From an uncultured Desulfobacter sp. (GTDB lineage Bacteria; Desulfobacterota; Desulfobacteria; Desulfobacterales; Desulfobacteraceae), in the NCBI GenBank assembly GCA_963665095.1, contig OY762069.1, positions 4,800,001 through 4,864,000 of the forward strand: a stretch of 64,000 nt of DNA. Direction: 5' to 3'. The translations under genes and the position numbers were made by a program. Below are positions 1 through 64,000 of the stretch, in pieces (positions within the stretch are counted from its first letter, which is position 1; each line of letters begins with the position of its first letter). The notes under the pieces are model-generated. The model worked only from the letters and a program-made list of their open reading frames with translations, was not told the origin of the DNA and made no database searches.

Positions 1-654
1 ACCGGCCACAAAAAATCCAGCAACGCTGAACTTGGCGCCCACAGCCAGAACATAGGAGTCAACATCATAATCTTTACCACCGGTGGTGGTTTCAAACGTA
101 CTGTATCCGCCGGCGACGGCCAGGGAAAAGCTATCCAGGTTAAGGCTGTATTTCGCTTCAATGGCGGGCATAACAACTTCGGTAGATCCACCACCGCCTA
201 CAGTTGTGCTCGGGGCAAGGAATGCAACCTGAAAACCGCCGAAGCTCAAGCGAAGCATCGGTTGACGGCCGGAGTAAACGCCGCCTTGTGCCAGCAGGCC
301 ATTGTCAGCCCCGTAAACCTGGTTGGAGTAAAACATATTCAGCGGTGTGTAGGTCTGGCCAACCAGCAATTTGCCGGCCCCGAAGTTCCATTCGCCGTAA
401 AGCATACGGACATTAACGCCGGTACCGTATTCAAAGCGCCCTGTAAGTTCATCAGATACCTTGACATTTGCACCGATACGGGAGTTGCCCTGGAGGGATT
501 CAGAAAATGTTACATCGCCGCTGGCACCGGAAATGGTATCAACATCTGACCAGAAAGTTGCGATACGCGCACTTCCATAAAAATTCCAATCTGCTGCATA
601 GGCAGAGCCCGCCATTAAAGCAAGTGTTGCAAATACTGCAAAAACTTTTTTCAT
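1..654 (-). CDS. Outer-membrane porin-like beta-barrel protein (3' end runs off window; not in ORF track)
   Basis: Open frame read by hand from ATG at 654 (RBS AAGGAG): MKKVFAVFATLALMAGSAYAADWNFYGSARIATFWSDVD...LYGEWNFGAGKLLVGQTYTP...; signal peptide ending AYA-A, alternating aromatic/Gly beta strands. Confidence 0.8.
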   Translation of the reverse strand, partial: MKKVFAVFATLALMAGSAYAADWNFYGSARIATFWSDVDTISGASGDVTFSESLQGNSRIGANVKVSDELTGRFEYGTGVNVRMLYGEWNFGAGKLLVGQTYTPLNMFYSNQVYGADNGLLAQGGVYSGRQPMLRLSFGGFQVAFLAPSTTVGGGGSTEVVMPAIEAKYSLNLDSFSLAVAGGYSTFETTTGGKDYDVDSYVLAVGAKFSVAGFFVAG

Positions 655-1013
655 CTTTGTCTCCTTTTTAAGATTGGTTTGCGTACCGGATTACCCCAAA
701 ACCTGGCGGAACCAGAATCTGTACTGCTGTTCTTTTATTAATCGTATTAATTATTTTGTATTAACACAATTAATGTCTCCATGAAGCAGTCAAAGCTGCG
801 CCTGTATCAATGCCCCTTGTTACAGGTTAACGGGAACATATTTAAAAGAACTGCAAAAACAGGACTGGAACCGATTAACGTCCTACGATGGAATCACGAT
901 TTTTGTCAACATTTTATTTCATTTGTTGCTGGTTGTGATCGGGTATTTTGGACTAAAACATTAGATATATTTTGTAAAATCAAATAATTATATTAAATGA
1001 ATTAAATTCAGCG

Positions 1014-1031
1014 TGTAAATAATATTTTACA
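1014..1031. promoter_or_regulatory. Palindrome TGTAAA-N6-TTTACA upstream of porin gene, possible regulator site
   Basis: Seen directly; extra half-sites at 973 and 1036, but the region is AT-rich so chance is possible. Confidence 0.3.
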
Positions 1032-1114
1032 AATATTTACATTACCATGTTAAGCATTGTCTTTTTAACCAAGGTTTTCAACATGTCTGGAACGTCGTCA
1101 GGCTATATATGTCG

Positions 1115-2521
1115 TCACTTGGAAACTGCGGCAACCGCGGCGGCCACCTGCTCCTCAGGCAGTGCGATTTCCCGTATATATGCCGGCAAACTGTCATAGA
1201 CTGTTTTGGGCTGGCGGATGCTTCTGTTGCTGTCTATGGCAAGATCGCCTGTCTGTTCCCCCGCGTTAAAAGGGTCCGGCCGGGAAAATATGGGCATCTG
1301 GTCTTTATCGGTAAAGGCAAGAACCAGGGGCCCTTCACTTTCCAGGACGTAAGCCATCTGCCCGTTCTTAAGAAATACAATGCTGCCCGGCGGATAGAGC
1401 CCGACTGTTTTTACAAACGCATGAAGAATATATTGAAGCATGGGGTCTTTGTGTACATAATTTCGAAACAGGCCGGTGACAGCAGTGACCTGGTTGACGG
1501 CATCCTGGTAGCTGCGCTTTGAGACCATGGCATCATAAATATCCATCAGCTTGCAGATTCGGACATAGGGCGGCATCATGCCGCTGTCCAGGCCTGCCGG
1601 ATAGCATCCGGGCTCTCCCTCGTATATTGGGCCGTGGTGATACCGGATCATGTTGCTGAGAATGGGGTTGTCCAAATGGTTTTTTTCAATGAGTGTGAAT
1701 CCAAAATCATTGGCATGCCTGTGCAGCAGTTTGGTCTCCTCTTTGGTCAGGGCAGACGGTTTGTTTAAAAGCTCTTCAGGCACCATGGATTTCCCAAGGT
1801 CATAAATGAACATGCCAAAGCTCATCTCCTCTATCTCTTCGGGATAGTAATAAGAGAACATGCCGGAAGATTTTTTCCCGGACAGGGCGGGTGATGACCA
1901 GAGGGATTTTTCCACGGCATGTGAAAAGGCCCTGTTAAACCGGTGCAGTACCTGGGAACCCAGGGCGCAGACATTGGCGGCATGGGTGTAAAAATAGTCA
2001 TCGTAAAAAAACCACTCCCGTGGTGCGTAGGTAAAGGGGTGGCGCTCCTGTTCGGCAAATGAGGCCAGTTCGGATGCCTGGTCTGATACTTCATCCACAT
2101 CAAACTCGCCTTTTGTCTGCCGGATCTGGTTCACCGCTGTTTTGATGCTGGCCTGGGCTTTGAGGCTGATGGTTTCAGCATATCTGCGAAGTTCCTGAAT
2201 CTCCTTAAGCCGCCGGGTCACATCTCTGGTTTTGGCCGGTACCTGATCCGCAAGGGATTTGGACGAAAGGGTGGGAAGGCCGGAAGACTCAACATTAATT
2301 TTATTTCCTGAGGCATCAAAGACCCCGCCGTTGCTGGCCACCGGTACCTGCCGCAGGCCGTTGTTACGCACGAATTCAAGCGGCTTTGTCTTATCAACCA
2401 TCACATCTCTGGCAAGAAGAAGCGTGCCGTTGCTGTCATACACATCCACCCCGGTCTGTACCCGCCCGCCCTGGCGAACAATATCTATAAGCTTGTCTAT
2501 GGATATTCGTGCTTCAATCAT
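1115..2521 (-). CDS. HD-GYP domain protein with degenerate motifs
   Basis: YDLGKS (for HDIGK), HHGPIYEGEPGCYP (for HHExxDGxGYP), DIYDAM..RSY, and C-terminal GLYPPGSIV extension. Confidence 0.85.
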   Translation of the reverse strand: MIEARISIDKLIDIVRQGGRVQTGVDVYDSNGTLLLARDVMVDKTKPLEFVRNNGLRQVPVASNGGVFDASGNKINVESSGLPTLSSKSLADQVPAKTRDVTRRLKEIQELRRYAETISLKAQASIKTAVNQIRQTKGEFDVDEVSDQASELASFAEQERHPFTYAPREWFFYDDYFYTHAANVCALGSQVLHRFNRAFSHAVEKSLWSSPALSGKKSSGMFSYYYPEEIEEMSFGMFIYDLGKSMVPEELLNKPSALTKEETKLLHRHANDFGFTLIEKNHLDNPILSNMIRYHHGPIYEGEPGCYPAGLDSGMMPPYVRICKLMDIYDAMVSKRSYQDAVNQVTAVTGLFRNYVHKDPMLQYILHAFVKTVGLYPPGSIVFLKNGQMAYVLESEGPLVLAFTDKDQMPIFSRPDPFNAGEQTGDLAIDSNRSIRQPKTVYDSLPAYIREIALPEEQVAAAVAAVSK

Positions 2522-3362
2522 GGGTCATAATCGCCTCAACCTGCCCTGACAGGGCAATAAATTCTTCAACACTCAGGGTTTCGGCCCGCCTGGACGGATC
2601 AATACCTGCCTTTTCCAGGGCAATGCCCGCCTGCTGCTTTTCCAAACCAAGTTCTCCGCCGGATATGGAATTTTGAAGGGTCTTTCTGCGTTTGGAAAAA
2701 GCCGCTTTAATAACCTCGAACAGCAAATCTTCTTTATCCGCGTTCATGCCGGGGGTATCAAAAAAATCAAAGCGCAGCACGGTGGAATCCACTTCCGGCC
2801 TTGGGAAAAAAGCATTCGGGCCGATAACTGTCACCCGGCGGATGCTTGATGCGTACTGCACCACAGCAGATAACCTTGAGAAATCCCTGGTACCGGCAGG
2901 GGCTAAAATTCGTTCTGCAAGTTCCTTTTGGAACATGAGAAATGCTCGGTCCACAACCTGCCGGGCTTTGATCAGTTTAAACAGAATCTGTGATGAAATA
3001 TTATACGGCAGATTTCCAATTACCACCAGGTTTTCCGTGCCGGCAATTTCTTTAATGTCAGTTTTTAATATATCCTGACAAAGAACAGTTACGTTTGAAA
3101 TCTCTTGTTCCGCAAGTTCTCCTTCCAACACAGGGACGATGCGCCGGTCTTTTTCAACTGCCACCACCTGTTTTGCGGCTCTGGCCAGAGGCGTGGTCAA
3201 GGCACCTAACCCCGGTCCGATTTCAAGAACTTTTGTGTTTTTATCAATGCCGGTATTGTCCACAATCATTTGAGCTGTTCCCGGATGGGATAAAAAATTT
3301 TGTCCCATTTCCTTTCCGGCGTAGAGTCCGTTTCTTTTTAATAATTCACCGGGGTGTGTCAT
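2514..3362 (-). CDS. rsmA: 16S rRNA adenine dimethyltransferase
   Basis: GQNFL, VLEIGPGLG, GNLPYNIS, AFSKRRKTL, RRAETLS motifs. Confidence 0.97.
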   Translation of the reverse strand: MTHPGELLKRNGLYAGKEMGQNFLSHPGTAQMIVDNTGIDKNTKVLEIGPGLGALTTPLARAAKQVVAVEKDRRIVPVLEGELAEQEISNVTVLCQDILKTDIKEIAGTENLVVIGNLPYNISSQILFKLIKARQVVDRAFLMFQKELAERILAPAGTRDFSRLSAVVQYASSIRRVTVIGPNAFFPRPEVDSTVLRFDFFDTPGMNADKEDLLFEVIKAAFSKRRKTLQNSISGGELGLEKQQAGIALEKAGIDPSRRAETLSVEEFIALSGQVEAIMTHD

Positions 3363-3843
3363 TTATTCTGTCCTTTTCTTGTTTCAGTATCTGATTTCAG
3401 AAGGCGTATGCGCCAAATGATTTTATCCTAATTCGTTCCTGGCAGGGAGCTGGCAGCGGGCAGGATTCCTCAAGGTTTTATTTCCAAGTAAAGACCAGTA
3501 AACCACAGTTTTTTCTTAAATTCCATTAAATTTAACAGGCCCTTTTGGAATTTTTTTACTATAATTTAGATATAGACTACTTGACTTTATAAAAGTTAAG
3601 AAGTAATTTTTAGAGATTAAGGGAAAAATCAACCAGAAGCGATATCCGGTAAATTAGTTAGAGATCATTGCCAAGCCCGGACTGAACAGGCAACGGTCAG
3701 TCTGACCTTAATCACACCTTATGACAGTTGCACGCGAATTTGAAATGCAAACCGGTAAGGAAAAATCTGCCGGTCTGAACATGGTGGGCTGACGGGGAAG
3801 CCGGCCGGTTTGGGAAAATATCAATATCAAAAGGGGGTAGTGA

Positions 3844-4203
3844 ATGGAACCGACAGAGTTCAGCACCAATTGGGAGAATTTTATTAAAATGCTTCTTCAT
3901 CGACTGGATATACCAACCAAAGAAGACATTGCTAATCTCCACAAGCGGCTTGACAAGCTAGAACAATTGATTTATCAGAATCATCCGTCAAGCAGGCAGA
4001 AAGGCAAAAGCCGGACCCCGAGGAAGAAAAGTGCCTCCTCCATCGTGCTTGGCATTATTGGCAATCATCCGGACGGCACCAATTTTAAAACCATTAAGGC
4101 CGCCACGGGTTTTGATGATAAAAAGCTGCGAAATATTATTTTCAGGCTGGATAAAATAGAAAAAATTAAACGGGTCAGCCGGGGCATCTATAAAAAAATT
4201 TAG
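3844..4203 (+). CDS. Small basic protein: phasin-like coiled segment plus C-terminal winged-HTH-like domain
   Basis: LDIPTKEDIANLHKRLDKLE segment, Lys/Arg-rich linker, IKAATGFDDKKLRNIIFRL...IKRVSRGIY; RBS GGGGG. Confidence 0.65.
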   Translation: MEPTEFSTNWENFIKMLLHRLDIPTKEDIANLHKRLDKLEQLIYQNHPSSRQKGKSRTPRKKSASSIVLGIIGNHPDGTNFKTIKAATGFDDKKLRNIIFRLDKIEKIKRVSRGIYKKI

Positions 4204-4286
4204 CTGCCGAAATAATACTCAGACAGGGTGGCGTGCCTTTTGGCAGTCCCTGAAGATGATATGATTAACCCGTTACAGGAAGATAT

Positions 4287-7271
4287 ATGAATCAAACCAC
4301 ATTTACACCCGGGCAGATCATAAGCGGATACAGGGTTCGCCGGATAGCTGGCCTGCCTGTCATTGACGCGCATCTCATTGAGCTGGTCCATGAGAAAACA
4401 AAGGCCGCTCACATACACATCGCCAATAAAGATAAAGAGAATACCTTTGGGGTGTTCTTCAGAACAGTCCCCACAGACTCCACAGGCGTAGCCCATATTC
4501 TGGAACATACCGTACTGTGCGGATCGGAAAAGTATAAAGTCCGCGATCCGTTCTTCTCCATGCTTAAACGCAGCCTGTCCACCTTTATGAATGCCTTTAC
4601 CGCATCAGACTGGACCATGTACCCGTTTTCCACCCAGAATAAAAAAGATTATTACAATCTGATGGACGTATACCTGGATGCCGCATTTTTTCCGGATATT
4701 GACCTGTTAAGTTTTAAACAGGAAGGACACCGGCTTGAAATTGAAACAGGTGACAACAAAGATCCTGAACTGGTGTATAAAGGGGTGGTTTACAATGAAA
4801 TGAAAGGGGCCATGTCTTCGCCAGGCCAGGTTATGGGCCGGGCCATGCTCAAAGGGCTTTATCCTGATACCACCTATGCCAACAACTCCGGCGGGGAGCC
4901 CTGCGATATCCCTAAACTCACCCATGAAGGCTTAAACGCATTCCACGGGAAATACTACCATCCGTCCAACAGCTATTTCTACACATACGGCGATCTGCCC
5001 CTGGAAGAGACCCTGGCTTTTATTGAAGAGAAGGTTTTGTCCCGGTTCGATTATCTGGAAATGGACACCCGGGTACCCTCCCAGTCCAGGTGGCAAACCC
5101 CGAGAACTATGACCCAGGCCTATTCTTACACAGATACGGACAATATCGCCGCCAAATTTCAAGGGTGTGTGGCCTGGCTGACCCCGGAAATTACAGACCA
5201 CTTTGAGGTGCTGGTCATGTCTGTCCTTGAACAGGTGCTGCTGGGCAATGCCGCCTCTCCTCTGCGAAAAGCGCTGATTGACAGCGGACTGGGCTCCGCC
5301 CTGTGCGATGACACAGGATTTGATGCAGACAACCGGGATACCATGTTTGTCTGTGGTTTGAAGGATATTGAGGAATCTTCGGTTCCCAAAGTTGAGAAAA
5401 TTATATTTGACACCCTTGACACCCTTGCAAGCAAAGGGATTGACAGACACCTGATTGATTCAGCCATCCACCAGATTGAATTCTCCCGCAAGGAGATTAC
5501 CAATACGCCCTATCCTTTTGGCATTAAACTGCTGGTTTCCCTGGCCAGTGTACTGATTCACGAAGGCGACCCCGTCGCTGCCATCAACATTGATGAGGAT
5601 TTGGACAGGTTGAGTAAAGATATCGAGAAAGGCGCGTTTCTTGAGGCAAAGATACGTCACTATTTTCTGGATAATCCCCACCGGCTTTTATTTACCCTGG
5701 CACCGGATCCTGACCTTGAGGCGCTTACGGCGCAGACGGTCAAAGAAGAACTCAAAAAAATATTTGAAAATATGAGTGAGGCAGAAATTGAGCAGATCAA
5801 TGAGGATGCTGCCGCCCTGGAAACCCTCCAGGAAACAGAGGAGGATTTAGACGTCCTGCCCACACTCGAACTTGAGGATGTACCTCCGGACATTGAAATT
5901 ATCCATCCCGATGCCGTTGAGGGCATGCGCTGTGCCACGGCGTTTGACAAGGCCACCTCGGGCATTCTTTACTTTACCTGCCCAACCGGTGCAGGAAATA
6001 TCCCGGCAGATCTGTTTCCCCTGGTGCCGTTTTTTGCGAGGGCATTTACCAATGCAGGCACAAAAAACACCACCTATGTAAAGATGGCCGAGCAGATGGA
6101 CCTTTATACCGGCGGCATTTCCATGTCCCCATTTTCCGGCACCTATTTTGACCGGAACGGTGACGGTCACTCTTTTCTGGCCATGCAGGGAAAAGCCCTG
6201 GATCGCAATATTGATCATCTCTTCGACCTGGTGGATGAATTCATCAATGCCTATGGATTTATAGACCATGACCGCCTTAAAAGCCTGCTCCTGCAATACC
6301 AGGCCGGCCTGGAGGCTTCCATTGTCGCATCCGGCCACAGGTATGCCATCACCCTGTCGGCCCGGCACCTGTCAAAGGCCACCGGTATTAATGAATTATG
6401 GCATGGTATCAGCCAGTACCGTTACCTTAAAGACCTTGCCACCCGCATCAGCGCGCCTGATACCGGCAAAAACGCCCTTGCCCGGCTGGAAACAAATCTT
6501 TCCGAAATGGCAGCCGCCATCATGCGCAAGGACAATTTCCAGCCGGCGGTTATTGGTTCTGCCCCATCCATGATAAAGGCAGACAGACACATAGAAAAGA
6601 TTTATAAACGCCTTCCCAACGGCAGCAGTAAAGCATTCCATACCCCGGACCTGAATATGGACAGCCTGCGGCCTTACGACGGATGGGCCACTACCACCGC
6701 AGTCTCTTTTGTGGGTCAGTCCTTTAAGGCGGTTCGTATCTCCCACGAAGACGCCCCGGCCCTGTCCGTCATTTCAAAGCTTCTGCGGGCATTGTTTCTG
6801 CACCGGGAGATCCGGGAAAAAGGCGGGGCCTACGGCGGATTTGCTCTCTACAATATGGAAGAAGGCACCTTCTCCTTTGCCTCCTACCGGGACCCGCACA
6901 TCAAACGCACCCTGGATGTGTATGCAGATGCCTGCGATTTTATTGTCCAGGGGCGGTTCTCCCAGACCGATGTCAAAGAGGCGATCCTTCAGATCTGTTC
7001 GGATATTGACAAGCCTGAGACACCGGCACCCTCTGCCATGAAGGCGTTTTACCGGCAGATTACAAAACTGTCCGATGATATCCGCAAGGGATTCAAGGAT
7101 GCGTTGCTGGGCCTGGATAAACAAAAGGTGATGGATACGGCGGCACGCTACTTTTTCAAGGATGAAGCAGATAAAGGCATTTCCGTGATATCCTCCCAGA
7201 CCCTTCTGGAGCAGGCCAACCAGGCCCTGGCGGCGGATGGCCGAAAGCCTTTAACTCTCCATAAAATTTAA
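4287..7271 (+). CDS. M16C (presequence protease/insulinase-like) zinc metallopeptidase
   Basis: Inverted zinc motif HILEH, NAFT, GVVYNEMKG, IREKGGAYG, SYRDP; 994 aa. Confidence 0.95.
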   Translation: MNQTTFTPGQIISGYRVRRIAGLPVIDAHLIELVHEKTKAAHIHIANKDKENTFGVFFRTVPTDSTGVAHILEHTVLCGSEKYKVRDPFFSMLKRSLSTFMNAFTASDWTMYPFSTQNKKDYYNLMDVYLDAAFFPDIDLLSFKQEGHRLEIETGDNKDPELVYKGVVYNEMKGAMSSPGQVMGRAMLKGLYPDTTYANNSGGEPCDIPKLTHEGLNAFHGKYYHPSNSYFYTYGDLPLEETLAFIEEKVLSRFDYLEMDTRVPSQSRWQTPRTMTQAYSYTDTDNIAAKFQGCVAWLTPEITDHFEVLVMSVLEQVLLGNAASPLRKALIDSGLGSALCDDTGFDADNRDTMFVCGLKDIEESSVPKVEKIIFDTLDTLASKGIDRHLIDSAIHQIEFSRKEITNTPYPFGIKLLVSLASVLIHEGDPVAAINIDEDLDRLSKDIEKGAFLEAKIRHYFLDNPHRLLFTLAPDPDLEALTAQTVKEELKKIFENMSEAEIEQINEDAAALETLQETEEDLDVLPTLELEDVPPDIEIIHPDAVEGMRCATAFDKATSGILYFTCPTGAGNIPADLFPLVPFFARAFTNAGTKNTTYVKMAEQMDLYTGGISMSPFSGTYFDRNGDGHSFLAMQGKALDRNIDHLFDLVDEFINAYGFIDHDRLKSLLLQYQAGLEASIVASGHRYAITLSARHLSKATGINELWHGISQYRYLKDLATRISAPDTGKNALARLETNLSEMAAAIMRKDNFQPAVIGSAPSMIKADRHIEKIYKRLPNGSSKAFHTPDLNMDSLRPYDGWATTTAVSFVGQSFKAVRISHEDAPALSVISKLLRALFLHREIREKGGAYGGFALYNMEEGTFSFASYRDPHIKRTLDVYADACDFIVQGRFSQTDVKEAILQICSDIDKPETPAPSAMKAFYRQITKLSDDIRKGFKDALLGLDKQKVMDTAARYFFKDEADKGISVISSQTLLEQANQALAADGRKPLTLHKI

Positions 7272-7299
7272 TAAAGGAAGTAAAAAGGCTGTGAGAAAA

Positions 7300-8184
7300 T
7301 TAGTTCTCAAACAGGCTGGATAATTTTTGTTCAGCCTCTTTGCTAAGACGGTTTTCTTTTTTGGCGATATCCAGGGTATGCCGTCCCAGCAGCCGGTATA
7401 ATGCTGAGAACTCAGGGGTTTTTGAATCAATATCCGCCAGGTGCCGGGCCACAATTTCATGATCCCCCCGGGCCACAGGGCCGGTCAGTGCCTGGTCGTA
7501 TCCCCTGGAACCGATGTTGGCAAGGGTTCCCTGGATCAGCGGCGTCAGGATTTCAAATGCCGTATCTTCCCTTAGTCCTGTCTCCATTAGAAGCGTCAGC
7601 GCAAACCGTACCAGGGTTACAAGATAGTTGGAGGCTACCACGGCCGAAGCATGGTACAGGGTTTTGGATTCTGTGGGGATGGCAAAGGCACGGGCACCTA
7701 AGGCTGCGGAGATATTTTTTCCTTGAGCCACGGCATCAGGGTCTCCTTCCACGGAGACGTTGATGCCCTGAAACGGGTTGGCCTGGCCGGGCTCATACGG
7801 GGCAAAGGACTGAAGGGGGTGGATGGAGCCTGCCACAGCGCCCGCGCCTCTGGCTTTGGCCAGAATTCCGGATGACAGCGCCCCGGACAGGTGAAACACC
7901 ATGGTGTCCGGTCCCAGGGCACCCTGTTCGGCCAGATCCGTGCATACCGGCTCAATAGTGGCATCCGGGGTGGTGATGAAAACAATCTCGGCGGCCCTGG
8001 CACATTCTGCTGCTGTGTCAAAGATGCGTCCGCAGCCGGCAGCGGCCATGGCTGCTTTTGCAGAAGCCCTGGTACGGCTGAAAAAACCGGCCGGTTCATA
8101 TCCGTTTTTAAACAGGAATGCGGCCAGGGATGTTCCCACCCGGCCGCAGCCGATCACAGAAAAATTTTTTTTGTTTGTATTCAT
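7300..8184 (-). CDS. Rossmann-fold + DUF2520 oxidoreductase, PanG-type ketopantoate reductase candidate
   Basis: GCGRVG, HLSGA, HPLQSF, YHASAVVASN, LTGPVARGD; immediately downstream of panB; start moved to MNTNKK. Confidence 0.85.
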   Translation of the reverse strand: MNTNKKNFSVIGCGRVGTSLAAFLFKNGYEPAGFFSRTRASAKAAMAAAGCGRIFDTAAECARAAEIVFITTPDATIEPVCTDLAEQGALGPDTMVFHLSGALSSGILAKARGAGAVAGSIHPLQSFAPYEPGQANPFQGINVSVEGDPDAVAQGKNISAALGARAFAIPTESKTLYHASAVVASNYLVTLVRFALTLLMETGLREDTAFEILTPLIQGTLANIGSRGYDQALTGPVARGDHEIVARHLADIDSKTPEFSALYRLLGRHTLDIAKKENRLSKEAEQKLSSLFEN

Positions 8185-8206
8185 GATCCTGTCCGCACGT
8201 ATGCGC

Positions 8207-8998
8207 CTATTTGTACTCATGGTCGGGGGCCGGAAAACTGCCCTCCTGAACTTCTTTGATATATTCTTCAAGCCCCTGGGCCGCCAGGGCCGCGATATCC
8301 ACGTATTTTTTCACAAACTTGGGCAGGAACCGGTCATTGATACCCAGCATGTCGTGAATCACCAGGATCTGACCGTCGCACAAGGGTCCGGCGCCGATGC
8401 CGATGGTGGGTATAGATAAGCTTTTTGTGATTTTTTCTGCAATGGGGGAGGGAATGCCTTCCAGAACAACAGAAAATGCCCCGGCAGCCTCAACATCTTT
8501 TGCATCTTTAAGCAGGCGCTCTTCATCCCGCTGCACCTTGAATCCACCCATTTGGTGCACGGACTGAGGTGTCAGGCCGATATGGGCCTGGACAGGAATC
8601 CCGGCCTTTGCCATGGCAGAGATGGCAGGACAGACATCAGCGCCGCCTTCAAGCTTGACAGCCGTGGCCTCTGCCTCCTTTAAAAAACGGCCGGCATTTT
8701 CCACTGCGGTATGAAGACTGCCCTGGTAGGACATGAAAGGCATGTCTCCGACCACAAGGGCCCTTGTGCAGGCCCGGGTTACAAGCCGGGTGTGGTAAAT
8801 CATTTCATCCATGGTCACAGGCAGGGTGGTGTCCCGGCCCTGGACCACCATGCCAAGGGAGTCTCCCACCAGGATAATATCGATGCCGGCCTTGTCTACC
8901 ATGGCGGCAAAGGGATAGTCATAGGCAGTAAGTGCAGTGATTTTTTTGCCTTCCTGTTTCATTTTCATCAGGCTGGATGTGGTAACTTTTGTACTCAT
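8207..8998 (-). CDS. panB: 3-methyl-2-oxobutanoate hydroxymethyltransferase
   Basis: [47 protein letters not shown]. Confidence 0.97.
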
Positions 8999-9119
8999 AT
9001 GTGCCTCCTTATCAATAATCCTATTTTACGATGAAGGATATACACCGAAAAATTGATTTTTATCTCCTTCATGGTTTTAAAATGAACTCAAGTTACTTTT
9101 GTGACGTCAGGCCTCTGGG

Positions 9120-11324
9120 TCATTTGTGTCTGACCGAATCAAGCCACTTCCTGTACCGGACCATTCCGGCCAGGGCTTTGACGGCTCTTTCCGGTGAGGG
9201 GAAAAATACCCCCTTATAGTCCAGATCGTCATAACGGTAAAGAGTGCGGCTTAATTCATCGGTTAAAAGGCTGACACCCACCACAGGTTTACCGTATTTT
9301 TGCGTCATTTCAACGGCATACCGGGTATAATCCTCTTCCTCTTTGACAAGGCCTGCCGTGAACTGATCTGCCATCTCCGGGGTCACGCCGGGATCGGATT
9401 TCAGCACAGCTTTGGCCATGGCATTGACCAGGATACGTTTGCCGTGAATGCCCAGGTGAATGACAGCATCACATCCATCCCATTTTAAAAGCTCTTCCAG
9501 GCAGATTTTAGGGATTTCAATGTCTCCTTCTCCCACAAGGTCCACAGGATTTCCGTGGCTCCAGAAGGCTGGCAGGCAGGCGTCGAGCCGTTCAATAATC
9601 TCTTTGGACAGTTTTGGCAGCTCAAGCCCGTATTCTGCGCAAAGATCTGTGGCAACCACCCCCCATCCCCCGCCCAGGGTCATGATGGCCACACGTCCCC
9701 CTTTGGGCATGGGCAGGGATGAAAATACCGCGGAGAGATCCAGAAGCTCCATGGGCTGCTCCACCTGGATGATGCCGGCCTGGGCACATGCTGCATTAAA
9801 TACGCCTGCATCCGAGGCCATGGCACCGGTGTGGCTGGCGGCCGCTTTTTCGCCCTCCCGGGTTCTTCCCCCTTTGAGGACTACTACGGGTTTGTTTTTC
9901 GACAGCCTGGTTGCAGACTCAAAAAAACGGCGTCCGTTTTTTACGCTTTCAACGTACAACACCACGGTACGGGTCAGATCATCGAGTTCAAAGGCCTGCA
10001 TAAAATCTTCAACGGAGATCATGGCTTCATTGCCGGAACCTGCAAACCCCCGGATACCAATGCCCTGTTGCTCGGCAAAGGCCAGAAGCTGGGTGCCAAG
10101 ATTGCCGGACTGGGACACAAGTGCCGTGGATCCGGGCAATGGAAAGGCATTGGCCCCGGAAAAGTAAAGCGATGCATGGGGATTACAAAGTCCCATGGTA
10201 TTGGGACCGATGACCAGAATTCCGGCTTTGCGGGCTGCATCCATGACTTTGTCCTCAAGCTGTTTCCCCTGGGCCCCGACCTCCCTGAAACCGCTGGTGA
10301 TCAGCACCATGCCTTTAACATGTTTTCTTTCCAGCGCAGGGATCAGGTCCATCACCCTGCCTGCCGGCACGGTTACGACTGCTAAGTCCACATCGCCTGC
10401 GATGTCATCAATCTCCTTAAATACATCCCGGCCCATAATGGTTCCGCCCTTGGGGTTGACCAGAAAAATGTCTCCTTTGAATCCGCCGGCGAAAGCATTG
10501 GTGGGCAGCATATGTCCCCATTTGCCCGGTACGGCGGATGCCCCGACAAAGACAATGGTTTTGGGATGAAACGTTGTGTAAAGGGCGTTGATATCCAGCG
10601 GGTACTGCCGGCTGGTCTCCTTCTTACCGGAGGTTTCAAGAATCATCAACCCGTCAACCGCGACAGGAGAGCCGTCCGCACTGATAATCAGGGGGTTGAT
10701 GTCGATTTCCCTGATGCCCGGACAGGCCAGTGCCAGATCCGACAGACCCCGGAGAACGGATTTAAGTTCATTTCTGTTCACCTCCGGCTCTCCCCTGAAA
10801 GGGCCTAAAAGGGCCTGGGCGTTCAGGTTGTCGAGCATGTCATCAAGGTCTGTTTCCGACAGGGGCGATAGCCTGAAAACCATGTCTTTCAGGGCTTCCG
10901 TGAGCACACCACCCACCCCGAACATGATCACCGGTCCAAACTGGGCATCCCTGAACATGCCGGCGGTAAACTCCCTGCGGCCCTGGATCATGGACTGAAC
11001 CAGGAACGCCTCAAAATTTTCACCGGCCCGTGACAGCATCTCCTGGGCCGCGTCCTTAAGCTGCCCCTGATTGGCGATGCCCACGCGCACCATGCCAGCC
11101 TCGGATTTATGCAGCATCTCTTTGGCAATACCTTTGAGTACAACAGGATAGCCAAGCGCTTCGCCTGCAACAGGAAGATCTTCGATTTTGTTCACCTGCC
11201 GTTCTGTTACCACAGGCATGCCGATTTTTTTGAAGATTTCCTTTGCCTGATCTTCGTTCAGACTGGTCAGACCGCGCTTGATAAAGGTGTCAATGGCCGC
11301 TGTGATCTCTTTGATCTGTGTCAT
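9120..11324 (-). CDS. ADP-forming acyl-CoA synthetase (ATP-grasp N-terminal, CoA-binding/ligase C-terminal)
   Basis: HKSEAGMV, FGPVIMFGVGG, EIDINPL, VGAS, GPNTMG, SQSG, AASHTG phospho-His motif. Confidence 0.92.
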   Translation of the reverse strand: MTQIKEITAAIDTFIKRGLTSLNEDQAKEIFKKIGMPVVTERQVNKIEDLPVAGEALGYPVVLKGIAKEMLHKSEAGMVRVGIANQGQLKDAAQEMLSRAGENFEAFLVQSMIQGRREFTAGMFRDAQFGPVIMFGVGGVLTEALKDMVFRLSPLSETDLDDMLDNLNAQALLGPFRGEPEVNRNELKSVLRGLSDLALACPGIREIDINPLIISADGSPVAVDGLMILETSGKKETSRQYPLDINALYTTFHPKTIVFVGASAVPGKWGHMLPTNAFAGGFKGDIFLVNPKGGTIMGRDVFKEIDDIAGDVDLAVVTVPAGRVMDLIPALERKHVKGMVLITSGFREVGAQGKQLEDKVMDAARKAGILVIGPNTMGLCNPHASLYFSGANAFPLPGSTALVSQSGNLGTQLLAFAEQQGIGIRGFAGSGNEAMISVEDFMQAFELDDLTRTVVLYVESVKNGRRFFESATRLSKNKPVVVLKGGRTREGEKAAASHTGAMASDAGVFNAACAQAGIIQVEQPMELLDLSAVFSSLPMPKGGRVAIMTLGGGWGVVATDLCAEYGLELPKLSKEIIERLDACLPAFWSHGNPVDLVGEGDIEIPKICLEELLKWDGCDAVIHLGIHGKRILVNAMAKAVLKSDPGVTPEMADQFTAGLVKEEEDYTRYAVEMTQKYGKPVVGVSLLTDELSRTLYRYDDLDYKGVFFPSPERAVKALAGMVRYRKWLDSVRHK

Positions 11325-11914
11325 GGTTTCACTCCGTTGAAAATGATGTCTGAAATACCACTGGCTGTTTTGTCAATGTCAAGGGTCTTGCCGAATATCA
11401 CCTCCCCGAGGCAGGCGTGTTCAATGGCCCCGAGAATTACCTTTCGCAACAGATACGGGTCTGTGCCGGCTGCGATTTCTCCTGAATCAACTCCCTTTTG
11501 GATTACATCAAGAATGGTGCGCGCATAGATTTGTACCATGGAATAGGCGTCTGAATCATAAAATGCCGGGGCGTTTCTCACCTCAAGAAGGAGAATTTTC
11601 GAAAAAAGCCGGTTTTCCGCATATCCTTTAAGGCTGGCATGGATGATCACATCGAGCTTTGCCATGGCTGAGGTTGCCTGCATCATCCGGGTCTCTATTT
11701 TTTCCTGAAAGTCCTGAAAATGTGCATTAAGCACCTGGTAGAGCAGGTCTTTTTTATCTTTAAAGTATTTGTAAATCAGCCCTTCCGTGACGTCGGCATT
11801 CCTGGCGATCTGGGCAGTGGTGATGGAATGGAAATCTTTTTCACGCATGAGCTTAGAAAAGGATGCCATTATTTTTATCCGTCCTGGCGGGGAGGTTTTT
11901 TCTTTTTTTTCCAT
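11321..11914 (-). CDS. TetR/AcrR family transcriptional regulator
   Basis: TAQIARNADVTEGLIYKYFKDKKDL helix-turn-helix. Confidence 0.95.
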   Translation of the reverse strand: MEKKEKTSPPGRIKIMASFSKLMREKDFHSITTAQIARNADVTEGLIYKYFKDKKDLLYQVLNAHFQDFQEKIETRMMQATSAMAKLDVIIHASLKGYAENRLFSKILLLEVRNAPAFYDSDAYSMVQIYARTILDVIQKGVDSGEIAAGTDPYLLRKVILGAIEHACLGEVIFGKTLDIDKTASGISDIIFNGVKP

Positions 11915-11960
11915 GGCTAACGGCCTGTTTTATTCTCTGTTATGTGGATCTAAAAGCAAG

Positions 11961-11997
11961 GTGAGTAAAACTTACTCACAAAATAGAGGCCTGTCAA
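11961..11997 (-). promoter_or_regulatory. sigma70 promoter (TTGACA-N17-TAAGTT) overlapped by palindromic operator GTGAGTAA-AAC-TTACTCAC
   Basis: Perfect 8-bp inverted repeat at 11961-11979 covering the -10 box, just upstream of the tetR-acyl-CoA synthetase operon. Confidence 0.75.
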
Positions 11998-12180
11998 CAA
12001 GAAAGCATGGACTTGTGCCAATAACGCCCTCATCCGTTGTATTGTCGTTTCACAACCTTAATTTCCCTGTCTGTCACTCCTGAATTGCCGGGGGGATAAA
12101 AAACGTTGTATGTAACCGTTATTCAGCCGGAACCGGTCCGCTGTAAAAAACAGGTATAGCAGAATCACAGGAGCCAGGAG

Positions 12181-12621
12181 ATGATACGTTTTATTATTGG
12201 AGTCATCGTTTTTTGCAATACTTTTTCAGGCGGCTGTGATGCCGCATTTGCCGCATCGGAAACAGCGGTACTTGAAATCTGTGTCACAGGGTTTGAAAAT
12301 ACCAACGGCGTTGTTTGGGTGTCATTGCACAATTCAAGAAAAAGCTTTGAATCAGATGGTGATTATTTTATGGGCGTTAAGTTAAAGGTCGCCGCCAGTC
12401 AAGTGATACATTCAGTGATGGTTCCATACGGGGAGTATGCAATTAAAGTGTACCACGATGAAAATGCAAACAATGAACTGGATACCCGCATATTTGGTAT
12501 CCCTGCCGAGCGGTATGGCTTTTCCAATAATGTTCGGGGGCGATTCGGCGCGCCTGCCTATGAAAAGGCCCGGTTTATTGTCAGTTCACCCACATGTCAC
12601 ACCCGTATCGAGATAAAATAG
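12181..12621 (+). CDS. DUF2141 family secreted protein
   Basis: Signal peptide; GEYAIKVYHDENANNELD..FGIPAERYGFSNN. Confidence 0.88.
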   Translation: MIRFIIGVIVFCNTFSGGCDAAFAASETAVLEICVTGFENTNGVVWVSLHNSRKSFESDGDYFMGVKLKVAASQVIHSVMVPYGEYAIKVYHDENANNELDTRIFGIPAERYGFSNNVRGRFGAPAYEKARFIVSSPTCHTRIEIK

Positions 12622-12721
12622 GAGATGACAGTCATGTCTGATCTATCGTAAATTATAACAGAAATCTCATTTATTTATGTTAGGCTAAGCCGTTACGGAG
12701 AATAGTTTAAGGAGATCTGCT

Positions 12722-13552
12722 TTGCTCATTGATACCCGGATGGACTGCCACATGCACTCCACCTTTTCCGACGGCAGTGCCACCATTGACCAGATGGCAG
12801 GGGCTGCCATTGAAAAGGGACTTTCCACCATAGTCATTACCGATCATATGCCCCTTGATTTTCCCACCCGGTATGCCATGGATCCAGGTAAAATTTCAGC
12901 ATACCGGGAGGAAATCAAGAAAACGGCCCAGGCACGGAAACAGGCGCTTACCGTCCTGTCAGGAATGGAGATGGAGTTTATTCCGGGGCAAGAAAAATGG
13001 ATAGAGGAAATAAAAGATCTGGGGTGGGACATGCTGCTGATATCTGTCCATGAAATTGTCACGGACAAAGGCCAGTTTCTGATCAACGGCCGGGAAGATG
13101 AATTTAAGCAGACACTTAAGACCGCGTTTGCCAATGATTTTCAGGCATTTTGCCGGGAGTATTACGCCATTTTTCAACAGGCAGCCAAAACAGGATGGTT
13201 TGATACTGTGGGGCACCTGGACGTACTTAAAAAACACAACCTGGATAACCGTTATTTTGATGAAAATCAGGACTGGTACCGGGAGCTGGTCCATGACACC
13301 CTTGATACTATTTCAGCGGCCGGTATGAAAATGGAGATCAATACAAATGGACTGCACCATCCGGCTAAAGCGCCTTATCCCTCCTGGTGGATCATCCGGG
13401 ATGCCATGAAAAAAGGCATTCCTCTGGTGCTGGGGTCGGATGCCCATTACCCGAAGTTCCAGGGGCAGTATTTTAATCAGGTGGCCCGGAAAATACATTC
13501 CGCCGAATCTCATCAAAAATCGTCTCGATATTCAGAAACGTATCGACTATAA
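12722..13552 (+). CDS. PHP-family histidinol-phosphatase (HisJ/HisK-like)
   Basis: DCHMHSTFSDG, ITDH, GMEME, SVH, GHLD, EINT, GSDAH. Confidence 0.88.
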   Translation: MLIDTRMDCHMHSTFSDGSATIDQMAGAAIEKGLSTIVITDHMPLDFPTRYAMDPGKISAYREEIKKTAQARKQALTVLSGMEMEFIPGQEKWIEEIKDLGWDMLLISVHEIVTDKGQFLINGREDEFKQTLKTAFANDFQAFCREYYAIFQQAAKTGWFDTVGHLDVLKKHNLDNRYFDENQDWYRELVHDTLDTISAAGMKMEINTNGLHHPAKAPYPSWWIIRDAMKKGIPLVLGSDAHYPKFQGQYFNQVARKIHSAESHQKSSRYSETYRL

Positions 13553-15482
13553 CAGGGTCAAAATGGCTTCCCCTGCCTTCAATGATGATGGCTTTGGCTT
13601 TGTCATGGGAGAATCTTTTTTTGTATGGCCGTTCCGACGTCAGGGCATCGTACACATCGGCAAGGGCGACAATGCGGGCAGAAAGGGGAATGTCCTTTCC
13701 TTTCAGTTTTTTGGGATATCCGCTGCCGTCCCATTTTTCATGGTGGTGATACGCGATCTCCTTGCCCAGGGTCAAAAAGGACTGGATATGCATTTTTGAC
13801 TCCACATTCTGTAGCGCATCCCCGCCGATCAGCGTGTGGCGCTGGATGATTTTAAACTCCTCCGGGGTCAGTTTTCCGGGCTTCAGCAGAATTGAATCCG
13901 GAACACCCACCTTTCCGATATCATGCAGTATGGATGAGTCAAAAAGGTCTTTAATGTAGGCGTCTGTAATATATCCCTTGTACTTGGATAGCCGGGCCAG
14001 TTCCCTGGCCAGAATCCGGCTGTACTCCCTGATACGTTCCAGGTGAGCCCCTGTGTCTTCATCTCTGTATTCCGCAAGTTTGGCCAGGCCCAGAATAATG
14101 GCCAGGCGTGACCGTCCGAATTGCTCATGGCTTTTAATCAGGTTCTTTTCCAGTTTTTTCCGTTCGGCTATTTCATGCCGATAGGCGGTATTTGTTTTTT
14201 CCAGTTCTCTGGTCTGCCGGTCCGCTGTCTCAAAAGCCCTGGTAAATCGAAGCGCCAGAAGAAACGCCTGGGACAGAAGGAATCCCAGTAACCCCAACGG
14301 CAGATAGAAGCTGGTATAAACAAGTTGATTGGCATGCAGCACATCATTGATCACAGCCGCAAACATAAAAAGGAAACCGGATAAAAGAATGAGAGACCCC
14401 TGTCTTTTATGAACAACAGCCTTTATAAGAATAAAAACAGCGTAGATTCCGGTAACTGCGGTAACCGCCTGGTATGCCTGAACAGAATAGGAATACACAG
14501 TGGCCGGTGTTAAAATGACAAACATGCAGAATCCGGTTCCCAGTACCTGCACAATCCGCAAAACAGGCTTATAAACATCTTTGGGGAAAATTGAGTGAAG
14601 GTACATGTTGAACAAAGGCAGTCCGGCATAAAATCCCAAATACTCCAGTCTGCTGATAAAAGACCAGGGGACATTGCCAAGCACCTGGAATATCGCCATC
14701 TCCCCGGTAACCAGCGTACGGACGGCAACCGCCAGGCAGAATAACCCAAAGTCCAGGGAAGCCTTGTCATTTCTTCCGTGCAAAAAAAGGCTGAGATGAT
14801 ACAGCCCCATAATAAAAATTGTGCTGAACAGGAACAGGTCAAATGCCAGTCCCCGCTGCCGTTCTTCCCGGATTTTTTTTTCTGTTCCCAGTTGCATCAC
14901 TTCCCATATTCCCCCCTTTTTGTGGTGGTAATTGGAGACCTGGACAAGTAGTTCTATTTCAGATCCGGTCTGTGTGAAATCAGCAATTAATGGTCTGGAT
15001 GCAGGCTTTGAGTCTTTGGGAGTTTTTCCCGGGTTACCAGCGCAAAGGACTAACTTTTGATTTATATAAAGTTTATACGCAGTGAGAATATTGCCCACTT
15101 TTACTGCAAGCTCTTCGTTTGCTGGCGGGAGGAGTATTCTTAAACGAAATGCGGCATGGCCCTGTCCGGATACAGGTGTCCCATCCACAACATATCCGTT
15201 CCAGCACCCTGGAATTTTTATAAACCCGGTCTGGTCGGCATATTCGTTAGACGTGGGAACGTTCGGGTCAAGGAAAGTGTTCCAGTAAAAAGCCCACTCT
15301 CCAGCCAGATTCACAGTTCCGTCCCGTTTAAAGTCCCAATGTTGGAGATCAAGAACCCCTTCCTTTGCCAAAGGGCTCCTGTGGTGTGACCCGGCATTTA
15401 TGGCGGGTATGGATACAAATCCAAAGAGAGAGACCAGAAGAAATAGTAGCGGGAATCGCGTTATCCCCGATATCGCCTGCAT
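13473..15482 (-). CDS. 7TM-DISM sensor / HD-GYP c-di-GMP phosphodiesterase
   Basis: LAGEWAFYW extracellular domain, ~7 TM helices, AEYRDEDTGAH, LHDIGK, HHEKWDGSGYP, ADVYDALTSERPYK. Confidence 0.92.
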   Translation of the reverse strand: MQAISGITRFPLLFLLVSLFGFVSIPAINAGSHHRSPLAKEGVLDLQHWDFKRDGTVNLAGEWAFYWNTFLDPNVPTSNEYADQTGFIKIPGCWNGYVVDGTPVSGQGHAAFRLRILLPPANEELAVKVGNILTAYKLYINQKLVLCAGNPGKTPKDSKPASRPLIADFTQTGSEIELLVQVSNYHHKKGGIWEVMQLGTEKKIREERQRGLAFDLFLFSTIFIMGLYHLSLFLHGRNDKASLDFGLFCLAVAVRTLVTGEMAIFQVLGNVPWSFISRLEYLGFYAGLPLFNMYLHSIFPKDVYKPVLRIVQVLGTGFCMFVILTPATVYSYSVQAYQAVTAVTGIYAVFILIKAVVHKRQGSLILLSGFLFMFAAVINDVLHANQLVYTSFYLPLGLLGFLLSQAFLLALRFTRAFETADRQTRELEKTNTAYRHEIAERKKLEKNLIKSHEQFGRSRLAIILGLAKLAEYRDEDTGAHLERIREYSRILARELARLSKYKGYITDAYIKDLFDSSILHDIGKVGVPDSILLKPGKLTPEEFKIIQRHTLIGGDALQNVESKMHIQSFLTLGKEIAYHHHEKWDGSGYPKKLKGKDIPLSARIVALADVYDALTSERPYKKRFSHDKAKAIIIEGRGSHFDPVIVDTFLNIETIFDEIRRNVFSGPPD

Positions 15483-15557
15483 TGATATATTTTCACCCCG
15501 TAATGAGATATGGAATGGTCAATCTTGGCAGGAATTGACTGGAATGGCAATAATAAA

Positions 15558-16328
15558 TTAGGCGTCCCTTGTGGGGACCATATTTTCAAAATATCTGAAC
15601 AGCAGTACCAGGACGCCTGTCAGACACAGATAAATCAATGCCAGCAGCAGCATGGGTTCATACACGATATAGGTCTCCTGTCGGATTTTGGAGATCACGG
15701 CATAAACATCCACCACCGTGATTGTGGCCACAAGCGGTGTTGATTTCAGCTGCAGCACCACCTCCCCGCCCAGGGTTGGCAGGGCACGATGCAGGGCACG
15801 GGGAAGCCAGATTCTTCGCAGTACGGTGAACCGGCTCATGCCGTATGCATGGGCCGCCTCGATCTCTCCATGGGGAACGCCTGCAAATGCACCGCGCATG
15901 ACTTCCCCTTCATATCCGGCAAAAGACATGGTTAAAGCCAGCAGGCCATAGGGCCAGGCCTCCCTGAGGTAGGGCCATAAAAAGGAGCTGCGGATTTCAG
16001 GGATCTGGGGGAACAAAGAGCCCACGCCGAAGTAAATCATCCACAGCTGAAGCAGCAGGGGCGTTCCCCGGATAATGGTACAGAAAACCTTGCTGATTTG
16101 TGCCAGTGGTTTGGGACCTGTGACCTGGAACAGCCCAAGGGGGATGGCAAACAGGATGCCAAGAATACAGGAGGAAACCAGCATCACCAAAGTGATCCAT
16201 ACGCCGGAAAAGAGCTCTCCGTAATACCTGGGCAGCCACTCCCATCGCATGTTTACAGCAATGAGAATAACCAGGAATGCCGCAATGGCCATCAAAAGAA
16301 TACGGTGTGGCTTTAAAAACTGCTTCAT
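15558..16328 (-). CDS. Polar amino-acid ABC permease (HisM-like)
   Basis: IIRGTPLLLQL and EAA loop GEIEAAHAYGMS. Confidence 0.92.
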   Translation of the reverse strand: MKQFLKPHRILLMAIAAFLVILIAVNMRWEWLPRYYGELFSGVWITLVMLVSSCILGILFAIPLGLFQVTGPKPLAQISKVFCTIIRGTPLLLQLWMIYFGVGSLFPQIPEIRSSFLWPYLREAWPYGLLALTMSFAGYEGEVMRGAFAGVPHGEIEAAHAYGMSRFTVLRRIWLPRALHRALPTLGGEVVLQLKSTPLVATITVVDVYAVISKIRQETYIVYEPMLLLALIYLCLTGVLVLLFRYFENMVPTRDA

Positions 16329-16332
16329 GGTC

Positions 16333-17043
16333 TTACCCCACATCAGGCATGCCCTTACAGGCGTGCCGCTCTAACATTCGTATGCCGATATTGGACAGCA
16401 GGGTGATGATAAGATAAAGAATCCCGGCTGCAGTGAAAAACAGAAAATAGGCTTTGGTTGCCCCTCCGGCCTGGCGGGTGGCAAGGGTCAGTTCAGTAAA
16501 TCCAACAACGGCCAGAAGTGCCGTGTCTTTTGTTGCAATAAGCCAGAGGTTGGAGAGCCCGGGAATGGCATGGGGCAGCATGGCCGGCAGGGTAATGCGC
16601 CTGAGCAGCAGACCGGTTCCCATGCCATAGGCCCGGCCTGCCTCAATCTGTCCCGGGTTGACAGCGTTAATCGCCCCCCGGATGACCTCTGTGGAATATG
16701 CCCCCTGGACCACACCAATTACAGCGATTCCAGCCACAAATCCGTTAATATCGACTGGCCGCGAACCAAAAAAGACCAGGAGGCGGTTTAACACATCTGA
16801 GCCGGCATAAAATAAAAGGACGATCAGAACCAGTTCGGGTATGGCCCGGATCATGGTGGTATACACCTCCAGAATATCCCGTATGACAACCCCGCCGTAC
16901 AGCTTTCCAAAGGCGCCGCCGATACCGATCAGCAGGCCTACAAAATATCCTCCAAAGGCAACGGTTACTGACATGAACAAGCCTTTGAGCAGCAGGCCTC
17001 CCCATCCGGGGGGGGACAATGCAAGCAGTTCCAGGGCAGTCAT
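16333..17043 (-). CDS. Polar amino-acid ABC permease (HisQ-like)
   Basis: YTTMIRAIPEL, GQIEAGRAYGM. Confidence 0.92.
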   Translation of the reverse strand: MTALELLALSPPGWGGLLLKGLFMSVTVAFGGYFVGLLIGIGGAFGKLYGGVVIRDILEVYTTMIRAIPELVLIVLLFYAGSDVLNRLLVFFGSRPVDINGFVAGIAVIGVVQGAYSTEVIRGAINAVNPGQIEAGRAYGMGTGLLLRRITLPAMLPHAIPGLSNLWLIATKDTALLAVVGFTELTLATRQAGGATKAYFLFFTAAGILYLIITLLSNIGIRMLERHACKGMPDVG

Positions 17044-17093
17044 AGGATAAAATGCCTCCTCATTCTTGGTTTACAAAATGGCGTATGGAAATA

Positions 17094-17174
17094 AAAAGGG
17101 ACTTAGGCCGGACATTTCACATCGTGTTCTGCTCTAATGATCATGGAATATCCGGTGGTGCATAAGTCCCTTTT
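17094..17174. repeat. Intergenic palindromic element with CCGGACATTTCA...TGGAATATCCGG core
   Basis: Outer arms AAAAGGGACTTA/TAAGTCCCTTTT; inner arms shared with element at 28642-28695. Confidence 0.7.
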
Positions 17175-17199
17175 GCTGGTCTGTGGCAATATTTAAATT

Positions 17200-17982
17200 T
17201 TAATCGCCGTATACGTCCACTTTAAAATATTTTTTGGTGATTTTCTGGTATTGTCCGCTGGCACGGATGGCTTTGATGGCGGCATTGATTCTGGCTTTAA
17301 GTGCATCATTGCCTTTCCGCATGCCAACTCCCACGCCCCGGCCCAAAACGGCTGGATCGGCAGCAGCAGAGCCTTTCAGGTCACAGTATGCCTTGCCATC
17401 TTCGGTTTCCAGAAATTCAATCATGGCCAGGGAATCTGCCTGAGTGGCGTCAATACGGCCGGCTATCAGATCCTGGTTGGCCTCATCCTGGGTCTGATAG
17501 GTTTTGATTTTGGACTTGGCATAATGCTTGGTGGCATAGGCTGCATGGGTGGTTGCGACCTGAACCCCAATGATCTTGCCTTTAAGCCCTTCAGGCGTGG
17601 TATCAAATTTCATGTTTTTGTTGCCCACCACATAGGCTGGTGTCTGAAAATATTTTTCCGAGAAATCAATGGTTTTTAATCTCTCTTCCGTGATGGACAT
17701 GGAACCGATAATCAGATCCACTTTTTTTGATACCAGGGCAGGGATAATTCCGTCCCAGGCAGTTGGTGCCAGTTCGTAATCCAGCCCTGCGGCGGTACAG
17801 ATGGCATCAATAATTTCAATTTCCCAGCCGGTCCATTTGCCGGAGGCATCCGGTACGGTGAACGGCGGGTAAGGTTCAGCTCCGAACGCGACCCTGACTT
17901 TTTCCGCAGACGCCACACCGGCACTCAGGGTGACCATCAACGCAACCAAAAACAATCTTTTCAATAATTGAGCCATTTCCAT
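17200..17982 (-). CDS. Polar amino-acid ABC substrate-binding protein (family 3)
   Basis: Signal peptide; YPPF, WDGIIPAL, SMSITEER, DLIAGRIDA. Confidence 0.94.
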   Translation of the reverse strand: MEMAQLLKRLFLVALMVTLSAGVASAEKVRVAFGAEPYPPFTVPDASGKWTGWEIEIIDAICTAAGLDYELAPTAWDGIIPALVSKKVDLIIGSMSITEERLKTIDFSEKYFQTPAYVVGNKNMKFDTTPEGLKGKIIGVQVATTHAAYATKHYAKSKIKTYQTQDEANQDLIAGRIDATQADSLAMIEFLETEDGKAYCDLKGSAAADPAVLGRGVGVGMRKGNDALKARINAAIKAIRASGQYQKITKKYFKVDVYGD

Positions 17983-18017
17983 CTCCTTTTTAAAATATGG
18001 TGATTATTTAAGTCCGG

Positions 18018-18803
18018 TTATCCAATGGAACAGATAAACCGCTTTAAGTGCTCGGATTCAGGAGATCCAAAAATAGCTTCGGGCTCTCCTTCTTCTTCTA
18101 TAATGCCGTTGTGCAGAAAGACGATGCGGTTGGCCACTTCCCTGGCAAATTTCATCTCATGGGTGACCAGAAGCATGGTGCGGCCTTCTTCGGCAAGATC
18201 CCTGATGACCGAGAGAACCTCGCCGATCAGCTCAGGATCAAGCGCGGATGTGGGTTCGTCAAACAGCATTACCTCCGGTTCAATGGCCAGAGCCCGTGCA
18301 ATGGCAGCCCGCTGCTGCTGTCCTCCGGAAAGAAAGGCAGGATAGGTATCCCGTTTTTCGAATAAACCAACCCGTTTGAGCAGGGAATCCGCCATCACTA
18401 TTGCTTCGTCCTTTGATTTGCCCAGGACATGGACCGGCACCTCAATGACGTTTTCCAGCAGGTTCATATGCTGCCATAAATTAAAACTCTGGAACACCAT
18501 GGCCAGCCGGGTCCGGATTCGGCGGATCTGGTTCTGATTGGCCGGTTTTAACCCGCCCTTACCGTCATTTTTCATTTCGATCAGCTCGCCATGAACTTTA
18601 ACAGCACCGCTGGTGGGTGTTTCCAGCATGTTGATGCACCTGAGCATGGTTGATTTTCCAGATCCGCTGCCGCCGATGATGGCAATTACATCACCCTGAC
18701 AGGCTGTAAGGGAAATCCCTTTTAACACGCCAAACTGCCCAAAAGACTTATGAAGGTCGGTGACTTCAATTACTTTTGTTGAATTGCCTGCTGATTGTGC
18801 CAT
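18018..18803 (-). CDS. Polar amino-acid ABC ATPase (HisP-like)
   Basis: GGSGSGKST, LSGGQQQR, FDEPTSALDPEL. Confidence 0.95.
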   Translation of the reverse strand: MAQSAGNSTKVIEVTDLHKSFGQFGVLKGISLTACQGDVIAIIGGSGSGKSTMLRCINMLETPTSGAVKVHGELIEMKNDGKGGLKPANQNQIRRIRTRLAMVFQSFNLWQHMNLLENVIEVPVHVLGKSKDEAIVMADSLLKRVGLFEKRDTYPAFLSGGQQQRAAIARALAIEPEVMLFDEPTSALDPELIGEVLSVIRDLAEEGRTMLLVTHEMKFAREVANRIVFLHNGIIEEEGEPEAIFGSPESEHLKRFICSIG

Positions 18804-19003
18804 GGGCTCCTTTCTGTATTGTTCAACACTTTTTGATCAACAATGCTAATAAGTACAAAAATACTCTGATAGGAGTAGGATGGTAGACTCTTTTTGTCAA
18901 GAAAAGTATGAACATTTATTACAAAAAATGTTTCTTTTCATTTGATGGTCGAGCAACTGACACAAAAAGACGCCTTTGGAATTTTTTGCTTTAAACTGAA
19001 GTT

Positions 19004-19104
19004 TGATGGCTCCGTAAAAAGTCGAAAAGGCGAAACTGATATTTATAAATTCAGTATGTTATATCAAAAAATTTGCGAAAATAGGACTTTTTACGAGTGC
19101 ATCA
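19004..19104. mobile_element. ~100 bp MITE-like element with terminal inverted repeats
   Basis: TGATGGCTCCGTAAAAAGTC ... GACTTTTTACGAGTGCATCA ends around an AT-rich non-coding core. Confidence 0.65.
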
Positions 19105-19186
19105 GGTTTAGCTGTGGCGGATTCTTGCAAACTATGACAAGGGCGTCTGGTAACAGGTTCCAGCCTGGACGAAACCCCCGCGTTTG

Positions 19187-19239
19187 GTGTTTGAACGGCT
19201 CGAAGAGGGGTATGCGCCCCGCTTCGAGCCGTTCAAATA
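19187..19239. repeat. Hairpin / minimal member of the GTGTTTG(A/G)ACG element family; may terminate the leftward island operon
   Basis: Perfect 16-bp arms TTTGAACGGCTCGAAG / CTTCGAGCCGTTCAAA directly after the stop at 19240. Confidence 0.75.
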
Positions 19240-19983
19240 TTAGATGGTGATATTCACCTTATCTGCATATGGTATAAACATCCTGGTGCCGCCGCCCTCC
19301 ATAATGGCGCTGATCAGACTTTGGTTTTCCCGGACAATGATACCTGATGCACAGGTGACAGGGGTGCCTTGGTAACATTCCGGGGCCAGCGGGGTGGAGG
19401 GTCCCAGCACAGCCACATGTTGGCAGCTGGCCGCATGAACCAGGAGATCATCAAAGGTTTGATTGATAATGGAGGTAGCTGTGATCAGGGCCACATCACA
19501 CTCCGGCAGCCGGTCAGGAATGCTATCTGACGGATGAATGCCGGAAGATGCGTCCGGGTGCATGTCAAAGACCGTCAGCTGGGCCCCACGTTTTTTGATT
19601 ACCGGTACCAGGGGCTTGAATTCGCCCACCATGCCGACTTTTATGCCCGGTTCCAGATGCAGGTGGTCCAGGATATCCCCGGTGGCGGAAGGGGTTGCCC
19701 GCCGGCTGAATATCGCATTGGCAACCGCTGTACACACGCTGTTGGCAAGGGGGCCTTTCCCTGCGAAATCAAGCAGCTCAGATACCTTTGAGCCTGCCAG
19801 GGGGCGTTTGGGAAGGTTGTGGGTACAGTCCCCTTTACCGGGGCTCCCTCTGAATATATAGGCCACACCGGCAGCACCGTTTTCAAGTTCTGCGCAACAA
19901 TAGGCCAGGCCCACATAAACAGCCTTTACCGTCTCATTTCCACCCCAATTTCTGGCCTGTTCCGCCAGTTTTTCTATAAACAT
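19240..19983 (-). CDS. DUF364/DUF4213 (enolase-N-like + Rossmann-like) protein
   Basis: VYVGLAY, TAVANA, KVGMVGEF.P, ITATSIINQT, VLGPSTPL; start MFIEKL after RBS GAGGG (the ORF-track extension is repeat-derived). Confidence 0.85.
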   Translation of the reverse strand: MFIEKLAEQARNWGGNETVKAVYVGLAYCCAELENGAAGVAYIFRGSPGKGDCTHNLPKRPLAGSKVSELLDFAGKGPLANSVCTAVANAIFSRRATPSATGDILDHLHLEPGIKVGMVGEFKPLVPVIKKRGAQLTVFDMHPDASSGIHPSDSIPDRLPECDVALITATSIINQTFDDLLVHAASCQHVAVLGPSTPLAPECYQGTPVTCASGIIVRENQSLISAIMEGGGTRMFIPYADKVNITI

Positions 19984-20016
19984 GATGTGTTCCCTCTTAT
20001 TAGTCTGCGTATGGAA

Positions 20017-20141
20017 GTGTTTGGGCGAAGAGTTGCCCAGATGCAAAGTGCAGAAAAATTTGCAACCGGAGCAACCTCTCGGTTGTGAGGATTGCAGATT
20101 TTTCTGCAACGCCGCAGGTGGGTGAGTCTTTGTTCAAACAC
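20017..20141. mobile_element. Palindromic miniature element, copy 1
   Basis: GTGTTTGGGCG...GTTCAAACAC ends; internal CAGATGCAA and GCAACGCCGCAGGTGG shared with 38701 and 44286 copies. Confidence 0.85.
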
Positions 20142-20964
20142 CTTCTTTTCGCATGGTTAGATACCGTATTATAAGCAGGCCCAGCAGCACGCCGTACACA
20201 AGAAAAAATATCCGGGCCAAAGGATTAATGCTGTGGTGAATTTCCACCCCGATGCGGTCCGAGTCCTTGGCAATGAAAAAACCAGCCAGAAAGAAATAGT
20301 TTGATCCCACACGCACCGGCGACATCATTTTCAGCTCCGTTGCCGGTACAGTCTCGTCTGCGCCCTTATTCACAGGGCGTGTTGTTTTCGTTACCTGGAT
20401 ATGGGCCAGGTTTTTCTCCTTTGAGAACTTTTTTGCCGGGATGGCAAAGCTTTTCTTTTTCCGGCCCTTTCCGTTTTCCCGGATCAGGGAAAGGTCACTG
20501 ACAAAAGAGACATCTTTGACTGTCACGGTAAATTCGCCCATTACTGCGGACTGTCCCGGATAAAGCTTGATGGGCTGGTGACGCTCAATCATGGTCATGT
20601 CCATGGCATGGAGCAGGATCACCACAAGGGCTGTGATGTGGATCAGGGTCATCTGGATGGATCTGCGCCGTTTTTCTCCTTCATGGCCTTTAAGCTTGCC
20701 AAGGATCTTAATCTGGGAATAGGTGCAGCAGGCCGTATTGATGAAAAGACAGGCCCCCACGGCAAAAAAGATAAGCAGCCAGGTCGGCAGCACAAATGTT
20801 TCAGTGATAAGCCCTATACAGTGGCGCAGGTGGGTGGTGTTCATCTCCCGGAAAACGTTATAATAGTCATCCACCGAAGTAAGACCGCTGCCAACGCCAC
20901 AGATCAGAGCCAGCAAAGCAAAGAAAAGGTAACTGGCCTTTAGTGAAAAAAAGAACGATTTCAT
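20134..20964 (-). CDS. ResB/Ccs1 (CcsB)-like membrane protein
   Basis: Three N-terminal TM helices with LFINTACCT and LIHITALVVIL signatures, periplasmic beta-rich domain, C-terminal TM; start MKSFFF overlapping upstream stop. Confidence 0.6.
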   Translation of the reverse strand: MKSFFFSLKASYLFFALLALICGVGSGLTSVDDYYNVFREMNTTHLRHCIGLITETFVLPTWLLIFFAVGACLFINTACCTYSQIKILGKLKGHEGEKRRRSIQMTLIHITALVVILLHAMDMTMIERHQPIKLYPGQSAVMGEFTVTVKDVSFVSDLSLIRENGKGRKKKSFAIPAKKFSKEKNLAHIQVTKTTRPVNKGADETVPATELKMMSPVRVGSNYFFLAGFFIAKDSDRIGVEIHHSINPLARIFFLVYGVLLGLLIIRYLTMRKEGV

Positions 20965-21728
20965 ACCTGCACCACCTTGGAAAAGATCATACCCGAGGCC
21001 ACCAGTGCCAGGGGCAGAAACAGGGCAAAGGCCTGGGCTTTGGCCGATGAAAAAACAGACCGGGGAACATGAAGGGCCACCATGAACAGGACAAAGACCA
21101 TGGCGGAGAATAAAAAGTTGCCGCTCCAGCGCCAGGTGGTGCCCCATCCCATGAAGCCCCAGTAGCAGCCGGCAATTTCACCGCCCAGAAAAATCAGGGC
21201 TGCCAGCATGGCTGCCTGTTTGGCCTCTGCCGTTGCCTGGGGCTTAAAGGTGCCTTTCCCCCAGAGAATGTCAGGGGCGCTTCCCAGGGCAAACAGGGTC
21301 AGGCCCAAGCTCAAAGGCCTGGAGAGAAAAAACGCTTTGGCATAAATATAACTCATCATAAAGGTGTCATGGCGGAACTCTTCAGGCACCATGGACAAAA
21401 GAGCTAAAAGAACCAGAAAGACCCCGCTTGCCCGCAGCCGCAGGCTTTGGCGGCCACGATCTGTCTTCAGGCAGAACGACTGCCAGATGCACAGGATAAG
21501 TCCTGCAAAGGTGAAATTGGGTGCAATTCCTGAAAGAGATGTCAGGCCGTACGCAGACAGAAAAAAGAAAGACTGCATGATCCAGCCAAGCCCCACCACG
21601 GGCCAGGCCACAGCCGCCAGCCGGTTTTTTCCGGCCACAACCGCCAGTATCCCCAAGATCACATTCAGCCGGGCACACATAAGATAGCCGGTCATGGGAT
21701 CAGACCATATTGAAAGTTCACACATCAT
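20961..21728 (-). CDS. CcsA/ResC-like (WWD-domain) membrane protein, degenerate
   Basis: GCYWGFMGWGTTWRWSGN resembles GxxWAxxxWGxxWxWD; downstream ALH histidine; multiple TM helices. Confidence 0.65.
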   Translation of the reverse strand: MMCELSIWSDPMTGYLMCARLNVILGILAVVAGKNRLAAVAWPVVGLGWIMQSFFFLSAYGLTSLSGIAPNFTFAGLILCIWQSFCLKTDRGRQSLRLRASGVFLVLLALLSMVPEEFRHDTFMMSYIYAKAFFLSRPLSLGLTLFALGSAPDILWGKGTFKPQATAEAKQAAMLAALIFLGGEIAGCYWGFMGWGTTWRWSGNFLFSAMVFVLFMVALHVPRSVFSSAKAQAFALFLPLALVASGMIFSKVVQV

Positions 21729-23073
21729 GTTCCTCGTTGTTTAAAAATCGGTTAATCTGTTTTGCTGCATTCGGATCAGATACCCGGACAATCACCGGGT
21801 CGGCAAGGAGCCAGCGGCGGCAGACAGCTTCAATGAATTCCGTACGGACCACCCAGATGTGGCGCAAGGTTTTCACAGAGAGCAGCGGCGAAAGATACGG
21901 GGCAAAGTTCTTCCCCTTGAGTTCAAAACGCCCCACTTCATCCACAACCACACAATGGCGGAAACTGTTTTCCAAAGGATCCAGAGCGGTTCGGGCCAGG
22001 GCCATCCCCTGTTCATCAAAAAGAAAATGGCTGGTAGGGGTATTGTTGGCCCGCCGGGCAAAGGGGGCAGACTGCTTTGTGGCAAGGCAGTGCAGGTCAC
22101 TTTGAAACCGAAGTCCCTCTTTGAAAAATCCCGGGCAGGTAAATCCGCCGAAATCCAGATGGGGGTTCTCTTTGATCACCTGGTGGAGCAGGGTGGTTTT
22201 TCCCTGGCCTGATTCCCCTGTGAGCAGCAGCACCCGGCCCTTGAAATCCGGGTGGACAAAGGCGGGTACAAGGCCTGGGGGGCCAGGGCCCCGGCTCTGC
22301 CAGGCCGCCATGCCGTACAGGCGGCTGATGGCCGGGCCGGTCAGGGTTTCCTGTACCGGGCCTGAATCCAGAATCCGTCCCCTGTGAAGGAGCACGGCCC
22401 GGTCGGCAAACATCAGGGCATGGTTGGGGTCGTGAAGGCAGGCCACCACGCAGGAGTTGTGATCCTTTGTCAGGGCTTTGAGCCAGGCCAGCATCCGGAA
22501 ACGGTTGCTGTAGTCCAGGTGGTTGGTGGGTTCATCCAGGAAAATGATCTTCCGGGACTGCACCAGGGCCCTTGCCAGCAGCACCATCTGTTTTTCCCCG
22601 CCGGAAAGATCCGTATAGGTTCTTTGGGCCAGATGGGATATCTGCAACTCTTCAAGCACGGCCCGGGCAGCTGTTTCATCCTCGTTTCCCGGTGCCCCGA
22701 AACTGCCTAAAAATACGGTGCGGCCCATGACCACCACCTCAAGCACGGAAAAGGGAAACATGTCCTCATGCTCCTGGGGCACAAAGCTGACCCGCCGGGC
22801 AATATCCCTGCGGCCGGCGGAACCCGGGTCCAGTCCGCCCACAAGAAGGTGGGCGGCGCTGCAGGGCTTTAAGCCCAGAAGACAGGAGAGCAAGGTGCTT
22901 TTGCCTGCCCCGTTGCGGCCCAGAACCGCCACAAACTCACCTGAATAAAAATCAAGGCTGATCTCTTTGAGCACCTGTCTGCCGGCATAGGAAAAATTTA
23001 AATATTTACACGAGACCAAAGGGTCTTTCATGGGATTTCCCGGGAGCGTGTTCATGGGATCTGTCATGCCCAT
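21718..23073 (-). CDS. FecE/BtuD-type ABC ATPase fused to a C-terminal THEP1/DUF2478-like NTPase
   Basis: GRNGAGKST, LSGGEKQ, LDEPTNHLD; second P-loop GESGQGKTT and VVVDEVGRFE. Confidence 0.88.
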   Translation of the reverse strand: MGMTDPMNTLPGNPMKDPLVSCKYLNFSYAGRQVLKEISLDFYSGEFVAVLGRNGAGKSTLLSCLLGLKPCSAAHLLVGGLDPGSAGRRDIARRVSFVPQEHEDMFPFSVLEVVVMGRTVFLGSFGAPGNEDETAARAVLEELQISHLAQRTYTDLSGGEKQMVLLARALVQSRKIIFLDEPTNHLDYSNRFRMLAWLKALTKDHNSCVVACLHDPNHALMFADRAVLLHRGRILDSGPVQETLTGPAISRLYGMAAWQSRGPGPPGLVPAFVHPDFKGRVLLLTGESGQGKTTLLHQVIKENPHLDFGGFTCPGFFKEGLRFQSDLHCLATKQSAPFARRANNTPTSHFLFDEQGMALARTALDPLENSFRHCVVVDEVGRFELKGKNFAPYLSPLLSVKTLRHIWVVRTEFIEAVCRRWLLADPVIVRVSDPNAAKQINRFLNNEEHDV

Positions 23074-24119
23074 CCCCTGTTTTTGTTTTTATACAGAAGA
23101 AAGGCAAATACCGGCCCGCCGATAAGCGAGGTGATCACCCCTAACGGCAGTTCGGAACTTAGGACGGACCGTGCAATATCATCGGCCAGAACCAGAAAGC
23201 TTGCGCCCAGAAGGGCGGAGCAGGGGATGAGCAGGCGGTGGTTGGGGCCCAGGATGGTTCTTACGATGTGGGGGATTACCAGCCCCACCCAGGCGATCTG
23301 TCCGCAGGAGGCCACGCATACCGCCACCACAAAGGAGCTCACCCCGATGAGAAAGAGCCGCAGCCCTCCGGGATTTACCCCCAGGGCCCGGGCCGCGTCA
23401 TCCCCTAAGGAGAGAACATTAAGCCGGTACCGGTAGAGGTGGAACACGAGGTAACCGCCAATCACCGCAGGCAGGATCTGGATGACATCCGGCCATGAGG
23501 CACCTGACAGGGAGCCCATGACCCAGAACACAATGGCGGGCAACTGCCCCAAAGGGTCTGCCACGGTTTTTACAATCATGAAAAATGCATGGAACAGGGA
23601 GCCTGTGATCACACCGGTGAGTACCAGTACCAGCACCCGGGATGTTTTCACGGCCCGGGCCATGGCAAGGGCCATGGAGACGGCCGTAACCCCCATGATA
23701 AAAGAGAGCAGGCGGACAACGAAAAAAGAGGTGCCCGGGATGACAAGTCCCAGGGCCGCCCCAAAAGTACACCCGGCTGCCACACCTAAAATGTCCGGTG
23801 AGACCAGGGGATTTCTGAATAACCCCTGGTATACCGCCCCGGATACGGACAGACCCGCACCCACCAGCAGAGCCATGAGAATCCTGGGAAACCGGATGAG
23901 CATCAGGACCCGTTCCTGTTCATCCAAACCTTGATAACTGCCTGACAGGATATCTGTTAAAAGGCCTGGAAACCGGACAAGGGCGTTGAGCACATGGGAA
24001 AATGAAATCTCCATGCGCCCGGTAAAACAGGAGATAAAAGCGGCAGCAATAAGCACACCCAGAAAGATAAGAGACACCTTGAGCGCGGAGCTTGCGGGTT
24101 TGGTCCCAGGCCTGTTCAT
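23064..24119 (-). CDS. FecCD/BtuC family permease (importer 1)
   Basis: RFPRILMALLVGAGL, FRNPLVSPDILGV, IAWVGLVIPH. Confidence 0.95.
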   Translation of the reverse strand: MNRPGTKPASSALKVSLIFLGVLIAAAFISCFTGRMEISFSHVLNALVRFPGLLTDILSGSYQGLDEQERVLMLIRFPRILMALLVGAGLSVSGAVYQGLFRNPLVSPDILGVAAGCTFGAALGLVIPGTSFFVVRLLSFIMGVTAVSMALAMARAVKTSRVLVLVLTGVITGSLFHAFFMIVKTVADPLGQLPAIVFWVMGSLSGASWPDVIQILPAVIGGYLVFHLYRYRLNVLSLGDDAARALGVNPGGLRLFLIGVSSFVVAVCVASCGQIAWVGLVIPHIVRTILGPNHRLLIPCSALLGASFLVLADDIARSVLSSELPLGVITSLIGGPVFAFLLYKNKNRGWA

Positions 24120-25120
24120 TGATCAACAGATCCTGTAACTAAGGGATGTTTTCGGCTGAAACCTTTGCCGAATATGGTATCATACAGGCGATTGATTTCC
24201 GCCTGGACCGTATCTTTCGGGAACAGATCCGGGTGGGTGCAGCCGGCCATCCATAAAATGCCTGCCATGGCCAAAGGAGAGGGAAAATCCCAATAGGTTT
24301 GGGCCGGTACCTCGAAAATGGCCCCTTTTTTTACGGCACTAAGCGCGGAAAATTCCTGGTTTTCAAGTTTTTGTTTCTCCTGCCGGGCAATTCTGTCTGA
24401 GGCGATAATCACCTCCGGGTTCCAGGACAGCAGCTGTTCCCGGCTCACGGTGATGAAAAATCCGTGGGTGTTCTCAGACACATTGGTACCGCCGGCTATT
24501 TTGATCATTTCGTGTTGCAGCATATCCCCGGAAACCGTGGTGAGCAGGCGGGAACCGGCATAGTACACCTTTTTTCGGGGACGTTGTTTTAAAGTGTGGG
24601 TCAGCCTTGCCTCAATGGCCTCCATGGCGCTGATGACGGCATCGGTATGCTTTGTGCGGCCCGACGCCCGGCCAATGAGATCCAGGGACTGTTTAACACC
24701 TGTCATGGTTTCCGGCACGATCACAATGGCTGGAACCCCCATTTTCGTCAGATGGTCTGCCAGCCGGATACCGTCCTTTTGACCGTACATGATCACAAGG
24801 TCCGGTTTTAAAGAAAAAATGGTTTCAAGACTTAACCCGACCGAGCGGTTTCCCACAAGCACGGGCGGGTGGTCCGGATCAACCAGGGCTTCATAGATGG
24901 AGGCGGTGCCGTCCTTGTTGGATGCACCCACAAGGGCGTCGGAAAGATCCGCGCAAAGGGCGAAAAGGGAGGCAGGAATAAAGGTGGTGACAACGCGGTT
25001 GACCGGCTGGGGGATGGAAACCTTGCGGCCGGCCTGGTCCGTCACAACAACTTCCGCACTTAAGCAGACCGTCTGCCAGCAGCAAACCATGGAAAAGACA
25101 AAATAGAGAATTTTTTTCAT
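24116..25120 (-). CDS. Class III (helical backbone) substrate-binding protein (importer 1)
   Basis: Signal peptide, TDQAGRKV, LKPDLVI, WNPEVII, YWDFPSP. Confidence 0.92.
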   Translation of the reverse strand: MKKILYFVFSMVCCWQTVCLSAEVVVTDQAGRKVSIPQPVNRVVTTFIPASLFALCADLSDALVGASNKDGTASIYEALVDPDHPPVLVGNRSVGLSLETIFSLKPDLVIMYGQKDGIRLADHLTKMGVPAIVIVPETMTGVKQSLDLIGRASGRTKHTDAVISAMEAIEARLTHTLKQRPRKKVYYAGSRLLTTVSGDMLQHEMIKIAGGTNVSENTHGFFITVSREQLLSWNPEVIIASDRIARQEKQKLENQEFSALSAVKKGAIFEVPAQTYWDFPSPLAMAGILWMAGCTHPDLFPKDTVQAEINRLYDTIFGKGFSRKHPLVTGSVDQ

Positions 25121-25188
25121 TAAAACTTCCCAAGTTTTTAAGAAAGCAGGATGTTAAAGGAAAAAATAGTCCAAAGCCTGCCTGACAA

Positions 25189-25224
25189 TTTTTAAGGTTA
25201 TGATCATTTTTAAAGTTATGATCA
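25189..25224. promoter_or_regulatory. 18-bp tandem direct repeat TTTTTAA(G/A)GTTATGATCA x2 in divergent promoter region
   Basis: Two adjacent copies with one mismatch. Confidence 0.55.
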
Positions 25225-25403
25225 AAGGTCGGGGGGTGAAAGAGCCTTTAATTCGCTCCCTACCTGCCCTTCTGTCACATCTGGCATAAATAGAAACTTT
25301 GCCGTCTAATGTCAATTTGAAATTGAAAATCAGGCTTGCGGATTCGCAATGCCCAAAATAGGTGTTGACAAGGCAAAATTACAAATAGTACATGATGGCC
25401 ATA

Positions 25404-25425
25404 TTTGACGTTTTTAAGCGTCAAA
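25404..25425. promoter_or_regulatory. Palindrome TTTGACG-N8-CGTCAAA, candidate operator
   Basis: Lies between a TTGACA at 25365 and the start of the rightward operon. Confidence 0.45.
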
Positions 25426-25464
25426 AGACGTTAATAAAAATAAAATTGCATTTTGGAAATAACT

Positions 25465-26262
25465 ATGACCACATTAGAGGTCAATCATCTCTATTTTAAT
25501 TACGACACTGCCAAGGTGTTAAAGGATGTCTCCTTTAACGCCGGGCCGGGAAAGGTTTTAGGCCTGCTTGGCCCCAATGCCTCGGGCAAAACCACCCTGT
25601 TTAAATGCATGAACGGAGTCCTTAACCCTGAAAAAGGCCATGTCAGCCTGTCCGGTCGGCCCATCGCGGCAATGTCCAGGAAAAATCTGTCCCGGCTCAT
25701 GGCGGTGGTGCCCCAGCAGACCGGGTCTGCGTTTTCGTTCACAGCCAGGGATATGGTGGTCATGGCCCGATCGGCGACGTTGTCCATGTGGCAGCGGCCG
25801 TCAAAAAAAGATTATGATGGTGCGGAGCAAGCCCTTGCGGACTTGGGGGCGGCAGGACTTTCATCGCGCATGTTCAGTGCCTTAAGCGGCGGCGAAAAAC
25901 AAATTGTTCTTCTGGCCCGGGCCATGTTTCAATCCCCGGCTGTTCTTCTTTTGGATGAGCCCACTGCCCATCTGGACTTTAAGAATCAGCATTTGATGCT
26001 TGATATGGTCAAAAGCGTGACCCTTAAGCAGGGCCTGACAACGGTTGTTACTTTGCATGATCCCAACCTTGCTTCGCGATACTGCGATGAAATTGTGATG
26101 ATTAAACAGGGACGGGTAATCGAATGCGGCCCTGTGAGGCATGTCCTCAGGGAGGATATTCTGGAGTCCGTGTACGGTATAAAAGTCATGGTGCAGAACC
26201 ACTGCCTTGGCAGGCACCTTGTCATTCCCCGGACAGATGCTGCCGGGGCCGTCATGTTTTAA
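25465..26262 (+). CDS. FecE/BtuD-type ABC ATPase (importer 2)
   Basis: GPNASGKTT, LSGGEKQ, LDEPTAHLD, LHDPNLA. Confidence 0.95.
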   Translation: MTTLEVNHLYFNYDTAKVLKDVSFNAGPGKVLGLLGPNASGKTTLFKCMNGVLNPEKGHVSLSGRPIAAMSRKNLSRLMAVVPQQTGSAFSFTARDMVVMARSATLSMWQRPSKKDYDGAEQALADLGAAGLSSRMFSALSGGEKQIVLLARAMFQSPAVLLLDEPTAHLDFKNQHLMLDMVKSVTLKQGLTTVVTLHDPNLASRYCDEIVMIKQGRVIECGPVRHVLREDILESVYGIKVMVQNHCLGRHLVIPRTDAAGAVMF

Positions 26263-26273
26263 GTGGAGACGGT

Positions 26274-27293
26274 GTGACTAAACAAACCCTCCTGTTTCCG
26301 TTGTTTTTCTTATGCTTGGGCTGCACTGTCGGGGTGGCCCTGTCCACGGGCAAATATCCCTTGGATCTTCCCACCCTGGGCCGGCTGATTTTTGGTGCCC
26401 TTGGTTTGAAAGAGCTGCCTGGGGATCTGGCCGGCCCCGGGCTTGTTCTCTGGTCCGTCCGGATGCCCAGGATCGTCATGGCGATCCTGGTGGGGGCAGG
26501 GCTGTCGGTTGCAGGCACCATGTTCCAGGGCCTGTTTAAGAACCCACTGGTATCGCCGGGAATCCTGGGTGTGACCTCCGGGGCCAACTTTGGTGCGGCC
26601 CTGGGATTGCTTTTCCTTGCCGGGAATGCCGTGGCCATCCAGGTGTCGGCCTTTTTCTGGGGCCTTGGTGCGGTATGGCTGACCTATGAGGTGGGCAAAC
26701 GGGGGGACCGGTCTGTCACAACCCTGGTTCTGGCCGGGGTCATTGTCTCTTCCCTTTTCATGGCCGGACTTTCCTATATCAAGTGTAAGGCCGATCCCTT
26801 GGGCCAACTCCCTGCCATTGTCTTCTGGACCATGGGCAGTTTCAACAGCGTCTCCTGGCAGGATGTGGCTGCCGGCGGAAGCCTGATCGCCGCAGGGCTG
26901 ATTGCCTCCTGTTTTTTTAGCTGGAGCCTTAACCCCATGGCCCTTGGGGAGGAGGAGGCGCTCTCTTTAGGGATTAATGTGGCAGGGCGCAGGGCTGTTT
27001 ATATTCTATTGGCCACCCTGATGGTATCTGCTGCCACAGCCCCCTGCGGCAGCATCGGGTGGGTGGGGCTTTTGGTCCCCCATATGGCCAGGATGCTGGT
27101 GGGGGCGCAGCACGAACGCCTGGTGCCCTTTGCAGGCATTCTGGGGGCGATTTTTATGCTGGTCATGGACACCATCGCCCGCATCCTGCCGGGCGGCGAG
27201 ATTCCTGTGGGAATATTAACCGCTGTGATTGGTGCCCCCTGTTTTGGGTTTCTTTTGATCCGGAACAGGACCGGTGTCTGGAATAACAAATAA
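26274..27293 (+). CDS. FecCD/BtuC family permease (importer 2)
   Basis: RMPRIVMAILVGAGL, FKNPLVSP, IGWVGLLVPH; GTG start after GGAG. Confidence 0.95.
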   Translation: MTKQTLLFPLFFLCLGCTVGVALSTGKYPLDLPTLGRLIFGALGLKELPGDLAGPGLVLWSVRMPRIVMAILVGAGLSVAGTMFQGLFKNPLVSPGILGVTSGANFGAALGLLFLAGNAVAIQVSAFFWGLGAVWLTYEVGKRGDRSVTTLVLAGVIVSSLFMAGLSYIKCKADPLGQLPAIVFWTMGSFNSVSWQDVAAGGSLIAAGLIASCFFSWSLNPMALGEEEALSLGINVAGRRAVYILLATLMVSAATAPCGSIGWVGLLVPHMARMLVGAQHERLVPFAGILGAIFMLVMDTIARILPGGEIPVGILTAVIGAPCFGFLLIRNRTGVWNNK

Positions 27294-27327
27294 TGAACTT
27301 TCCTGTATCAATTCCACGGAGATTTTT

Positions 27328-28431
27328 ATGAGGCAAAATAAAAAAAGAGGTTTGTCCCTTTGGCTGTTATTGGCAGTTATCAGGATTTTAACGTTCATGC
27401 TTTTTTCCGGCGCGGGTTCTCCGGTTTATGCGACGGAACAGGGGGTTCGGATGATCCGGGACCGGTCCGGCCGCACGGTCCAAATTCCTGAAACACCAAC
27501 GCACATCGCCTGTCTTTACGGGGCAAGCTATGAAAAGCTTCTGGCCCTTGGCGCCACCGACCGGATCTCCATGGTGGCCAACGTGGCCCTGCCCTGGAAT
27601 TTTGTGATCAACCCTAAGCTTTCTAAAATCCCGGTACTGGGCAGCTATGGAAGCCCGGATGTGGAGGCGTTGCTTCGCCTTAAAACAGATCTGGTGTTCT
27701 ATCATCCTTTTGCAAAGCAGATTGACCAGCTGACAGCGGCCCGGCTCCCAGTGGTGGTACCCTACAGCGGCAGTCAGCGCATGCATACCATGGACGCGTT
27801 CTTAGAGGACTGGTATGCACAGATCCGTTTCTATGGAGAGGTGCTGGGCGGGGATGCCATTGCCAGGGCCCGTGACTATTGCGCCTATGCAGACGAAAGG
27901 ATCCAAAAAGTCCTTGCCGTCACCTCCGCGATCCCTGAACAGCGCCGGCCAAAAGTGTTCTGGTACTGCGGTCAGGTCAGAGGTCCTTCAGGCACCCAGA
28001 CCCGCCATGCAACCGCGGACTGGCTTGTGACGGCGGCGGGCGGTGCCATGCTCACCCATGAGGAAGCTGCCTACTTTACCAGCGTCTCCACAGAAGAGTT
28101 GATTCTGTGGAATCCGGATATCATCCTGGTCAGCACCCTGCCGTCTCTGGATCCGGTGCTGTCCGATCCCCGGTTGAAAAACATCGCAGCAGTCCGGAAC
28201 CATAAGGTGTTCATGACCCCCCGGGGTCAGTTCTACTGGAGCCATTTTTCCACAGAGTCTTTTCTGTGCATCCTTTACATGGCCAAGCTGTTCCATCCGG
28301 ATGACTTTCAGGATCTGGATATGGTTGACGCGCTTTGTGACTATTACGTTAAATTTTACAATTACGATCTGACCCGGGACCAGGCAAAGCGGATACTGGC
28401 AAGCATGCCGCCTGATTCGCAAGACCATTAG
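27328..28431 (+). CDS. Class III substrate-binding protein (importer 2)
   Basis: N-terminal signal, DRSGRTV, WNPDIIL, AVRNHKV, YWSHFSTE. Confidence 0.9.
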   Translation: MRQNKKRGLSLWLLLAVIRILTFMLFSGAGSPVYATEQGVRMIRDRSGRTVQIPETPTHIACLYGASYEKLLALGATDRISMVANVALPWNFVINPKLSKIPVLGSYGSPDVEALLRLKTDLVFYHPFAKQIDQLTAARLPVVVPYSGSQRMHTMDAFLEDWYAQIRFYGEVLGGDAIARARDYCAYADERIQKVLAVTSAIPEQRRPKVFWYCGQVRGPSGTQTRHATADWLVTAAGGAMLTHEEAAYFTSVSTEELILWNPDIILVSTLPSLDPVLSDPRLKNIAAVRNHKVFMTPRGQFYWSHFSTESFLCILYMAKLFHPDDFQDLDMVDALCDYYVKFYNYDLTRDQAKRILASMPPDSQDH

Positions 28432-28563
28432 CCTTAACTATGTGAAACAGAGGGGCTCTTTGTAAATGGCTTCCTGTGGCACGCGTTTACTTCTCTATTA
28501 AAAAAATTGAGAAATACCCGGTCAGGTCTTTACCTTTAACAATAATTGATAGTATATAGCGGC

Positions 28564-28599
28564 TATGTCCAAATAGACACATATGTCCAAACAGACACA
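28564..28599. promoter_or_regulatory. 18-bp tandem repeat TATGTCCAAA(T/C)AGACACA x2, each containing TGTC-N6-GACA
   Basis: Seen directly ~330 bp upstream of the TonB receptor gene. Confidence 0.6.
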
Positions 28600-28641
28600 G
28601 TGAGTTTTGAAAGCGTTGAAGATGACTCAGTGACGCCTGAC

Positions 28642-28695
28642 GCGGATATTTCATTTCACATAACGGCAGGTACTCCTTCGTGAAATGTCCGGGCT
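28642..28695. repeat. Palindromic element related to 17094-17174 (opposite orientation)
   Basis: CGGATATTTCA ... TGAAATGTCCG arms. Confidence 0.6.
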
Positions 28696-28929
28696 GACCG
28701 TCTTTGGCCTTTCATTAAAATAAAATTGTAGAAAAACGGTTTCCTTTGTCCGGTTTCTGCGTTGGAAGAAAATGTTAATCCTTAAAATCAAGTTCTGCAT
28801 TCCAAAGGGTTAAATTTCATCCGCCTTAAAATCAAACAAAAGCAATCGGTTTTCCAAGCAGATAAACAGGCAATGTTTGATTGCCGATAAGATCGCATTA
28901 TAAATTTTTAAGCAAGCATGGAGGAATGT

Positions 28930-30969
28930 ATGAAGCTCACCCGAATTTCAGCGGCATTGGTTCTCGGTTTTATGCTCTGTATTTCGTCCCTGGCCTTAGC
29001 CCAGGATGACACTCAATCCCAGGAAGAGGTTTTTGACCTTGGTGATGTACTGATTCTTGGAAAAAGCGGAGATGCAGGACAGGCCACCACAACCAATGTT
29101 ATTAGTATGGAGGACATGAAACAGATTGGCGCGACCAATGTTGCTGATGCCCTGGAACAGGTTCCCGGCATTGACATTTCGATTCACCCGAAATCAGGTC
29201 CGCAGCTGAAAATGAGAGGGTATGGAGCGGATGAGATCAAGATCCTGATCGACGGGGTCCCGGCCTATGAAACCTACGACGGATACCTGGACCTGAGCCA
29301 GATCCCTGTGGACTCCATTGCAAAGATCGAGATTACCAAAGGCGTTGCATCGGCGCTTTACGGGGCCAATTCCATGGGTGGTGTTATCAACATCGTGACC
29401 AAAAAAGGGGGAAAAACTCCGAAAACCAATATCACCGCGTCTATCGGGGAGAACAGCACCCGGAATGTAACGGTTAGCACCAGCGGTTCCAAGAACCAAT
29501 TTAATTATGCATTATCCGGCTCTTTCAGGGAATCTGACGGCTGGGATGTCTCCGATGACTTTGACCCCAACAACACGGTTTCGGGAATTGGAACGGAATA
29601 TAATGAAGATGGCGGCACCCGGGACTTAAGTGAGTATACCTACAGAACCCTGAACGCAAAAGCCGGGTATGAATTTGCTGCCGACTCCAAGGTGTATCTC
29701 TCTTTTGACTATCATGACAATGACCGTGGCTGTCCCACATCCAGTGACCGCTACTGGGCCTATTCCGAATGGAAACAGTGGCATTTTAACCTGGTTGGTG
29801 AACATGCTGTTACCAGCAATATCAGTCTTAAAGGCCGATTATTTTACGTTAAACACGATGATACTCTGGAAGACGTGTCCTGGGATGATGATCACAGCAC
29901 CGGCAGGAAATGGTTTGAGAAAAGTTCTTATGAAGATGACAGCACCGGTGGTGAACTGCAGGCCTACGTCAACCTGACCGAGAACAACCTGTTGAAAATT
30001 GGAACCACCTATGTCCGGGACAATCATACCCAGCAGGATTTCCTGGATGAAGACTGCATGGGGGTCATCAGATGGGGAGATCCTGTGGGCTACCAGCCCG
30101 AAGAAGATTATGCTGCAGATACCTATTCTTTTGCCATTGAAGATGAGCTTCGTTTCTTTAATAACAAGCTGACCCTGCTTGCCGGATTAAGCTATGATGT
30201 TTTCAGCCCGGAAGAAGCCAATGGCCAGCCCGTTCCAGACTCCACAGACACCATTAATCCCCAGGCAGGCCTGGTTTATGATGTGGATAATACCCTGCAG
30301 TTGCACACCTCCGTGGGTAAAAAGACTCGGTTTCCCCGTCTCAAGGAACTTTACAGTGAGATGGCCGGAGGAAATCCCGAACTGGAAGCAGAAGAATCCA
30401 TCAACTATGAAATCGGTCTGGACAAATCCTTTACCGATAAATTAAACGTTACGGTCGCACTTTTCTACAGTGACATTGACAATAAAATCGACGAGGATGA
30501 AAACGACGACGGAGACAATATCTACGTCAACAAGGGGGAGGCCAAAAATAAGGGTCTGGAAGCCAGTGTGCATTACGTCACTCCGTTTAATTTAAACGTC
30601 GGCGTTGGATACACCTACCTGAAATCAACGGAAAAAGCAGATGAGAACAGCCCGGAACTGGACGCGGATTATACACCTAAACATAAGCTGACCTTTGATC
30701 TGAGGTATCGGTTCGACTTTGGCCTGACAGCATCCGGGCAGGTGATCTGCACCGGTAAACAGATCGAATACGATGACAACGATGACAAACAGGATGTCGG
30801 GGGCTTCACTATTGTGAACCTGCGGCTGAGCCAGGAACTGACCATGTTTAAATCTCTGACGCCCGAGATTTTTCTTGAAGCGGACAACCTTTTTGATAAA
30901 AATTATTATGAAGGAAACGGTCCGACACAGGGAAGAAGCATTCTTCTGGGTGCCAGTATGACATTCTGA
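28930..30969 (+). CDS. TonB-dependent outer-membrane receptor
   Basis: Signal peptide, plug (ADALEQVPG, ILIDGVP, SALYGANSMGGVINIVTK), GNPELEAE, NLFDKNY, terminal Phe. Confidence 0.96.
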   Translation: MKLTRISAALVLGFMLCISSLALAQDDTQSQEEVFDLGDVLILGKSGDAGQATTTNVISMEDMKQIGATNVADALEQVPGIDISIHPKSGPQLKMRGYGADEIKILIDGVPAYETYDGYLDLSQIPVDSIAKIEITKGVASALYGANSMGGVINIVTKKGGKTPKTNITASIGENSTRNVTVSTSGSKNQFNYALSGSFRESDGWDVSDDFDPNNTVSGIGTEYNEDGGTRDLSEYTYRTLNAKAGYEFAADSKVYLSFDYHDNDRGCPTSSDRYWAYSEWKQWHFNLVGEHAVTSNISLKGRLFYVKHDDTLEDVSWDDDHSTGRKWFEKSSYEDDSTGGELQAYVNLTENNLLKIGTTYVRDNHTQQDFLDEDCMGVIRWGDPVGYQPEEDYAADTYSFAIEDELRFFNNKLTLLAGLSYDVFSPEEANGQPVPDSTDTINPQAGLVYDVDNTLQLHTSVGKKTRFPRLKELYSEMAGGNPELEAEESINYEIGLDKSFTDKLNVTVALFYSDIDNKIDEDENDDGDNIYVNKGEAKNKGLEASVHYVTPFNLNVGVGYTYLKSTEKADENSPELDADYTPKHKLTFDLRYRFDFGLTASGQVICTGKQIEYDDNDDKQDVGGFTIVNLRLSQELTMFKSLTPEIFLEADNLFDKNYYEGNGPTQGRSILLGASMTF

Positions 30970-31000
30970 TGCCTTGTATGAATATTTTGGACACCAATGA

Positions 31001-32125
31001 GTGTACAAAGTGAGATTCTGTGCATATGAAAACATCCGGACCGGGATCCCGGTCCGGATTATTTTTTTAATTGCCGCAGGTTTGCTGCTGGCAACAGTGA
31101 GGCTTTCGTGGGCTCAGATCTCGTTTCTGGATGCAGCCGGCCGCAGGGTTGATCTGCCCGCCCCTCCGGACCGGATTGTGGTGGCCGGTTTTGCCCCTTT
31201 CATTCCCCTTCATATGCTTTATATGTTTGAAGAGGCCCGGGAAACGCTTGTGGGGTATGAGCAAAGATTCAAGGGCGAAAACCGGTTTCTGGGCCTGATA
31301 GATCAAAATTTTCATGAGAAAACCGCGTTGAACTCCAATCCGGCTGTGGAGTCCATCATTGCCCTGAAGCCGGATCTTGTCATTGCCAAAGCCGGCAACC
31401 AGAAACGATTTTCTAAACTGCTTTCTCCTGTGGGCATTCCTGTGATGTATGTGGGCGGGGAAAGCCCTGAACTTTTTTTATCAGATATTCAAAATCTGGG
31501 GCAGGTTTTAGACAATCCGGAACGGGCCCGTGCCATTGTTGCCTATTACAGGGAAAAGCTGGCCCTGATCCGGCAAAAAACCGAAAAGATCCCACAGAAA
31601 AACAGACCAGGGGTTCTGGTCCTTGAGTACTCCAACCGGGGAAAAGCCATTGCTTTAAATGTTCCGGCCCGTTCCTGGATACAGACCCGCCAGGCCGAGA
31701 TGGCCGGTGGCCATCCGGTATGGACCGATGCGCCGGCTGCACAGGAAGGGTGGCAGATTACCGGATTTGAACAGATCGCCCGATGGAATCCGGATAAAAT
31801 TTTTATGGTGGTCTGGTACCGGCTTCAGGGGCCCAAGGTGCTTGAGGATCTATACACGGATGACAAGTGGCAACAGCTAAAGGCGGTTCAGGCGAACCAG
31901 CTGTGGCTGTTCCCCCAGGATCTGTACGGCTGGGATTCCATGAGTCCCCGCTGGATTCTCGGGGCCCTGTGGATGAACCGGATGATCTGTCCTGAAAAAT
32001 ACAGGGCAGATGAGTTTTCACTGGAGACCATGGTGTCACAGTTCTTTAAAAGGCTTTACTTCATGGATGATGCTGCCGTTCGTACCCATATTCTGCCGGA
32101 GATTGCGCCATATGCCGTGGAGTAG
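31001..32125 (+). CDS. Class III substrate-binding protein (importer 3); start uncertain
   Basis: DAAGRRV, ESIIALKPDLVI, EQIARWNPDKI, GWDSMSPR. Confidence 0.9.
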   Translation: MYKVRFCAYENIRTGIPVRIIFLIAAGLLLATVRLSWAQISFLDAAGRRVDLPAPPDRIVVAGFAPFIPLHMLYMFEEARETLVGYEQRFKGENRFLGLIDQNFHEKTALNSNPAVESIIALKPDLVIAKAGNQKRFSKLLSPVGIPVMYVGGESPELFLSDIQNLGQVLDNPERARAIVAYYREKLALIRQKTEKIPQKNRPGVLVLEYSNRGKAIALNVPARSWIQTRQAEMAGGHPVWTDAPAAQEGWQITGFEQIARWNPDKIFMVVWYRLQGPKVLEDLYTDDKWQQLKAVQANQLWLFPQDLYGWDSMSPRWILGALWMNRMICPEKYRADEFSLETMVSQFFKRLYFMDDAAVRTHILPEIAPYAVE

Positions 32126-33107
32126 GTTCAATGGCAGGCATGTATGGATTGTCAGTGCCCTGCTGCTGGCAGGTTCCGTATTCCTGGGCCGTTATCCAGC
32201 CCCTTTTATCACCACTGTCAGCGACATCCTGAACGATGACCTGGTGTTGAAAGTGATCATGGACATCCGTGTTCCCAGAATTCTGACCGCCTTTACAGCC
32301 GGGATGGTCTTTGCCGCTGCCGGTACGGTGTTTCAGATGGTATTCAGGAACCCCCTGGTGGACGCAGGCTTTTTAGGTGTGTCCGGAGGTGCCGCCTTTG
32401 GTGCCTCCCTGGGCATTGTTCTTCTGGGCGGGACCGTGGCTGCGGTGCAGGGCTGTGCGGCTCTTTTTGCCATGTCAGGACTTTGCTTTGCCTGGATCAT
32501 TGCCGCAAGAATTCGCTTCGGGGACTGGGTGTTGCGCCTGATCCTGTCAGGCATTGCCGTGTCCGCCCTGTTTGCCTCCGGAACCGGGCTGCTCAAATAT
32601 ATGGCGGATCCACTGCGGGAACTGCCGGAACTTACCTTCTGGCTTCTGGGCGGGCTTTGGGGGATACACTGGAATGATACCGCCCAGATCCTTATCATAT
32701 GTATTCCCTGCCTTGTGATCATCTATTTGTTCAGGTGGCGGCTGAACCTTTTGTCCATGCAGGATCAGACCATTTTCTCTTTGGCCACGCATCCGTCAAG
32801 GGAGCGGATTCTTCTTCTGCTCACCGCTGTAATCGCCGTGTCCGCTGTGGTTTCCAAAACCGGACAGGTCGGGTGGGTCGGGCTGATTGTTCCCCACATT
32901 GCCAGGAAAATCGTGGGCTCGGATGCCCAGAATGCACTGCCCTGCGCCCTGCTGCTGGGCGGGTTTTTTCTGCTCTTCTGTGATGATGTGTCAAGAACTC
33001 TGCTGTCCGGAGAGATTCCCATTGGTATTCTCACCTCTTTTTTAGGGGCAGGTCTTTTTCTGATTCTTTTGACCCGGCGGCAGATCCGGTTGGGAAAACG
33101 CTCATGA
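32112..33107 (+). CDS. FecCD/BtuC family permease (importer 3)
   Basis: IRVPRIL, FRNPLVD, VGWVGLIVPHIAR. Confidence 0.94.
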   Translation: MPWSRFNGRHVWIVSALLLAGSVFLGRYPAPFITTVSDILNDDLVLKVIMDIRVPRILTAFTAGMVFAAAGTVFQMVFRNPLVDAGFLGVSGGAAFGASLGIVLLGGTVAAVQGCAALFAMSGLCFAWIIAARIRFGDWVLRLILSGIAVSALFASGTGLLKYMADPLRELPELTFWLLGGLWGIHWNDTAQILIICIPCLVIIYLFRWRLNLLSMQDQTIFSLATHPSRERILLLLTAVIAVSAVVSKTGQVGWVGLIVPHIARKIVGSDAQNALPCALLLGGFFLLFCDDVSRTLLSGEIPIGILTSFLGAGLFLILLTRRQIRLGKRS

Positions 33108-33907
33108 CCCCGGCTGTCTCTTTACAAAGCGTAAGCTTTGGATACGACCATGCCCACAGCCGGGACAAAGACCCGGATGCCCCAGGGAAACTGACGCTGT
33201 CGGATCTCTCATTTGAAATCAGTAAAGGCTCGGTTACGGCCCTGCTAGGTGCCAACGGCGTGGGAAAAACCACACTTCTCTATCTTCTGCTGGATCTTTA
33301 CCCGCCCTCAAGCGGTACTATTCAGCGGTTTGCGGCAGACGGGACACTGTGTGAGGCACAAGCCGTTAAAAAACTGATGGGCATGGTGTCCCAGGAAGAG
33401 TCCATCCCCTTTGACCTGAGTGTGGAGGAGTACGTGCTTCTGGGGCGGGCCCCGCACTTAAAGCTTCTGGAGCTGCCCAAAAAGCTGGACAGGGAGATTG
33501 TCATGACCGCACTGAACACCGTGGGCATGGCTCATCTGGCCGGCCATGCCGCCACCCGGATCAGCAGCGGGGAAAAGCAGCTGGCCGGTATGGCCAGGGT
33601 GTTGGCCCAGTCCCCTGAGATCCTGCTCTTTGATGAGCCCTGCTCCCATCTGGACTTGATCAATACGCGCAGGACGCTGTCAATTATGAAAAACATTGCC
33701 CGGAAGGGGCACACCGTTATATTCACCACCCATGATCCCAATGCGGCAGCTGCCATTGCCGATCATGTCATACTTTTATACAAAGGCCGGATCATCGGGG
33801 AAGGTACCGTGTCCGAGACCCTGACCAGCCCGCTGTTAAGCCGGACCTACGGCGATGTTGTGGAAGTCACCCAGACGTCAAAGGGGCCGGTGGTCCTGGC
33901 CATATGA
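33104..33907 (+). CDS. FecE/BtuD-type ABC ATPase (importer 3)
   Basis: GANGVGKTT, ISSGEKQ, FDEPCSHLD, THDPN. Confidence 0.94.
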   Translation: MTPAVSLQSVSFGYDHAHSRDKDPDAPGKLTLSDLSFEISKGSVTALLGANGVGKTTLLYLLLDLYPPSSGTIQRFAADGTLCEAQAVKKLMGMVSQEESIPFDLSVEEYVLLGRAPHLKLLELPKKLDREIVMTALNTVGMAHLAGHAATRISSGEKQLAGMARVLAQSPEILLFDEPCSHLDLINTRRTLSIMKNIARKGHTVIFTTHDPNAAAAIADHVILLYKGRIIGEGTVSETLTSPLLSRTYGDVVEVTQTSKGPVVLAI

Positions 33908-34018
33908 CGGCTGCGGTGGGACCGGATCGGGGCTTTCTCCCTGGGCCGGCCCGCAAAAGATATGGAAGCTTTCATTTGAAGCCCAATAGTTAAGAGTTGA
34001 AAAATATAAAGGAGGAAA

Positions 34019-34879
34019 ATGGAAAAGCTAACCGACTGGAAGAACCTGTGGCATGCGTTGTCTGAGATCCAGGACCGGTCTTTTACCCGGGAAAAGGAAG
34101 CTGCCACGAACGATGTCTGGAAACATAAGGCAAAGGAGTTCGACAAACTGGTGGAAGACCGATGGGCCAAACCAGATTCATCCAGGGATTTTCTCATCCG
34201 GAAATTAAAGGAGAATCCTGGCTCAACCCTGCTGGATATCGGTGCCGGAACCGGGAAGTGGTCACTGCTCTGTGCGCCCTGGGCAAAAAAGGTCACGGCC
34301 CTTGAACCTTCTTTGTCCATGCAGGCGGTACTCAAGGAAAAAATAGACAAGGACGGGGTGGACAATATCGAGATTGTCACGGAGTCCTGGCCGCCGGAAA
34401 AGAAGGATGTTCCGGATCAGAAAGAATTGGTGGAGCCCCATGATTTTATCCTTACCTCTCACTCCATGTACGGGGTCGGGGATTTTGAAGCCTTTATCAG
34501 GGCCATGAACCAGTATGCCGTAAAGGGCTGTATTATGGTGATGCGGGCCCCGCTTGCCGATGCCGTCATGGCCAAAGCCGCTTCCAGGGTATGGGGACAG
34601 CCCTATGACAGCCCTAATTTTCAAATCGCTTACAATATCCTGCTGGGCATGGATATCTATGCCGATGTGGTCTTTGAGGAAAAGGGATCATGGCAGGGCT
34701 GGCACAATGACTCTTTTGAGACGGCCCTGGATGAGTTGAAAAGCCGTCTGGACATTGTGGATGATTCGTCCCATGATGCGTTTTTGACCGGGCTTCTTGA
34801 AAAGAACCTGATCGTGGAACCGGATGGGGTCCGATGGCCTGCGGCCAACCGGTCGGCCCTGGTGTACTGGGAGGTTTGA
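34019..34879 (+). CDS. Class I SAM-dependent methyltransferase
   Basis: LLDIGAGTG, VTALEPS motifs; RBS GGAGG. Confidence 0.92.
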   Translation: MEKLTDWKNLWHALSEIQDRSFTREKEAATNDVWKHKAKEFDKLVEDRWAKPDSSRDFLIRKLKENPGSTLLDIGAGTGKWSLLCAPWAKKVTALEPSLSMQAVLKEKIDKDGVDNIEIVTESWPPEKKDVPDQKELVEPHDFILTSHSMYGVGDFEAFIRAMNQYAVKGCIMVMRAPLADAVMAKAASRVWGQPYDSPNFQIAYNILLGMDIYADVVFEEKGSWQGWHNDSFETALDELKSRLDIVDDSSHDAFLTGLLEKNLIVEPDGVRWPAANRSALVYWEV

Positions 34880-35898
34880 TGAGACGGACAGCCATTGTTT
34901 TCCTGTTTTGTATCTTCCTGCTAACCGTTTTATCCGGGTGCCGGTTTAATGAGGAAAAAACCGAAACCATTACCATTACCGACCAGATGGGACGAAAGGT
35001 AAAGATCCCTGCAAAGATTGAAAGAATCTGCGCCCTTCACCACTTTGGCGGCAAGATCGCCTATGCCTTAAAGCAGCAGCACCTGATGGTGGATACCGGT
35101 ATCTACGGCAGGGAGGCCGTGGCCTTGGGCGCCATTGACAGCGACTTTTCAGCCAAGCCCAACTTTTCCCAGGGACATGACTATAACATTGAAGGGCTGT
35201 TGAACCTGGGTCCCCAGGTGGTTTTTGCAACGCCTGCGTCCAGCCCGGCAGATGTGGCGGTGTTTACCAATGCCGGTGTTCCAGTGGTGGGTGTTGCAGG
35301 GGAAACCTTTGAACAAAGTTTTGAGGCGGTACGGCTGATGGGCAATGTGCTGCACTGTGAAGAAAATGCAAAAATCTATATTGATGCCTGCACCGGCCTG
35401 CTTGACATGGTCAAAACGCGCCTGGAAAAAAGAGAGGGGCCACCGGTAAAGGTGTTGTTTGCCGGCCCCATGAGTATCTATTCGGCTGCCACCGGCAGCA
35501 TGCTGCAGACAAAGATCCTGGAGTTGTCCGGTGCCGTAAATGTGGCCAAAGAGTTGCAAGGATTCTGGGCCGATGTCTCCCCTGAGCAGGTGGCGGCCTG
35601 GAATCCGGATGTGGTCTTTTTAGGCTCTTCCCTGGAGACCTACGGCAGGGCGCATATTTATGAAAACCCCCACTTTAAAACGGTTGCAGCCATTCAAAAT
35701 AAACGGGTCTACACCTTTCCCTCCAGCGTGGGGTGGTGGGATTATCCGGCACCCCACTGCGTACTCGGTGTTGTCTGGTCGGCCAAAACGCTCTACCCGG
35801 ACCTGTTTTCCGATGTGGATATGATGGCGGTGGCCAATGAATTTTATCTGAAGTTTGTGGGACACAGCTTTGAAGAGATGGGGGGACGACTGGAGTGA
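34879..35898 (+). CDS. Class III substrate-binding lipoprotein (importer 4)
   Basis: Lipobox LSGC, TDQMGRKV, EQVAAWNPDVVF, WWDYPAP. Confidence 0.92.
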   Translation: MRRTAIVFLFCIFLLTVLSGCRFNEEKTETITITDQMGRKVKIPAKIERICALHHFGGKIAYALKQQHLMVDTGIYGREAVALGAIDSDFSAKPNFSQGHDYNIEGLLNLGPQVVFATPASSPADVAVFTNAGVPVVGVAGETFEQSFEAVRLMGNVLHCEENAKIYIDACTGLLDMVKTRLEKREGPPVKVLFAGPMSIYSAATGSMLQTKILELSGAVNVAKELQGFWADVSPEQVAAWNPDVVFLGSSLETYGRAHIYENPHFKTVAAIQNKRVYTFPSSVGWWDYPAPHCVLGVVWSAKTLYPDLFSDVDMMAVANEFYLKFVGHSFEEMGGRLE

Positions 35899-36911
35899 AA
35901 AGATCGGCCCTTCTCATTGCCCTGGCCTTTCCGGTGGTAATCTTTATCTGTCTTTCCACCGGGCGGTATCCCATTGCGGTTGGAAAAATACCCGGTCTGA
36001 TTTTGGCAGGTGTCACAGGGGAGCGGCCTTCGGGGATCTCTTCGTCGGAACTGATGATTTTCTGGAATATCCGGGTGCCCAGGATCATATTAAGCATCAT
36101 GATTGGAGCCGGGATTTCAACGGCCGGGGCCGTGTTTCAGGCGTTGTTCCGCAACCCTCTGGCCGCACCGGACATCCTGGGGGTTACGGCGGGTTCCTGC
36201 TTTGGGGCGGCGGTGGTGATCATGTTTCTTGTGCCGGCTGCCTGGCTGATCCAGGGATTTGCCTTTGGATTCGGCATTCTGGCGGTGACCCTGGCCTACT
36301 TTCTGGCCTTTTTCAGCCGGGACAAATCCCCGTCGGTTCTGGTGATCACAGGAATTGTGATTACAGCGGTGTTCCAGGCAGGGCTCTCCTTTATCATGTA
36401 CCTTGCCAATCCCTATGACCAGCTGGCCCAAATCGTGTTCTGGACCATGGGCAGTTTTCATACGGCTTCCTGGGAAAAGATCCAGGCCACAGCCCCCATC
36501 CTGATATCCGGGGTGATTCTTCTCTCACTTTTTTCATGGCGGCTGAACATCATGACCCAGAACCAGGAGGATGCCATGGCCATGGGGGTGAATGTGTTGC
36601 GCTGGCGGATTTTTTATGTGCTTGCTTCCACCCTGATGGTGGCCTGCTCTGTGGCGTCTGTGGGGGCAGTGGCATGGGTGGGGCTTATTGTTCCCCATAT
36701 TGCAAGGTATCTGGCCGGCCCGGAACACAGCCGGCTTATTCCGGTGACCGCGGCCCTTGGCGGATTGTTCCTGCTGATCATGGATTCTGTGGCACGAAGC
36801 ATCCTCTTGTCTGAAATCCCCATCTCCATTGTCACCTCTATTTTTGGGGCGCCGTTTTTAGGGTATCTGGTGATCCGGGCCGGAAAGGAGCGGTATGAAT
36901 CTTTCGGTTAA
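35895..36911 (+). CDS. FecCD/BtuC family permease (importer 4)
   Basis: IRVPRII, FRNPLAAPDILGV, VAWVGLIVPHIAR. Confidence 0.95.
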   Translation: MKRSALLIALAFPVVIFICLSTGRYPIAVGKIPGLILAGVTGERPSGISSSELMIFWNIRVPRIILSIMIGAGISTAGAVFQALFRNPLAAPDILGVTAGSCFGAAVVIMFLVPAAWLIQGFAFGFGILAVTLAYFLAFFSRDKSPSVLVITGIVITAVFQAGLSFIMYLANPYDQLAQIVFWTMGSFHTASWEKIQATAPILISGVILLSLFSWRLNIMTQNQEDAMAMGVNVLRWRIFYVLASTLMVACSVASVGAVAWVGLIVPHIARYLAGPEHSRLIPVTAALGGLFLLIMDSVARSILLSEIPISIVTSIFGAPFLGYLVIRAGKERYESFG

Positions 36912-37704
36912 AAATCTTTGTGCCGGTTATGGCAAAAGATCGGTGCTTAAGGATATCAGTTTTTCCATTCCGGAGGGGAAAATCTGCGCGCTCATGGGTC
37001 CCAACGGGTCGGGCAAAACCACGTTGCTTCGGTGTATCAACGGGGTGATCCCGTTGAAGAACGGTACCATTGAGATCATGGGGCAGAATATCAGCACCTT
37101 GAACCGCTTGAAAATCGCCCGGCTGATATCAGTGGTTCCCCAGGTCAGCTTTTCGCCGTTCTCCTTTTCATGTATGGACATGGTGCTCATGTCCGGAGCG
37201 TCCCGGATGAAAGCCTGGGGTACCCCTGGGGTTGAAGAAAAGGAAAAGGCCTTAAAGATACTTGAGGAGTGCGGTATTCGTCATCTGGCGGATCGTGCCT
37301 TTAACAATTTGTCCGGCGGTGAGCGCCAGCTGGTGATGCTCGGCCGGGGGCTTTTCCAGGATGCCCCGGTGATGCTCTTGGATGAACCCAACACCCATCT
37401 TGATTTTGCCAACCAGCACCATATCATGGGGCTGATCAGGGCCATGGTGGAAAAACATTCCCTCACGGTGCTGATTACCCTGCATGACCCCAATCTGACC
37501 CATTATTACTGCGATGAGGTGATCATGATAAAAGAGGGCAAGGTGGCGGCCCAGGGCCCGACCCGGACTACCATGACCGATCAGGCTTTGCGCCGGGTGC
37601 TTGGGGATAATATCCAGACCGATATTACTCAGAAAGGGGTTTTTGTGGTGACGCCAAAGTATGTTCATGCCGGTGTCTCCAAACCCCATGAGGTGGAGTT
37701 ATGA
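36895..37704 (+). CDS. FecE/BtuD-type ABC ATPase (importer 4)
   Basis: GPNGSGKTT, LSGGERQ, LDEPNTHLD. Confidence 0.95.
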   Translation: MNLSVKNLCAGYGKRSVLKDISFSIPEGKICALMGPNGSGKTTLLRCINGVIPLKNGTIEIMGQNISTLNRLKIARLISVVPQVSFSPFSFSCMDMVLMSGASRMKAWGTPGVEEKEKALKILEECGIRHLADRAFNNLSGGERQLVMLGRGLFQDAPVMLLDEPNTHLDFANQHHIMGLIRAMVEKHSLTVLITLHDPNLTHYYCDEVIMIKEGKVAAQGPTRTTMTDQALRRVLGDNIQTDITQKGVFVVTPKYVHAGVSKPHEVEL

Positions 37705-38708
37705 AATGCAATTATTGTGAACGAAAATGCGATCTTGGCAGGGGAAACAGTTTCTGCGGCATGTATCAGGAGACCAACGGCGCTGTGGCGGAGGTCTATC
37801 CGGATCTCTGGTGCACCTATACGGCCTCCCGGGTGGAATCCGTACCCTTCTACCATGCCTATCCCGGCTCCCGTTCCATGATCATCGGAACGGCCGGATG
37901 CAATTTCAGGTGCCGATACTGCGCCAACGGGTTCATTGCCTGCCAGGACCCTTCCGGACTGCAGGATCTGATGTACCATTTTCCTGGGGAAAAACTGGTG
38001 GAGATGGCCCAAAAGCTCGGGTGCCACAATATTGTCTTCAACGTCAACGAACCTGCCGTCTCGCTGCCAAGCCTTGAGCGGGTCAAGGTTTATGCAGACA
38101 GGGCCGGTATCCCCATGGGGTGTCTTACCAACGGGTATACCACAAAGGAATCCACACAACTCCTGGCAGACATCTTTTCTTTTGTCCACGTTGGGCTCAA
38201 AGGCTTTTCCGATGATTTTTACAAAAAATATGTCGGGGTGCCTTCTGTGGAACCGGTTTTAAGAAATATCCGGGATCTGGCCCGAAGATGTCATGTGGAG
38301 GTGGCATTCCCGGTCATTGAGAATGTGAACGACCGGGATCTTCCCGAGGTGGCCTCATTTATTTCAGAAATCCGCCGGGATATTCCCTGGCATGTGTTCC
38401 GGCTGTTGCCCGAACACCAGATGAAGACAGCGGCATACCCTAATATTGAGCGGATCAGTGAAGTGCTGGCATCCTGCAAAGACCACCTTGACTATATCTA
38501 TTTCCATAATTTTGTGGGGTCTGAATGGGTGAATACCTTGTGCCCGTCCTGCGGGGCGGTTGCTGTTAAGCGGTTCAGCCTGGGGTGTTCCGGGGATCAG
38601 CTCGACCAATTCCTGGCCCGGGACAATGCCTGTCCTGCCTGCGGTACAAAGATAGCCATGCTGGGGACCAAGGTGGCCTGGGACGCCGGACGGGAACTTG
38701 GTGTTTGA
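37701..38708 (+). CDS. Radical SAM enzyme, AmmeMemoRadiSam/PflA-like family
   Basis: CNFRCRYC (CxxxCxxC), N-terminal CNYCERKC...C, PFYHAYPGS, C-terminal CPSCG...CPACG. Confidence 0.9.
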   Translation: MKCNYCERKCDLGRGNSFCGMYQETNGAVAEVYPDLWCTYTASRVESVPFYHAYPGSRSMIIGTAGCNFRCRYCANGFIACQDPSGLQDLMYHFPGEKLVEMAQKLGCHNIVFNVNEPAVSLPSLERVKVYADRAGIPMGCLTNGYTTKESTQLLADIFSFVHVGLKGFSDDFYKKYVGVPSVEPVLRNIRDLARRCHVEVAFPVIENVNDRDLPEVASFISEIRRDIPWHVFRLLPEHQMKTAAYPNIERISEVLASCKDHLDYIYFHNFVGSEWVNTLCPSCGAVAVKRFSLGCSGDQLDQFLARDNACPACGTKIAMLGTKVAWDAGRELGV

Positions 38709-38840
38709 ACGAAAAGTCACCCACCTGCGGCGTTGCTGCACAAATCTACCAAATCATATAATCGGGCCTCACGTACTGAAGTACGCTCCGGTTTTAGATT
38801 TGCTTGCGCCTTGCATCTGGGCAACTTTTCGTCCAAACAC
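38701..38840. mobile_element. Palindromic miniature element, copy 2
   Basis: GTGTTTGAACGAAAAGT...ACTTTTCGTCCAAACAC ends; internal CGTACTGAAGTACG palindrome. Confidence 0.85.
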
Positions 38841-38887
38841 CGAGGTATCATCCAAGCACGGGGTTTTCGCTCAAAAATGATATATGC

Positions 38888-39037
38888 ACTTAAAGGTGAT
38901 AATTTATGCAGAATATAAATATAACATTACCTTTAGGTGTTAAATTTAGGTTTGATTTACAAAATATCCTGCTATATATTAATACCTAATGGTTATGTTG
39001 ACTCAATATTTTAAACTGAATCAACCCTAAAGGTAAT
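38888..39037 (+). promoter_or_regulatory. Four repeats of an ACCTAAAGGT-like pseudo-palindrome: candidate HipB operators
   Basis: Copies near 38888, 38926 (inverted), 38983, 39024; ATTACCTTTAGG and CCTAAAGGTAAT are exact reverse complements. Confidence 0.65.
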
Positions 39038-39040
39038 AAA

Positions 39041-39349
39041 ATGGCTTTTTATGGTTTAACGGACGAAGCAATTGCCACAGAGATTGGCCGGCGGCTGAAA
39101 ACGCTGCGGCTGAATAAAAATTACAGCCAGGAGGAGATGATCGAAAAGACCGGATTGTCCATCAAGGCGATCCGAAATGCGGAGAAGGGGAAAAGCACGT
39201 TGGCAACTTACATTGCTGTTTTACGGGCGTTAAATGCCCTTGATGCCCTGGAGAATTTCATCCCTGAGACACGGATCAGCCCGTTGCAGCTGGCTAAAAT
39301 GAATGGCAAACAGCGGTTAAAAGCATCGGGAAAAAGGAGTGATAGTTGA
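39041..39349 (+). CDS. hipB: XRE-family HTH antitoxin (HipB-like)
   Basis: IGRRLKTLRLNKNYSQEEM..TGLS...IRNAEKG; overlaps hipA start. Confidence 0.85.
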   Translation: MAFYGLTDEAIATEIGRRLKTLRLNKNYSQEEMIEKTGLSIKAIRNAEKGKSTLATYIAVLRALNALDALENFIPETRISPLQLAKMNGKQRLKASGKRSDS

Positions 39350-40671
39350 GGCCTGTTAAAACCGCTTTTGTAAAATTGTGGGGGGATACGGTCGGTGCTG
39401 TGGCCTGGGAAGAGGGGCAGTTGTGCGCGGAATTTGAATATGACCCGGCCTTTTTAAAAAAGGGGTTGGATCTATCTCCTGTTTTTATGGGGCTTGAAGA
39501 GGCGATCAGATCTCCGAGATTTTCCTTCCCTTCCATTGATCCTCTGACCTTCCATGGATTGCCGGGATTGCTGGCTGCAAGTCTGCCGGACAAGTTCGGT
39601 AACAAAATGATTGATGCCTGGCTGACACGGCATGGCCGCAGCCCTATGTCTTTTAATGCAGTTGAGCGCCTTTGCTATATCGGATCCCGGGGGATGGGTG
39701 CCCTGGAGTTTGAACCGCAGTTAAGCTCCAGGAAACTAAACCGGACAATTGATGTAGACGTTGACGGCCTTATGGAACTGGTTCAGGACGTTTTGACAAA
39801 AAGAACTGCGCTGGATCTCCGGTTGGACAAAAATGACCCGGATAAAGAAAAAGCCGAGGCCTTGTTAAATATTTTAAGGGTTGGTACCTCTGCCGGCGGC
39901 GCGGTTCCCAAGGCAATTATCGCCATGAATGATGAAAAGCATATTATTTCCGGGCAGTCGGATATTCCTGAAGGGTACGACCACTGGATTCTGAAGTTTG
40001 ACGGTATTTCAGAAGAGAATCCAGATAGCTTCGGCCGATCTTTTGATGACGGCCGGGTGGAATATGCCTATTACCTGATGGCCCAAGATGCAGGGATCGA
40101 TATGATGCCGTGCGATTTATGGGAGGAGAATGGCCGCGCCCATTTTCTCACCAGACGGTTTGACCGGGTGGGCAATAAAAAAATTCATGTGCTCTCCTTA
40201 GCCTGCATGGGACATTTCGGCTGGAATCCGGTGGGAACGGTGGGATATGAAGATGCCTTCTGGGTCATGAGAGAGTTAAGGCTGCCGTACAAAAGCCAGG
40301 AACAGCAGTTCCGAAGAATGGTTTTCAATGCACTATCCCGCAACCTGGATGATCACACAAAAAATATCAGCTATATGATGGATACCGACGGCATCTGGCA
40401 ACTCACCCCTGCCTATGACATCACCTTTTCCCTGGATTCTGCCGAGATTTTGGGTAACCGGCACAAGATGAAAATCAACGGGAAAGCCAGGGATTTTACC
40501 AGAGAAGATTTTTTGAACACCGGGAAGAAAATGGGGATCAAAAGGGCGGGCCTGATTGTTGATCAGATCATTGATGTGATTCGTCAATGGCCTGATTATG
40601 CTAAAACGTCAGGGGTTCGGTCCAAGGTGGCAGACCATGTGGGCCGGATGCATCTGGTGGATCTGGATTGA
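39346..40671 (+). CDS. hipA: HipA-family serine/threonine kinase toxin
   Basis: SLPDKFGN, GTSAGGAVPKA, RRFDR, RNLDDHTKN, LTPAYD. Confidence 0.93.
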   Translation: MRPVKTAFVKLWGDTVGAVAWEEGQLCAEFEYDPAFLKKGLDLSPVFMGLEEAIRSPRFSFPSIDPLTFHGLPGLLAASLPDKFGNKMIDAWLTRHGRSPMSFNAVERLCYIGSRGMGALEFEPQLSSRKLNRTIDVDVDGLMELVQDVLTKRTALDLRLDKNDPDKEKAEALLNILRVGTSAGGAVPKAIIAMNDEKHIISGQSDIPEGYDHWILKFDGISEENPDSFGRSFDDGRVEYAYYLMAQDAGIDMMPCDLWEENGRAHFLTRRFDRVGNKKIHVLSLACMGHFGWNPVGTVGYEDAFWVMRELRLPYKSQEQQFRRMVFNALSRNLDDHTKNISYMMDTDGIWQLTPAYDITFSLDSAEILGNRHKMKINGKARDFTREDFLNTGKKMGIKRAGLIVDQIIDVIRQWPDYAKTSGVRSKVADHVGRMHLVDLD

Positions 40672-40693
40672 TTTATGAAGAAGGGGACCTTGT

Positions 40694-41908
40694 ATGAGCC
40701 TTGCAATTATTGATGCCAGAGAGTGGCAGAACCGGTTTGATCTTGAAACAGGCCGGAAAAGCGGACATGACAGTGGTGCTGCGCAGATGCTCAGCCAGGT
40801 GTTAAGTCGTCACCCATACCCTGGGGACATGGACGAAAGGGCCAACCAGTGGGTCTCCGAAACGGCTCTGGATCTGATGGAGCAGTATGAGCCGGATCTG
40901 GTCTGTTTAAGCTATGTTCAGCAGTTTTTTGCCAACCGCCACTTCAGGCATTCAAAGGATGAACAGGCACACATGTTTTCAACAGCCATGGCCGAGGCTG
41001 AAAGGTTTATTGAAATTTCAGGTTACACCCCGGTATATGTCAGCAACGGCGGCATGGTGGCCCAGCAGGGGGATATCGACCTGTCCGGCCTGGACGGCCT
41101 TGCTCTGTCCTCCAACTGGTCGGCCCGGTACTGCGGCCTGCATCGGCCCAGTGCAAAGGATCTGGATTATATCCGTTCGATTAGGATCAATGGTGGCAAG
41201 ATCAGTGGTGGCAAGGCCAATGGAACCGACCCCATTGAACGGATTGTTTCAAAATCAGAGTGGATTGATCTGTTCAAAGCGGCCCAGCCCGACCTTGACA
41301 TGTGCGAGGATCAGCGGCTTCTACCAGACTATCTTGTGATTGCAAAACAGGGCTTTTCATTCAAGGCCCTTGGCACCACTTTGCGAAAGCCTGTGAACAT
41401 CCCGGCCCACAACTTTGAGGTCCCGGTGTACACTCCTTTGGGAGCCGTTGGAGATATCAGGGATATAAGGCCTTTGATCCTTGAAAATATAAAAGATACA
41501 AAAATCGCCCTGATCCTTTTGGAAGGGCTTGAGCTGTCCAGCTTTCCCTCCGGGGCCTTTCTGTGCAGCAACTCGGTTGACTGGTTCTGTCACGAATCCG
41601 GAGATTCCTTTTACCTGACGCTTTCCACAGGAAAACACCAGCCCTTTGTCTATCCCACGGGATTTCGCTATTTTGACCGGGATGAGGAAAATATTCAGTT
41701 TCCTTTTTCCGGTTATCTGACCTCGATCCCGGAAAATACACTGGCCATGGATATCCCTCAAAAAAGCATTGCCGTGGGCAACCGCAGCATGTTTACCCAC
41801 ATGATGTTCGGTGCAGACATCGCCATTGAATGCTTTGCACGAAATCTGTTCAATCAGGGACTGATGGGTGTTGTCCACCGGGAAAAAGGGTTGGGGGTCA
41901 GGTCTTGA
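40694..41908 (+). CDS. Hypothetical protein, remote alkaline-phosphatase/phosphodiesterase-like fold
   Basis: Long ORF with RBS; NQWV..TALDL....PDLVCLSY, YVSNGGM and IALILLEGL segments recall the AlkP superfamily (weak). Confidence 0.55.
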   Translation: MSLAIIDAREWQNRFDLETGRKSGHDSGAAQMLSQVLSRHPYPGDMDERANQWVSETALDLMEQYEPDLVCLSYVQQFFANRHFRHSKDEQAHMFSTAMAEAERFIEISGYTPVYVSNGGMVAQQGDIDLSGLDGLALSSNWSARYCGLHRPSAKDLDYIRSIRINGGKISGGKANGTDPIERIVSKSEWIDLFKAAQPDLDMCEDQRLLPDYLVIAKQGFSFKALGTTLRKPVNIPAHNFEVPVYTPLGAVGDIRDIRPLILENIKDTKIALILLEGLELSSFPSGAFLCSNSVDWFCHESGDSFYLTLSTGKHQPFVYPTGFRYFDRDEENIQFPFSGYLTSIPENTLAMDIPQKSIAVGNRSMFTHMMFGADIAIECFARNLFNQGLMGVVHREKGLGVRS

Positions 41909-41935
41909 ATTGTCATTTGTTAAGACCTGATCCCC
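41893..41935. repeat. REP-like palindrome GGGGTCAGGTCTT...AAGACCTGATCCCC
   Basis: Inverted arms seen directly; contains the stop codon of the upstream ORF. Confidence 0.7.
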
Positions 41936-41994
41936 GACATTAGGCCCCCCGACTTTAGACCAACGAGAACGAAGCACACTTCTCAAACCAGAAT

Positions 41995-42666
41995 ATGAAA
42001 GGTAAAAATCACATGACCACAGACAATCCGTATGCAGATAAAGAAAAAGACCTTGAAACCGCCATTGCCATGGATAAAATCGCCAAGGGAATATTTGCCC
42101 CGATTTACCCGCTCCTGGCCGAACAGATCGTTGCGACCCACGGCATCACCAGCGGAATCTGCGTTGAAATCGGTACAGGTCCCGGCCCTTTGGCCATTGC
42201 CCTGGCTAAAATTACGGACCTGGAAATATATGCCCTGGACCAGTCTGAACATGCTGTGGGGTTTGCTAAAAACAATGCAGCGGACCAGGGTGTGGCAGGC
42301 CAGATAAATTTTATTCGGAAAGATGTGGTTTCCATGCCGTTCGAGGATGACTATGCCGACCTGATCGTTTCCCGGGGGTCTCTTTTTTTCTGGCCGGATT
42401 TAACTGCGGCCTTCAACGAGATATTCCGGATTCTTAAACCAGGGGGAAAAACCCATATCGGCGGGGGATTTGGCAACCATGAGGTCAAAAACAAAATTTT
42501 TGAAGCCATGGCAAAAAAGGATGGCAATTTTGCCCGGAAAGTCGGCAGCCGCATGGGGCCAGAAAACCTGGCCCGGTTCAAGGCCGCACTGAATGACTCC
42601 CTGGTGGAAAATTACGAGATCAGTGAGTCTGATGCAGGGTTGTGGATCCACATTTCAAAGCCATAA
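41995..42666 (+). CDS. Class I SAM-dependent methyltransferase (UbiE/Methyltransf_11-like)
   Basis: VEIGTGPG, ALDQS, MPFEDDYADLIVSRGS, RILKPGG. Confidence 0.93.
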   Translation: MKGKNHMTTDNPYADKEKDLETAIAMDKIAKGIFAPIYPLLAEQIVATHGITSGICVEIGTGPGPLAIALAKITDLEIYALDQSEHAVGFAKNNAADQGVAGQINFIRKDVVSMPFEDDYADLIVSRGSLFFWPDLTAAFNEIFRILKPGGKTHIGGGFGNHEVKNKIFEAMAKKDGNFARKVGSRMGPENLARFKAALNDSLVENYEISESDAGLWIHISKP

Positions 42667-42686
42667 AACAGGCGTATATTTAAAAA

Positions 42687-43829
42687 TTAAGATGTACTGG
42701 TGGTAATACGGTACAGGGATTCGAGCTCTTCCGGCGATACCGGCTTTCTGGCCTCGGCTGCAAGGGCTCTTACCCGGTGCAGCAGGCGTCTGGCTTCCGG
42801 GCCGTCCACTTCGATGTTACGGCTTGCCAGGGCATGCTTTACCGCAGCCGTTCCTGAATGAACACCCAGAATCAGTTCCCGGCAATTTTCCCGGCCTACC
42901 TGGTCCGGTTCAAACAGTTCATAGGAGTGGTGGTTCTTTAAGAGTCCTGCACAGTGGATACCTGATTCATGGGAAAAGATTCTGGCGCCGACAATGGGCT
43001 TGTCCGGGGCAATGGTCTGGCCTGAAAATTTTGCCACGGTTTCGCACAGGCGGGTCAGGCCTGCAAGCCGGATGTTGCCCCGTTTTGATCCGATGCCGAA
43101 CAGGGCCATGGCTGTCTCTTCAAGCGGTGCATTCCCTGCCCGTTCGCCAAGGCCGTTCACGGTGACGCTGATGGCGCTTGCCCCTGCATCAACGGCAGAC
43201 ACAGCATTGGCCGTGGCCATGCCAAGGTCGTTGTGGCCATGAAACTCAATGTCCATGGTGGGCAGATGCAGCAGAATGCTTTTTACCATATCCATAAGTA
43301 TGGCAGGGGTTGCCATGCCCACGGTGTCGGCCAAGCGTACCCGGTGTACCCCTAACTCCATGGCTCTCTGGCAGAACTGCAGCAGAAAGTTCATGCGGGT
43401 TCGGGTGGCGTCCTGGGCGCCCACGGAGACCTGGTCAAAATAGCCCCGGCTGTACATCACCAGCTGTTCCAGGGTCTCCATGACCCAGAATTCATTCTTT
43501 TCAAAGGTTTTGAGCAGAATGGAGGAGGTGGGAAAGCTGATGTGAACCCCGGGAGTGCCGCAGCCCACCGCCAGCTCAATATCCTTTTTCACGGCCCGGC
43601 ACCAGGCGGAGAGCATGCAGTTTAGGTTCTGCTGGGAGATGGCTTCAATTTCCCGGCAGGCGAACTCACCCATGGCAGGTACGCCGACTTCAATTTCATC
43701 GATCCCGCAATCTGCCAGCTGACTGGCAATCTCAATTTTTTCCAGGGGCCTGAACATCACCCCTGGTGCCTGCTCTCCGTCCCGAAGGGTGGTATCCACC
43801 ATCCAGACGCGCTGATCCCTGTGTCTCAT
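42687..43829 (-). CDS. nifV: Homocitrate synthase
   Basis: DTTLRDGEQAPG, HGHNDLGMATAN, GLGERAGNA, HESGIH; last gene of nif operon. Confidence 0.92.
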   Translation of the reverse strand: MRHRDQRVWMVDTTLRDGEQAPGVMFRPLEKIEIASQLADCGIDEIEVGVPAMGEFACREIEAISQQNLNCMLSAWCRAVKKDIELAVGCGTPGVHISFPTSSILLKTFEKNEFWVMETLEQLVMYSRGYFDQVSVGAQDATRTRMNFLLQFCQRAMELGVHRVRLADTVGMATPAILMDMVKSILLHLPTMDIEFHGHNDLGMATANAVSAVDAGASAISVTVNGLGERAGNAPLEETAMALFGIGSKRGNIRLAGLTRLCETVAKFSGQTIAPDKPIVGARIFSHESGIHCAGLLKNHHSYELFEPDQVGRENCRELILGVHSGTAAVKHALASRNIEVDGPEARRLLHRVRALAAEARKPVSPEELESLYRITTSTS

Positions 43830-44134
43830 TACAGAACGTAGTCCTCTGCGATTTCGCCATCTTCCATGGCATCTAAAATATCATCAATGGCAGCTTCATT
43901 ATCCACATGGCCGTACCAGATGTTGTCCGGATAGATCACCATCACCGGCCCGTCATCACACTGTTTCAGGCAGCAGGTGGAAGAAACCAGCACTTCATCA
44001 AGCCCGCGGTCTATGACTTCATTTTCAATATAAGCCAGAAAGTCCCCGGATCCTTTTTTGTGACATTTACCTTTGGGCTCCCCATTGGGACGAAAACTTG
44101 CGCATACTAAAATGTGTTTCTTAGGTTTGTTCAT
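43829..44134 (-). CDS. Thioredoxin-like [2Fe-2S] ferredoxin
   Basis: HILVC...KC...TCCLKQCDDGPVMVIYPDNIWY. Confidence 0.92.
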   Translation of the reverse strand: MNKPKKHILVCASFRPNGEPKGKCHKKGSGDFLAYIENEVIDRGLDEVLVSSTCCLKQCDDGPVMVIYPDNIWYGHVDNEAAIDDILDAMEDGEIAEDYVL

Positions 44135-44285
44135 TTTGTTTCTCCTTATTATGATGATTTAAATCATTAAATTGTTCAGTTCGGGTCTAAAAATTATTGT
44201 TCCTAGGCTCGTGGGAAGGAATTAAAACGGTCCCAATTAAAACGGTTCAGATTTAAACTCTTCCAAGCAAAACGTTCCGGGGGAG

Positions 44286-44411
44286 GTGTTTGGACGAGAA
44301 ATTATCCAGATGCAAGGCGCAAGCAAAGCTGGAACCGGAGCGTACTAAAGTACGTGAGGATTGCAGTTTTGTGCAGCAACGCCGCAGGTGGATGATTTCT
44401 CGTCCAAACAC
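44286..44411. mobile_element. Palindromic miniature element, copy 3
   Basis: GTGTTTGGACGAGAAAT...ATTTCTCGTCCAAACAC perfect ends; 2 bp after nifB stop. Confidence 0.85.
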
Positions 44412-44413
44412 GT

Positions 44414-45730
44414 TTACATGCAGCCTGTTCCTGTGCCCCTGCACTCCCCACCACAACCGGAATTCTCCCGGACAATGAGGTGGTTCAGGGATTCGCCTTT
44501 TTTCAAGGCCACCAGCACAAGATCAATCATCCCATTCACTTCAAGAAGGGTAAATCCCATGGCTGTCAGGGTTTTTTTAGGCGTCTCTCCCACACCAGAT
44601 ACAAGAATCGTGTGGCAGTCCTGGATAACCCGGCCAAGTTTCTGCCAGCGCAGAGTGCCGGAACCAGCTTTGGGTAAGGCGCGTGTTTCAACGAATTCAG
44701 GTACATCTTTGGTTAAATCATAAATATCCAGGCTTTCAGCTTCCCCGAGATGCTGGTTTATAAGTGCCCCTTCCCTGGAGGCAATGGCCACATAGGACCG
44801 TTCCTCTTTTTCAGGGGGCAATGGTGCGGCAGTTTCAGGACAGGAGCCGGCACAGGAGGCATTGGGGAAGGGCACAGGCGTTGTGGCATGATAGGTCAGC
44901 CGCTCCATGAGCCGGGTATTTACGGGGTCATCAAGCAGGCCCACTGCATCGGCCCGACAACGCTTGCAGTGGGTCATCTGGGGAACAAAAACCTGGGCAG
45001 CCTTGCGGATGGTTTTAATCATCTCTTTGCTCGGCTCTGCCATGTTTTCAAAGTTGGAGCCGGCCGTGGGGTAATAGGGCATACAGTTGAAGATATCCAC
45101 ACCCATTTCACCCATGGCTCTGGCCACCTCCACCATATGATGATCGTTTATCCCGGGCAGGACAATGGAGTTGACCTTTACAAGGATATTGCGTTCCTTT
45201 AAACCTCTGACCGCCTCAAGCTGGCGCTCCAGAAGAATTCTGGCTCCCTGGGCCGGGCCTAGGGAACGTTTCCCCACTCTCATCCAGGCGTAGATGTTTT
45301 TTCCGATTTCAGGGTCCACGGCATTAATGGTCAGGCTGACGTGGGTGACGTTGACTTCTGCCAGCTGATCCAGGTAAGGCGCAATGTTCATTCCGTTGGT
45401 GGCCACGCACAAAAGCATTTCCGGATAGGTTTCCCGTACTTTTGTCAGGGTCTCCATGGTCTTGTCGCCGTTGGCAAAGGGGTCTCCGGGGCCGGCTATC
45501 CCCACAACCGAGGTGTTGGGCTTGGCCTCTACCACCTCTGCAAGATATGCCATGGCCTGGTCCGGAGTCAGGATAGAGGAGGTGACACCGGGACGGCTTT
45601 CATTCACACAGTCAAACTTGCGGTTGCAGAAATTGCACTGGATATTGCAGGCTGGGGCCACAGGCAGGTGGACACGGCCGAAATCTTTACAGGATTTTTT
45701 ATTAAAGCAGGGGTGGTTATCTAAGTTCAT
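44414..45730 (-). CDS. nifB: FeMo-cofactor biosynthesis radical SAM protein with C-terminal NifX-like domain
   Basis: HPC, CNIQCNFC, ESRPG, AGPGDP, TNG, CKRCRADA, INQHLGEA. Confidence 0.97.
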   Translation of the reverse strand: MNLDNHPCFNKKSCKDFGRVHLPVAPACNIQCNFCNRKFDCVNESRPGVTSSILTPDQAMAYLAEVVEAKPNTSVVGIAGPGDPFANGDKTMETLTKVRETYPEMLLCVATNGMNIAPYLDQLAEVNVTHVSLTINAVDPEIGKNIYAWMRVGKRSLGPAQGARILLERQLEAVRGLKERNILVKVNSIVLPGINDHHMVEVARAMGEMGVDIFNCMPYYPTAGSNFENMAEPSKEMIKTIRKAAQVFVPQMTHCKRCRADAVGLLDDPVNTRLMERLTYHATTPVPFPNASCAGSCPETAAPLPPEKEERSYVAIASREGALINQHLGEAESLDIYDLTKDVPEFVETRALPKAGSGTLRWQKLGRVIQDCHTILVSGVGETPKKTLTAMGFTLLEVNGMIDLVLVALKKGESLNHLIVRENSGCGGECRGTGTGCM

Positions 45731-45759
45731 TTTATTTCCTTGCTATCTTTCAAAGTGCT

Positions 45760-47163
45760 TTACATATATGAATAACCCACACGGGATTCGGTCTGTCTAT
45801 GTGTCAGTATGGCGTTGACAATGGTGTCGAACAGCTGCTGGGCGCCGTTGTATCCCACATGGAGAATGCGGGAGCCGCCCACACGGTCGTGGATGGGGAA
45901 TCCCACCCGGACCAGCGGAATGTTAAGCCGTCGGGCCATGGCATAGCCCTTGGAGTTGCCGATGATCAGTTCAGGGGCCTGGTCTTTGGGCATGGCGGCA
46001 GCGGTTTCTTCCATACGGGTGAAGTCCATGTCTTCCTGGATCTGTACACGATCCCTGATGGTTTCCGGCAGGACCTCTTCAAGCGCCTGTTTGAAAAGCC
46101 GGCTTTTTCCGCCGGAGGCGCAGAGAACCGGAATGATGCCGATCTCGGCCAGAAACCCTGCCATGCTTACCACAAAGTCCTCTTCCCCGTAGACCAGTGC
46201 CTTTTTTTTGGAGACATATTTGTTGCCGTCTACATAGGCATCCACCAGGCGCCATTTTTCCTTGCGGTACCGTTCGGGTACAGGGTTTCCCGAGATCTGG
46301 GACAGGGCGTCAAAGAACTTGTCACACGCCTTGACCCCGATGGGGATGGGCAGCCGGGTACAGGGGATGCCAAACCGTTTGGATAAAATGGTACCGGCAG
46401 TTGATGCCCCTTTTTCTGCAGTTTTGGCCAGCACTGCACCAAACTCCATGCTGTGAACCGACACATTCATCTTTTCAATGGCGGAAATGGGGGTGCCGCC
46501 TTTCTGAATGGCCTGATACTCCTGCCAGGAGGGACCTTCCAGCCGCTCTGAGTAATCGGGCAGAATGGCCACAGGGGAATGAAAGTCTTCAAAAATATCT
46601 TTAAGGTGCCGCAGATCCTCGTTGGAGAGCATCCCGGGAAACAGGTTGACTGTTTTTTTCTTCTTAGGCCGGTATACCACCTTTTTGCCGGCCGGGTTAA
46701 AGCGGTCCACAACAGCTGCCACTGCCCCGTGGAATCCGTCCACATGGGTGCCGGAATAAGAAGGGGTGGAGACATGAACCAGGGCTGTTCCTTTAATGGC
46801 GCCGCCCATGCTGTTCAGGATCAGCTGCACATCATCACCAATGGTTTCGGAAAGACAGGTGGTGGCAATGCCGATCATGGCGGGACTGTACTGCCGGGCC
46901 ACGTTTTCAATGGCCAGTTTGAGATTGGCTCCGCCGCCAAAGACAGCGGTTTCTTCCGTAAAGTTGGAGGAGGCAATATCCACGGGCTCCTTGAAATGGG
47001 AGATCAGATATCTGCGCATGTAGGTGGAGCATCCCTGGGAGCCGTGGAGCAGGGGGACGCAGCCTTCAATGCCCTGGAAGACCAGAGTGGCGCCTAAGGG
47101 CGTGCACATCTTGCAGGCGTTCTGGGTGGGGGTATATGCATTTTTGGATCGGTTTTGGGTCAT
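45760..47163 (-). CDS. nifN: Nitrogenase FeMo-cofactor scaffold beta subunit
   Basis: CKMCTPLG, HGSQGCSTY, TTCLSETIGDD, GFPIHDR; between nifE and nifB. Confidence 0.93.
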   Translation of the reverse strand: MTQNRSKNAYTPTQNACKMCTPLGATLVFQGIEGCVPLLHGSQGCSTYMRRYLISHFKEPVDIASSNFTEETAVFGGGANLKLAIENVARQYSPAMIGIATTCLSETIGDDVQLILNSMGGAIKGTALVHVSTPSYSGTHVDGFHGAVAAVVDRFNPAGKKVVYRPKKKKTVNLFPGMLSNEDLRHLKDIFEDFHSPVAILPDYSERLEGPSWQEYQAIQKGGTPISAIEKMNVSVHSMEFGAVLAKTAEKGASTAGTILSKRFGIPCTRLPIPIGVKACDKFFDALSQISGNPVPERYRKEKWRLVDAYVDGNKYVSKKKALVYGEEDFVVSMAGFLAEIGIIPVLCASGGKSRLFKQALEEVLPETIRDRVQIQEDMDFTRMEETAAAMPKDQAPELIIGNSKGYAMARRLNIPLVRVGFPIHDRVGGSRILHVGYNGAQQLFDTIVNAILTHRQTESRVGYSYM

Positions 47164-48536
47164 ATGGCACCTTCCTTCCCTTTACTGTTCTGTCGTCTTG
47201 GCACAAGATCCCAAATGGGGCTTGTTACGGTTGAGTGGACCTCTTCTGCGAAATTGGCCATGCCCTCAAATCCCACCAACGGGATTTTTCGTTCGTGGTT
47301 GTGATCGCAGAAGCCGATACCAAGTTTATAGGCAATGGGCCGTTCCTTGACGCCGCCGATAAACAGATCAGCATCCTTCTCAATGGTGTATTTTGCCAGC
47401 TCCAGGGGGTTGGAGTCGTCCACGATAACGGTTCCCTCGTTGCACATTTCTCTTAAGACTTCATAATCTTCTTTGGTTCCGGTCTGGGAGCCTGCCAGAA
47501 CCACTTCCATGCCCAGGGTTTTCAAGGCCTTGATCATGGAAAATGCCTTGAAGGCACCGCCCACATAAATGGCGGCCTTTTTGCCTTCAAGATCTTTTTT
47601 CTTTTCTTCGAGATCCGGCACGATGGCCTGGACCTCTTTTTTAATCAGTTTCCGGGTATTATTCAGAATATCCGGGTTGTCCTTGAAATGAACAGCCACT
47701 TTGTAAAGGGCTTCCGAGGTATCTTCAATTCCAAAGTAGGAGACCCGGATAAAAGGAATGCCGTACTCTTTTTCCATGGCCTTGGCCAGATGGGTGACGG
47801 AGCCTGAACACTGCACCACGTTAAGGGCGGCATTTTTGGACTGCATCACTTCATCCACCCGGCCGTCGCCGGTGATCACGGAGACCACCTTGACGCCCAT
47901 GGCTTCGTAATATTTTTTGATAATCCAGGTTTCGCCGCCGATGTTGAACTCCCCTAAAATATTAATGGAGTCAGGGATGGTGGCCTTGGGCACAGGATTT
48001 CGGTTGATCAGGCTGAACAAGGCGTCACATGCCGCCTTGTAACCGTCTTTTTTGGTTCCTTTAAATCCTTCGGAATGGACAGGGATGACAGGGATGCCGG
48101 TTGTTTCTTCAACCTGACGGCAGACCGCATCCACATCATCTCCAATAATGCCGACAATACAGGTGCAGTAAATAAAGGCAGCTTTAGGCGCATATTTTTT
48201 AATGAGCTCAAGAAGCGCCCGTCTTAATTTTTTTTCTCCACCGTAAATCACATCAGTCTCGGACAGGTCGGTTGAAAAACTCATCCTGTGAAGTTCCGGA
48301 CCTGAAGAGAGTGACCCGCGGATATCCCAGGTGTAGGACGCGCATCCAATGGGTCCATGGATAAGATGCAGGGCATCTGCGATGGGGTAAAGCACCACCC
48401 TGGATCCGCAGAATACGCAGGCCCGCTGGCTCACCGCGCCGGCCAGGCTTTTGGTTTCACATTCCATTTCAAAGGGTTGGTTCCCCTTCTGGTAGATTGA
48501 CTTTTCCCGTTGTTTGAGTACTGATATGCTGGTCAT
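47160..48536 (-). CDS. nifE: Nitrogenase FeMo-cofactor scaffold alpha subunit
   Basis: QRACVFCG, HGPIGCASY, TCIVGIIGDD, VVQCS, YVGGAFK. Confidence 0.95.
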   Translation of the reverse strand: MTSISVLKQREKSIYQKGNQPFEMECETKSLAGAVSQRACVFCGSRVVLYPIADALHLIHGPIGCASYTWDIRGSLSSGPELHRMSFSTDLSETDVIYGGEKKLRRALLELIKKYAPKAAFIYCTCIVGIIGDDVDAVCRQVEETTGIPVIPVHSEGFKGTKKDGYKAACDALFSLINRNPVPKATIPDSINILGEFNIGGETWIIKKYYEAMGVKVVSVITGDGRVDEVMQSKNAALNVVQCSGSVTHLAKAMEKEYGIPFIRVSYFGIEDTSEALYKVAVHFKDNPDILNNTRKLIKKEVQAIVPDLEEKKKDLEGKKAAIYVGGAFKAFSMIKALKTLGMEVVLAGSQTGTKEDYEVLREMCNEGTVIVDDSNPLELAKYTIEKDADLFIGGVKERPIAYKLGIGFCDHNHERKIPLVGFEGMANFAEEVHSTVTSPIWDLVPRRQNSKGKEGAI

Positions 48537-48555
48537 TTTATCTGTCCTTTGCTTT

Positions 48556-49932
48556 CTACTCTACCAATTCAAAACTTTCTTCAGGTGCATCGCGGTCCTT
48601 GCGGTCCATGAGAACGCCCAGGATTTTTTCCAGCAGATACAGCCCGCCTTTGTATCCCACCGTGGGGAAATAGGAGTGGCCGATCCGGTCCAGGATGGGG
48701 AATCCGTGGCGTACAAAGGGGATATCCTCGTCCCGGGCAATGTACTTGCCATAGGTATTGCAGATGAGAAGATCCACAGGTTCGTTTTTGATCCACTGAT
48801 GCAAAAGGAACAGGTCGCCGGGATTTTTTACATTAATATCGTCGCCGAACCGTGCCGTGATTTCCTTGATCCGTTTGGTAAAGGCTTTACCCGGGGTGCC
48901 GGTAACGATGTGGACCGGTTTCATACCAATGGTGACCAGAAATTCAGTCAGGGAGATGACCTGGTCCGGATCTCCTGCAATGGCCACCTTTTTACCGTAC
49001 AGCAGGGGCTGCATGTCTGAGATCACATCTAACAGCTGTCCGCGTTCCCGGGTAATGCTGTCGGGAACGGATACGCCAGCTGCGGTGCGCAGGGCATCAA
49101 CAAACCGGTCTGTGGCCAGAAGGCCGATGGGCAGATCCTGAACGGTGCAGGGTACTTTGAACTGGCTGTCAAGGGTTCTGACCGCATCTGCACAGGCCCA
49201 TTGGCCCAGTCCGATGGATCCCATGCTGTCGCCGGTGCTTTTGAGCGCATCAACGGAGACCCCGCCCTTGGGGTACATCTGGAATTTGCCGGTCAAAGGC
49301 CCGTTCAGGATGCCGGAAGTGTCCGGAAACAGGATCGAGTCAATGCCCAGCATTGAGGCGATCCTTTTGATTTCAACCATGTCCGAAGGCTCCACATATC
49401 CGGGCACAATATTGAATTTGCCGTTGGGTTTGCCGGTTTTTTCGGAAAGCTGGGTGACCATGGATTTGACCATATTGGAAAAGCCTGTGACATGGGATCC
49501 CACATAGGACGGCGTTGATGTATGAATGACATGCTTGCCTTCGGGGATGGTGCCGTCTTGTCTGGCTTTTTTGACAATCTGGTTTACGTCGTCACCAATG
49601 GTTTCAGACAGACAGGTGGTGTGGACTGCCACCACGTCCGGGTTATAGGTGGTGAATATGGTCAAAAGGGCTTGGATCAGGTTGGCCTGGCCACCGAATA
49701 CTGATGCCCCTTCAGTAAAGGAGGAGGTGGCCGCCATGACGGGCTCACGGTAGTGGCGGGTCAAGGCGGATCTGTGATAGGCACAGCAACCCTGGGACCC
49801 ATGGCTGTGAGGCAAGCAGCCATGGATACCTAACGCCGCATACATGGCGCCTATGGGCTGACAGGTCTTGGCCGGGTTAACGGTCAAGAATTTTCGTTCT
49901 TTAATCTCTTTGGGTGTATGTCGAAGCAGCAT
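48556..49932 (-). CDS. nifK: Nitrogenase MoFe protein beta chain
   Basis: NPAKTCQPIG, HGSQGCCAY, TTCLSETIGDD, TPSYVGSH. Confidence 0.97.
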   Translation of the reverse strand: MLLRHTPKEIKERKFLTVNPAKTCQPIGAMYAALGIHGCLPHSHGSQGCCAYHRSALTRHYREPVMAATSSFTEGASVFGGQANLIQALLTIFTTYNPDVVAVHTTCLSETIGDDVNQIVKKARQDGTIPEGKHVIHTSTPSYVGSHVTGFSNMVKSMVTQLSEKTGKPNGKFNIVPGYVEPSDMVEIKRIASMLGIDSILFPDTSGILNGPLTGKFQMYPKGGVSVDALKSTGDSMGSIGLGQWACADAVRTLDSQFKVPCTVQDLPIGLLATDRFVDALRTAAGVSVPDSITRERGQLLDVISDMQPLLYGKKVAIAGDPDQVISLTEFLVTIGMKPVHIVTGTPGKAFTKRIKEITARFGDDINVKNPGDLFLLHQWIKNEPVDLLICNTYGKYIARDEDIPFVRHGFPILDRIGHSYFPTVGYKGGLYLLEKILGVLMDRKDRDAPEESFELVE

Positions 49933-49972
49933 AAGTTTCTCCTGGTGCTTTTTTATCTTAAAGTTTCAACTG

Positions 49973-51604
49973 TTATTCCCAGGCGTATGTGGCGGACAAC
50001 TCAGGTGCCTCCTGCCATGGGGCTTTCAAGTACTGCCAGATGTTGGCGTTAAGCATGCGGTCAATCTCTTCATACCAGTTTATGGCACCTTGAAAGACCG
50101 CATACGGTCCACCCGAATCATAGGAGTGGAGCTGCTTCATGGGGATACCATGTTTCTGGATGGCATACTTTTCCTTGATACCGGCACAGAAGATGTCAGG
50201 CTTGTACATGGCAAGAAGCGTGTCTGTCTCATGCTGACTGATGTCATCGACAATCAGGGAGCCTTTGGCCATATCTGGAATCATGCCCTCATACTCTTTG
50301 AATGGATACCCCTTTTCTTCCAGGGTCTTCATCTGTTCTTCAGTCTTTCTGGGGTTGTACCGGGTTTCATCCTGTTCGATTTCCAGCTCCTCAATGTTTC
50401 TGGAGTCCGCGTCAATTTTGATGTCGGGAATGACATGGCGCCCTTCATAGTCGTCCCTGTGGGCAAACTCGTATCCGGCTGAAAGAACTTCCACGCCGAT
50501 ATCCCTGAACAGTTCCTGATAGTGATGGGCCCGGGAGCCACCCACAAACATCATGGCTGTTTTGCCTTCACACCGCGGTTTGATCTCTGCAATTTTGGCC
50601 TCAACAGGCGCCATTTCTTCGGCAATCACCTCTTCAACACGGTCAATGAGCTCCTGGTCTTCAAAATAGGCGGCTATTTTGCGCAGGCTTTCAGCGGTTG
50701 ACTTGGGCCCCAGGAAATTAACCTTTATCCAGGGAATGCCGTATTTGGTTTCAAGCATGTCAGCCACGTAATTAATGGATCTGTGGCACATGACCGCATT
50801 GAGATCTGCAGTGTGGCAGTTGGCAAACTGATCAACGGTGGAGTTCCCGGAAAAAGTGGATACCAGTTCAACGCCGCATTTATTCAGCAGCTCTTCAATG
50901 ATAAATCCATCGCCGCCGATGTTGTATTCGCCGAGCAGGTTGATTTTGTATTTGGCGTCCATGACGGTGTCATCAAGGCCAACGACATGGGTAAAAATGG
51001 TGTTGTTGGCAATATGATGGCCGGCAGACTGGCTGACGCCTTTGTAACCTTCGCAGGAGAAGCCGAATATATTGATGCCGAGCTTTTCTTTCATCTCTCT
51101 TGCCACAGCATGGACATCGTCACCGATCAGACCCACCGGACAGGTGGAGAAGATGGAGATGGCCTTGGGTTTGAAAATGTCGTAGGCTTCCTGGATGGCA
51201 GCTTTGAGTTTCTTTTCCCCGCCGAAGACAATATCTTGGTCCTGCATGTCCGTGGAAAAGCAGTAGGTCATATAATTGTCCGCATCCTCGGATGGCGTGC
51301 GGGTCTGGTTACGCCGGGTGAGCCATGAATAGAATCCGCAGCCGATGGGGCCGTGGGTTAAATTGATGATATCCCTGGTCGGTCCCATGATAACGCCCTT
51401 GCAGCCGGCATAGCAGCAGCCTCTCTGGGTGATGATGCCCGGCACGGTCCTGACATTTGCGCCCACGGAAAGGCCGTCTTTGTCATCGCTTAAAACCGGT
51501 GTGATCTGCTTGGCACGTTTCCGGGCCACCTTGGGCGGATACTTTGCCAGTATTTCTTTTTTTATATCTTCCGGGTTAACGGTGATGTTTCGTTCGCCTG
51601 TCAT
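49973..51604 (-). CDS. nifD: Nitrogenase MoFe protein alpha chain (group II type, with insertion)
   Basis: RGCCYAG, HGPIGC, GVSQSAGHH, MCHRS, VGGSRAHH, QLHSYD; ~50 aa insert after YEFAHRDDYEGR. Confidence 0.97.
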   Translation of the reverse strand: MTGERNITVNPEDIKKEILAKYPPKVARKRAKQITPVLSDDKDGLSVGANVRTVPGIITQRGCCYAGCKGVIMGPTRDIINLTHGPIGCGFYSWLTRRNQTRTPSEDADNYMTYCFSTDMQDQDIVFGGEKKLKAAIQEAYDIFKPKAISIFSTCPVGLIGDDVHAVAREMKEKLGINIFGFSCEGYKGVSQSAGHHIANNTIFTHVVGLDDTVMDAKYKINLLGEYNIGGDGFIIEELLNKCGVELVSTFSGNSTVDQFANCHTADLNAVMCHRSINYVADMLETKYGIPWIKVNFLGPKSTAESLRKIAAYFEDQELIDRVEEVIAEEMAPVEAKIAEIKPRCEGKTAMMFVGGSRAHHYQELFRDIGVEVLSAGYEFAHRDDYEGRHVIPDIKIDADSRNIEELEIEQDETRYNPRKTEEQMKTLEEKGYPFKEYEGMIPDMAKGSLIVDDISQHETDTLLAMYKPDIFCAGIKEKYAIQKHGIPMKQLHSYDSGGPYAVFQGAINWYEEIDRMLNANIWQYLKAPWQEAPELSATYAWE

Positions 51605-51640
51605 ATAATTACCCCTAACTTTTCTCTCATGTTGTTTTGC

Positions 51641-52021
51641 TTAGAGTTCATCAAGAACGGTATCCCCGTGCTCTGATGTCCTCACGGAGAAGGAGTCTTC
51701 AGTGGGCTTTACCCAGATAACCCCGTCCCCTGACTTACCGGTCTGGTTGGCTTGAATAATGGTGTCTACGGTTTTTTGAACAAGCTGGTCCGGTACAACC
51801 ACAAATATGGCCCTTTTGGGGCGCAGGCGGTCGCTTTGGCCCAGTTGAACAATGGCTTCTTCATATCCTTTTTCAGCGCCTTTAAGCACATCCATGTTCA
51901 CCAGGCCTTTACCCCGTCCCAGGCACTCGAAGGCGGTCATGGAAGAGACGCCCGCGTCAATCAGGGCCCTTTTGGTCGCATTGATCTTGTTCATGCGGAC
52001 GATGGCCATGATCTCTTTCAT
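51641..52021 (-). CDS. nifI2: PII-family nitrogenase regulator NifI2
   Basis: MKEIMAIVRMNK, LGRGKG, NQTGKSGDG; between nifH and nifD. Confidence 0.92.
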   Translation of the reverse strand: MKEIMAIVRMNKINATKRALIDAGVSSMTAFECLGRGKGLVNMDVLKGAEKGYEEAIVQLGQSDRLRPKRAIFVVVPDQLVQKTVDTIIQANQTGKSGDGVIWVKPTEDSFSVRTSEHGDTVLDEL

Positions 52022-52377
52022 GATGCCACCTCTTTGTCTGTTTCAACCTCTCCGTCTTTAATGCCTGAGCTGATGGTATAGGACTCGATGATGGGAGAGA
52101 TGAAAATCTTGCCGTCACCAAAGGCGCCTTTTTCACCGGTTTTTGCCGTGGCCAGAATGGTTCTTAAAACAAAATCACGGTCTTTTTCATCAATAACGGT
52201 TATCAGCATCTCCTTGGGGATTTCATCATAGGTAATTTCACCGATTTTAATACCGCGCTGCTTTCCACGCCCGGCAACACTCATCCGGGTGACGGCCGGG
52301 TATCCGGCTTCCATGAGGGCTGCCATGACGGAGTTAACTTTTTCAGGGCGGACAATGGATTTAATCATTACTTTCAT
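52018..52377 (-). CDS. nifI1: PII-family nitrogenase regulator NifI1
   Basis: IVRPEK, GRGKQRG...YDEIPK, GAFGDGKIF. Confidence 0.93.
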   Translation of the reverse strand: MKVMIKSIVRPEKVNSVMAALMEAGYPAVTRMSVAGRGKQRGIKIGEITYDEIPKEMLITVIDEKDRDFVLRTILATAKTGEKGAFGDGKIFISPIIESYTISSGIKDGEVETDKEVAS

Positions 52378-52420
52378 TTGACTGTTCCTTATTGTTCTCT
52401 GGGTTATCTATGGTTAATGA

Positions 52421-53470
<1,050 letters not shown>

Positions 53471-53718
53471 TCAAAAATGTAACTTTAATTTTAATGAAGA
53501 ATTTTTTTTCAAACAATAAGTTCGGTGGGCTGGCAGGGGAGATTTTTGAAAATCAGTTAAAGTATGACCGGTTCAGGCTTGGTGGTAAAGGATAAAGGCA
53601 CCATTGAGTAATATGACAAAAATGGATGTTTTTATGCAGGTGCAAAGCTGAACGTTCCGACCGGCCGCCGAAAATTGGATTTTCACACCTCTTTTGCGGC
53701 TGCCGGGAAGAACAATGG

Positions 53719-54171
53719 CTAAAGGTGGCGGACCAGACAGATCAAGGCGGTCTGGTCCCAGTCCCGGGTCTTATAAAATTCAAGGCCTTTATGGTTGCTT
53801 TTATCGGCCAGCAATGAAATGGAGGAGATCCCTTTTTGTCTTGACCACTCTTCCACCGCCTGCAGCAACCGGGTACCAATTTTGAGGCCCCTGTATTCAT
53901 GATCCACCACAAGATCCTCCACCACAGCACTGATTTTTCCCTGGGCGGTTGAGATCCGGGTCTGGGCCGTACACATTCCGACAATTCTGTCTTTTATCCA
54001 GGCGACCTTAACCGTTCGGTGCTTTCCGCAGCCGTCCAGCATCAGGCGAAGTCCTAGTGCCTGGGTCTTTGGGTTGAACTGGAAATCCTCTTCTATGGCA
54101 AACAATTGGGCCAGCAGGGGCAGCATCTGGTCAATATCAACGGGGCGCGCTTCCTTAATCTCTATTTCCAT
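53719..54171 (-). CDS. GNAT family acetyltransferase
   Basis: EDLVVDHEYRGLKIGTRLL motif A; N..GLEFY; RBS AAGGAG. Confidence 0.92.
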   Translation of the reverse strand: MEIEIKEARPVDIDQMLPLLAQLFAIEEDFQFNPKTQALGLRLMLDGCGKHRTVKVAWIKDRIVGMCTAQTRISTAQGKISAVVEDLVVDHEYRGLKIGTRLLQAVEEWSRQKGISSISLLADKSNHKGLEFYKTRDWDQTALICLVRHL

Positions 54172-54210
54172 GGACAACTCCTTTAAATATTTAATTTGGC
54201 CTTATTTCAC

Positions 54211-54226
54211 TGCAATACATGTTCCA
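54211..54226 (-). promoter_or_regulatory. sigma54 -24/-12 promoter for GNAT gene
   Basis: Minus strand TGGAACATGTATTGCA = GG-N10-GC. Confidence 0.72.
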
Positions 54227-54247
54227 GTCACGAGCGCCTGACAGGGA

Positions 54248-54263
54248 AGGAACAGTTTTTGCA
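54248..54263 (+). promoter_or_regulatory. Candidate sigma54 promoter for Nif11-like gene
   Basis: AGGAACAGTTTTTGCA = GG-N10-GC. Confidence 0.5.
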
Positions 54264-54385
54264 CAGTATTTGCTCATTGCTATTCTGTAAATTGATTTGG
54301 ATTTCACGGCCGCAGCTTAAAATCTGCGGCATTGCAGGTGAAATATTTTTTGGAAACATGTAACTTTAATGAATGGAGAATTGAG

Positions 54386-54604
54386 ATGTCAAAAGAAAAC
54401 GTTCAGGCCCTTTTAGATAAAGGTGCAGATGATCGAAAATTCCGTGTGAAATACGACAACTGTTTTTCAATGGAAAAGTTTACAGCCATGGCCAAAGAGG
54501 ATGGGTTTGAGTTCACCGTGGAAGAACTGCAGGAAGTTTTAAGGTTGAACGGAGACTCCTTTGATTCATACGGCAACCCGCCCAAAAAAGGCATCTGGGT
54601 TTAG
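54386..54604 (+). CDS. Nif11-like small protein (72 aa)
   Basis: MSKENVQALLDK...AMAKEDGFEFTVEEL matches the Nif11 leader pattern (MS.E....F.......A...GF.FT.EEL); RBS GGAG. Confidence 0.82.
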   Translation: MSKENVQALLDKGADDRKFRVKYDNCFSMEKFTAMAKEDGFEFTVEELQEVLRLNGDSFDSYGNPPKKGIWV

Positions 54605-54621
54605 AATATTTTTGTCTGATC

Positions 54622-54655
54622 AAGAACGGTGCTGCTTCTCGGCAGCACCGTTCTT
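54622..54655 (+). terminator. Intrinsic terminator-like hairpin
   Basis: 14-bp arms AAGAACGGTGCTGC / GCAGCACCGTTCTT followed by T-rich tract. Confidence 0.8.
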
Positions 54656-54747
54656 AATTTTTATGTGACTTTCCTGCCGGGTTGACTGCCAGGCCGAGTT
54701 CCAGTTATTATTGGTGCAATTTTAACCCGTTGATGGAATGAAAATCC

Positions 54748-55374
54748 ATGGCCCGCACCAACATTCTGGGCACCAGACACCGGCTGAGGCTGCTTGTGGT
54801 GTCAGACTATACCGAACAAGAGTTAATTGATGATATTGAAAAGAAAAATCTGCCTCCCGTTGATCTGGCCATCTCATGCGGGGATCTGGCCCCGGAATAT
54901 CTGACCTTTATTCGAAACCGGGTGGATGCCCCTCTTTATTATGTTAAGGGCAATCATGACATCCGATATACAACTGAGAACCTGACCGGGTGCATGAATA
55001 TTCATGGCCGGGTGGTTACCCTGGGCAGTCTGAATATTCTGGGCCTGGAAGGCTCCATGTGGTATAACGGCGGACCGGTTCAATATACCGAAGGCGCCAT
55101 GAAAAAAATGATATTCCGGATGGGATTTACCCTGTGGCGCAAACGGCCCATCCATATGGTTATCACCCATGCACCGCCCAAGGGAATTCATGATAAAAGT
55201 GATCTGTGTCATATGGGCTTTCAAAGCTTTAACCGACTGATTGCCAAGGTGACACCGGATTATTTTATCCACGGCCATGTTCATACCCCCTATGCGCATT
55301 TTGAAGACAGGGTGACAACGACGGGGAAAACAAAAGTAATTAATACGTGCGGACACATCATCATTGAAGTCTGA
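54748..55374 (+). CDS. Calcineurin-like metallophosphoesterase
   Basis: VSD, SCGDL, VKGNHD, ITHAPP, IHGHVH motifs. Confidence 0.92.
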   Translation: MARTNILGTRHRLRLLVVSDYTEQELIDDIEKKNLPPVDLAISCGDLAPEYLTFIRNRVDAPLYYVKGNHDIRYTTENLTGCMNIHGRVVTLGSLNILGLEGSMWYNGGPVQYTEGAMKKMIFRMGFTLWRKRPIHMVITHAPPKGIHDKSDLCHMGFQSFNRLIAKVTPDYFIHGHVHTPYAHFEDRVTTTGKTKVINTCGHIIIEV

Positions 55375-55384
55375 AAGGACAGTC

Positions 55385-56470
55385 ATGGGTTTTTTTAAAA
55401 AATTGTTCGGCAGCACAGATACGGCAGACAACGATTGTGTGACATCTTTTAATGATGACCAGGCTAAAGAAGAGGATGTCAAATTTATTGACCACGGTGT
55501 TCAGACCGTAGAGATGGAGAAAATCACCGGCAGCGTGGGCAAATACAATGATTTTGATTCCAGGTTCCGGCCCAAGCAGCATGTGTCCAGAAAGCGGTTT
55601 ACCGATATTAAAAAAGCCATGCGTGACGGAGTTAAACTGCCGCCGGTAAACCTTTACCAGATTCGCAATGCATACTATGTGCTGGATGGCAACCACCGGG
55701 TGGCTGCCGCCAAAGAGCTTGGCAGAACAGAGATTCAGGCCAAGGTAGTGGAGCTTTTATCCGGTAATAAAACCCTTGAAAATTTGATTTACGTGGAGAG
55801 GAAAACCTTTCAAGAGAGAACCGGATTAAAAGAGCCTGTTGATCTTACCGAGGTTGGAAAATACAATTTTCTGGAAACCCAGATTAAAAAGCACCAGCTG
55901 TTTCTCGCGGCCCAGTCCGGGGAGGACTGTGACCTGCCCAAGGCAGCCCGGGACTGGTATAACACCATTTACAAACCCTTGATTTCCATTATTGAAAGCG
56001 GTGGCCTGCTTAAATATTTTCCTAACAGAACCCTTGCCGACCTTTACGCTTATATTACTTACCACCACTGGACCCAGAGTCCGTCCCGGACATACGGCAT
56101 CGGCATCAGCAAAATTATTCCTAAAACCATGGAGGCGTTCAGGACAGCCATGCTTGAAAGAACAGACCCGGATTATCCGGAAATGAAGCGTACCATCACC
56201 GCCTTTGTTTTTATCAATGTGGGCATGGCTCCCCAGAATGAAATCATTGACACCCTGTTCGCCCTGGACGAAATCCAGGAGGTCCATTCAGTCCACGGCA
56301 GTATTGATATTCTGGTGAAAATGGTTCTGGAAAGGGATTTTCTGGCCTCGGATGCTGAAACCATTGCAGAATTCGTAGACGTCAACATCCGCCGAATCGA
56401 AGGCATCAACCGGACCCAGACCATCATTCCGGGTATTTCAATGATGAAAAACTATCTGACGTTGAAATAA
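55385..56470 (+). CDS. ParB/Srx-like domain + DUF4032-like helical domain + Lrp/AsnC ligand-binding domain
   Basis: LPPVNLY...YYVLDGNHRVAAAK; WYNTIYKP...FPNRTLADLY; AFVFINV...EVHSVHGSIDILVK...IEGINRTQT. Confidence 0.8.
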   Translation: MGFFKKLFGSTDTADNDCVTSFNDDQAKEEDVKFIDHGVQTVEMEKITGSVGKYNDFDSRFRPKQHVSRKRFTDIKKAMRDGVKLPPVNLYQIRNAYYVLDGNHRVAAAKELGRTEIQAKVVELLSGNKTLENLIYVERKTFQERTGLKEPVDLTEVGKYNFLETQIKKHQLFLAAQSGEDCDLPKAARDWYNTIYKPLISIIESGGLLKYFPNRTLADLYAYITYHHWTQSPSRTYGIGISKIIPKTMEAFRTAMLERTDPDYPEMKRTITAFVFINVGMAPQNEIIDTLFALDEIQEVHSVHGSIDILVKMVLERDFLASDAETIAEFVDVNIRRIEGINRTQTIIPGISMMKNYLTLK

Positions 56471-56549
56471 AATAATTGGGGTCAGAGTAAAATTAAATTG
56501 CACGCAATTTAATTTTACTCTGACCCCAATTATTCTGACCCCAATTATT
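56471..56549. repeat. Perfect 31-bp inverted repeat (GGGGTCAGA-type REP-like) plus 15-bp duplication
   Basis: AATAATTGGGGTCAGAGTAAAATTAAATTGC-AC-reverse complement, then extra CTGACCCCAATTATT. Confidence 0.85.
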
Positions 56550-56551
56550 TT

Positions 56552-56593
56552 ATCAAAAAGCCGGTCCTGGTTAATCAGGGCCGGCTTTTTGAT
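56552..56593. terminator. Bidirectional intrinsic terminator
   Basis: ATCAAAAAGCCGGTCCTG...CAGGGCCGGCTTTTTGAT between convergent genes. Confidence 0.85.
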
Positions 56594-56606
56594 TTGAATA
56601 AAGATG

Positions 56607-58931
56607 TTACAAAGGTGTGTTGGGAATCAAATTCCAGATCCCGCAGGGGCAGGCCCCTGAACAGAATCCGCAGCCAATGCATTTGGCCTCATCCACCATG
56701 TATTCAAATCCCGTCTCTTTTTCCTGTCTGCTGATGGCACCTTCAGGGCAGACTGCCACACAGATGCCGCAATCCCTGCAGTTACCGCAGGAGGCACAGT
56801 CTCCTCCGCAGGTGTCCAAGGTATCGGCCTCCTGTCTGGGATCATAGTAAGTCAGGCTCACCCGTTTTGTATCGATCATGGCGCCTAATGCCGCCACATC
56901 CGGTGAGTTGCCCTTGATAATCTGGTCTATGGCTATGGCCGTCCGCTTTCCGGCACCAATGGCATCGGTGATCAGGCCTACGCCCACGGCATCGCCAATG
57001 GCAAATACCTTTTCATCAGAGGTGCGCCCGGCATCATCCACTTTGACAAATCCGTTGGCAAGTTCAATGCCGTCACCCAGAAAGGAGAGATCAGGAACAT
57101 CTCCGATGGCAACCACCACTGTGCTCGCCTGCATCAATTCCCCGTTTTCAAGCTTGACGCCTTTGGCAGTGATTTCCTTTGTAAACAGGGGCCACCGGAA
57201 TTTGGCACCGCAGTTTTCCGCATCCTCTTTTTCCTTGCCAAAGGCTGCAGGGCGCTGGACATCAATCAGGGTGATCTCCTGGGCACCTAACCGGTGGGCC
57301 TCGGTGGCCACATCACAGCCAACATTGCCGGCACCGATGATCACGACCCGTTTCCCGGGGTTGATCTTATTGGCTTTGGCCTGTTCCAGAAAATCATTGG
57401 CAAACAAGGCCCGTTCAATGCCTTTGATCGGCAGGGTCCGTGGTTTGACTGCACCGGCCGCCACCACAGTAAAATCGTAGGTTCCTTTGATTTCCTGGAA
57501 TTTCTCGGCATCAACTGCTTCACCCAGCCGGATATCCTTAACAAACTTTTTGATCCGGGAGATCTCTTCATTCAGGGTGTCTGCCGGAATTCTGGATTCG
57601 GGAATCACAGCAGCAATTTTACCGCCAATGGATTGCCCCGCTTCAAAGACTGTCGGGGTATGGCCTTTCAGGGTTAGCTGCCAGGCCGCAGAGATGCCGC
57701 CGGGGCCGCCACCGATTACCGCCACTTTTTTGCGGGATTTTCTGGCTGGTTTGGGTGGCTTGACCTTCTGGGCCTTCTTGTTCAGCAGGCGTATATCGAT
57801 GGGCGTCATATAAGCCAGGTTCCGGGTGCAGGACGCCATACACGGGCTGGGGCACAGATGGCCGCAGACAGTGGCCGGAAACGGTGTATGCTCAAGACCC
57901 ATGGCAATGGCTTCGTCAATATTGTCGGCTCTGACCATGGCCCAGCGTTCCTGAACCGGTATGCCTGTGGGGCAGTTGGCCTGGCAGGGAGATATGTATC
58001 GGCCCTGCTCCCACACGGGAATATATCTTCTGTATTCACCTTTGGCGATGACCGGAATGGATCCTTTTACCGTTTCCTGAAGATCGCCGATAAGGCCTCC
58101 CCGGCCAAGTTCCGCATCCCAGACCTGGTCCCGGAACCAGGACATGGAGGGATGCCCCGGGCCCTGGGCTTTTTCCTGGGGGGACTGGGATTCAAAAAGG
58201 CGCCATTGTGACCGTTTGGCAAGGTCATCGTAGAGGTTTGATTTTTTTATTTTTCTTAAAAAGGTTTTCAGACCCTGTTCCAGCCATGCCCACTCTGCAT
58301 CATCCAGCTCAACTTCCTTGGCGTCCTTGGCGGAAAACCCTTTGGCGTCGCCGCGGACAAATACTTTTCCGCCCACCATACCTACCAAAGGTCTGTATCC
58401 CAGAATTCGCTCCGGATCCGGGGCATTCACTCCGCAGACAACAGCGATGCCGCCGGCCATGAACTCTCCGAAATAATCTCCGGCCGCGCCAAGCACCCAC
58501 AACTCCGGCGGATCAAACCGGGGATTGCGTTTGGTCATGGTCATACCCCGGGCGCCAATGGCACCCCCGATATATACCTTCCCCTGGGCCGCACCGTTCA
58601 TGGCGCCGTTGGAAGCACTGCCATGGACAATGATCTCTGCACCTGCATTGAGCCAGCCGATATCATCCGAGGCGGGTCCCATGATCTCTATTTTGGTGTT
58701 GGATGTCCCCAGAGAGCCGGTACGCTGACCGGAATGGCCGATGATCCTGATGTACATTTTGTCAGGGGCTGCATCCCAGAGCCGGCCGCCAATGCCGTGC
58801 TGACCGAATGCCTGAATTTCCAGTTTCCGGTTGCCCCGTTTGGCGTGCTGGTGGATGGTCTCTTCAAGTACCCGGGAGGGAATTCTTTTTTCGTCTCTTT
58901 TACCTGATATAAATATATAGTCGCTTTTCAT
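56607..58931 (-). CDS. Glutamate synthase subunit: GXGXG beta-helix domain fused to GltD-like FAD/NAD(P) oxidoreductase and 4Fe-4S ferredoxin
   Basis: GQHGIGGR, AGDYFGEFMAGG, PCQANCP, GGGPGG, GAGNVG, CASCGNCRDCGIC, CIGCGFCSGACP. Confidence 0.88.
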   Translation of the reverse strand: MKSDYIFISGKRDEKRIPSRVLEETIHQHAKRGNRKLEIQAFGQHGIGGRLWDAAPDKMYIRIIGHSGQRTGSLGTSNTKIEIMGPASDDIGWLNAGAEIIVHGSASNGAMNGAAQGKVYIGGAIGARGMTMTKRNPRFDPPELWVLGAAGDYFGEFMAGGIAVVCGVNAPDPERILGYRPLVGMVGGKVFVRGDAKGFSAKDAKEVELDDAEWAWLEQGLKTFLRKIKKSNLYDDLAKRSQWRLFESQSPQEKAQGPGHPSMSWFRDQVWDAELGRGGLIGDLQETVKGSIPVIAKGEYRRYIPVWEQGRYISPCQANCPTGIPVQERWAMVRADNIDEAIAMGLEHTPFPATVCGHLCPSPCMASCTRNLAYMTPIDIRLLNKKAQKVKPPKPARKSRKKVAVIGGGPGGISAAWQLTLKGHTPTVFEAGQSIGGKIAAVIPESRIPADTLNEEISRIKKFVKDIRLGEAVDAEKFQEIKGTYDFTVVAAGAVKPRTLPIKGIERALFANDFLEQAKANKINPGKRVVIIGAGNVGCDVATEAHRLGAQEITLIDVQRPAAFGKEKEDAENCGAKFRWPLFTKEITAKGVKLENGELMQASTVVVAIGDVPDLSFLGDGIELANGFVKVDDAGRTSDEKVFAIGDAVGVGLITDAIGAGKRTAIAIDQIIKGNSPDVAALGAMIDTKRVSLTYYDPRQEADTLDTCGGDCASCGNCRDCGICVAVCPEGAISRQEKETGFEYMVDEAKCIGCGFCSGACPCGIWNLIPNTPL

Positions 58932-58949
58932 TGGTTCTTACCCCTCCTT

Positions 58950-60584
58950 TTACACCACGTACTTGATACTGAGGCGGTCAGCAATGGCTTTATCGTCAAT
59001 TCCCAAAGCATCGGACATGCCGATGGGAAGGGAGGTGGAGCGTCCTAAGGGTGCCACAATTTTTTTGAGTTCCGTGTCAAAGGAGATAAACAGATCCACC
59101 ACGCGCTGGGCCACATCTTCCGGGTCCAGACGACGGTAGAGTCTGGGGTCCTGGGAGGTGATGCCCTTGGGGCAGATACCTAAGTTACATACGTTGCAGC
59201 GGTCTTCTTCCGTGCCCACACAGCCTGCGGCTGCCTGCATCACATATTTTCCGATCTGGACACCTGATGCACCGAGCATAATGAGCGATGCGGCGTTGGC
59301 GGCAATATTGCCGTTTTTACCGATGCCGCCGCCGGCAAAGATGGGAATTTCATTCTGCTTGCCGATTTTGGTCAGGTTCAGGTAGTTGTCCCTGATACAA
59401 CTGGCAATGGGGTGGCCCATGTGATCCATGGAGACTGCGTAGGCAGCACCGGTACCCCCATCCTCGCCGTCAATGGCCAGGCCTGCAGCGTAATCGTTAC
59501 GCGTCAGGTTGTTCAAGACTGCAAGGGAGGTGGATGAGGCGGAAATTTTCGGATAAACCGGCACCCTGAAACCCCATGCCATGGACATGGACAAGATCAT
59601 TTTGGCCACGGACTCCTCAATGGAGTACTGGGTCTGGTGGGTGGGCGGAGAGGGCAGGCTGACGCCCTGGGGCACGCCCCGGATGGCGGCAATCAGCTTG
59701 TTCACCTTGTGCCACATCAAAAGGCCGCCGTCACCGGGTTTGGCTCCCTGGCCGTATTTGATTTCAATGGCGCAGGGGTCTTCCTTCATATGGGGGATGG
59801 CGTGGATGATTTCATCCCAGCCAAAGTAACCGGACGCAATCTGAAGGATCACATATTTAAGGAAACGGGAGCGCAGCAGGCGCGGCGGACAGCCGCCTTC
59901 ACCGGTGCACATGCGAACGGGCATGCCCATCTCCTCATTGAGATAGGCCACTCCCATCTGAAGTCCCTCCCACATGTTGGGGGAGAGCGCCCCAAAGGAC
60001 ATGCCGCCGATGATCAAGGGGTAGATCTCTCTGACCGGCGGAATCCAGCCCTTTTCCCGCAGTCGTTTCATGTTTTCCCTGGGGGGCAGCACCCGGCCTA
60101 ACAGGGTGCGCATCTCAAACTCATGGCGGCCGGCATCCAGTGCCGGGTCTGTGAGCATGGAGATACGGGTGAACTTGATGCGGTCAAGTACGGAACCGGA
60201 TGCATTGCGGCGACCGCCCCGGCGTCTTGGCACCCCGTGCTGGTTGATGTGGAATTTCATCCGGTCAAGGCCCGGGTTTCTGCGGGGCCGGATGGCATCA
60301 TTGGGGCAGACCAGGGTACACATGGCACAGCCGATGCAGGCATTTTCCACCCGGGTCTCCTGGCGGATGCCGTAAAAGGTATCATAGCTGTTGGAATGCT
60401 GTGCGTTTTTGGCCACAGATGTTTTGATGATCCGTTTCTGGAACGGATGAAGAGAGATGGCCTTGACCGGGCAAACCGCCGTACACTGGCCGCATAAAGT
60501 ACACCGGTCATTATTATATTCAATCTGCCAGGGCAGATCGTTGAGACTTAAAGAGGAAGGCTCAAGGCTTCTGTTTGACGACAT
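58950..60584 (-). CDS. Glutamate synthase FMN-binding subunit with N-terminal 2x[4Fe-4S] ferredoxin
   Basis: CTLCGQCTAVCP, MSFGALS, TGEGG, EIKYGQGAKPGDGG, GGTGAA, CNVCNLGICPKGITSQDP. Confidence 0.93.
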   Translation of the reverse strand: MSSNRSLEPSSLSLNDLPWQIEYNNDRCTLCGQCTAVCPVKAISLHPFQKRIIKTSVAKNAQHSNSYDTFYGIRQETRVENACIGCAMCTLVCPNDAIRPRRNPGLDRMKFHINQHGVPRRRGGRRNASGSVLDRIKFTRISMLTDPALDAGRHEFEMRTLLGRVLPPRENMKRLREKGWIPPVREIYPLIIGGMSFGALSPNMWEGLQMGVAYLNEEMGMPVRMCTGEGGCPPRLLRSRFLKYVILQIASGYFGWDEIIHAIPHMKEDPCAIEIKYGQGAKPGDGGLLMWHKVNKLIAAIRGVPQGVSLPSPPTHQTQYSIEESVAKMILSMSMAWGFRVPVYPKISASSTSLAVLNNLTRNDYAAGLAIDGEDGGTGAAYAVSMDHMGHPIASCIRDNYLNLTKIGKQNEIPIFAGGGIGKNGNIAANAASLIMLGASGVQIGKYVMQAAAGCVGTEEDRCNVCNLGICPKGITSQDPRLYRRLDPEDVAQRVVDLFISFDTELKKIVAPLGRSTSLPIGMSDALGIDDKAIADRLSIKYVV

Positions 60585-61678
60585 ATATTTACCTCCTGGC
60601 GTTCAGGGCCGACAATAGCTGTATCAAGATGCATGGGTTGAATATCTGTGGATTTGTCCCGGTCGGGAATGATGGCGTCCAGCCCGCACACTTCGGAAGA
60701 AAAGGCGAACATGCCTGGTTTGCCGCCCACCACGCCGGGGCGCAGTTTTTTGCGGTCCTGGACCATGAACATGGAATGGTCCGGCAGGGTGCCGATAACA
60801 CAGTTGGGGCCATCAATTATTAAAGGACGGCAGGTTTTTTTCAACTGGCTTAAAAAAGCATAGTCAGGGTGTTTTTCTAAATCTTCCCGCTGCAGCGGGG
60901 TGATGACGTGTTTGTATCCTTCAATGCCCAGCCCAAGCTCCTCCAAAGAGAAATGCAGAATGTGGGCAAACACTTCGGAATCGGACTGGTAACCGGTATA
61001 CCCCGGGATGTCCCTTGAAGACAAAAAGTCCTTGATGGGGATAAATGCTGTGTTCTCACCATTGGTCATGGTGCAGTAGCCCTTGAGAAAAAAGGGATGG
61101 CAGGCATACAGGTTAATGGCATAGTTGGTGTTCTGGCGGCCCTGGGCCATGATGGTCCGGGCGCACAGCTCTTTTCGGTCAAGGCCTAGATACTCGGCTA
61201 ACTGCATGGGATCACCAATCTCTTTGATCATGATGGTGTCCGGCCAGAAGGAAAAGACTATCATGTCTTTCTTCTCTTCACCCATTGCACGGATCTGCAG
61301 CCGGACATCCAAAAGTCTGTCCGCCAGTTCGCTTTGTTCCAGATTCTCCCATCCTTCGGGCAGTTCATATGCTCTGATCAGGTAGATATATCGTCTGGGT
61401 ATGCCTTCCGCTTTGGCTTTGGGTGGTTTTAAAGACAGTTTATGCTTGGTCATGAAACCAAGATCCATCATGAAGAGATCCAGGCGGCGGATCCCTTCTT
61501 CGGTAAAGATGCCGGACAGAATCGGGGCCTCTTTCATCTCTTCAAAAGGACCGCCAAGGTCCTGGAGTAGAAGCCCTACGCCTGAACCGTCATGCCCTTC
61601 TTTCATTACATCAAGGGCTTTGATGGCCAGCATGGGTGATACAGGGTCCTTGCAGGTAAGTGCAAACAAACGACACAT
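60548..61678 (-). CDS. Glutamate synthase class II glutamine amidotransferase subunit
   Basis: N-terminal Cys (MCRL), GHDGSG, RQNTN, CHPF, NGE, SDSE, DRKKLRP. Confidence 0.92.
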   Translation of the reverse strand: MCRLFALTCKDPVSPMLAIKALDVMKEGHDGSGVGLLLQDLGGPFEEMKEAPILSGIFTEEGIRRLDLFMMDLGFMTKHKLSLKPPKAKAEGIPRRYIYLIRAYELPEGWENLEQSELADRLLDVRLQIRAMGEEKKDMIVFSFWPDTIMIKEIGDPMQLAEYLGLDRKELCARTIMAQGRQNTNYAINLYACHPFFLKGYCTMTNGENTAFIPIKDFLSSRDIPGYTGYQSDSEVFAHILHFSLEELGLGIEGYKHVITPLQREDLEKHPDYAFLSQLKKTCRPLIIDGPNCVIGTLPDHSMFMVQDRKKLRPGVVGGKPGMFAFSSEVCGLDAIIPDRDKSTDIQPMHLDTAIVGPERQEVNICRQTEALSLPL

Positions 61679-61750
61679 ACAACAACTCCTTAGGGTCTAT
61701 TTATCTAAAAGCTACAGCCAGAATGCTTCCGGCAAAAATTCGAAACTTTA

Positions 61751-61779
61751 AGACTAAAGACAGATCTATGCGCTGTCAA
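61751..61779 (-). promoter_or_regulatory. sigma70 promoter candidate for glutamate synthase operon
   Basis: TTGACA-N17-TAGTCT on minus strand; GACAG-N9-CTGTC palindrome overlaps it. Confidence 0.5.
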
Positions 61780-62012
61780 TCTTTATTTTTCAGGTGGTTA
61801 AAAGGGGGTTGCCCATGATCGGGTAAGATTGGGGCAGAATAAAATAAATGTGGGATAAATTAATTTATGTCCATAAATTGGGCGTTTATGTTCTGTGAAA
61901 TGTAAAGACGCAAGACGTCTGCCGGAATATAAATAAAGATTCAAATCCTTCGATTTTCAGACAGAGAGATCAAAGCCGTCAAAACAAAATTTTCAAAAAC
62001 GGTTTCGGATGT

Positions 62013-62588
62013 TCATTCGTTCGTTTTTGTTTGCATGGGGATTGAAAAGCCGGCAACTTCATAAATTGTCTGGATTTTTTGTAGATCCTGCTCCAGGCTG
62101 TCTCCAGGGTGTATTTTTCCTATCCATCTGGTTTTTTTGGCCTGGTTGTCCAGGTACCAGCAGATGATAGGCACATCTGCGCCTTTTGCGATGTACCAGA
62201 ACCCTGTTTTGATTGTTGATACGGATTTTCGCGTGCCTTCGGGAACCAGGGCGACCACTAAATCCTGCCGCAGATCAAACTCTTTTACCACCCCGTCCAC
62301 AAAACCATGGGATTTATCCCGCTTGACCGGCATGCCCCCAAGACCTTTCAATATTACGGACATGGGAAAAAAGAACCAGATGGATTTGATAAGCAGTTTC
62401 GCATTAACCCGGGCAAGCTTGATATAGGTCAGGGCCCGAACCGTGTCCATGTTTGTTGTGTGGGGAAAGCCAATGACGACACAGCGGGACTCCCAGTAGG
62501 AGGGCAGCGGATCATAGGTCCATCCCATGACAAGGTAAATCAGTTTGCCAAACCAGCTGAGCATATGAGGCAAAGGGTTCAGGGTCAT
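62013..62588 (-). CDS. PlsC-family acyltransferase
   Basis: HTTNMD (HxxxxD), PEGTR, KTGF; RBS GGAGG before MTLNPL. Confidence 0.88.
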   Translation of the reverse strand: MTLNPLPHMLSWFGKLIYLVMGWTYDPLPSYWESRCVVIGFPHTTNMDTVRALTYIKLARVNAKLLIKSIWFFFPMSVILKGLGGMPVKRDKSHGFVDGVVKEFDLRQDLVVALVPEGTRKSVSTIKTGFWYIAKGADVPIICWYLDNQAKKTRWIGKIHPGDSLEQDLQKIQTIYEVAGFSIPMQTKTNE

Positions 62589-62864
62589 CAAATCCTCCAT
62601 AGTTAAATATTTAAAAATAGCACTATATAATATGGATGCAAGTTTAGATACTGTTTGGGTATTTATTGTCGTAAAAATCGCCAGGTCTGCCCATTCATCA
62701 GCGTGCGATATTTTCATTTACATTAAATGATTCCCATGCTATTTTTTTATAAAATTCATCCTTTAAGAAAAAATCGTCAAGCAAGTAAAAAATCCGGGGT
62801 AGCTAAGTGTATGTTTTGCCTTGAGACGGTATTCCTTTTTTTAAAAAAGATCTAGGGGGAGACT

Positions 62865-64000
62865 ATGATGAAGCTTAGGATAGGTCCGAAGGTCAATCTT
62901 CTTATCGTAATCGCCATGCTGTTGGTTGGCGGAGCCGCATTATTTTTAGCCATATCTGCTTTAAATCATGAAGGCGAGGTGGCCATTGAGGAATACAGCA
63001 CGGATATGATGGCAGTGAAAAGGTCTCATATCAAGGACCTGGTTTTCAGTGCATACACCATTGCCAAGGCCCGACTGGATGTGGCTATGGATAAGGAGGC
63101 CATTCGTAAAAATTATGGAGACAATGTCAAGGCGGTTGTGAATCAGGCCATATCCGCATTTGAAGCCAACAATATGGATGATGATGCAAGATCCCTTTCA
63201 GAACGACAGGCCGATGCGCTTAAAGTGATTGATAAAATGCGCTGGGGGCCTGACAATAAAAATTATTTCTGGATTCAGGATACAAACGGCCATATGATTC
63301 TTCACCCCTTAAAAAAGTCCCTGAACGGCCAACCCAACGGCGAAATAAAAGACCCGGACGGTGTCCGCCTGTTTGCAGAGATGGAGCGTCTGTGCAAACG
63401 GGACGGTGAGGGGTTTGTGGACTATAAATGGCCCAAGCCCGGATTTGACAAACCCCAGAACAAAATATCCTATGTGAAGCTCTACCAGCCCTGGAACTGG
63501 ATTATCGGGGCCGGGGTATACCTTGAATCCACAGAAGCCGAAGCTCAGAAAGATGCCTTGAGAAATATTGGTGCCATCCGTTACGGTCCAAAGGGGCTTG
63601 GCTATTTTTTCATATATGACTCCAAGGGTAACTGTATTCTCATGCCGGCCAGACCCGAGGCCGTGGGCACAAATGAATGGGGATTACAGGACAGTAAGGG
63701 GCTGTATATTATCCGCGAACTGGTCAAAAAAGCCAATGCCAATTCTGATGGGGATTTTCTGGAGTATTATTATAAAAAACCCGGATCCAGTGAAGATTTC
63801 AGAAAGATTTCTTTTGTAAGAAAACTTTCTGAGTGGGACTGGTATATTGCCACAGGTACCTATACGGATGACCTTGATGCGGCTGTGGCCGAGGAGAGGG
63901 AAGGAATCCAGCGCGCCGTAAAGGCTGCGATCATGAAGATATTAGCAATTGTCGCAGGTATTATGATTGTGGTCGTTATTCTTTCTTATTTTGTTGTGGC
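62865..64000 (+). CDS. Tandem Cache-domain membrane receptor, probably methyl-accepting chemotaxis protein (3' truncated by window; not in ORF track)
   Basis: MMKLRIGPKVNLLIVIAMLL TM1; YFWIQD...HP...KDPDG...YKWPKPG...KISYV and a second YFFIYD...KISFV repeat; TM2 at window end. Confidence 0.85.
   Translation, partial: MMKLRIGPKVNLLIVIAMLLVGGAALFLAISALNHEGEVAIEEYSTDMMAVKRSHIKDLVFSAYTIAKARLDVAMDKEAIRKNYGDNVKAVVNQAISAFEANNMDDDARSLSERQADALKVIDKMRWGPDNKNYFWIQDTNGHMILHPLKKSLNGQPNGEIKDPDGVRLFAEMERLCKRDGEGFVDYKWPKPGFDKPQNKISYVKLYQPWNWIIGAGVYLESTEAEAQKDALRNIGAIRYGPKGLGYFFIYDSKGNCILMPARPEAVGTNEWGLQDSKGLYIIRELVKKANANSDGDFLEYYYKKPGSSEDFRKISFVRKLSEWDWYIATGTYTDDLDAAVAEEREGIQRAVKAAIMKILAIVAGIMIVVVILSYFVV

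Follow-up and report, generated by a model that had tools for sequence, protein, structure and literature searches.

A TonB/type II ABC uptake cassette beside nifV in a Desulfobacter genome has a conserved radical SAM-X404 core and likely ties to molybdenum or tungsten

INTRODUCTION

What does a 23-kb island of transport and enzyme genes that ends next to nifV import, and does it serve nitrogen fixation? The island (positions 19240..42666) lies in the window, the whole 64,000-nucleotide stretch of an uncultured Desulfobacter sp. genome that was analyzed here. The original prediction was that it encodes an uncharacterized pathway that takes up and enzymatically processes a metal chelate or cofactor for the benefit of diazotrophy. 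To our knowledge, the known uptake routes for Mo and W handle the free oxyanion. Sulfate reducers, syntrophs and acetogens need Mo/W enzymes, and sulfide in their surroundings turns molybdate into thiomolybdate (PMC11484787).

RESULTS

Layout of the island

Family profile searches identified four Peripla_BP_2 binding proteins (SBP1 to SBP4), four FecCD permeases and four ABC ATPases, together with one TonB-dependent receptor, two SAM methyltransferases (MT1 and MT2), a radical SAM protein (rSAM), a DUF364 protein and a 404-aa protein (X404). The predicted gene inventory was right. The four importers are non-identical, as had been claimed, with only 24-26% mutual identity among their binding proteins. 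Because the genome has 19 FecCD permeases, four such systems are less unusual here than they might appear. The absence of modABC from the window was also correctly noted, yet the genome does have modABC, at 5,558,253-5,560,515.

The left unit, on the minus strand, comprises SBP1 (24116..25120), FecCD permease 1 (23064..24119), ABC ATPase 1 fused to an NTPase_1 domain (21718..23073), a predicted CcsBA-like pair and a DUF364/DUF4213 putative heavy-metal chelation protein (19240..19983; Pfam PF04016, E 3e-39). In the pair, the divergent CcsA-like cytochrome c assembly protein (20961..21728) reached only a Pfam E of 0.056, but its Atlas neighbors have PF01578 (score 0.93); the CcsB/ResB-like membrane protein (20134..20964) had no family match and has a homolog in just 2/80 related loci. 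DUF364 homologs were found by blastp in 22/80. The DUF364 gene most likely starts at 19983, since the longer open reading frame enters copy 1 of a MITE-like dispersed repeat (20017..20141; genome repeat search).

The divergent promoter region holds the palindrome TTTGACG-N8-CGTCAAA (25404..25425), its sole exact copy in the genome. The right unit, on the plus strand, begins with ATPase 2, permease 2 and SBP2 (25453..28431). The TonB receptor (28918..30969) follows, and its orthologs, 47-63% identical, come first in the cassette of close relatives. Tandem TGTC-N6-GACA boxes 5' of the receptor gene (28565..28600) are the sole exact tandem in the genome; TunR/ModE control was considered for them, and the genome's only TOBE match is a 98-aa frame. 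Next come SBP3, permease 3 and ATPase 3 (31001..33907), MT1 (34019..34879; homologs in 30/80 related loci), SBP4, permease 4 and ATPase 4 (34879..37704), rSAM (37701..38708), X404 (40694..41908) and MT2 (41995..42666). Stop and start codons overlap at MT1/SBP4 and at ATPase4/rSAM, in agreement with the predicted translational coupling of enzymes to transporters.

The two predicted units are indeed divergent, but an insertion (38701-40671) had been overlooked. It carries copy 2 of the MITE-like repeat at its left edge (38701..38840; genome repeat search) and a hipB-hipA toxin-antitoxin pair (39041..40671, plus strand; Pfam HTH_31, Couple_hipA and HipA_C), and it separates the rSAM gene from the X404 gene, which breaks up the right unit. 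The repeat occurs at 77 places in the genome, the insert has a GC content of 0.47 compared with 0.54 and 0.51 for the genes on either side, and hipBA was found in 0/80 homologous loci. Because the contigs of all three sequencing runs end at the MITE, the rSAM-to-hipB join is without independent bridging; one run (X6) spans 38817-44500 and not the left part, a coverage gap that proves nothing.

A conserved rSAM-X404 core

The rSAM gene lies directly 5' of the X404 gene in 80/80 related loci, and the two are fused in 7/135 representative protein clusters, which upholds the prediction of an uncharacterized cassette for uptake and enzymatic processing. FecCD-type parts were present in 61/80 loci, whereas the other 19 have the pair and no FecCD part; TonB was present in 35/80. 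The order permease 4-ATPase 4-rSAM-X404 recurs in 37/80 loci, and of the four importers SBP4-permease4-ATPase4 has the closest link to the pair. A deaminase with a signal-peptide-like start was found by tblastn in 25/80 loci.

The rSAM protein belongs to the radical SAM superfamily (74 bits against a PF04055 cut-off of 29.5), with an invariant CxxxCxxC motif (C67/C71/C74) and ten further conserved Cys residues. Its best NCBIfam match, over the full length, is the AmmeMemoRadiSam family (TIGR04337, E 2e-34), at 119 bits below the cut-off of 220, and it is distantly AmmeMemoRadiSam/activase-like. Its partner is X404, in contrast to that family; AMMECR1 or Memo was not a frequent neighbor in the clusters scanned. 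Sequence searches of the PDB with rSAM and with an X404 profile returned nothing significant.

X404 itself had no Pfam or NCBIfam match, and neither its halves nor 40 homologs matched any Pfam family significantly. The predicted model of X404 (pLDDT 89.6) suggests a circularly permuted alkaline phosphatase (AlkP)/NPP fold in which the usual catalytic residues are missing. The top 8 VIA-align matches of the model all belong to the AlkP superfamily, led by phosphonoacetate hydrolase PhnA (1EI6; Z 9.4, rmsd 3.9, 216 residues aligned) and followed by ENPP6, ENPP4, ENPP7 and Xac NPP (Z 8.6-7.8); Foldseek retrieved no PDB structure at E<=0.001. Model residues 1-268 align to PhnA 135-407, and the order is therefore likely permuted. 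This permutation rests on the structural ranges, because hhalign found no significant similarity (E 0.22 and 0.15) between the two halves of X404 and an alignment of 4 NPP sequences, although the register was the swapped one. Unlike the PhnA/NPP/ENPP family, X404 lacks the canonical nucleophile and zinc ligands: position 303, which maps to the Thr nucleophile by the AlkP motifs, is Gly in 109/120 sequences, and the D..H and DH zinc-ligand motifs are absent, with only E277 kept. Instead, X404 has its own conserved patch, H369/E379/C380, these residues being invariant along with E277 and E301. The target motif of anaerobic sulfatase maturases is CxP/AxR. An anaerobic-sulfatase-maturase model was rejected, as the invariant Cys of X404 reads CFAR and maps away from the nucleophile position.

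Mo/W marks in relatives

MoeA, ModA or MOT1 neighbors occur in 12/80 loci (one match is weak) and are absent from the stretch examined in 68/80; Mo/W neighbors rise to 35/80 when FmdE and TP-methylase/Oxidored_molyb are included. In three loci modABC precedes rSAM, by 1-260 bases (L032 and L061) or by two genes (L059). Scans with cmscan on 21/80 loci and with an nhmmer profile on all of them found two clear cases of the Moco riboswitch RF01055, directly 5' of rSAM in L082 (60.2 bits), where the pair is without FecCD, and 5' of modABC-rSAM-X404 in L061 (E 6e-26); a match in L072 was equivocal. Riboswitches and nifK were also searched in 50 of the 77 locus genomes, picked without regard to the feature, and in 17/19 carrier genomes with RF01055 matches none was listed near the cassette among about 50 candidates scored per genome.

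A TGGTTATWWT direct repeat lies 5' of TTGAC in 11/11 close-relative promoters examined. We trained a repeat motif on related promoters, leaving out L135 (little upstream DNA), L119 (a distant paralog with no matching promoter) and loci beyond the closest relatives. Two modA-tupA promoters that were kept out of the training and adjoin an HTH_17-PBP regulator scored 16.2 and 14.1, more than all 397 null windows (maximum, 13.7). Scores of at least 14 were reached at 5/30 regulator loci versus 0/20 control loci; 25/30 regulator loci are without a strong repeat. The regulator is encoded in 12/13 closest carriers, and three genomes have additional copies of it at a distance of 2-12 kb from X404. A TupA-like gene was found in 36/39 carriers versus 26/40 background genomes, groups that are not taxon-matched and include kin that are not independent; this search covered 38 of the 50 carrier genomes, again picked without regard to the feature.

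The arrangement resembles the TaoR regulon in that the HTH_17-PBP protein of the relatives is encoded beside modA-tupA and the same repeat, a putative operator, precedes both operons. TaoR is described as a tungstate-responsive regulator with HTH_17 and PBP_like domains (PMC11980592). In contrast to that system, the present genome has neither regulator nor repeat: no RF01055 was found in the window or genome, no direct repeat in the island (the genome's own modA promoter scores -3.0), and neither the HTH_17-PBP regulator nor a TupA-like gene in the genome. Mo/W control is therefore shown only for relatives. The neighbors and regulatory marks of those relatives make the metal link of the original prediction a likely tie to Mo/W.

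DISCUSSION

Complexed Mo or W as the proposed cargo

We consider it moderately probable that the island is a TonB/type II ABC uptake cassette whose rSAM-X404 core processes imported complexed Mo or W, and that its position beside nifV reflects a recent rearrangement. The TonB receptor would carry a scarce Mo/W complex (an organic chelate, a thiometalate-type species or a pterin cofactor) across the outer membrane, and SBP4-permease4-ATPase4 and its sister importers would bring it into the cytoplasm. There, rSAM and X404, acting as one unit, might cleave or remodel the ligand and release metal or cofactor to the Moe/Mod pool, and the methyltransferases may modify the ligand. The lack of the canonical AlkP nucleophile and zinc ligands in X404 speaks against this reading. 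We infer the cargo and the chemistry; the present copy, which carries the hipBA insertion and is without the regulator, may still work. If correct, a TonB-fed importer with an unstudied rSAM/permuted-NPP unit would open a way into the cell for complexed Mo/W and add a new reaction to those of radical SAM enzymes.

Judged from their sequences, the binding proteins are nearer to MolA and to uncharacterized structures than to BtuF, heme or siderophore proteins; grouping with the latter had been named as a check on the original prediction. MolA ranks second to fourth among PDB matches for all four (second for SBP4, E 1e-24, and SBP2, E 1e-18; third for SBP1, E 4e-20), and BtuF and heme proteins fall far below it. 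The best matches, 4hn9 and 4ovk, are generic binding proteins by name, and identities are low. We take MolA to be the only top match with a characterized ligand.

An unlikely alternative is that the importers carry a standard ligand of the iron, heme, nickel or corrinoid kind, which rSAM-X404 modifies, the Mo/W marks reflecting a clustering of trace-metal genes. The best scores of the permeases and ATPases are to BtuC, heme and F420-0 models, though none reaches cut-off, the TonB receptor exceeds a broad siderophore-receptor cut-off (228.9 versus 223.5), and SBP4 next matches CeuE-type structures in the PDB that bind nickel (E 3e-11). The CcsA-like pair fits as well, as do multiheme cytochromes in 11/80 loci and tetrapyrrole-methylase domains in 8/80. 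However, corrinoid uptake by BtuBFCD is contradicted by scores of at most 64 of 234 bits for BtuF and 157 of 600 for BtuB, and Rfam scans found no riboswitch of any kind in the window and no cobalamin riboswitch in 21/21 related loci scanned. Neither a Fur nor a ModE box was seen in the island, judged by their consensus sequences; the lack of a cobalamin riboswitch and of a Fur box is as originally reported. The ranking of MolA, the promoter repeat that relatives share with modA-tupA and their Moco riboswitches also count against a standard ligand.

Within our preferred reading of complexed Mo/W uptake, a more speculative and rather improbable version is that anaerobic bacteria in sulfidic surroundings salvage an intact Mo/W pterin cofactor (e.g., as the guanine dinucleotide) from their environment through a TonB/ABC system dedicated to it. 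The cofactor would be trimmed and remodeled by a periplasmic deaminase, a metallophosphoesterase, and rSAM with the permuted NPP-fold protein, so that MoeA could reload it. If so, Moco salvage would be a counterpart to corrinoid salvage.

It is quite improbable that the cassette imports plain molybdate or tungstate and that rSAM-X404 is a separate, co-regulated system for cytoplasmic maturation of a Mo/W enzyme or cofactor. The island has the MolABC-type architecture of class III binding protein, BtuC-fold permease and ATPase, and SBP4 partially matches MolA in aligned motifs (LHHF/LQHQ and WWDYPAP/AWGYPMP). The loci without FecCD parts, the solitary pair behind the Moco riboswitch and the three loci with upstream modABC point the same way. 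Nevertheless, uptake of a small oxyanion hardly accounts for a TonB receptor and its ExbBD, for two to four different binding proteins, for coupled methyltransferases or for the deaminase. At the Gly of MolA's WGYP motif SBP4 carries Asp, and the motif reads WDYP, WDFP, WSHF or WDSM in the island proteins. MolABC belongs to the type II importers and takes up molybdate by means of a class III binding protein (PMC4245157). The Haemophilus influenzae system (HI1472/1471/1470; PDB 3PSA/3PSH) resembles the island in importer type, but identity is low and the island adds further importers, a TonB receptor and enzymes.

Position beside nifV

The stops of MT2 (42666) and nifV (42687) leave 20 bases between them, exactly as predicted, and the units of MT2 and nifV are convergent and thus not co-transcribed. 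It is highly unlikely that the cassette is dedicated to N2 fixation, supplying Mo/Fe chelates for FeMo-co and hence abutting nifV, even though nifK occurs in 25/50 carrier genomes tested, three other FecCD loci of this genome adjoin nifH/nifD-like genes, and a Mo scavenger would aid nitrogenase as one among several Mo users. The Methanosarcina acetivorans vnf/anf cluster offers a parallel, in which ModE is reported to bind 5' of a nifV-bearing Fe ABC cluster and also 5' of a radical SAM gene beside anfH (PMC12327845). That cluster is, however, archaeal, without TonB, and concerns alternative nitrogenases, the likeness being one of gene context (MA1204 versus rSAM).

The proposed service to diazotrophy failed its own neighborhood and profile checks, with neither conserved linkage to nif genes nor co-occurrence above background. 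A nif cluster was found in 0/80 homologous loci (one 31% LeuA-like match; 57/80 have at least 5 kb downstream), and nifK in 3/13 closest carriers (a fourth is partial) versus 9/40 background genomes. On sequences that have both, 92 kb to 2.4 Mb separate the nif genes from the cassette. Within the genus, nifV is present in 22/24 members and X404 in 1/24, this only other carrier being without nifK; the 3' flank of nifV varies, and 0/20 flanks hold the cassette. The original observation was thus partly confirmed and its interpretation partly supported, as an uptake-plus-enzyme cassette and not as a servant of diazotrophy. The adjacency to nifV likely stems from recent rearrangement and, because it is not conserved, offers little gain for nitrogenase biology.

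A copy of MT2 lies at genome position 6,051,704 (90% amino acid identity; 86% nucleotide identity over 695 bp). Cultured strains of Sporomusa, Desulfovibrio and Desulfuromonas carry the rSAM-X404 pair.

Gene content and structure of the island

An ORF listing and family scans bore out the gene inventory that the original prediction had drawn up for positions 19240 to 42666. The island holds four class III binding proteins (SBP1 to SBP4; mutual identity, 24 to 26%), four FecCD permeases, four ATPases, one of them fused to NTPase_1, one TonB receptor, two methyltransferases (MT1 and MT2), a radical SAM protein (rSAM; 37701 to 38708), a DUF364 protein, a weakly matching CcsA-like gene with its partner gene, and a 404-residue protein (X404; 40694 to 41908) to which the family scans could assign no family. 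The end of MT2 and the stop codon of the convergent nifV gene are 20 bases apart. Overlooked in that inventory were a hipB-hipA pair (39041 to 40671) and a MITE-like repeat (38701 to 38840), both lying in the stretch that separates rSAM from X404; the insert has a GC content below that of its flanks. This MITE-like element, about 140 bp long, has 77 sites across the genome, three of them in the window (20017 to 20141, 38701 to 38840, and 44285 to 44411). Contigs from three public runs join hipBA, X404, MT2, and nifV, and every contig breaks at the MITE-like element. The whole genome encodes 19 FecCD permeases, and its modABC genes lie outside the window. Two palindromic boxes, each unique, are present in the island. 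Other repeat families mark the left edge of the island at 19003 to 19104 and 19163 to 19245.

A conserved rSAM-X404 pair

X404 homologs number 441 at 90% clustering. A GTDB scan returned 136 X404 relatives, and our locus counts use the best 80 of the 136, which come from 77 genomes and span Desulfobacterota, Acidobacteriota, Bacillota, and others. All of these best 80 loci have an rSAM ortholog (52 to 74% identical) as the gene immediately upstream of X404, at a distance of 3 to 109 bases in 79 of them; locus L061 was checked via its ORFs. The two genes are fused in 7 of 135 representative clusters, plus one degenerate case. Among the same best 80 of 136 loci, FecCD-type parts are found in 61, TonB in 35, the order perm4-ATP4-rSAM-X404 (the fourth permease and ATPase) in 37, MT1 in 30, MT2 in 20, and a CDA-fold deaminase in 25, and hipBA is found in none. 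The SBP1 unit accompanies the cassette in L021, L022, and L127 too. These patterns show that the cassette is genuine and ancient and that hipBA was inserted into it in the window.

The deaminase of the cassette stands alone in this genome (G000:C1:2,311,867-2,312,517), is 69% identical to the L012 copy, and has a signal-peptide-like start. At L131 (G019; 6283 to 8468), the only other carrier of X404 in the genus, the rSAM frame continues into the first half of X404; the remainder was not found there, and this is possibly a broken copy. A 760- to 810-residue multiheme cytochrome or a diheme protein with a GEGP motif follows the cassette in many relatives (L007, L008, L012, L015, L019, and L020; L030, L060, and L068), and these genes may relate to the CcsA-like pair of the window.

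Molybdenum and tungsten genes and a promoter repeat in relatives

MoeA, ModA, or MOT1 is encoded in 12 of the best 80 of 136 loci, one match being weak, and the count rises to 35 with FmdE and TP-methylase/Oxidored_molyb proteins. The modABC genes lead straight into rSAM in L032 and L061; in L059, exbBD intervenes. A Moco riboswitch lies immediately upstream of rSAM in L082 and upstream of modABC-rSAM-X404 in L061, and a match in L072 is doubtful. This mark is not general among carriers, since 17 of the 19 carrier genomes having riboswitch matches list none near the cassette.

All 11 promoters examined from close relatives have the 10-bp direct repeat TGGTTATWWT ahead of TTGAC. Two modA-tupA promoters that were held out and that adjoin an HTH_17-PBP regulator gene outscored all 397 null windows (shuffle p = 0 and 0.0005), and matches of at least 14 bits occur at 5 of 30 regulator loci versus 0 of 20 control loci. 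Of the 13 closest carriers, 12 encode the regulator, and extra copies lie 2 to 12 kb from X404 in three genomes. In its domains, the regulator has the architecture of TaoR, which is described as HTH-17 plus PBP-like (PMC11980592) and tungstate responsive (PMC12327845). TupA-like genes, none over the curated cut-off, occur in 36 of 39 carriers versus 26 of 40 background genomes. Counting against this link to molybdenum and tungsten, the riboswitch, the repeat, the HTH_17-PBP regulator, and TupA were all not found in the genome of the window, whose cassette copy may be decaying or rewired.

The genome has moeA and moeA-PBP genes shortly after the window stops (G000:C1:4,867,420-4,870,673), at a distance of about 14 kb from nifH. 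At G000:C1:5,550,000-5,560,515, modABC and a divergent HTH-MoeA-PBP regulator adjoin a cobalt chelatase-like/corrinoid ABC cluster.

Protein comparisons and proposed function

The predicted model of X404 (pLDDT, 89.6; pTM, 0.91) gave no match in Foldseek. With VIA-align, the top eight chains all belonged to the AlkP superfamily, PhnA first (Z, 9.4; rmsd, 3.9; 216 aligned), and the ESM Atlas placed Phosphodiest neighbours at 0.92. Because model residues 1 to 268 align with PhnA chain residues 135 to 407, the fold would be circularly permuted; a profile alignment of the halves agrees with this register, although not significantly. By AlkP motifs, we take X404 to be without the nucleophile and most zinc ligands. 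Residues E277, E301, H369, E379, and C380 are invariant in close homologs, and the His and the Glu-Cys are kept in most distant ones. The rSAM protein has CxxxCxxC and ten further conserved cysteines and scores under the AmmeMemoRadiSam cut-off.

For each of the four binding proteins, MolA is the second to fourth PDB match, and the structures above it carry generic binding-protein names. Matches to BtuF and to heme and siderophore proteins come far below MolA, and a standard iron, heme, nickel, or corrinoid cargo for these FecCD-type importers is unlikely. MolBC belongs to the type II importers and carries molybdate (PMC4245157). Uptake of the plain oxyanion, with rSAM-X404 as a maturase under shared regulation, would suit loci where modABC leads into rSAM, but TonB, several binding proteins, the coupled methyltransferases, and the putatively exported deaminase suggest a cargo larger than an oxyanion, and we regard this explanation as distinctly improbable. 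We lean toward import of complexed molybdenum or tungsten: such a species would enter via TonB and then MolA-like type II importers, and rSAM-X404, acting as one unit in the cytoplasm, would break or remodel the ligand. Salvage of an intact pterin cofactor, which we count within this import of complexed metal, seems rather unlikely. We read the cassette as a probable variant of metal-regulated TonB/ABC uptake joined to an unstudied enzyme pair; full-text literature searches returned no description of the rSAM-X404 pair, and regulon tables or supplements for TaoR, TunR, and MolA may list the genes.

Relationship to nitrogenase

The original prediction had the island serve diazotrophy, a link that did not extend to relatives: none of the best 80 of 136 loci has nif genes, the sole nif-type match being one LeuA-like protein (31%), with downstream DNA of at least 5 kb in 57 loci and about 10 kb in 48. 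Among 50 carrier genomes covered, nifK is present in 25 (20 over the cut-off and 5 just under), at 0.25 to 2.4 Mb from X404 in six single-chromosome genomes, at 92 kb in one MAG, and on another contig in the remainder. The gene is not enriched (3 of the 13 closest carriers, plus one partial match, versus 9 of 40 genomes across the order). Within the genus, nifV occurs in 22 of 24 genomes and X404 in 1 of 24, nifK is absent from the X404-bearing closed genome, and none of 20 nifV flanks from 17 genomes, themselves varied, contains the cassette. A second MT2 copy (86% DNA identity), 1.2 Mb off, heads SBP-permease-ATPase-rSAM2 (the whole set at G000:C1:6,051,704-6,057,069), the order found downstream of MT2 in L004; rSAM2 is a paralog of rSAM with 582 residues and is similar to a binding protein in its C-terminal portion. 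Because this copy leads an L004-like gene order, the right end of the cassette appears to have been rearranged in this genome. In favour of the original prediction, this genome has three further FecCD loci that adjoin nif-like genes, and Methanosarcina acetivorans has ModE-bound iron ABC and radical SAM genes at its vnf/anf cluster (PMC12327845), but a dedicated nif role for the cassette is highly improbable.

Five further nifH-like genes lie on C1 at about 208 kb, 4.99 Mb, and 6.13 Mb and at 257 kb and 3.52 Mb; some have distant nifD-like partners, and three each adjoin a separate FecCD/TonB cassette. There is also a second nifB-like gene, at 163 kb. Three genomes of the genus (G005, G016, and G021) carry three to four nifV copies each, at different sites with unrelated flanks, which suggests that the nif operon is mobile or duplicated there. 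Upstream of the nif operon in the window is a three-gene split glutamate synthase-like cluster (56607 to 61678).

Follow-up and report, generated by a model that had tools for sequence, protein, structure and literature searches.

A CcsA/ResB-like membrane protein pair in a type II importer operon, and its molybdenum/tungsten family context

In the 64,000-nucleotide stretch of DNA from an uncultured Desulfobacter sp. that was analysed here (the window), two short and overlapping genes for membrane proteins lie within the operon of a type II ABC importer. By fold, in predicted structures, the two proteins are relatives of CcsA and ResB, and the clade to which they belong has lost both of the periplasmic His ligands with which such proteins hold haem. 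On balance, we consider it probable that the pair serves as an accessory of its importer in the acquisition of molybdenum or tungsten, and not in cytochrome c maturation, because relatives of the pair carry molybdenum markers in the form of modABC operons, ModE boxes, and TunR-like regulators.

The gene pair and its operon

The pair and the genes and leader around it are arranged as follows.

19240..20109, minus strand: DUF4213+DUF364 protein ('putative heavy-metal chelation'; PF04016, E 3e-39; PF13938, E 3e-10)
20134..20964, minus strand: short ResB/CcsB-like partner, 276 aa; 4 membrane helices plus a beta domain (~110 aa) in the periplasm
20961..21728, minus strand: CcsA-like membrane protein, 255 aa, with the haem-handling-protein fold
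21718..23073, minus strand: ABC ATPase with a C-terminal NTPase_1 (THEP1-like) fusion, from Pfam matches
23064..24119, minus strand: FecCD-type permease (PF01032, E 6e-84)
24116..25120, minus strand: Peripla_BP_2 periplasmic substrate-binding protein of a type II ABC importer (PF01497, E 4.5e-18)
25188..25225, minus strand: ATGATCATAACYTTAAAAAT as two direct copies in tandem, in the leader that separates the divergent operons

The gene structure agrees with the original prediction, which was made from the sequence of the window. Both reading frames are present as claimed, the 255-aa frame with CYWGFMGWGTTWRWSGNF and a later ALHVP, and the 276-aa frame with INTACCT and LIH..LLH. They are translationally coupled to each other and to the importer: the ATG of the 276-aa frame overlaps the stop of the upstream gene (ATGA), and the CcsA-like gene shares 11 nt with the ABC ATPase gene. 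The longest ORF in the ResB-like frame has 337 aa (extending to 21147); since homologues span 251–276 aa, the 276-aa start fits. The neighbours are also those described, with the Peripla_BP_2, FecCD, and ABC_tran+NTPase_1 genes upstream and the DUF4213+DUF364 gene, which probably starts at the ATG at 19983, downstream. In the ATPase, the ABC_tran domain (118.8 bits) occupies residues 35–184 and the NTPase_1 domain (50.4 bits) residues 282–412. The ATGATCATAACYTTAAAAAT tandem repeat in the leader is a possible operator; it has 2 matches in the window versus 0 in 100 shuffles, and the repeat region matches no Rfam family.

This arrangement recurs among relatives. The two pair genes are adjacent in all 20 fetched loci and in 20 of the 21 loci of the first set, and the importer shares an operon with the pair at every locus of the window's clade. 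An NTPase_1 relative, either fused or as a separate ORF, occurs at 11 of 14 loci in the first set and 4 of 20 in the second, and DUF364 relatives also accompany the pair at L011, L109, L110, and L111. Six Shewanella loci (L019, L020, L022, L023, L024, and L026) were omitted from the gene maps as near-duplicates, and four genomes (G034, G123, G023, and G171) were left unfetched, the match being weak or at a contig end. The family comprises 40 clusters in a collection of 5.8 billion proteins, with 85 representatives at E ≤ 1e-3. Of 401 genomes sampled from the phylum, 23 carry it; outside these, it is known from Shewanella and Ferrimonas.

Fold of the pair and its haem-ligand positions

The kinship with CcsA that the original prediction proposed had a split outcome for the 255-aa protein, in that the profile fell short (Cytochrom_C_asm, PF01578: 13.5 bits versus a cut-off of 29.9, E 0.056) and the fold matched. 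The best NCBIfam match of this protein is ccmC (E 2e-4; 21.3 bits versus a cut-off of 186), and a search of PDB chains with a profile of 50 CcsA-like homologues returned no relevant chain. Aligned by hhalign to the CcsA of this genome, it matches over 200 columns at E 7.8e-5 and 62% probability. The ResB-like protein has no match in Pfam or NCBIfam, PF05140 included, and its family profile found no relevant chain in the PDB. Bridges to ResB do exist: the ResB-like partner in a sister family (described below) scores 43.4 bits to PF05140 and 44 bits to the HMM of the window's family; PF05140 is present in 35–53% of the members of the nearest Atlas clusters; and the ResB-like family HMM reaches the genome's canonical ResB at E 1e-6 in a 3-sequence search.

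The structural models are confident and place both proteins with the cytochrome c synthases. The CcsA-like model (pLDDT 91.4) superposes on residues 604–902 of CcsBA (7s9y) with Z 19.2 over 249 residues (rmsd 3.8), and on CcmF with Z 19.1; the next match has Z 10.6. For the ResB-like model (pLDDT 90.3), the top three Foldseek hits are 7s9y (CcsBA open, E 4.6e-4), 6zmq (CcmF), and 7s9z (CcsBA closed), at E values from 4.6e-4 to 3.2e-3 and TMq of 0.34–0.47. In its topology, two helices at the N-terminus are followed by a third that bears the His, then by a much-reduced periplasmic domain and a C-terminal helix, as in ResB. Co-folding of the two proteins gave an ipSAE of 0.86 versus 0.00 for the best control, above a mark that is passed by 116 of 157 solved complexes versus 2 of 215 mismatched pairs; contacts agreed between runs to at least 94%, with partner pLDDT of at least 82, although the solved CcsBA structure may have helped the prediction. 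The pair is accordingly predicted, from the models, to form one membrane complex.

Comparison with solved relatives brings out what the pair has kept and what it has shed. CcsBA from H. hepaticus (PDB 7S9Y/7S9Z), a haem exporter and cytochrome c synthase of system II and the best structural match for both proteins, has in common with them (i) the Trp-rich periplasmic loop, (ii) one membrane His per half (H220 and H109 in the window), and (iii) the ResB topology of 4 membrane helices and a periplasmic beta domain, in what is for the window pair a predicted heterodimer. However, identity to the window pair is only 10–12%, and the window pair's profile scores lie below cut-offs; WxWD-PKE of CcsBA is replaced by WRWS-GNF; P-His1 and P-His2, the periplasmic His ligands, are absent in the window; the periplasmic domain shrinks from >250 aa to ~110 aa; the window family adds E184 and a second conserved His (H119); and the window family is encoded in importer operons instead of next to cytochromes. 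CcmF (PDB 6ZMQ), the haem lyase of system I, matches equally well in structure, but is much larger, keeps the WWD motif and both P-His, and works with CcmH and CcmE.

A WWD loop and two periplasmic His are common to all three described subfamilies of haem-handling proteins. As characterized in the portion of PMC10663686 that treats these proteins, P-His1 and P-His2 are their active-site ligands. The window pair is degenerate at these positions as well as in the motif, where degeneracy was originally noted. Where the genome's canonical CcsA reads WGKYWSWDPKETW, the window protein reads WGTTWRWSGNFLF; all 37 members have Ser, Asn, Gly, or Thr in place of the Asp of WxWD, and PKE has become GNF. 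Mapping of His positions indicates that the window's clade is devoid of both periplasmic ligands and keeps the membrane His, H220 (37/37), which in alignments falls on the LHL of canonical CcsA. At the P-His1 position, 28 of 37 members, among them the window protein, have Phe; only 8 have His, mostly those adjoining a CXXCH protein. P-His2 is missing altogether, as the protein ends ~30 residues past the membrane His with a tail that contains no His; the genome's canonical CcsA has the C-terminus GLHSYA. The partner is indeed short, at 276 aa versus 467 aa in the genome's canonical ResB. Because both periplasmic His ligands are absent, a role with a non-canonical attachment motif, one of the purposes first suggested for the pair, is unlikely.

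Other positions are under strong conservation. A 50-row alignment of CcsA-like homologues (A1) has eight invariant columns, and among the 37 members from genome loci, drawn from two phyla, F133, G187, W190, W199, W201, and H220 are all invariant. E184 is present in 34 of 37 members, and the Trp-rich loop spans W190–F205, with W195 in 28 of 37. In the ResB-like partner, W62, N76, and H109 (37/37) are invariant, and H119 occurs in 35 of 37. Since the Trp residues and membrane His are conserved, the sequences argue that a haem-like molecule may still be bound by the pair, which fits a tetrapyrrole role as well. In the tree, the window's clade lies inside a group that is separate from canonical CcsA and the sister family (a split with 99/95 support). 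Three loci with a weak profile match, L114–L116, adjoin multihaem cytochromes and ABC exporters and are placed with canonical CcsA in the tree; they were not counted as part of the window's family.

Molybdenum and tungsten markers among relatives

The link to molybdenum and tungsten, which the original prediction had missed, emerges from the gene neighbourhoods of relatives. A complete modABC set, with ModA, ModB, and ModC above NCBIfam cut-offs, lies in the pair's operon at 4 of 20 loci, in one of which the gene order is nifE-nifN-nifB-x-pair-modABC. The E. coli ModE consensus is ATCGNTATATA-N6-TATATANCGAT (PMC545781). We scanned 1.09 Mb for the pattern CGNTAT-N8-14-[AT]TANCG; eleven 24-bp ModE-type boxes, which agree in span with the E. 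coli consensus, lie directly upstream of the pair's operon, at 7 of 20 loci, and the remaining 10 matches are scattered. At L030 and L031, genes for TunR-like regulators (HTH_17+PBP_like) stand divergently to the window-type operons, ModE-N-like and WtpC-like genes precede L035, and ModE-N-like genes also occur at L098 and L102. Operons of the L030/L031/L035 type have components orthologous to those of the window (binding protein 41% and permease 51–56% identical); across related operons, identity to the window ranges over 34–57% for the binding protein and 48–70% for the permease. The sister family served as a control, with any molybdenum marker in 0 of 12 loci.

The window's clade is itself less well tied to molybdenum than the rest of the family. 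Its 17 rows include regulator links at 3 loci (L030, L031, and L035), and at the 14 scanned loci of the first set no box match occurs in promoter position, the few matches being far from promoters. Likewise, the window holds no match to the E. coli-type pattern CGNTAT-N8-14-[AT]TANCG, and no Mo/W regulator gene lies beside its operon. The genome's own modABC, next to which lies the gene for an HTH_3+PBP_like regulator, also has no match to this pattern, and therefore its absence at the window operon says little. No significant motif is common to the leader of the window operon and the promoter of modA in this genome (65 of 200 shuffles score as high), and the idea of an operator common to the two was rejected. 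A 10-mer, ATAACGATAA, is common, with its overlapping neighbours, to L013, L030, and L031 only and is absent from the window. On the supporting side, a nif cluster elsewhere in the window occupies 42687–53383, and two moeA genes lie ~7.5–10.5 kb past the window end.

The importer itself offers a further, softer clue. Among solved structures, the binding protein is nearest to 4hn9 and 4ovk (~1e-31), with MolA (HI_1472) third at 3.9e-20 and 75 bits, followed by the nickel-binding 4ino, BtuF (~1e-10), and a haem binder (3e-5). MolBC-A (HI1470-72), an importer of molybdate and tungstate, and the window importer are of the same class, built of Peripla_BP_2, FecCD, and ABC components; MolBC-A is not known to have a TonB-dependent receptor, NTPase_1 fusion, DUF364 protein, or CcsA/ResB-like partners. 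MolA belongs to MolBC-A, which PMC4031551 presents as a molybdate importer, and the sequence likeness to it, ranked third behind 4hn9 and 4ovk, may softly suggest a related cargo. Genes for DUF364 proteins, according to section 3.3 of PMC2954201, adjoin transport genes for tungstate, molybdate, vanadium, and iron.

Possible roles of the pair

Import of a tetrapyrrole is an alternative that we regard as unlikely, albeit with several observations in its favour. The pair would then be an accessory for the uptake of haem, a corrinoid, or another macrocycle by an importer of the BtuCDF/HmuTUV class, a class that carries haem, B12, and siderophores, and on the periplasmic side the macrocycle would be passed to the Trp-rich loop. 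The family conserves the Trp residues with which CcsBA contacts haem, and in five relatives of the window's family the pair adjoins periplasmic tetrapyrrole-methylase-like proteins. Moreover, the same genome encodes a sister pair (G000:C1, ~226–231 kb) behind a cobalamin riboswitch (121.8 bits) and with a BtuFCD-like importer, and the riboswitch recurs at 7 of 10 related loci scanned with their flanks. Like the window pair, the sister family is an overlapping short CcsA-like and ResB-like pair in a TonB/type II ABC uptake operon. However, it keeps WxWDD and mostly P-His1, scores above Pfam cut-offs, is controlled by a riboswitch, has a binding protein unrelated to that of the window (17–25 bits), and falls on the other side of the 99/95 split; molybdenum markers, absent from this riboswitch family, are frequent in that of the window. 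No riboswitch was found in the window or at six related loci (L010, L011, L013, L014, L015, and L017), and neither the window leader nor the upstream region of any of 17 related receptor genes has a Fur box, with up to 6 mismatches to the 19-bp consensus allowed. The comparatively distant BtuF and haem-binder matches of the binding protein, and the absence of both axial His ligands, also speak against a tetrapyrrole. For the window's clade, 'another tetrapyrrole' as cargo, which was also first suggested, has no direct tie, there being no riboswitch and no Fur box. On the latter grounds, regulation of the operon by iron or haem was rejected as well. The TonB-dependent receptors of related loci reach no NCBIfam subfamily cut-off. 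One weak Fur-like site is present in the window, at 28768, and belongs to another transporter.

A role as a minimal cytochrome c synthase, dedicated to a special client encoded elsewhere in the genome, is very improbable. Paralogous CcsBA enzymes that serve single clients do exist (Wolinella NrfI and CcsA1) and provide a precedent, and the membrane His residues are invariant. In 9 loci, relatives adjoin a periplasmic, double SUOX-like protein with one CXXCH, conserved in 8 of 9 ORFs, and eight family members keep the P-His1 His; because it is mostly the CXXCH-adjoining relatives that keep it, part of the pair family may, judging from these sequences, still be haem lyases. Against such a role for the window pair, its clade is without P-His1 and P-His2, and the pair is co-transcribed with an importer throughout that clade. 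The island (19240–38708) has, as originally claimed, no local client, with CXXCH in 0 of 18 ORFs; its only C..C[HK] match, CSGCK, is in the N-terminal extension of the DUF364 ORF, which is probably not translated. In a single query with the relatives' CXXCH client, neither this genome nor any of 5 genomes that carry window-type operons yielded a counterpart. The genome scan did reveal a canonical ResB (267 bits) and CcsA (197 bits) at another place. Finally, the notion that a ResB/CcsA operon was duplicated and that the pair is what is left of the copy, in decay and without function, to which the sub-threshold Pfam and NCBIfam scores and the loss of the hallmark Asp and both periplasmic His might point, is exceedingly improbable and already contradicted by the conservation data, with intact, translationally coupled frames, two confident models, genes that are always paired, six columns invariant in 37 members from two phyla, and a family spread over 23 of 401 sampled genomes.

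The idea of a repurposed haem-handling pair was therefore right in direction, given the fold, the lost ligands, the missing local client, and the canonical system elsewhere; the tetrapyrrole-cargo and attachment-motif variants of that idea fared poorly, and it took no account of the family context of modABC, ModE boxes, TunR-like regulators, MolA-like binding protein, and DUF364. Against the accessory role in Mo/W acquisition that we favour, there is no chemistry that links haem-handling machinery to an oxyanion, and genes for making a carrier molecule are not conserved next to the pair. For this role, two mechanisms can be drawn by analogy with solved relatives. The first, to which we commit as our preference while holding it tentatively, is a CcsBA-like outward passage of a planar ligand. 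The ligand would move outward via a channel lined by H220 and H109/H119 and be presented on the Trp-rich loop beneath the small beta cap; because the axial His are absent, no iron would be held at the loop. The ligand would then capture metal or hand metal over; re-uptake would run through the TonB-dependent receptor, the binding protein, and the ABC permease, and processing in the cytoplasm would fall to the NTPase_1 domain and the DUF364 protein. The second, equally tentative, is an electron relay like that of CcmF, in which a b-haem, held in place by the membrane His, would pass electrons on to a partner in the periplasm; the model for this variant is the stable haem held by the membrane His of CcmF, as set out in the corresponding part of PMC10663686. 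Mechanical coupling of a WWD protein to an ABC transporter has a precedent in the haem-release complex CcmABCD (PMC9616876). CcmC is also the protein behind the best NCBIfam match of the CcsA-like protein; however, CcmAB is of the exporter type and CcmC keeps both P-His, whereas the window operon encodes an ABC transporter of the type II importer class together with its binding protein.

A bolder version of Mo/W acquisition, which we judge distinctly improbable, is that this CcsBA-derived branch without iron ligands forms part of a Mo/W scavenging shuttle within the ModE regulon. The pair would export a metal-free planar carrier, possibly derived from a tetrapyrrole; periplasmic tetrapyrrole-methylase-like and SUOX-like or binding proteins would handle it; the TonB-dependent receptor and ABC importer would recover the loaded carrier; and DUF364 and NTPase_1 would unload it in the cytoplasm. 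If true, the shuttle would be the first 'molybdophore' route made of cytochrome-biogenesis parts.

In the open-access literature searched, an association of a CcsA/ResB-like pair with Mo/W uptake is not described. Haem-handling proteins are the model for haem transfer across membranes, and here a widespread branch of them travels with metal importers. Its Mo/W context points to an unrecognised acquisition step in anaerobes that use molybdo- and tungsto-enzymes and nitrogenase, and the role is testable, as Shewanella species that carry the cluster are open to genetic manipulation.

A divergent CcsA/ResB-like pair

The two membrane proteins are encoded in a six-gene, head-to-tail run on the minus strand, from 25120 to 19240:

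24116-25120, minus strand: Peripla_BP_2 binding protein
23064-24119, minus strand: FecCD permease
21718-23073, minus strand: ABC ATPase fused to an NTPase_1 domain
20961-21728, minus strand: 255-aa membrane protein (CcsA-like)
20134-20964, minus strand: 276-aa membrane protein (ResB-like)
19240-20109, minus strand: DUF4213+DUF364 protein

The original prediction had coupled the pair to an ABC importer with DUF364 following, and this arrangement was confirmed, as was every sequence motif cited for the two proteins: the ATPase gene overlaps the 255-aa gene by 11 nt, which in turn overlaps the 276-aa gene by ATGA. As had been noted, the island encodes no CXXCH protein: all 18 of its ORFs, spanning 19240 to 38708, lack the motif.

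The proposed CcsBA-like identity is upheld by predicted structures; sequence profiles nearly failed to reveal it. The CcsA-like protein scored 13.5 bits against Pfam Cytochrom_C_asm, below the cut-off of 29.9 (NCBIfam ccmC, E 2e-4), the ResB-like protein matched no Pfam or NCBIfam profile, and the family profiles of both matched none of the solved structures searched. The CcsA-like model (pLDDT 91.4, from an alignment of 50 homologues) found its best matches in H. hepaticus CcsBA, over the CcsA portion (Z 19.2, rmsd 3.8, 249 residues aligned), and in CcmF (Z 19.1), with the next match at only 10.6, and Foldseek concurred. For the ResB-like model (pLDDT 90.3), the top three Foldseek matches were open CcsBA, CcmF and closed CcsBA; 35-53% of the proteins in the closest Atlas clusters have PF05140, and its family HMM detects canonical ResB of the source genome as well as the partner protein of the sister family. 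These models settle the two proteins as CcsA and ResB relatives. Co-folding of the pair with haem predicted a heterodimer with an ipSAE of 0.86 (best of three controls, 0.00), a value that 116 of 157 solved complexes reached, as did 2 of 215 mismatched pairs, although the existence of a solved like complex (CcsBA) makes this a measure of likeness and not proof of binding. The runs shared at least 94% of contacts, with partner pLDDT of at least 82.

The family was aligned with the canonical CcsA of the source genome, its HemX-like paralogue and the sister family, another short CcsA/ResB-like pair linked to a cobalamin riboswitch. Phe replaces the first periplasmic haem ligand, P-His1 (IAHV in canonical CcsA), in 28 of 37 members, among them the window protein, and the second ligand, P-His2 (C-terminal GLHSYA), is lost in a tail without His. 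The Trp-rich WWD loop, WGKYWSWDPKE in canonical CcsA, retains W190, W199 and W201 in 37/37 members; the replacement of its Asp and PKE tail, noted at the outset, takes the form of Ser-Gly-Asn-Phe for Asp-Pro-Lys-Glu. Loss of His ligands affects the periplasmic positions and not the membrane ones: H220 (LHL in canonical CcsA) is invariant in 37/37, as are W62, N76 and H109 of the ResB-like partner, which has a second His, H119, in 35/37. An extra Glu, E184, occurs in 34/37 members and has no counterpart in canonical CcsA. A Kranz-group review (PMC10663686) gives the three haem-handling subfamilies four core helices, a WWD loop and two periplasmic histidines, with two additional membrane histidines in CcsBA and CcmF; compared with this definition, the window family has the core and membrane histidines, but an altered WWD loop and neither periplasmic ligand.

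Paralogous loci, distribution and phylogeny

The source genome, a single contig of 6.9 Mb, has four relevant CcsA/ResB-type loci:

Canonical ResB (467 aa, 267 bits) adjoining canonical CcsA (277 aa, 197 bits)
CcsA-like gene adjoining hemA
226041-232507 of the contig (8041-14507 of fetched locus L009): operon of the third CcsA/ResB-like pair, sister family
Window pair, the fourth such locus

A genome scan thus revealed the separate canonical maturation system that had been envisaged, an adjacent ResB and CcsA away from the window, beside which the 276-aa ResB-like partner is indeed short. With these encoded elsewhere, the window pair is not the cytochrome c synthase of the cell.

A cobalamin riboswitch (121.8 bits) lies directly upstream of the sister-family pair in the source genome, in an operon ordered CcsA-like, short ResB-like, binding protein, FecCD, archaeal corrinoid-type ATPase and radical SAM/SPASM. 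Among 301 sampled genomes of the phylum, 19 have relatives of this pair; the riboswitch was present in 7 of 10 sister-family loci (flanks of up to 8 kb scanned), some of which have CobN-type chelatases. Unlike the window family, the sister family retains WxWDD and, mostly, P-His1.

The window CcsA-like family comprises 40 clusters in a large protein collection, all of 188-265 aa, and 85 representatives at E<=1e-3. Of 401 sampled genomes in the phylum, 23 have a match (18 of 255 genera), and species-representative genomes contain the family at 27 positions, in Desulfobulbales, Desulfobacterales, one Desulfovibrio, 12 Shewanella species and one Ferrimonas. In a first set of 21 loci the two genes of the pair adjoin each other in 20, the sole exception being truncated by a contig end, and they do so in all 20 fetched loci of a second set; locus L028 has them in reversed order.

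An IQ-TREE phylogeny of 51 CcsA-like sequences set 34 rows, the window family, apart with 99/95 support; canonical CcsA, the riboswitch family and three weak matches fell on the other side of this split. Within the family, a clade with a CXXCH partner diverges first under midpoint rooting, from which no direction of change is claimed, and modABC-linked and window-type loci are sisters (99/91). The window clusters with a Desulfobacula locus (L010) and with Desulfocapsa, Desulfobulbus and Desulfotalea loci, adjoining Shewanella and Ferrimonas (100/98). The three weak matches (L114-L116), which group with canonical CcsA, are a short CcsA/ResB-like type with Gln replacing the invariant Glu and an HxRY motif; their neighbours are ABC_membrane-domain ABC exporters and multihaem cytochromes c, and they are probably a dedicated cytochrome maturation pair.

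Operon contexts and a possible link to molybdenum or tungsten

Window-type operons of Desulfobulbales, Shewanella, Ferrimonas and Desulfovibrio share the order TonB-dependent receptor, binding protein, FecCD, ABC+NTPase_1, CcsA-like, ResB-like, frequently with a TonB2-type set downstream (DUF3450, long ExbB, ExbB, ExbD, TonB, TPR). Their transporter parts are orthologous across groups (binding proteins 34-57% identical, permeases 48-70%) and not close to those of the sister family, whose binding protein has no detectable similarity to the window-type one. The window leader contains a perfect-to-near-perfect tandem 18-20 bp direct repeat (25188-25225), which occurs nowhere else in the window and may be the operator of some regulator. 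In the Shewanella leaders (L016-L027; alignment A3), GACAA/TTGTC elements recur within a conserved block that lies ~150-350 nt before the receptor gene (AGACAAATTA..CAACTTGTCC..GACTAATTGTC); neither a Fur box nor a riboswitch was present in them.

Upstream of the window operon, positions 25453-38708 hold three further FecCD-type importers and one TonB-dependent receptor: an ATPase-permease-binding protein set; a receptor-binding protein-permease-ATPase set; and an importer placed between genes for an AmmeMemoRadiSam-like radical SAM enzyme and a CbiT/CpaM-like methyltransferase. The receptor gene is preceded by a weak Fur-box-like site at 28768. A HipBA toxin-antitoxin pair (39041-40671; HipB-like HTH and HipA-like kinase genes) separates this island from a complete Mo-nitrogenase cluster (42687-53383; nifV-like, nifB, nifN, nifE, nifK, nifD, two P-II genes, nifH), and two moeA genes, one fused to a PBP_like domain, lie shortly beyond the window end (4867420-4870673 of the contig).

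Six kinds of evidence converge to suggest molybdenum or tungsten. The solved sequences nearest to the window binding protein are, in rank order, two structural-genomics proteins, MolA (HI_1472; E 3.9e-20) and a nickel-binding protein, with far lower scores for BtuF and for haem and siderophore binders. HTH_17+PBP_like regulators, with the architecture of the tungstate-responsive TunR, are divergent from the receptor gene at window-type loci L030 and L031, and window-type locus L035 is preceded by genes for a WtpC-like TOBE ATPase and a ModE-N-like protein. MolA belongs to MolBC-A, a type II molybdate importer (PMC4031551). DUF364 occurs with the pair in 5 loci, and section 3.3 of its structure paper (PMC2954201) places tungstate, molybdate, vanadium and iron transport genes in the neighbourhoods of this family. 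A complete modABC shares the operon in 4 of 20 second-set loci, its ModA, ModB and ModC exceeding NCBIfam cut-offs:

L097: nifE-nifN-nifB-x-pair-modABC
L098: modE-pair-modABC
L102: modE-pair-modABC
L109: modABC-DUF364-pair-methylase-like

Across 1.09 Mb of fetched DNA, a Mo-box pattern derived from the L098 and L102 leaders (CGNTAT, 8-14 bases, [AT]TANCG) matched 21 times. Of these sites, 11 are 24 bp long and directly upstream of the pair operon in 7 loci (L098, L102, L104, L105, L107, L109, L113), and the other 10 are scattered; 24 bp is also the span of the E. coli ModE consensus (ATCGNTATATA-N6-TATATANCGAT, quoted in PMC545781). None of 12 control loci of the riboswitch family had any of these markers. 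Against this reading for the window itself, the pattern was absent from the window and from promoter positions in the 14 first-set loci scanned, no Mo regulator gene adjoins the window operon, and its leader, in which the tandem repeat is the one feature seen, shared no significant motif with the modA promoter of the source genome. However, modABC of the source genome, guarded by an HTH_3+PBP_like regulator, itself has no pattern match, which makes absence at the window operon weak evidence.

Possible haem delivery, carrier transfer or electron relay

Downstream of the pair in a third context (9 loci) come a TonB-dependent receptor and a periplasmic protein that has a Sec signal and two SUOX-like halves (Oxidored_molyb, 33-43 bits), between which 8 of 9 ORFs have one conserved CXXCH. 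Members include:

L099, 12748-14613
L103, 4296-6074
L105, 4263-6068
L112, 12556-13608
L034, 3200-4225

This unnamed Sec-exported family always adjoins a TonB-dependent receptor and the pair, in some cases behind ModE boxes. It is fused to a tetrapyrrole-methylase-like domain in 3 loci; two further loci encode the domain separately, with a signal peptide on the L109 protein, the one inspected. In the exported fusions the domain would be periplasmic, where no SAM is expected. Of the 8 family members that keep a His at P-His1, 7 come from these loci, and haem delivery to a client may persist in the CXXCH-linked part of the family. A single query for this client found it neither in the source genome nor in the 5 searched genomes that have window-type operons.

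Conservation of the tryptophans and of the membrane histidines argues for continued binding of a haem-like molecule, which counts against a role in molybdenum or tungsten uptake, as does our inability to name a chemical reason for an oxyanion importer to need such a device. A CcmF-like fixed b-haem, relaying electrons to a partner in the periplasm, has about the same probability as the CcsBA-like hand-over that we prefer, itself a rather unlikely proposal in absolute terms. In such a hand-over, the pair would pass a planar carrier outward without holding it by axial histidines; its re-import would fall to the receptor, binding protein and ABC importer, and its cytoplasmic processing to NTPase_1 and DUF364.

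The haem-handling superfamily is already well known; the open-access main texts searched yielded no description of a branch without periplasmic ligands in ModE-controlled and modABC, nif or TonB-importer operons. Overall, with predicted co-transcription with importers and, in relatives, putative Mo-responsive control through ModE boxes, we lean slightly towards the pair being an accessory of molybdenum or tungsten acquisition and not a cytochrome c synthase.
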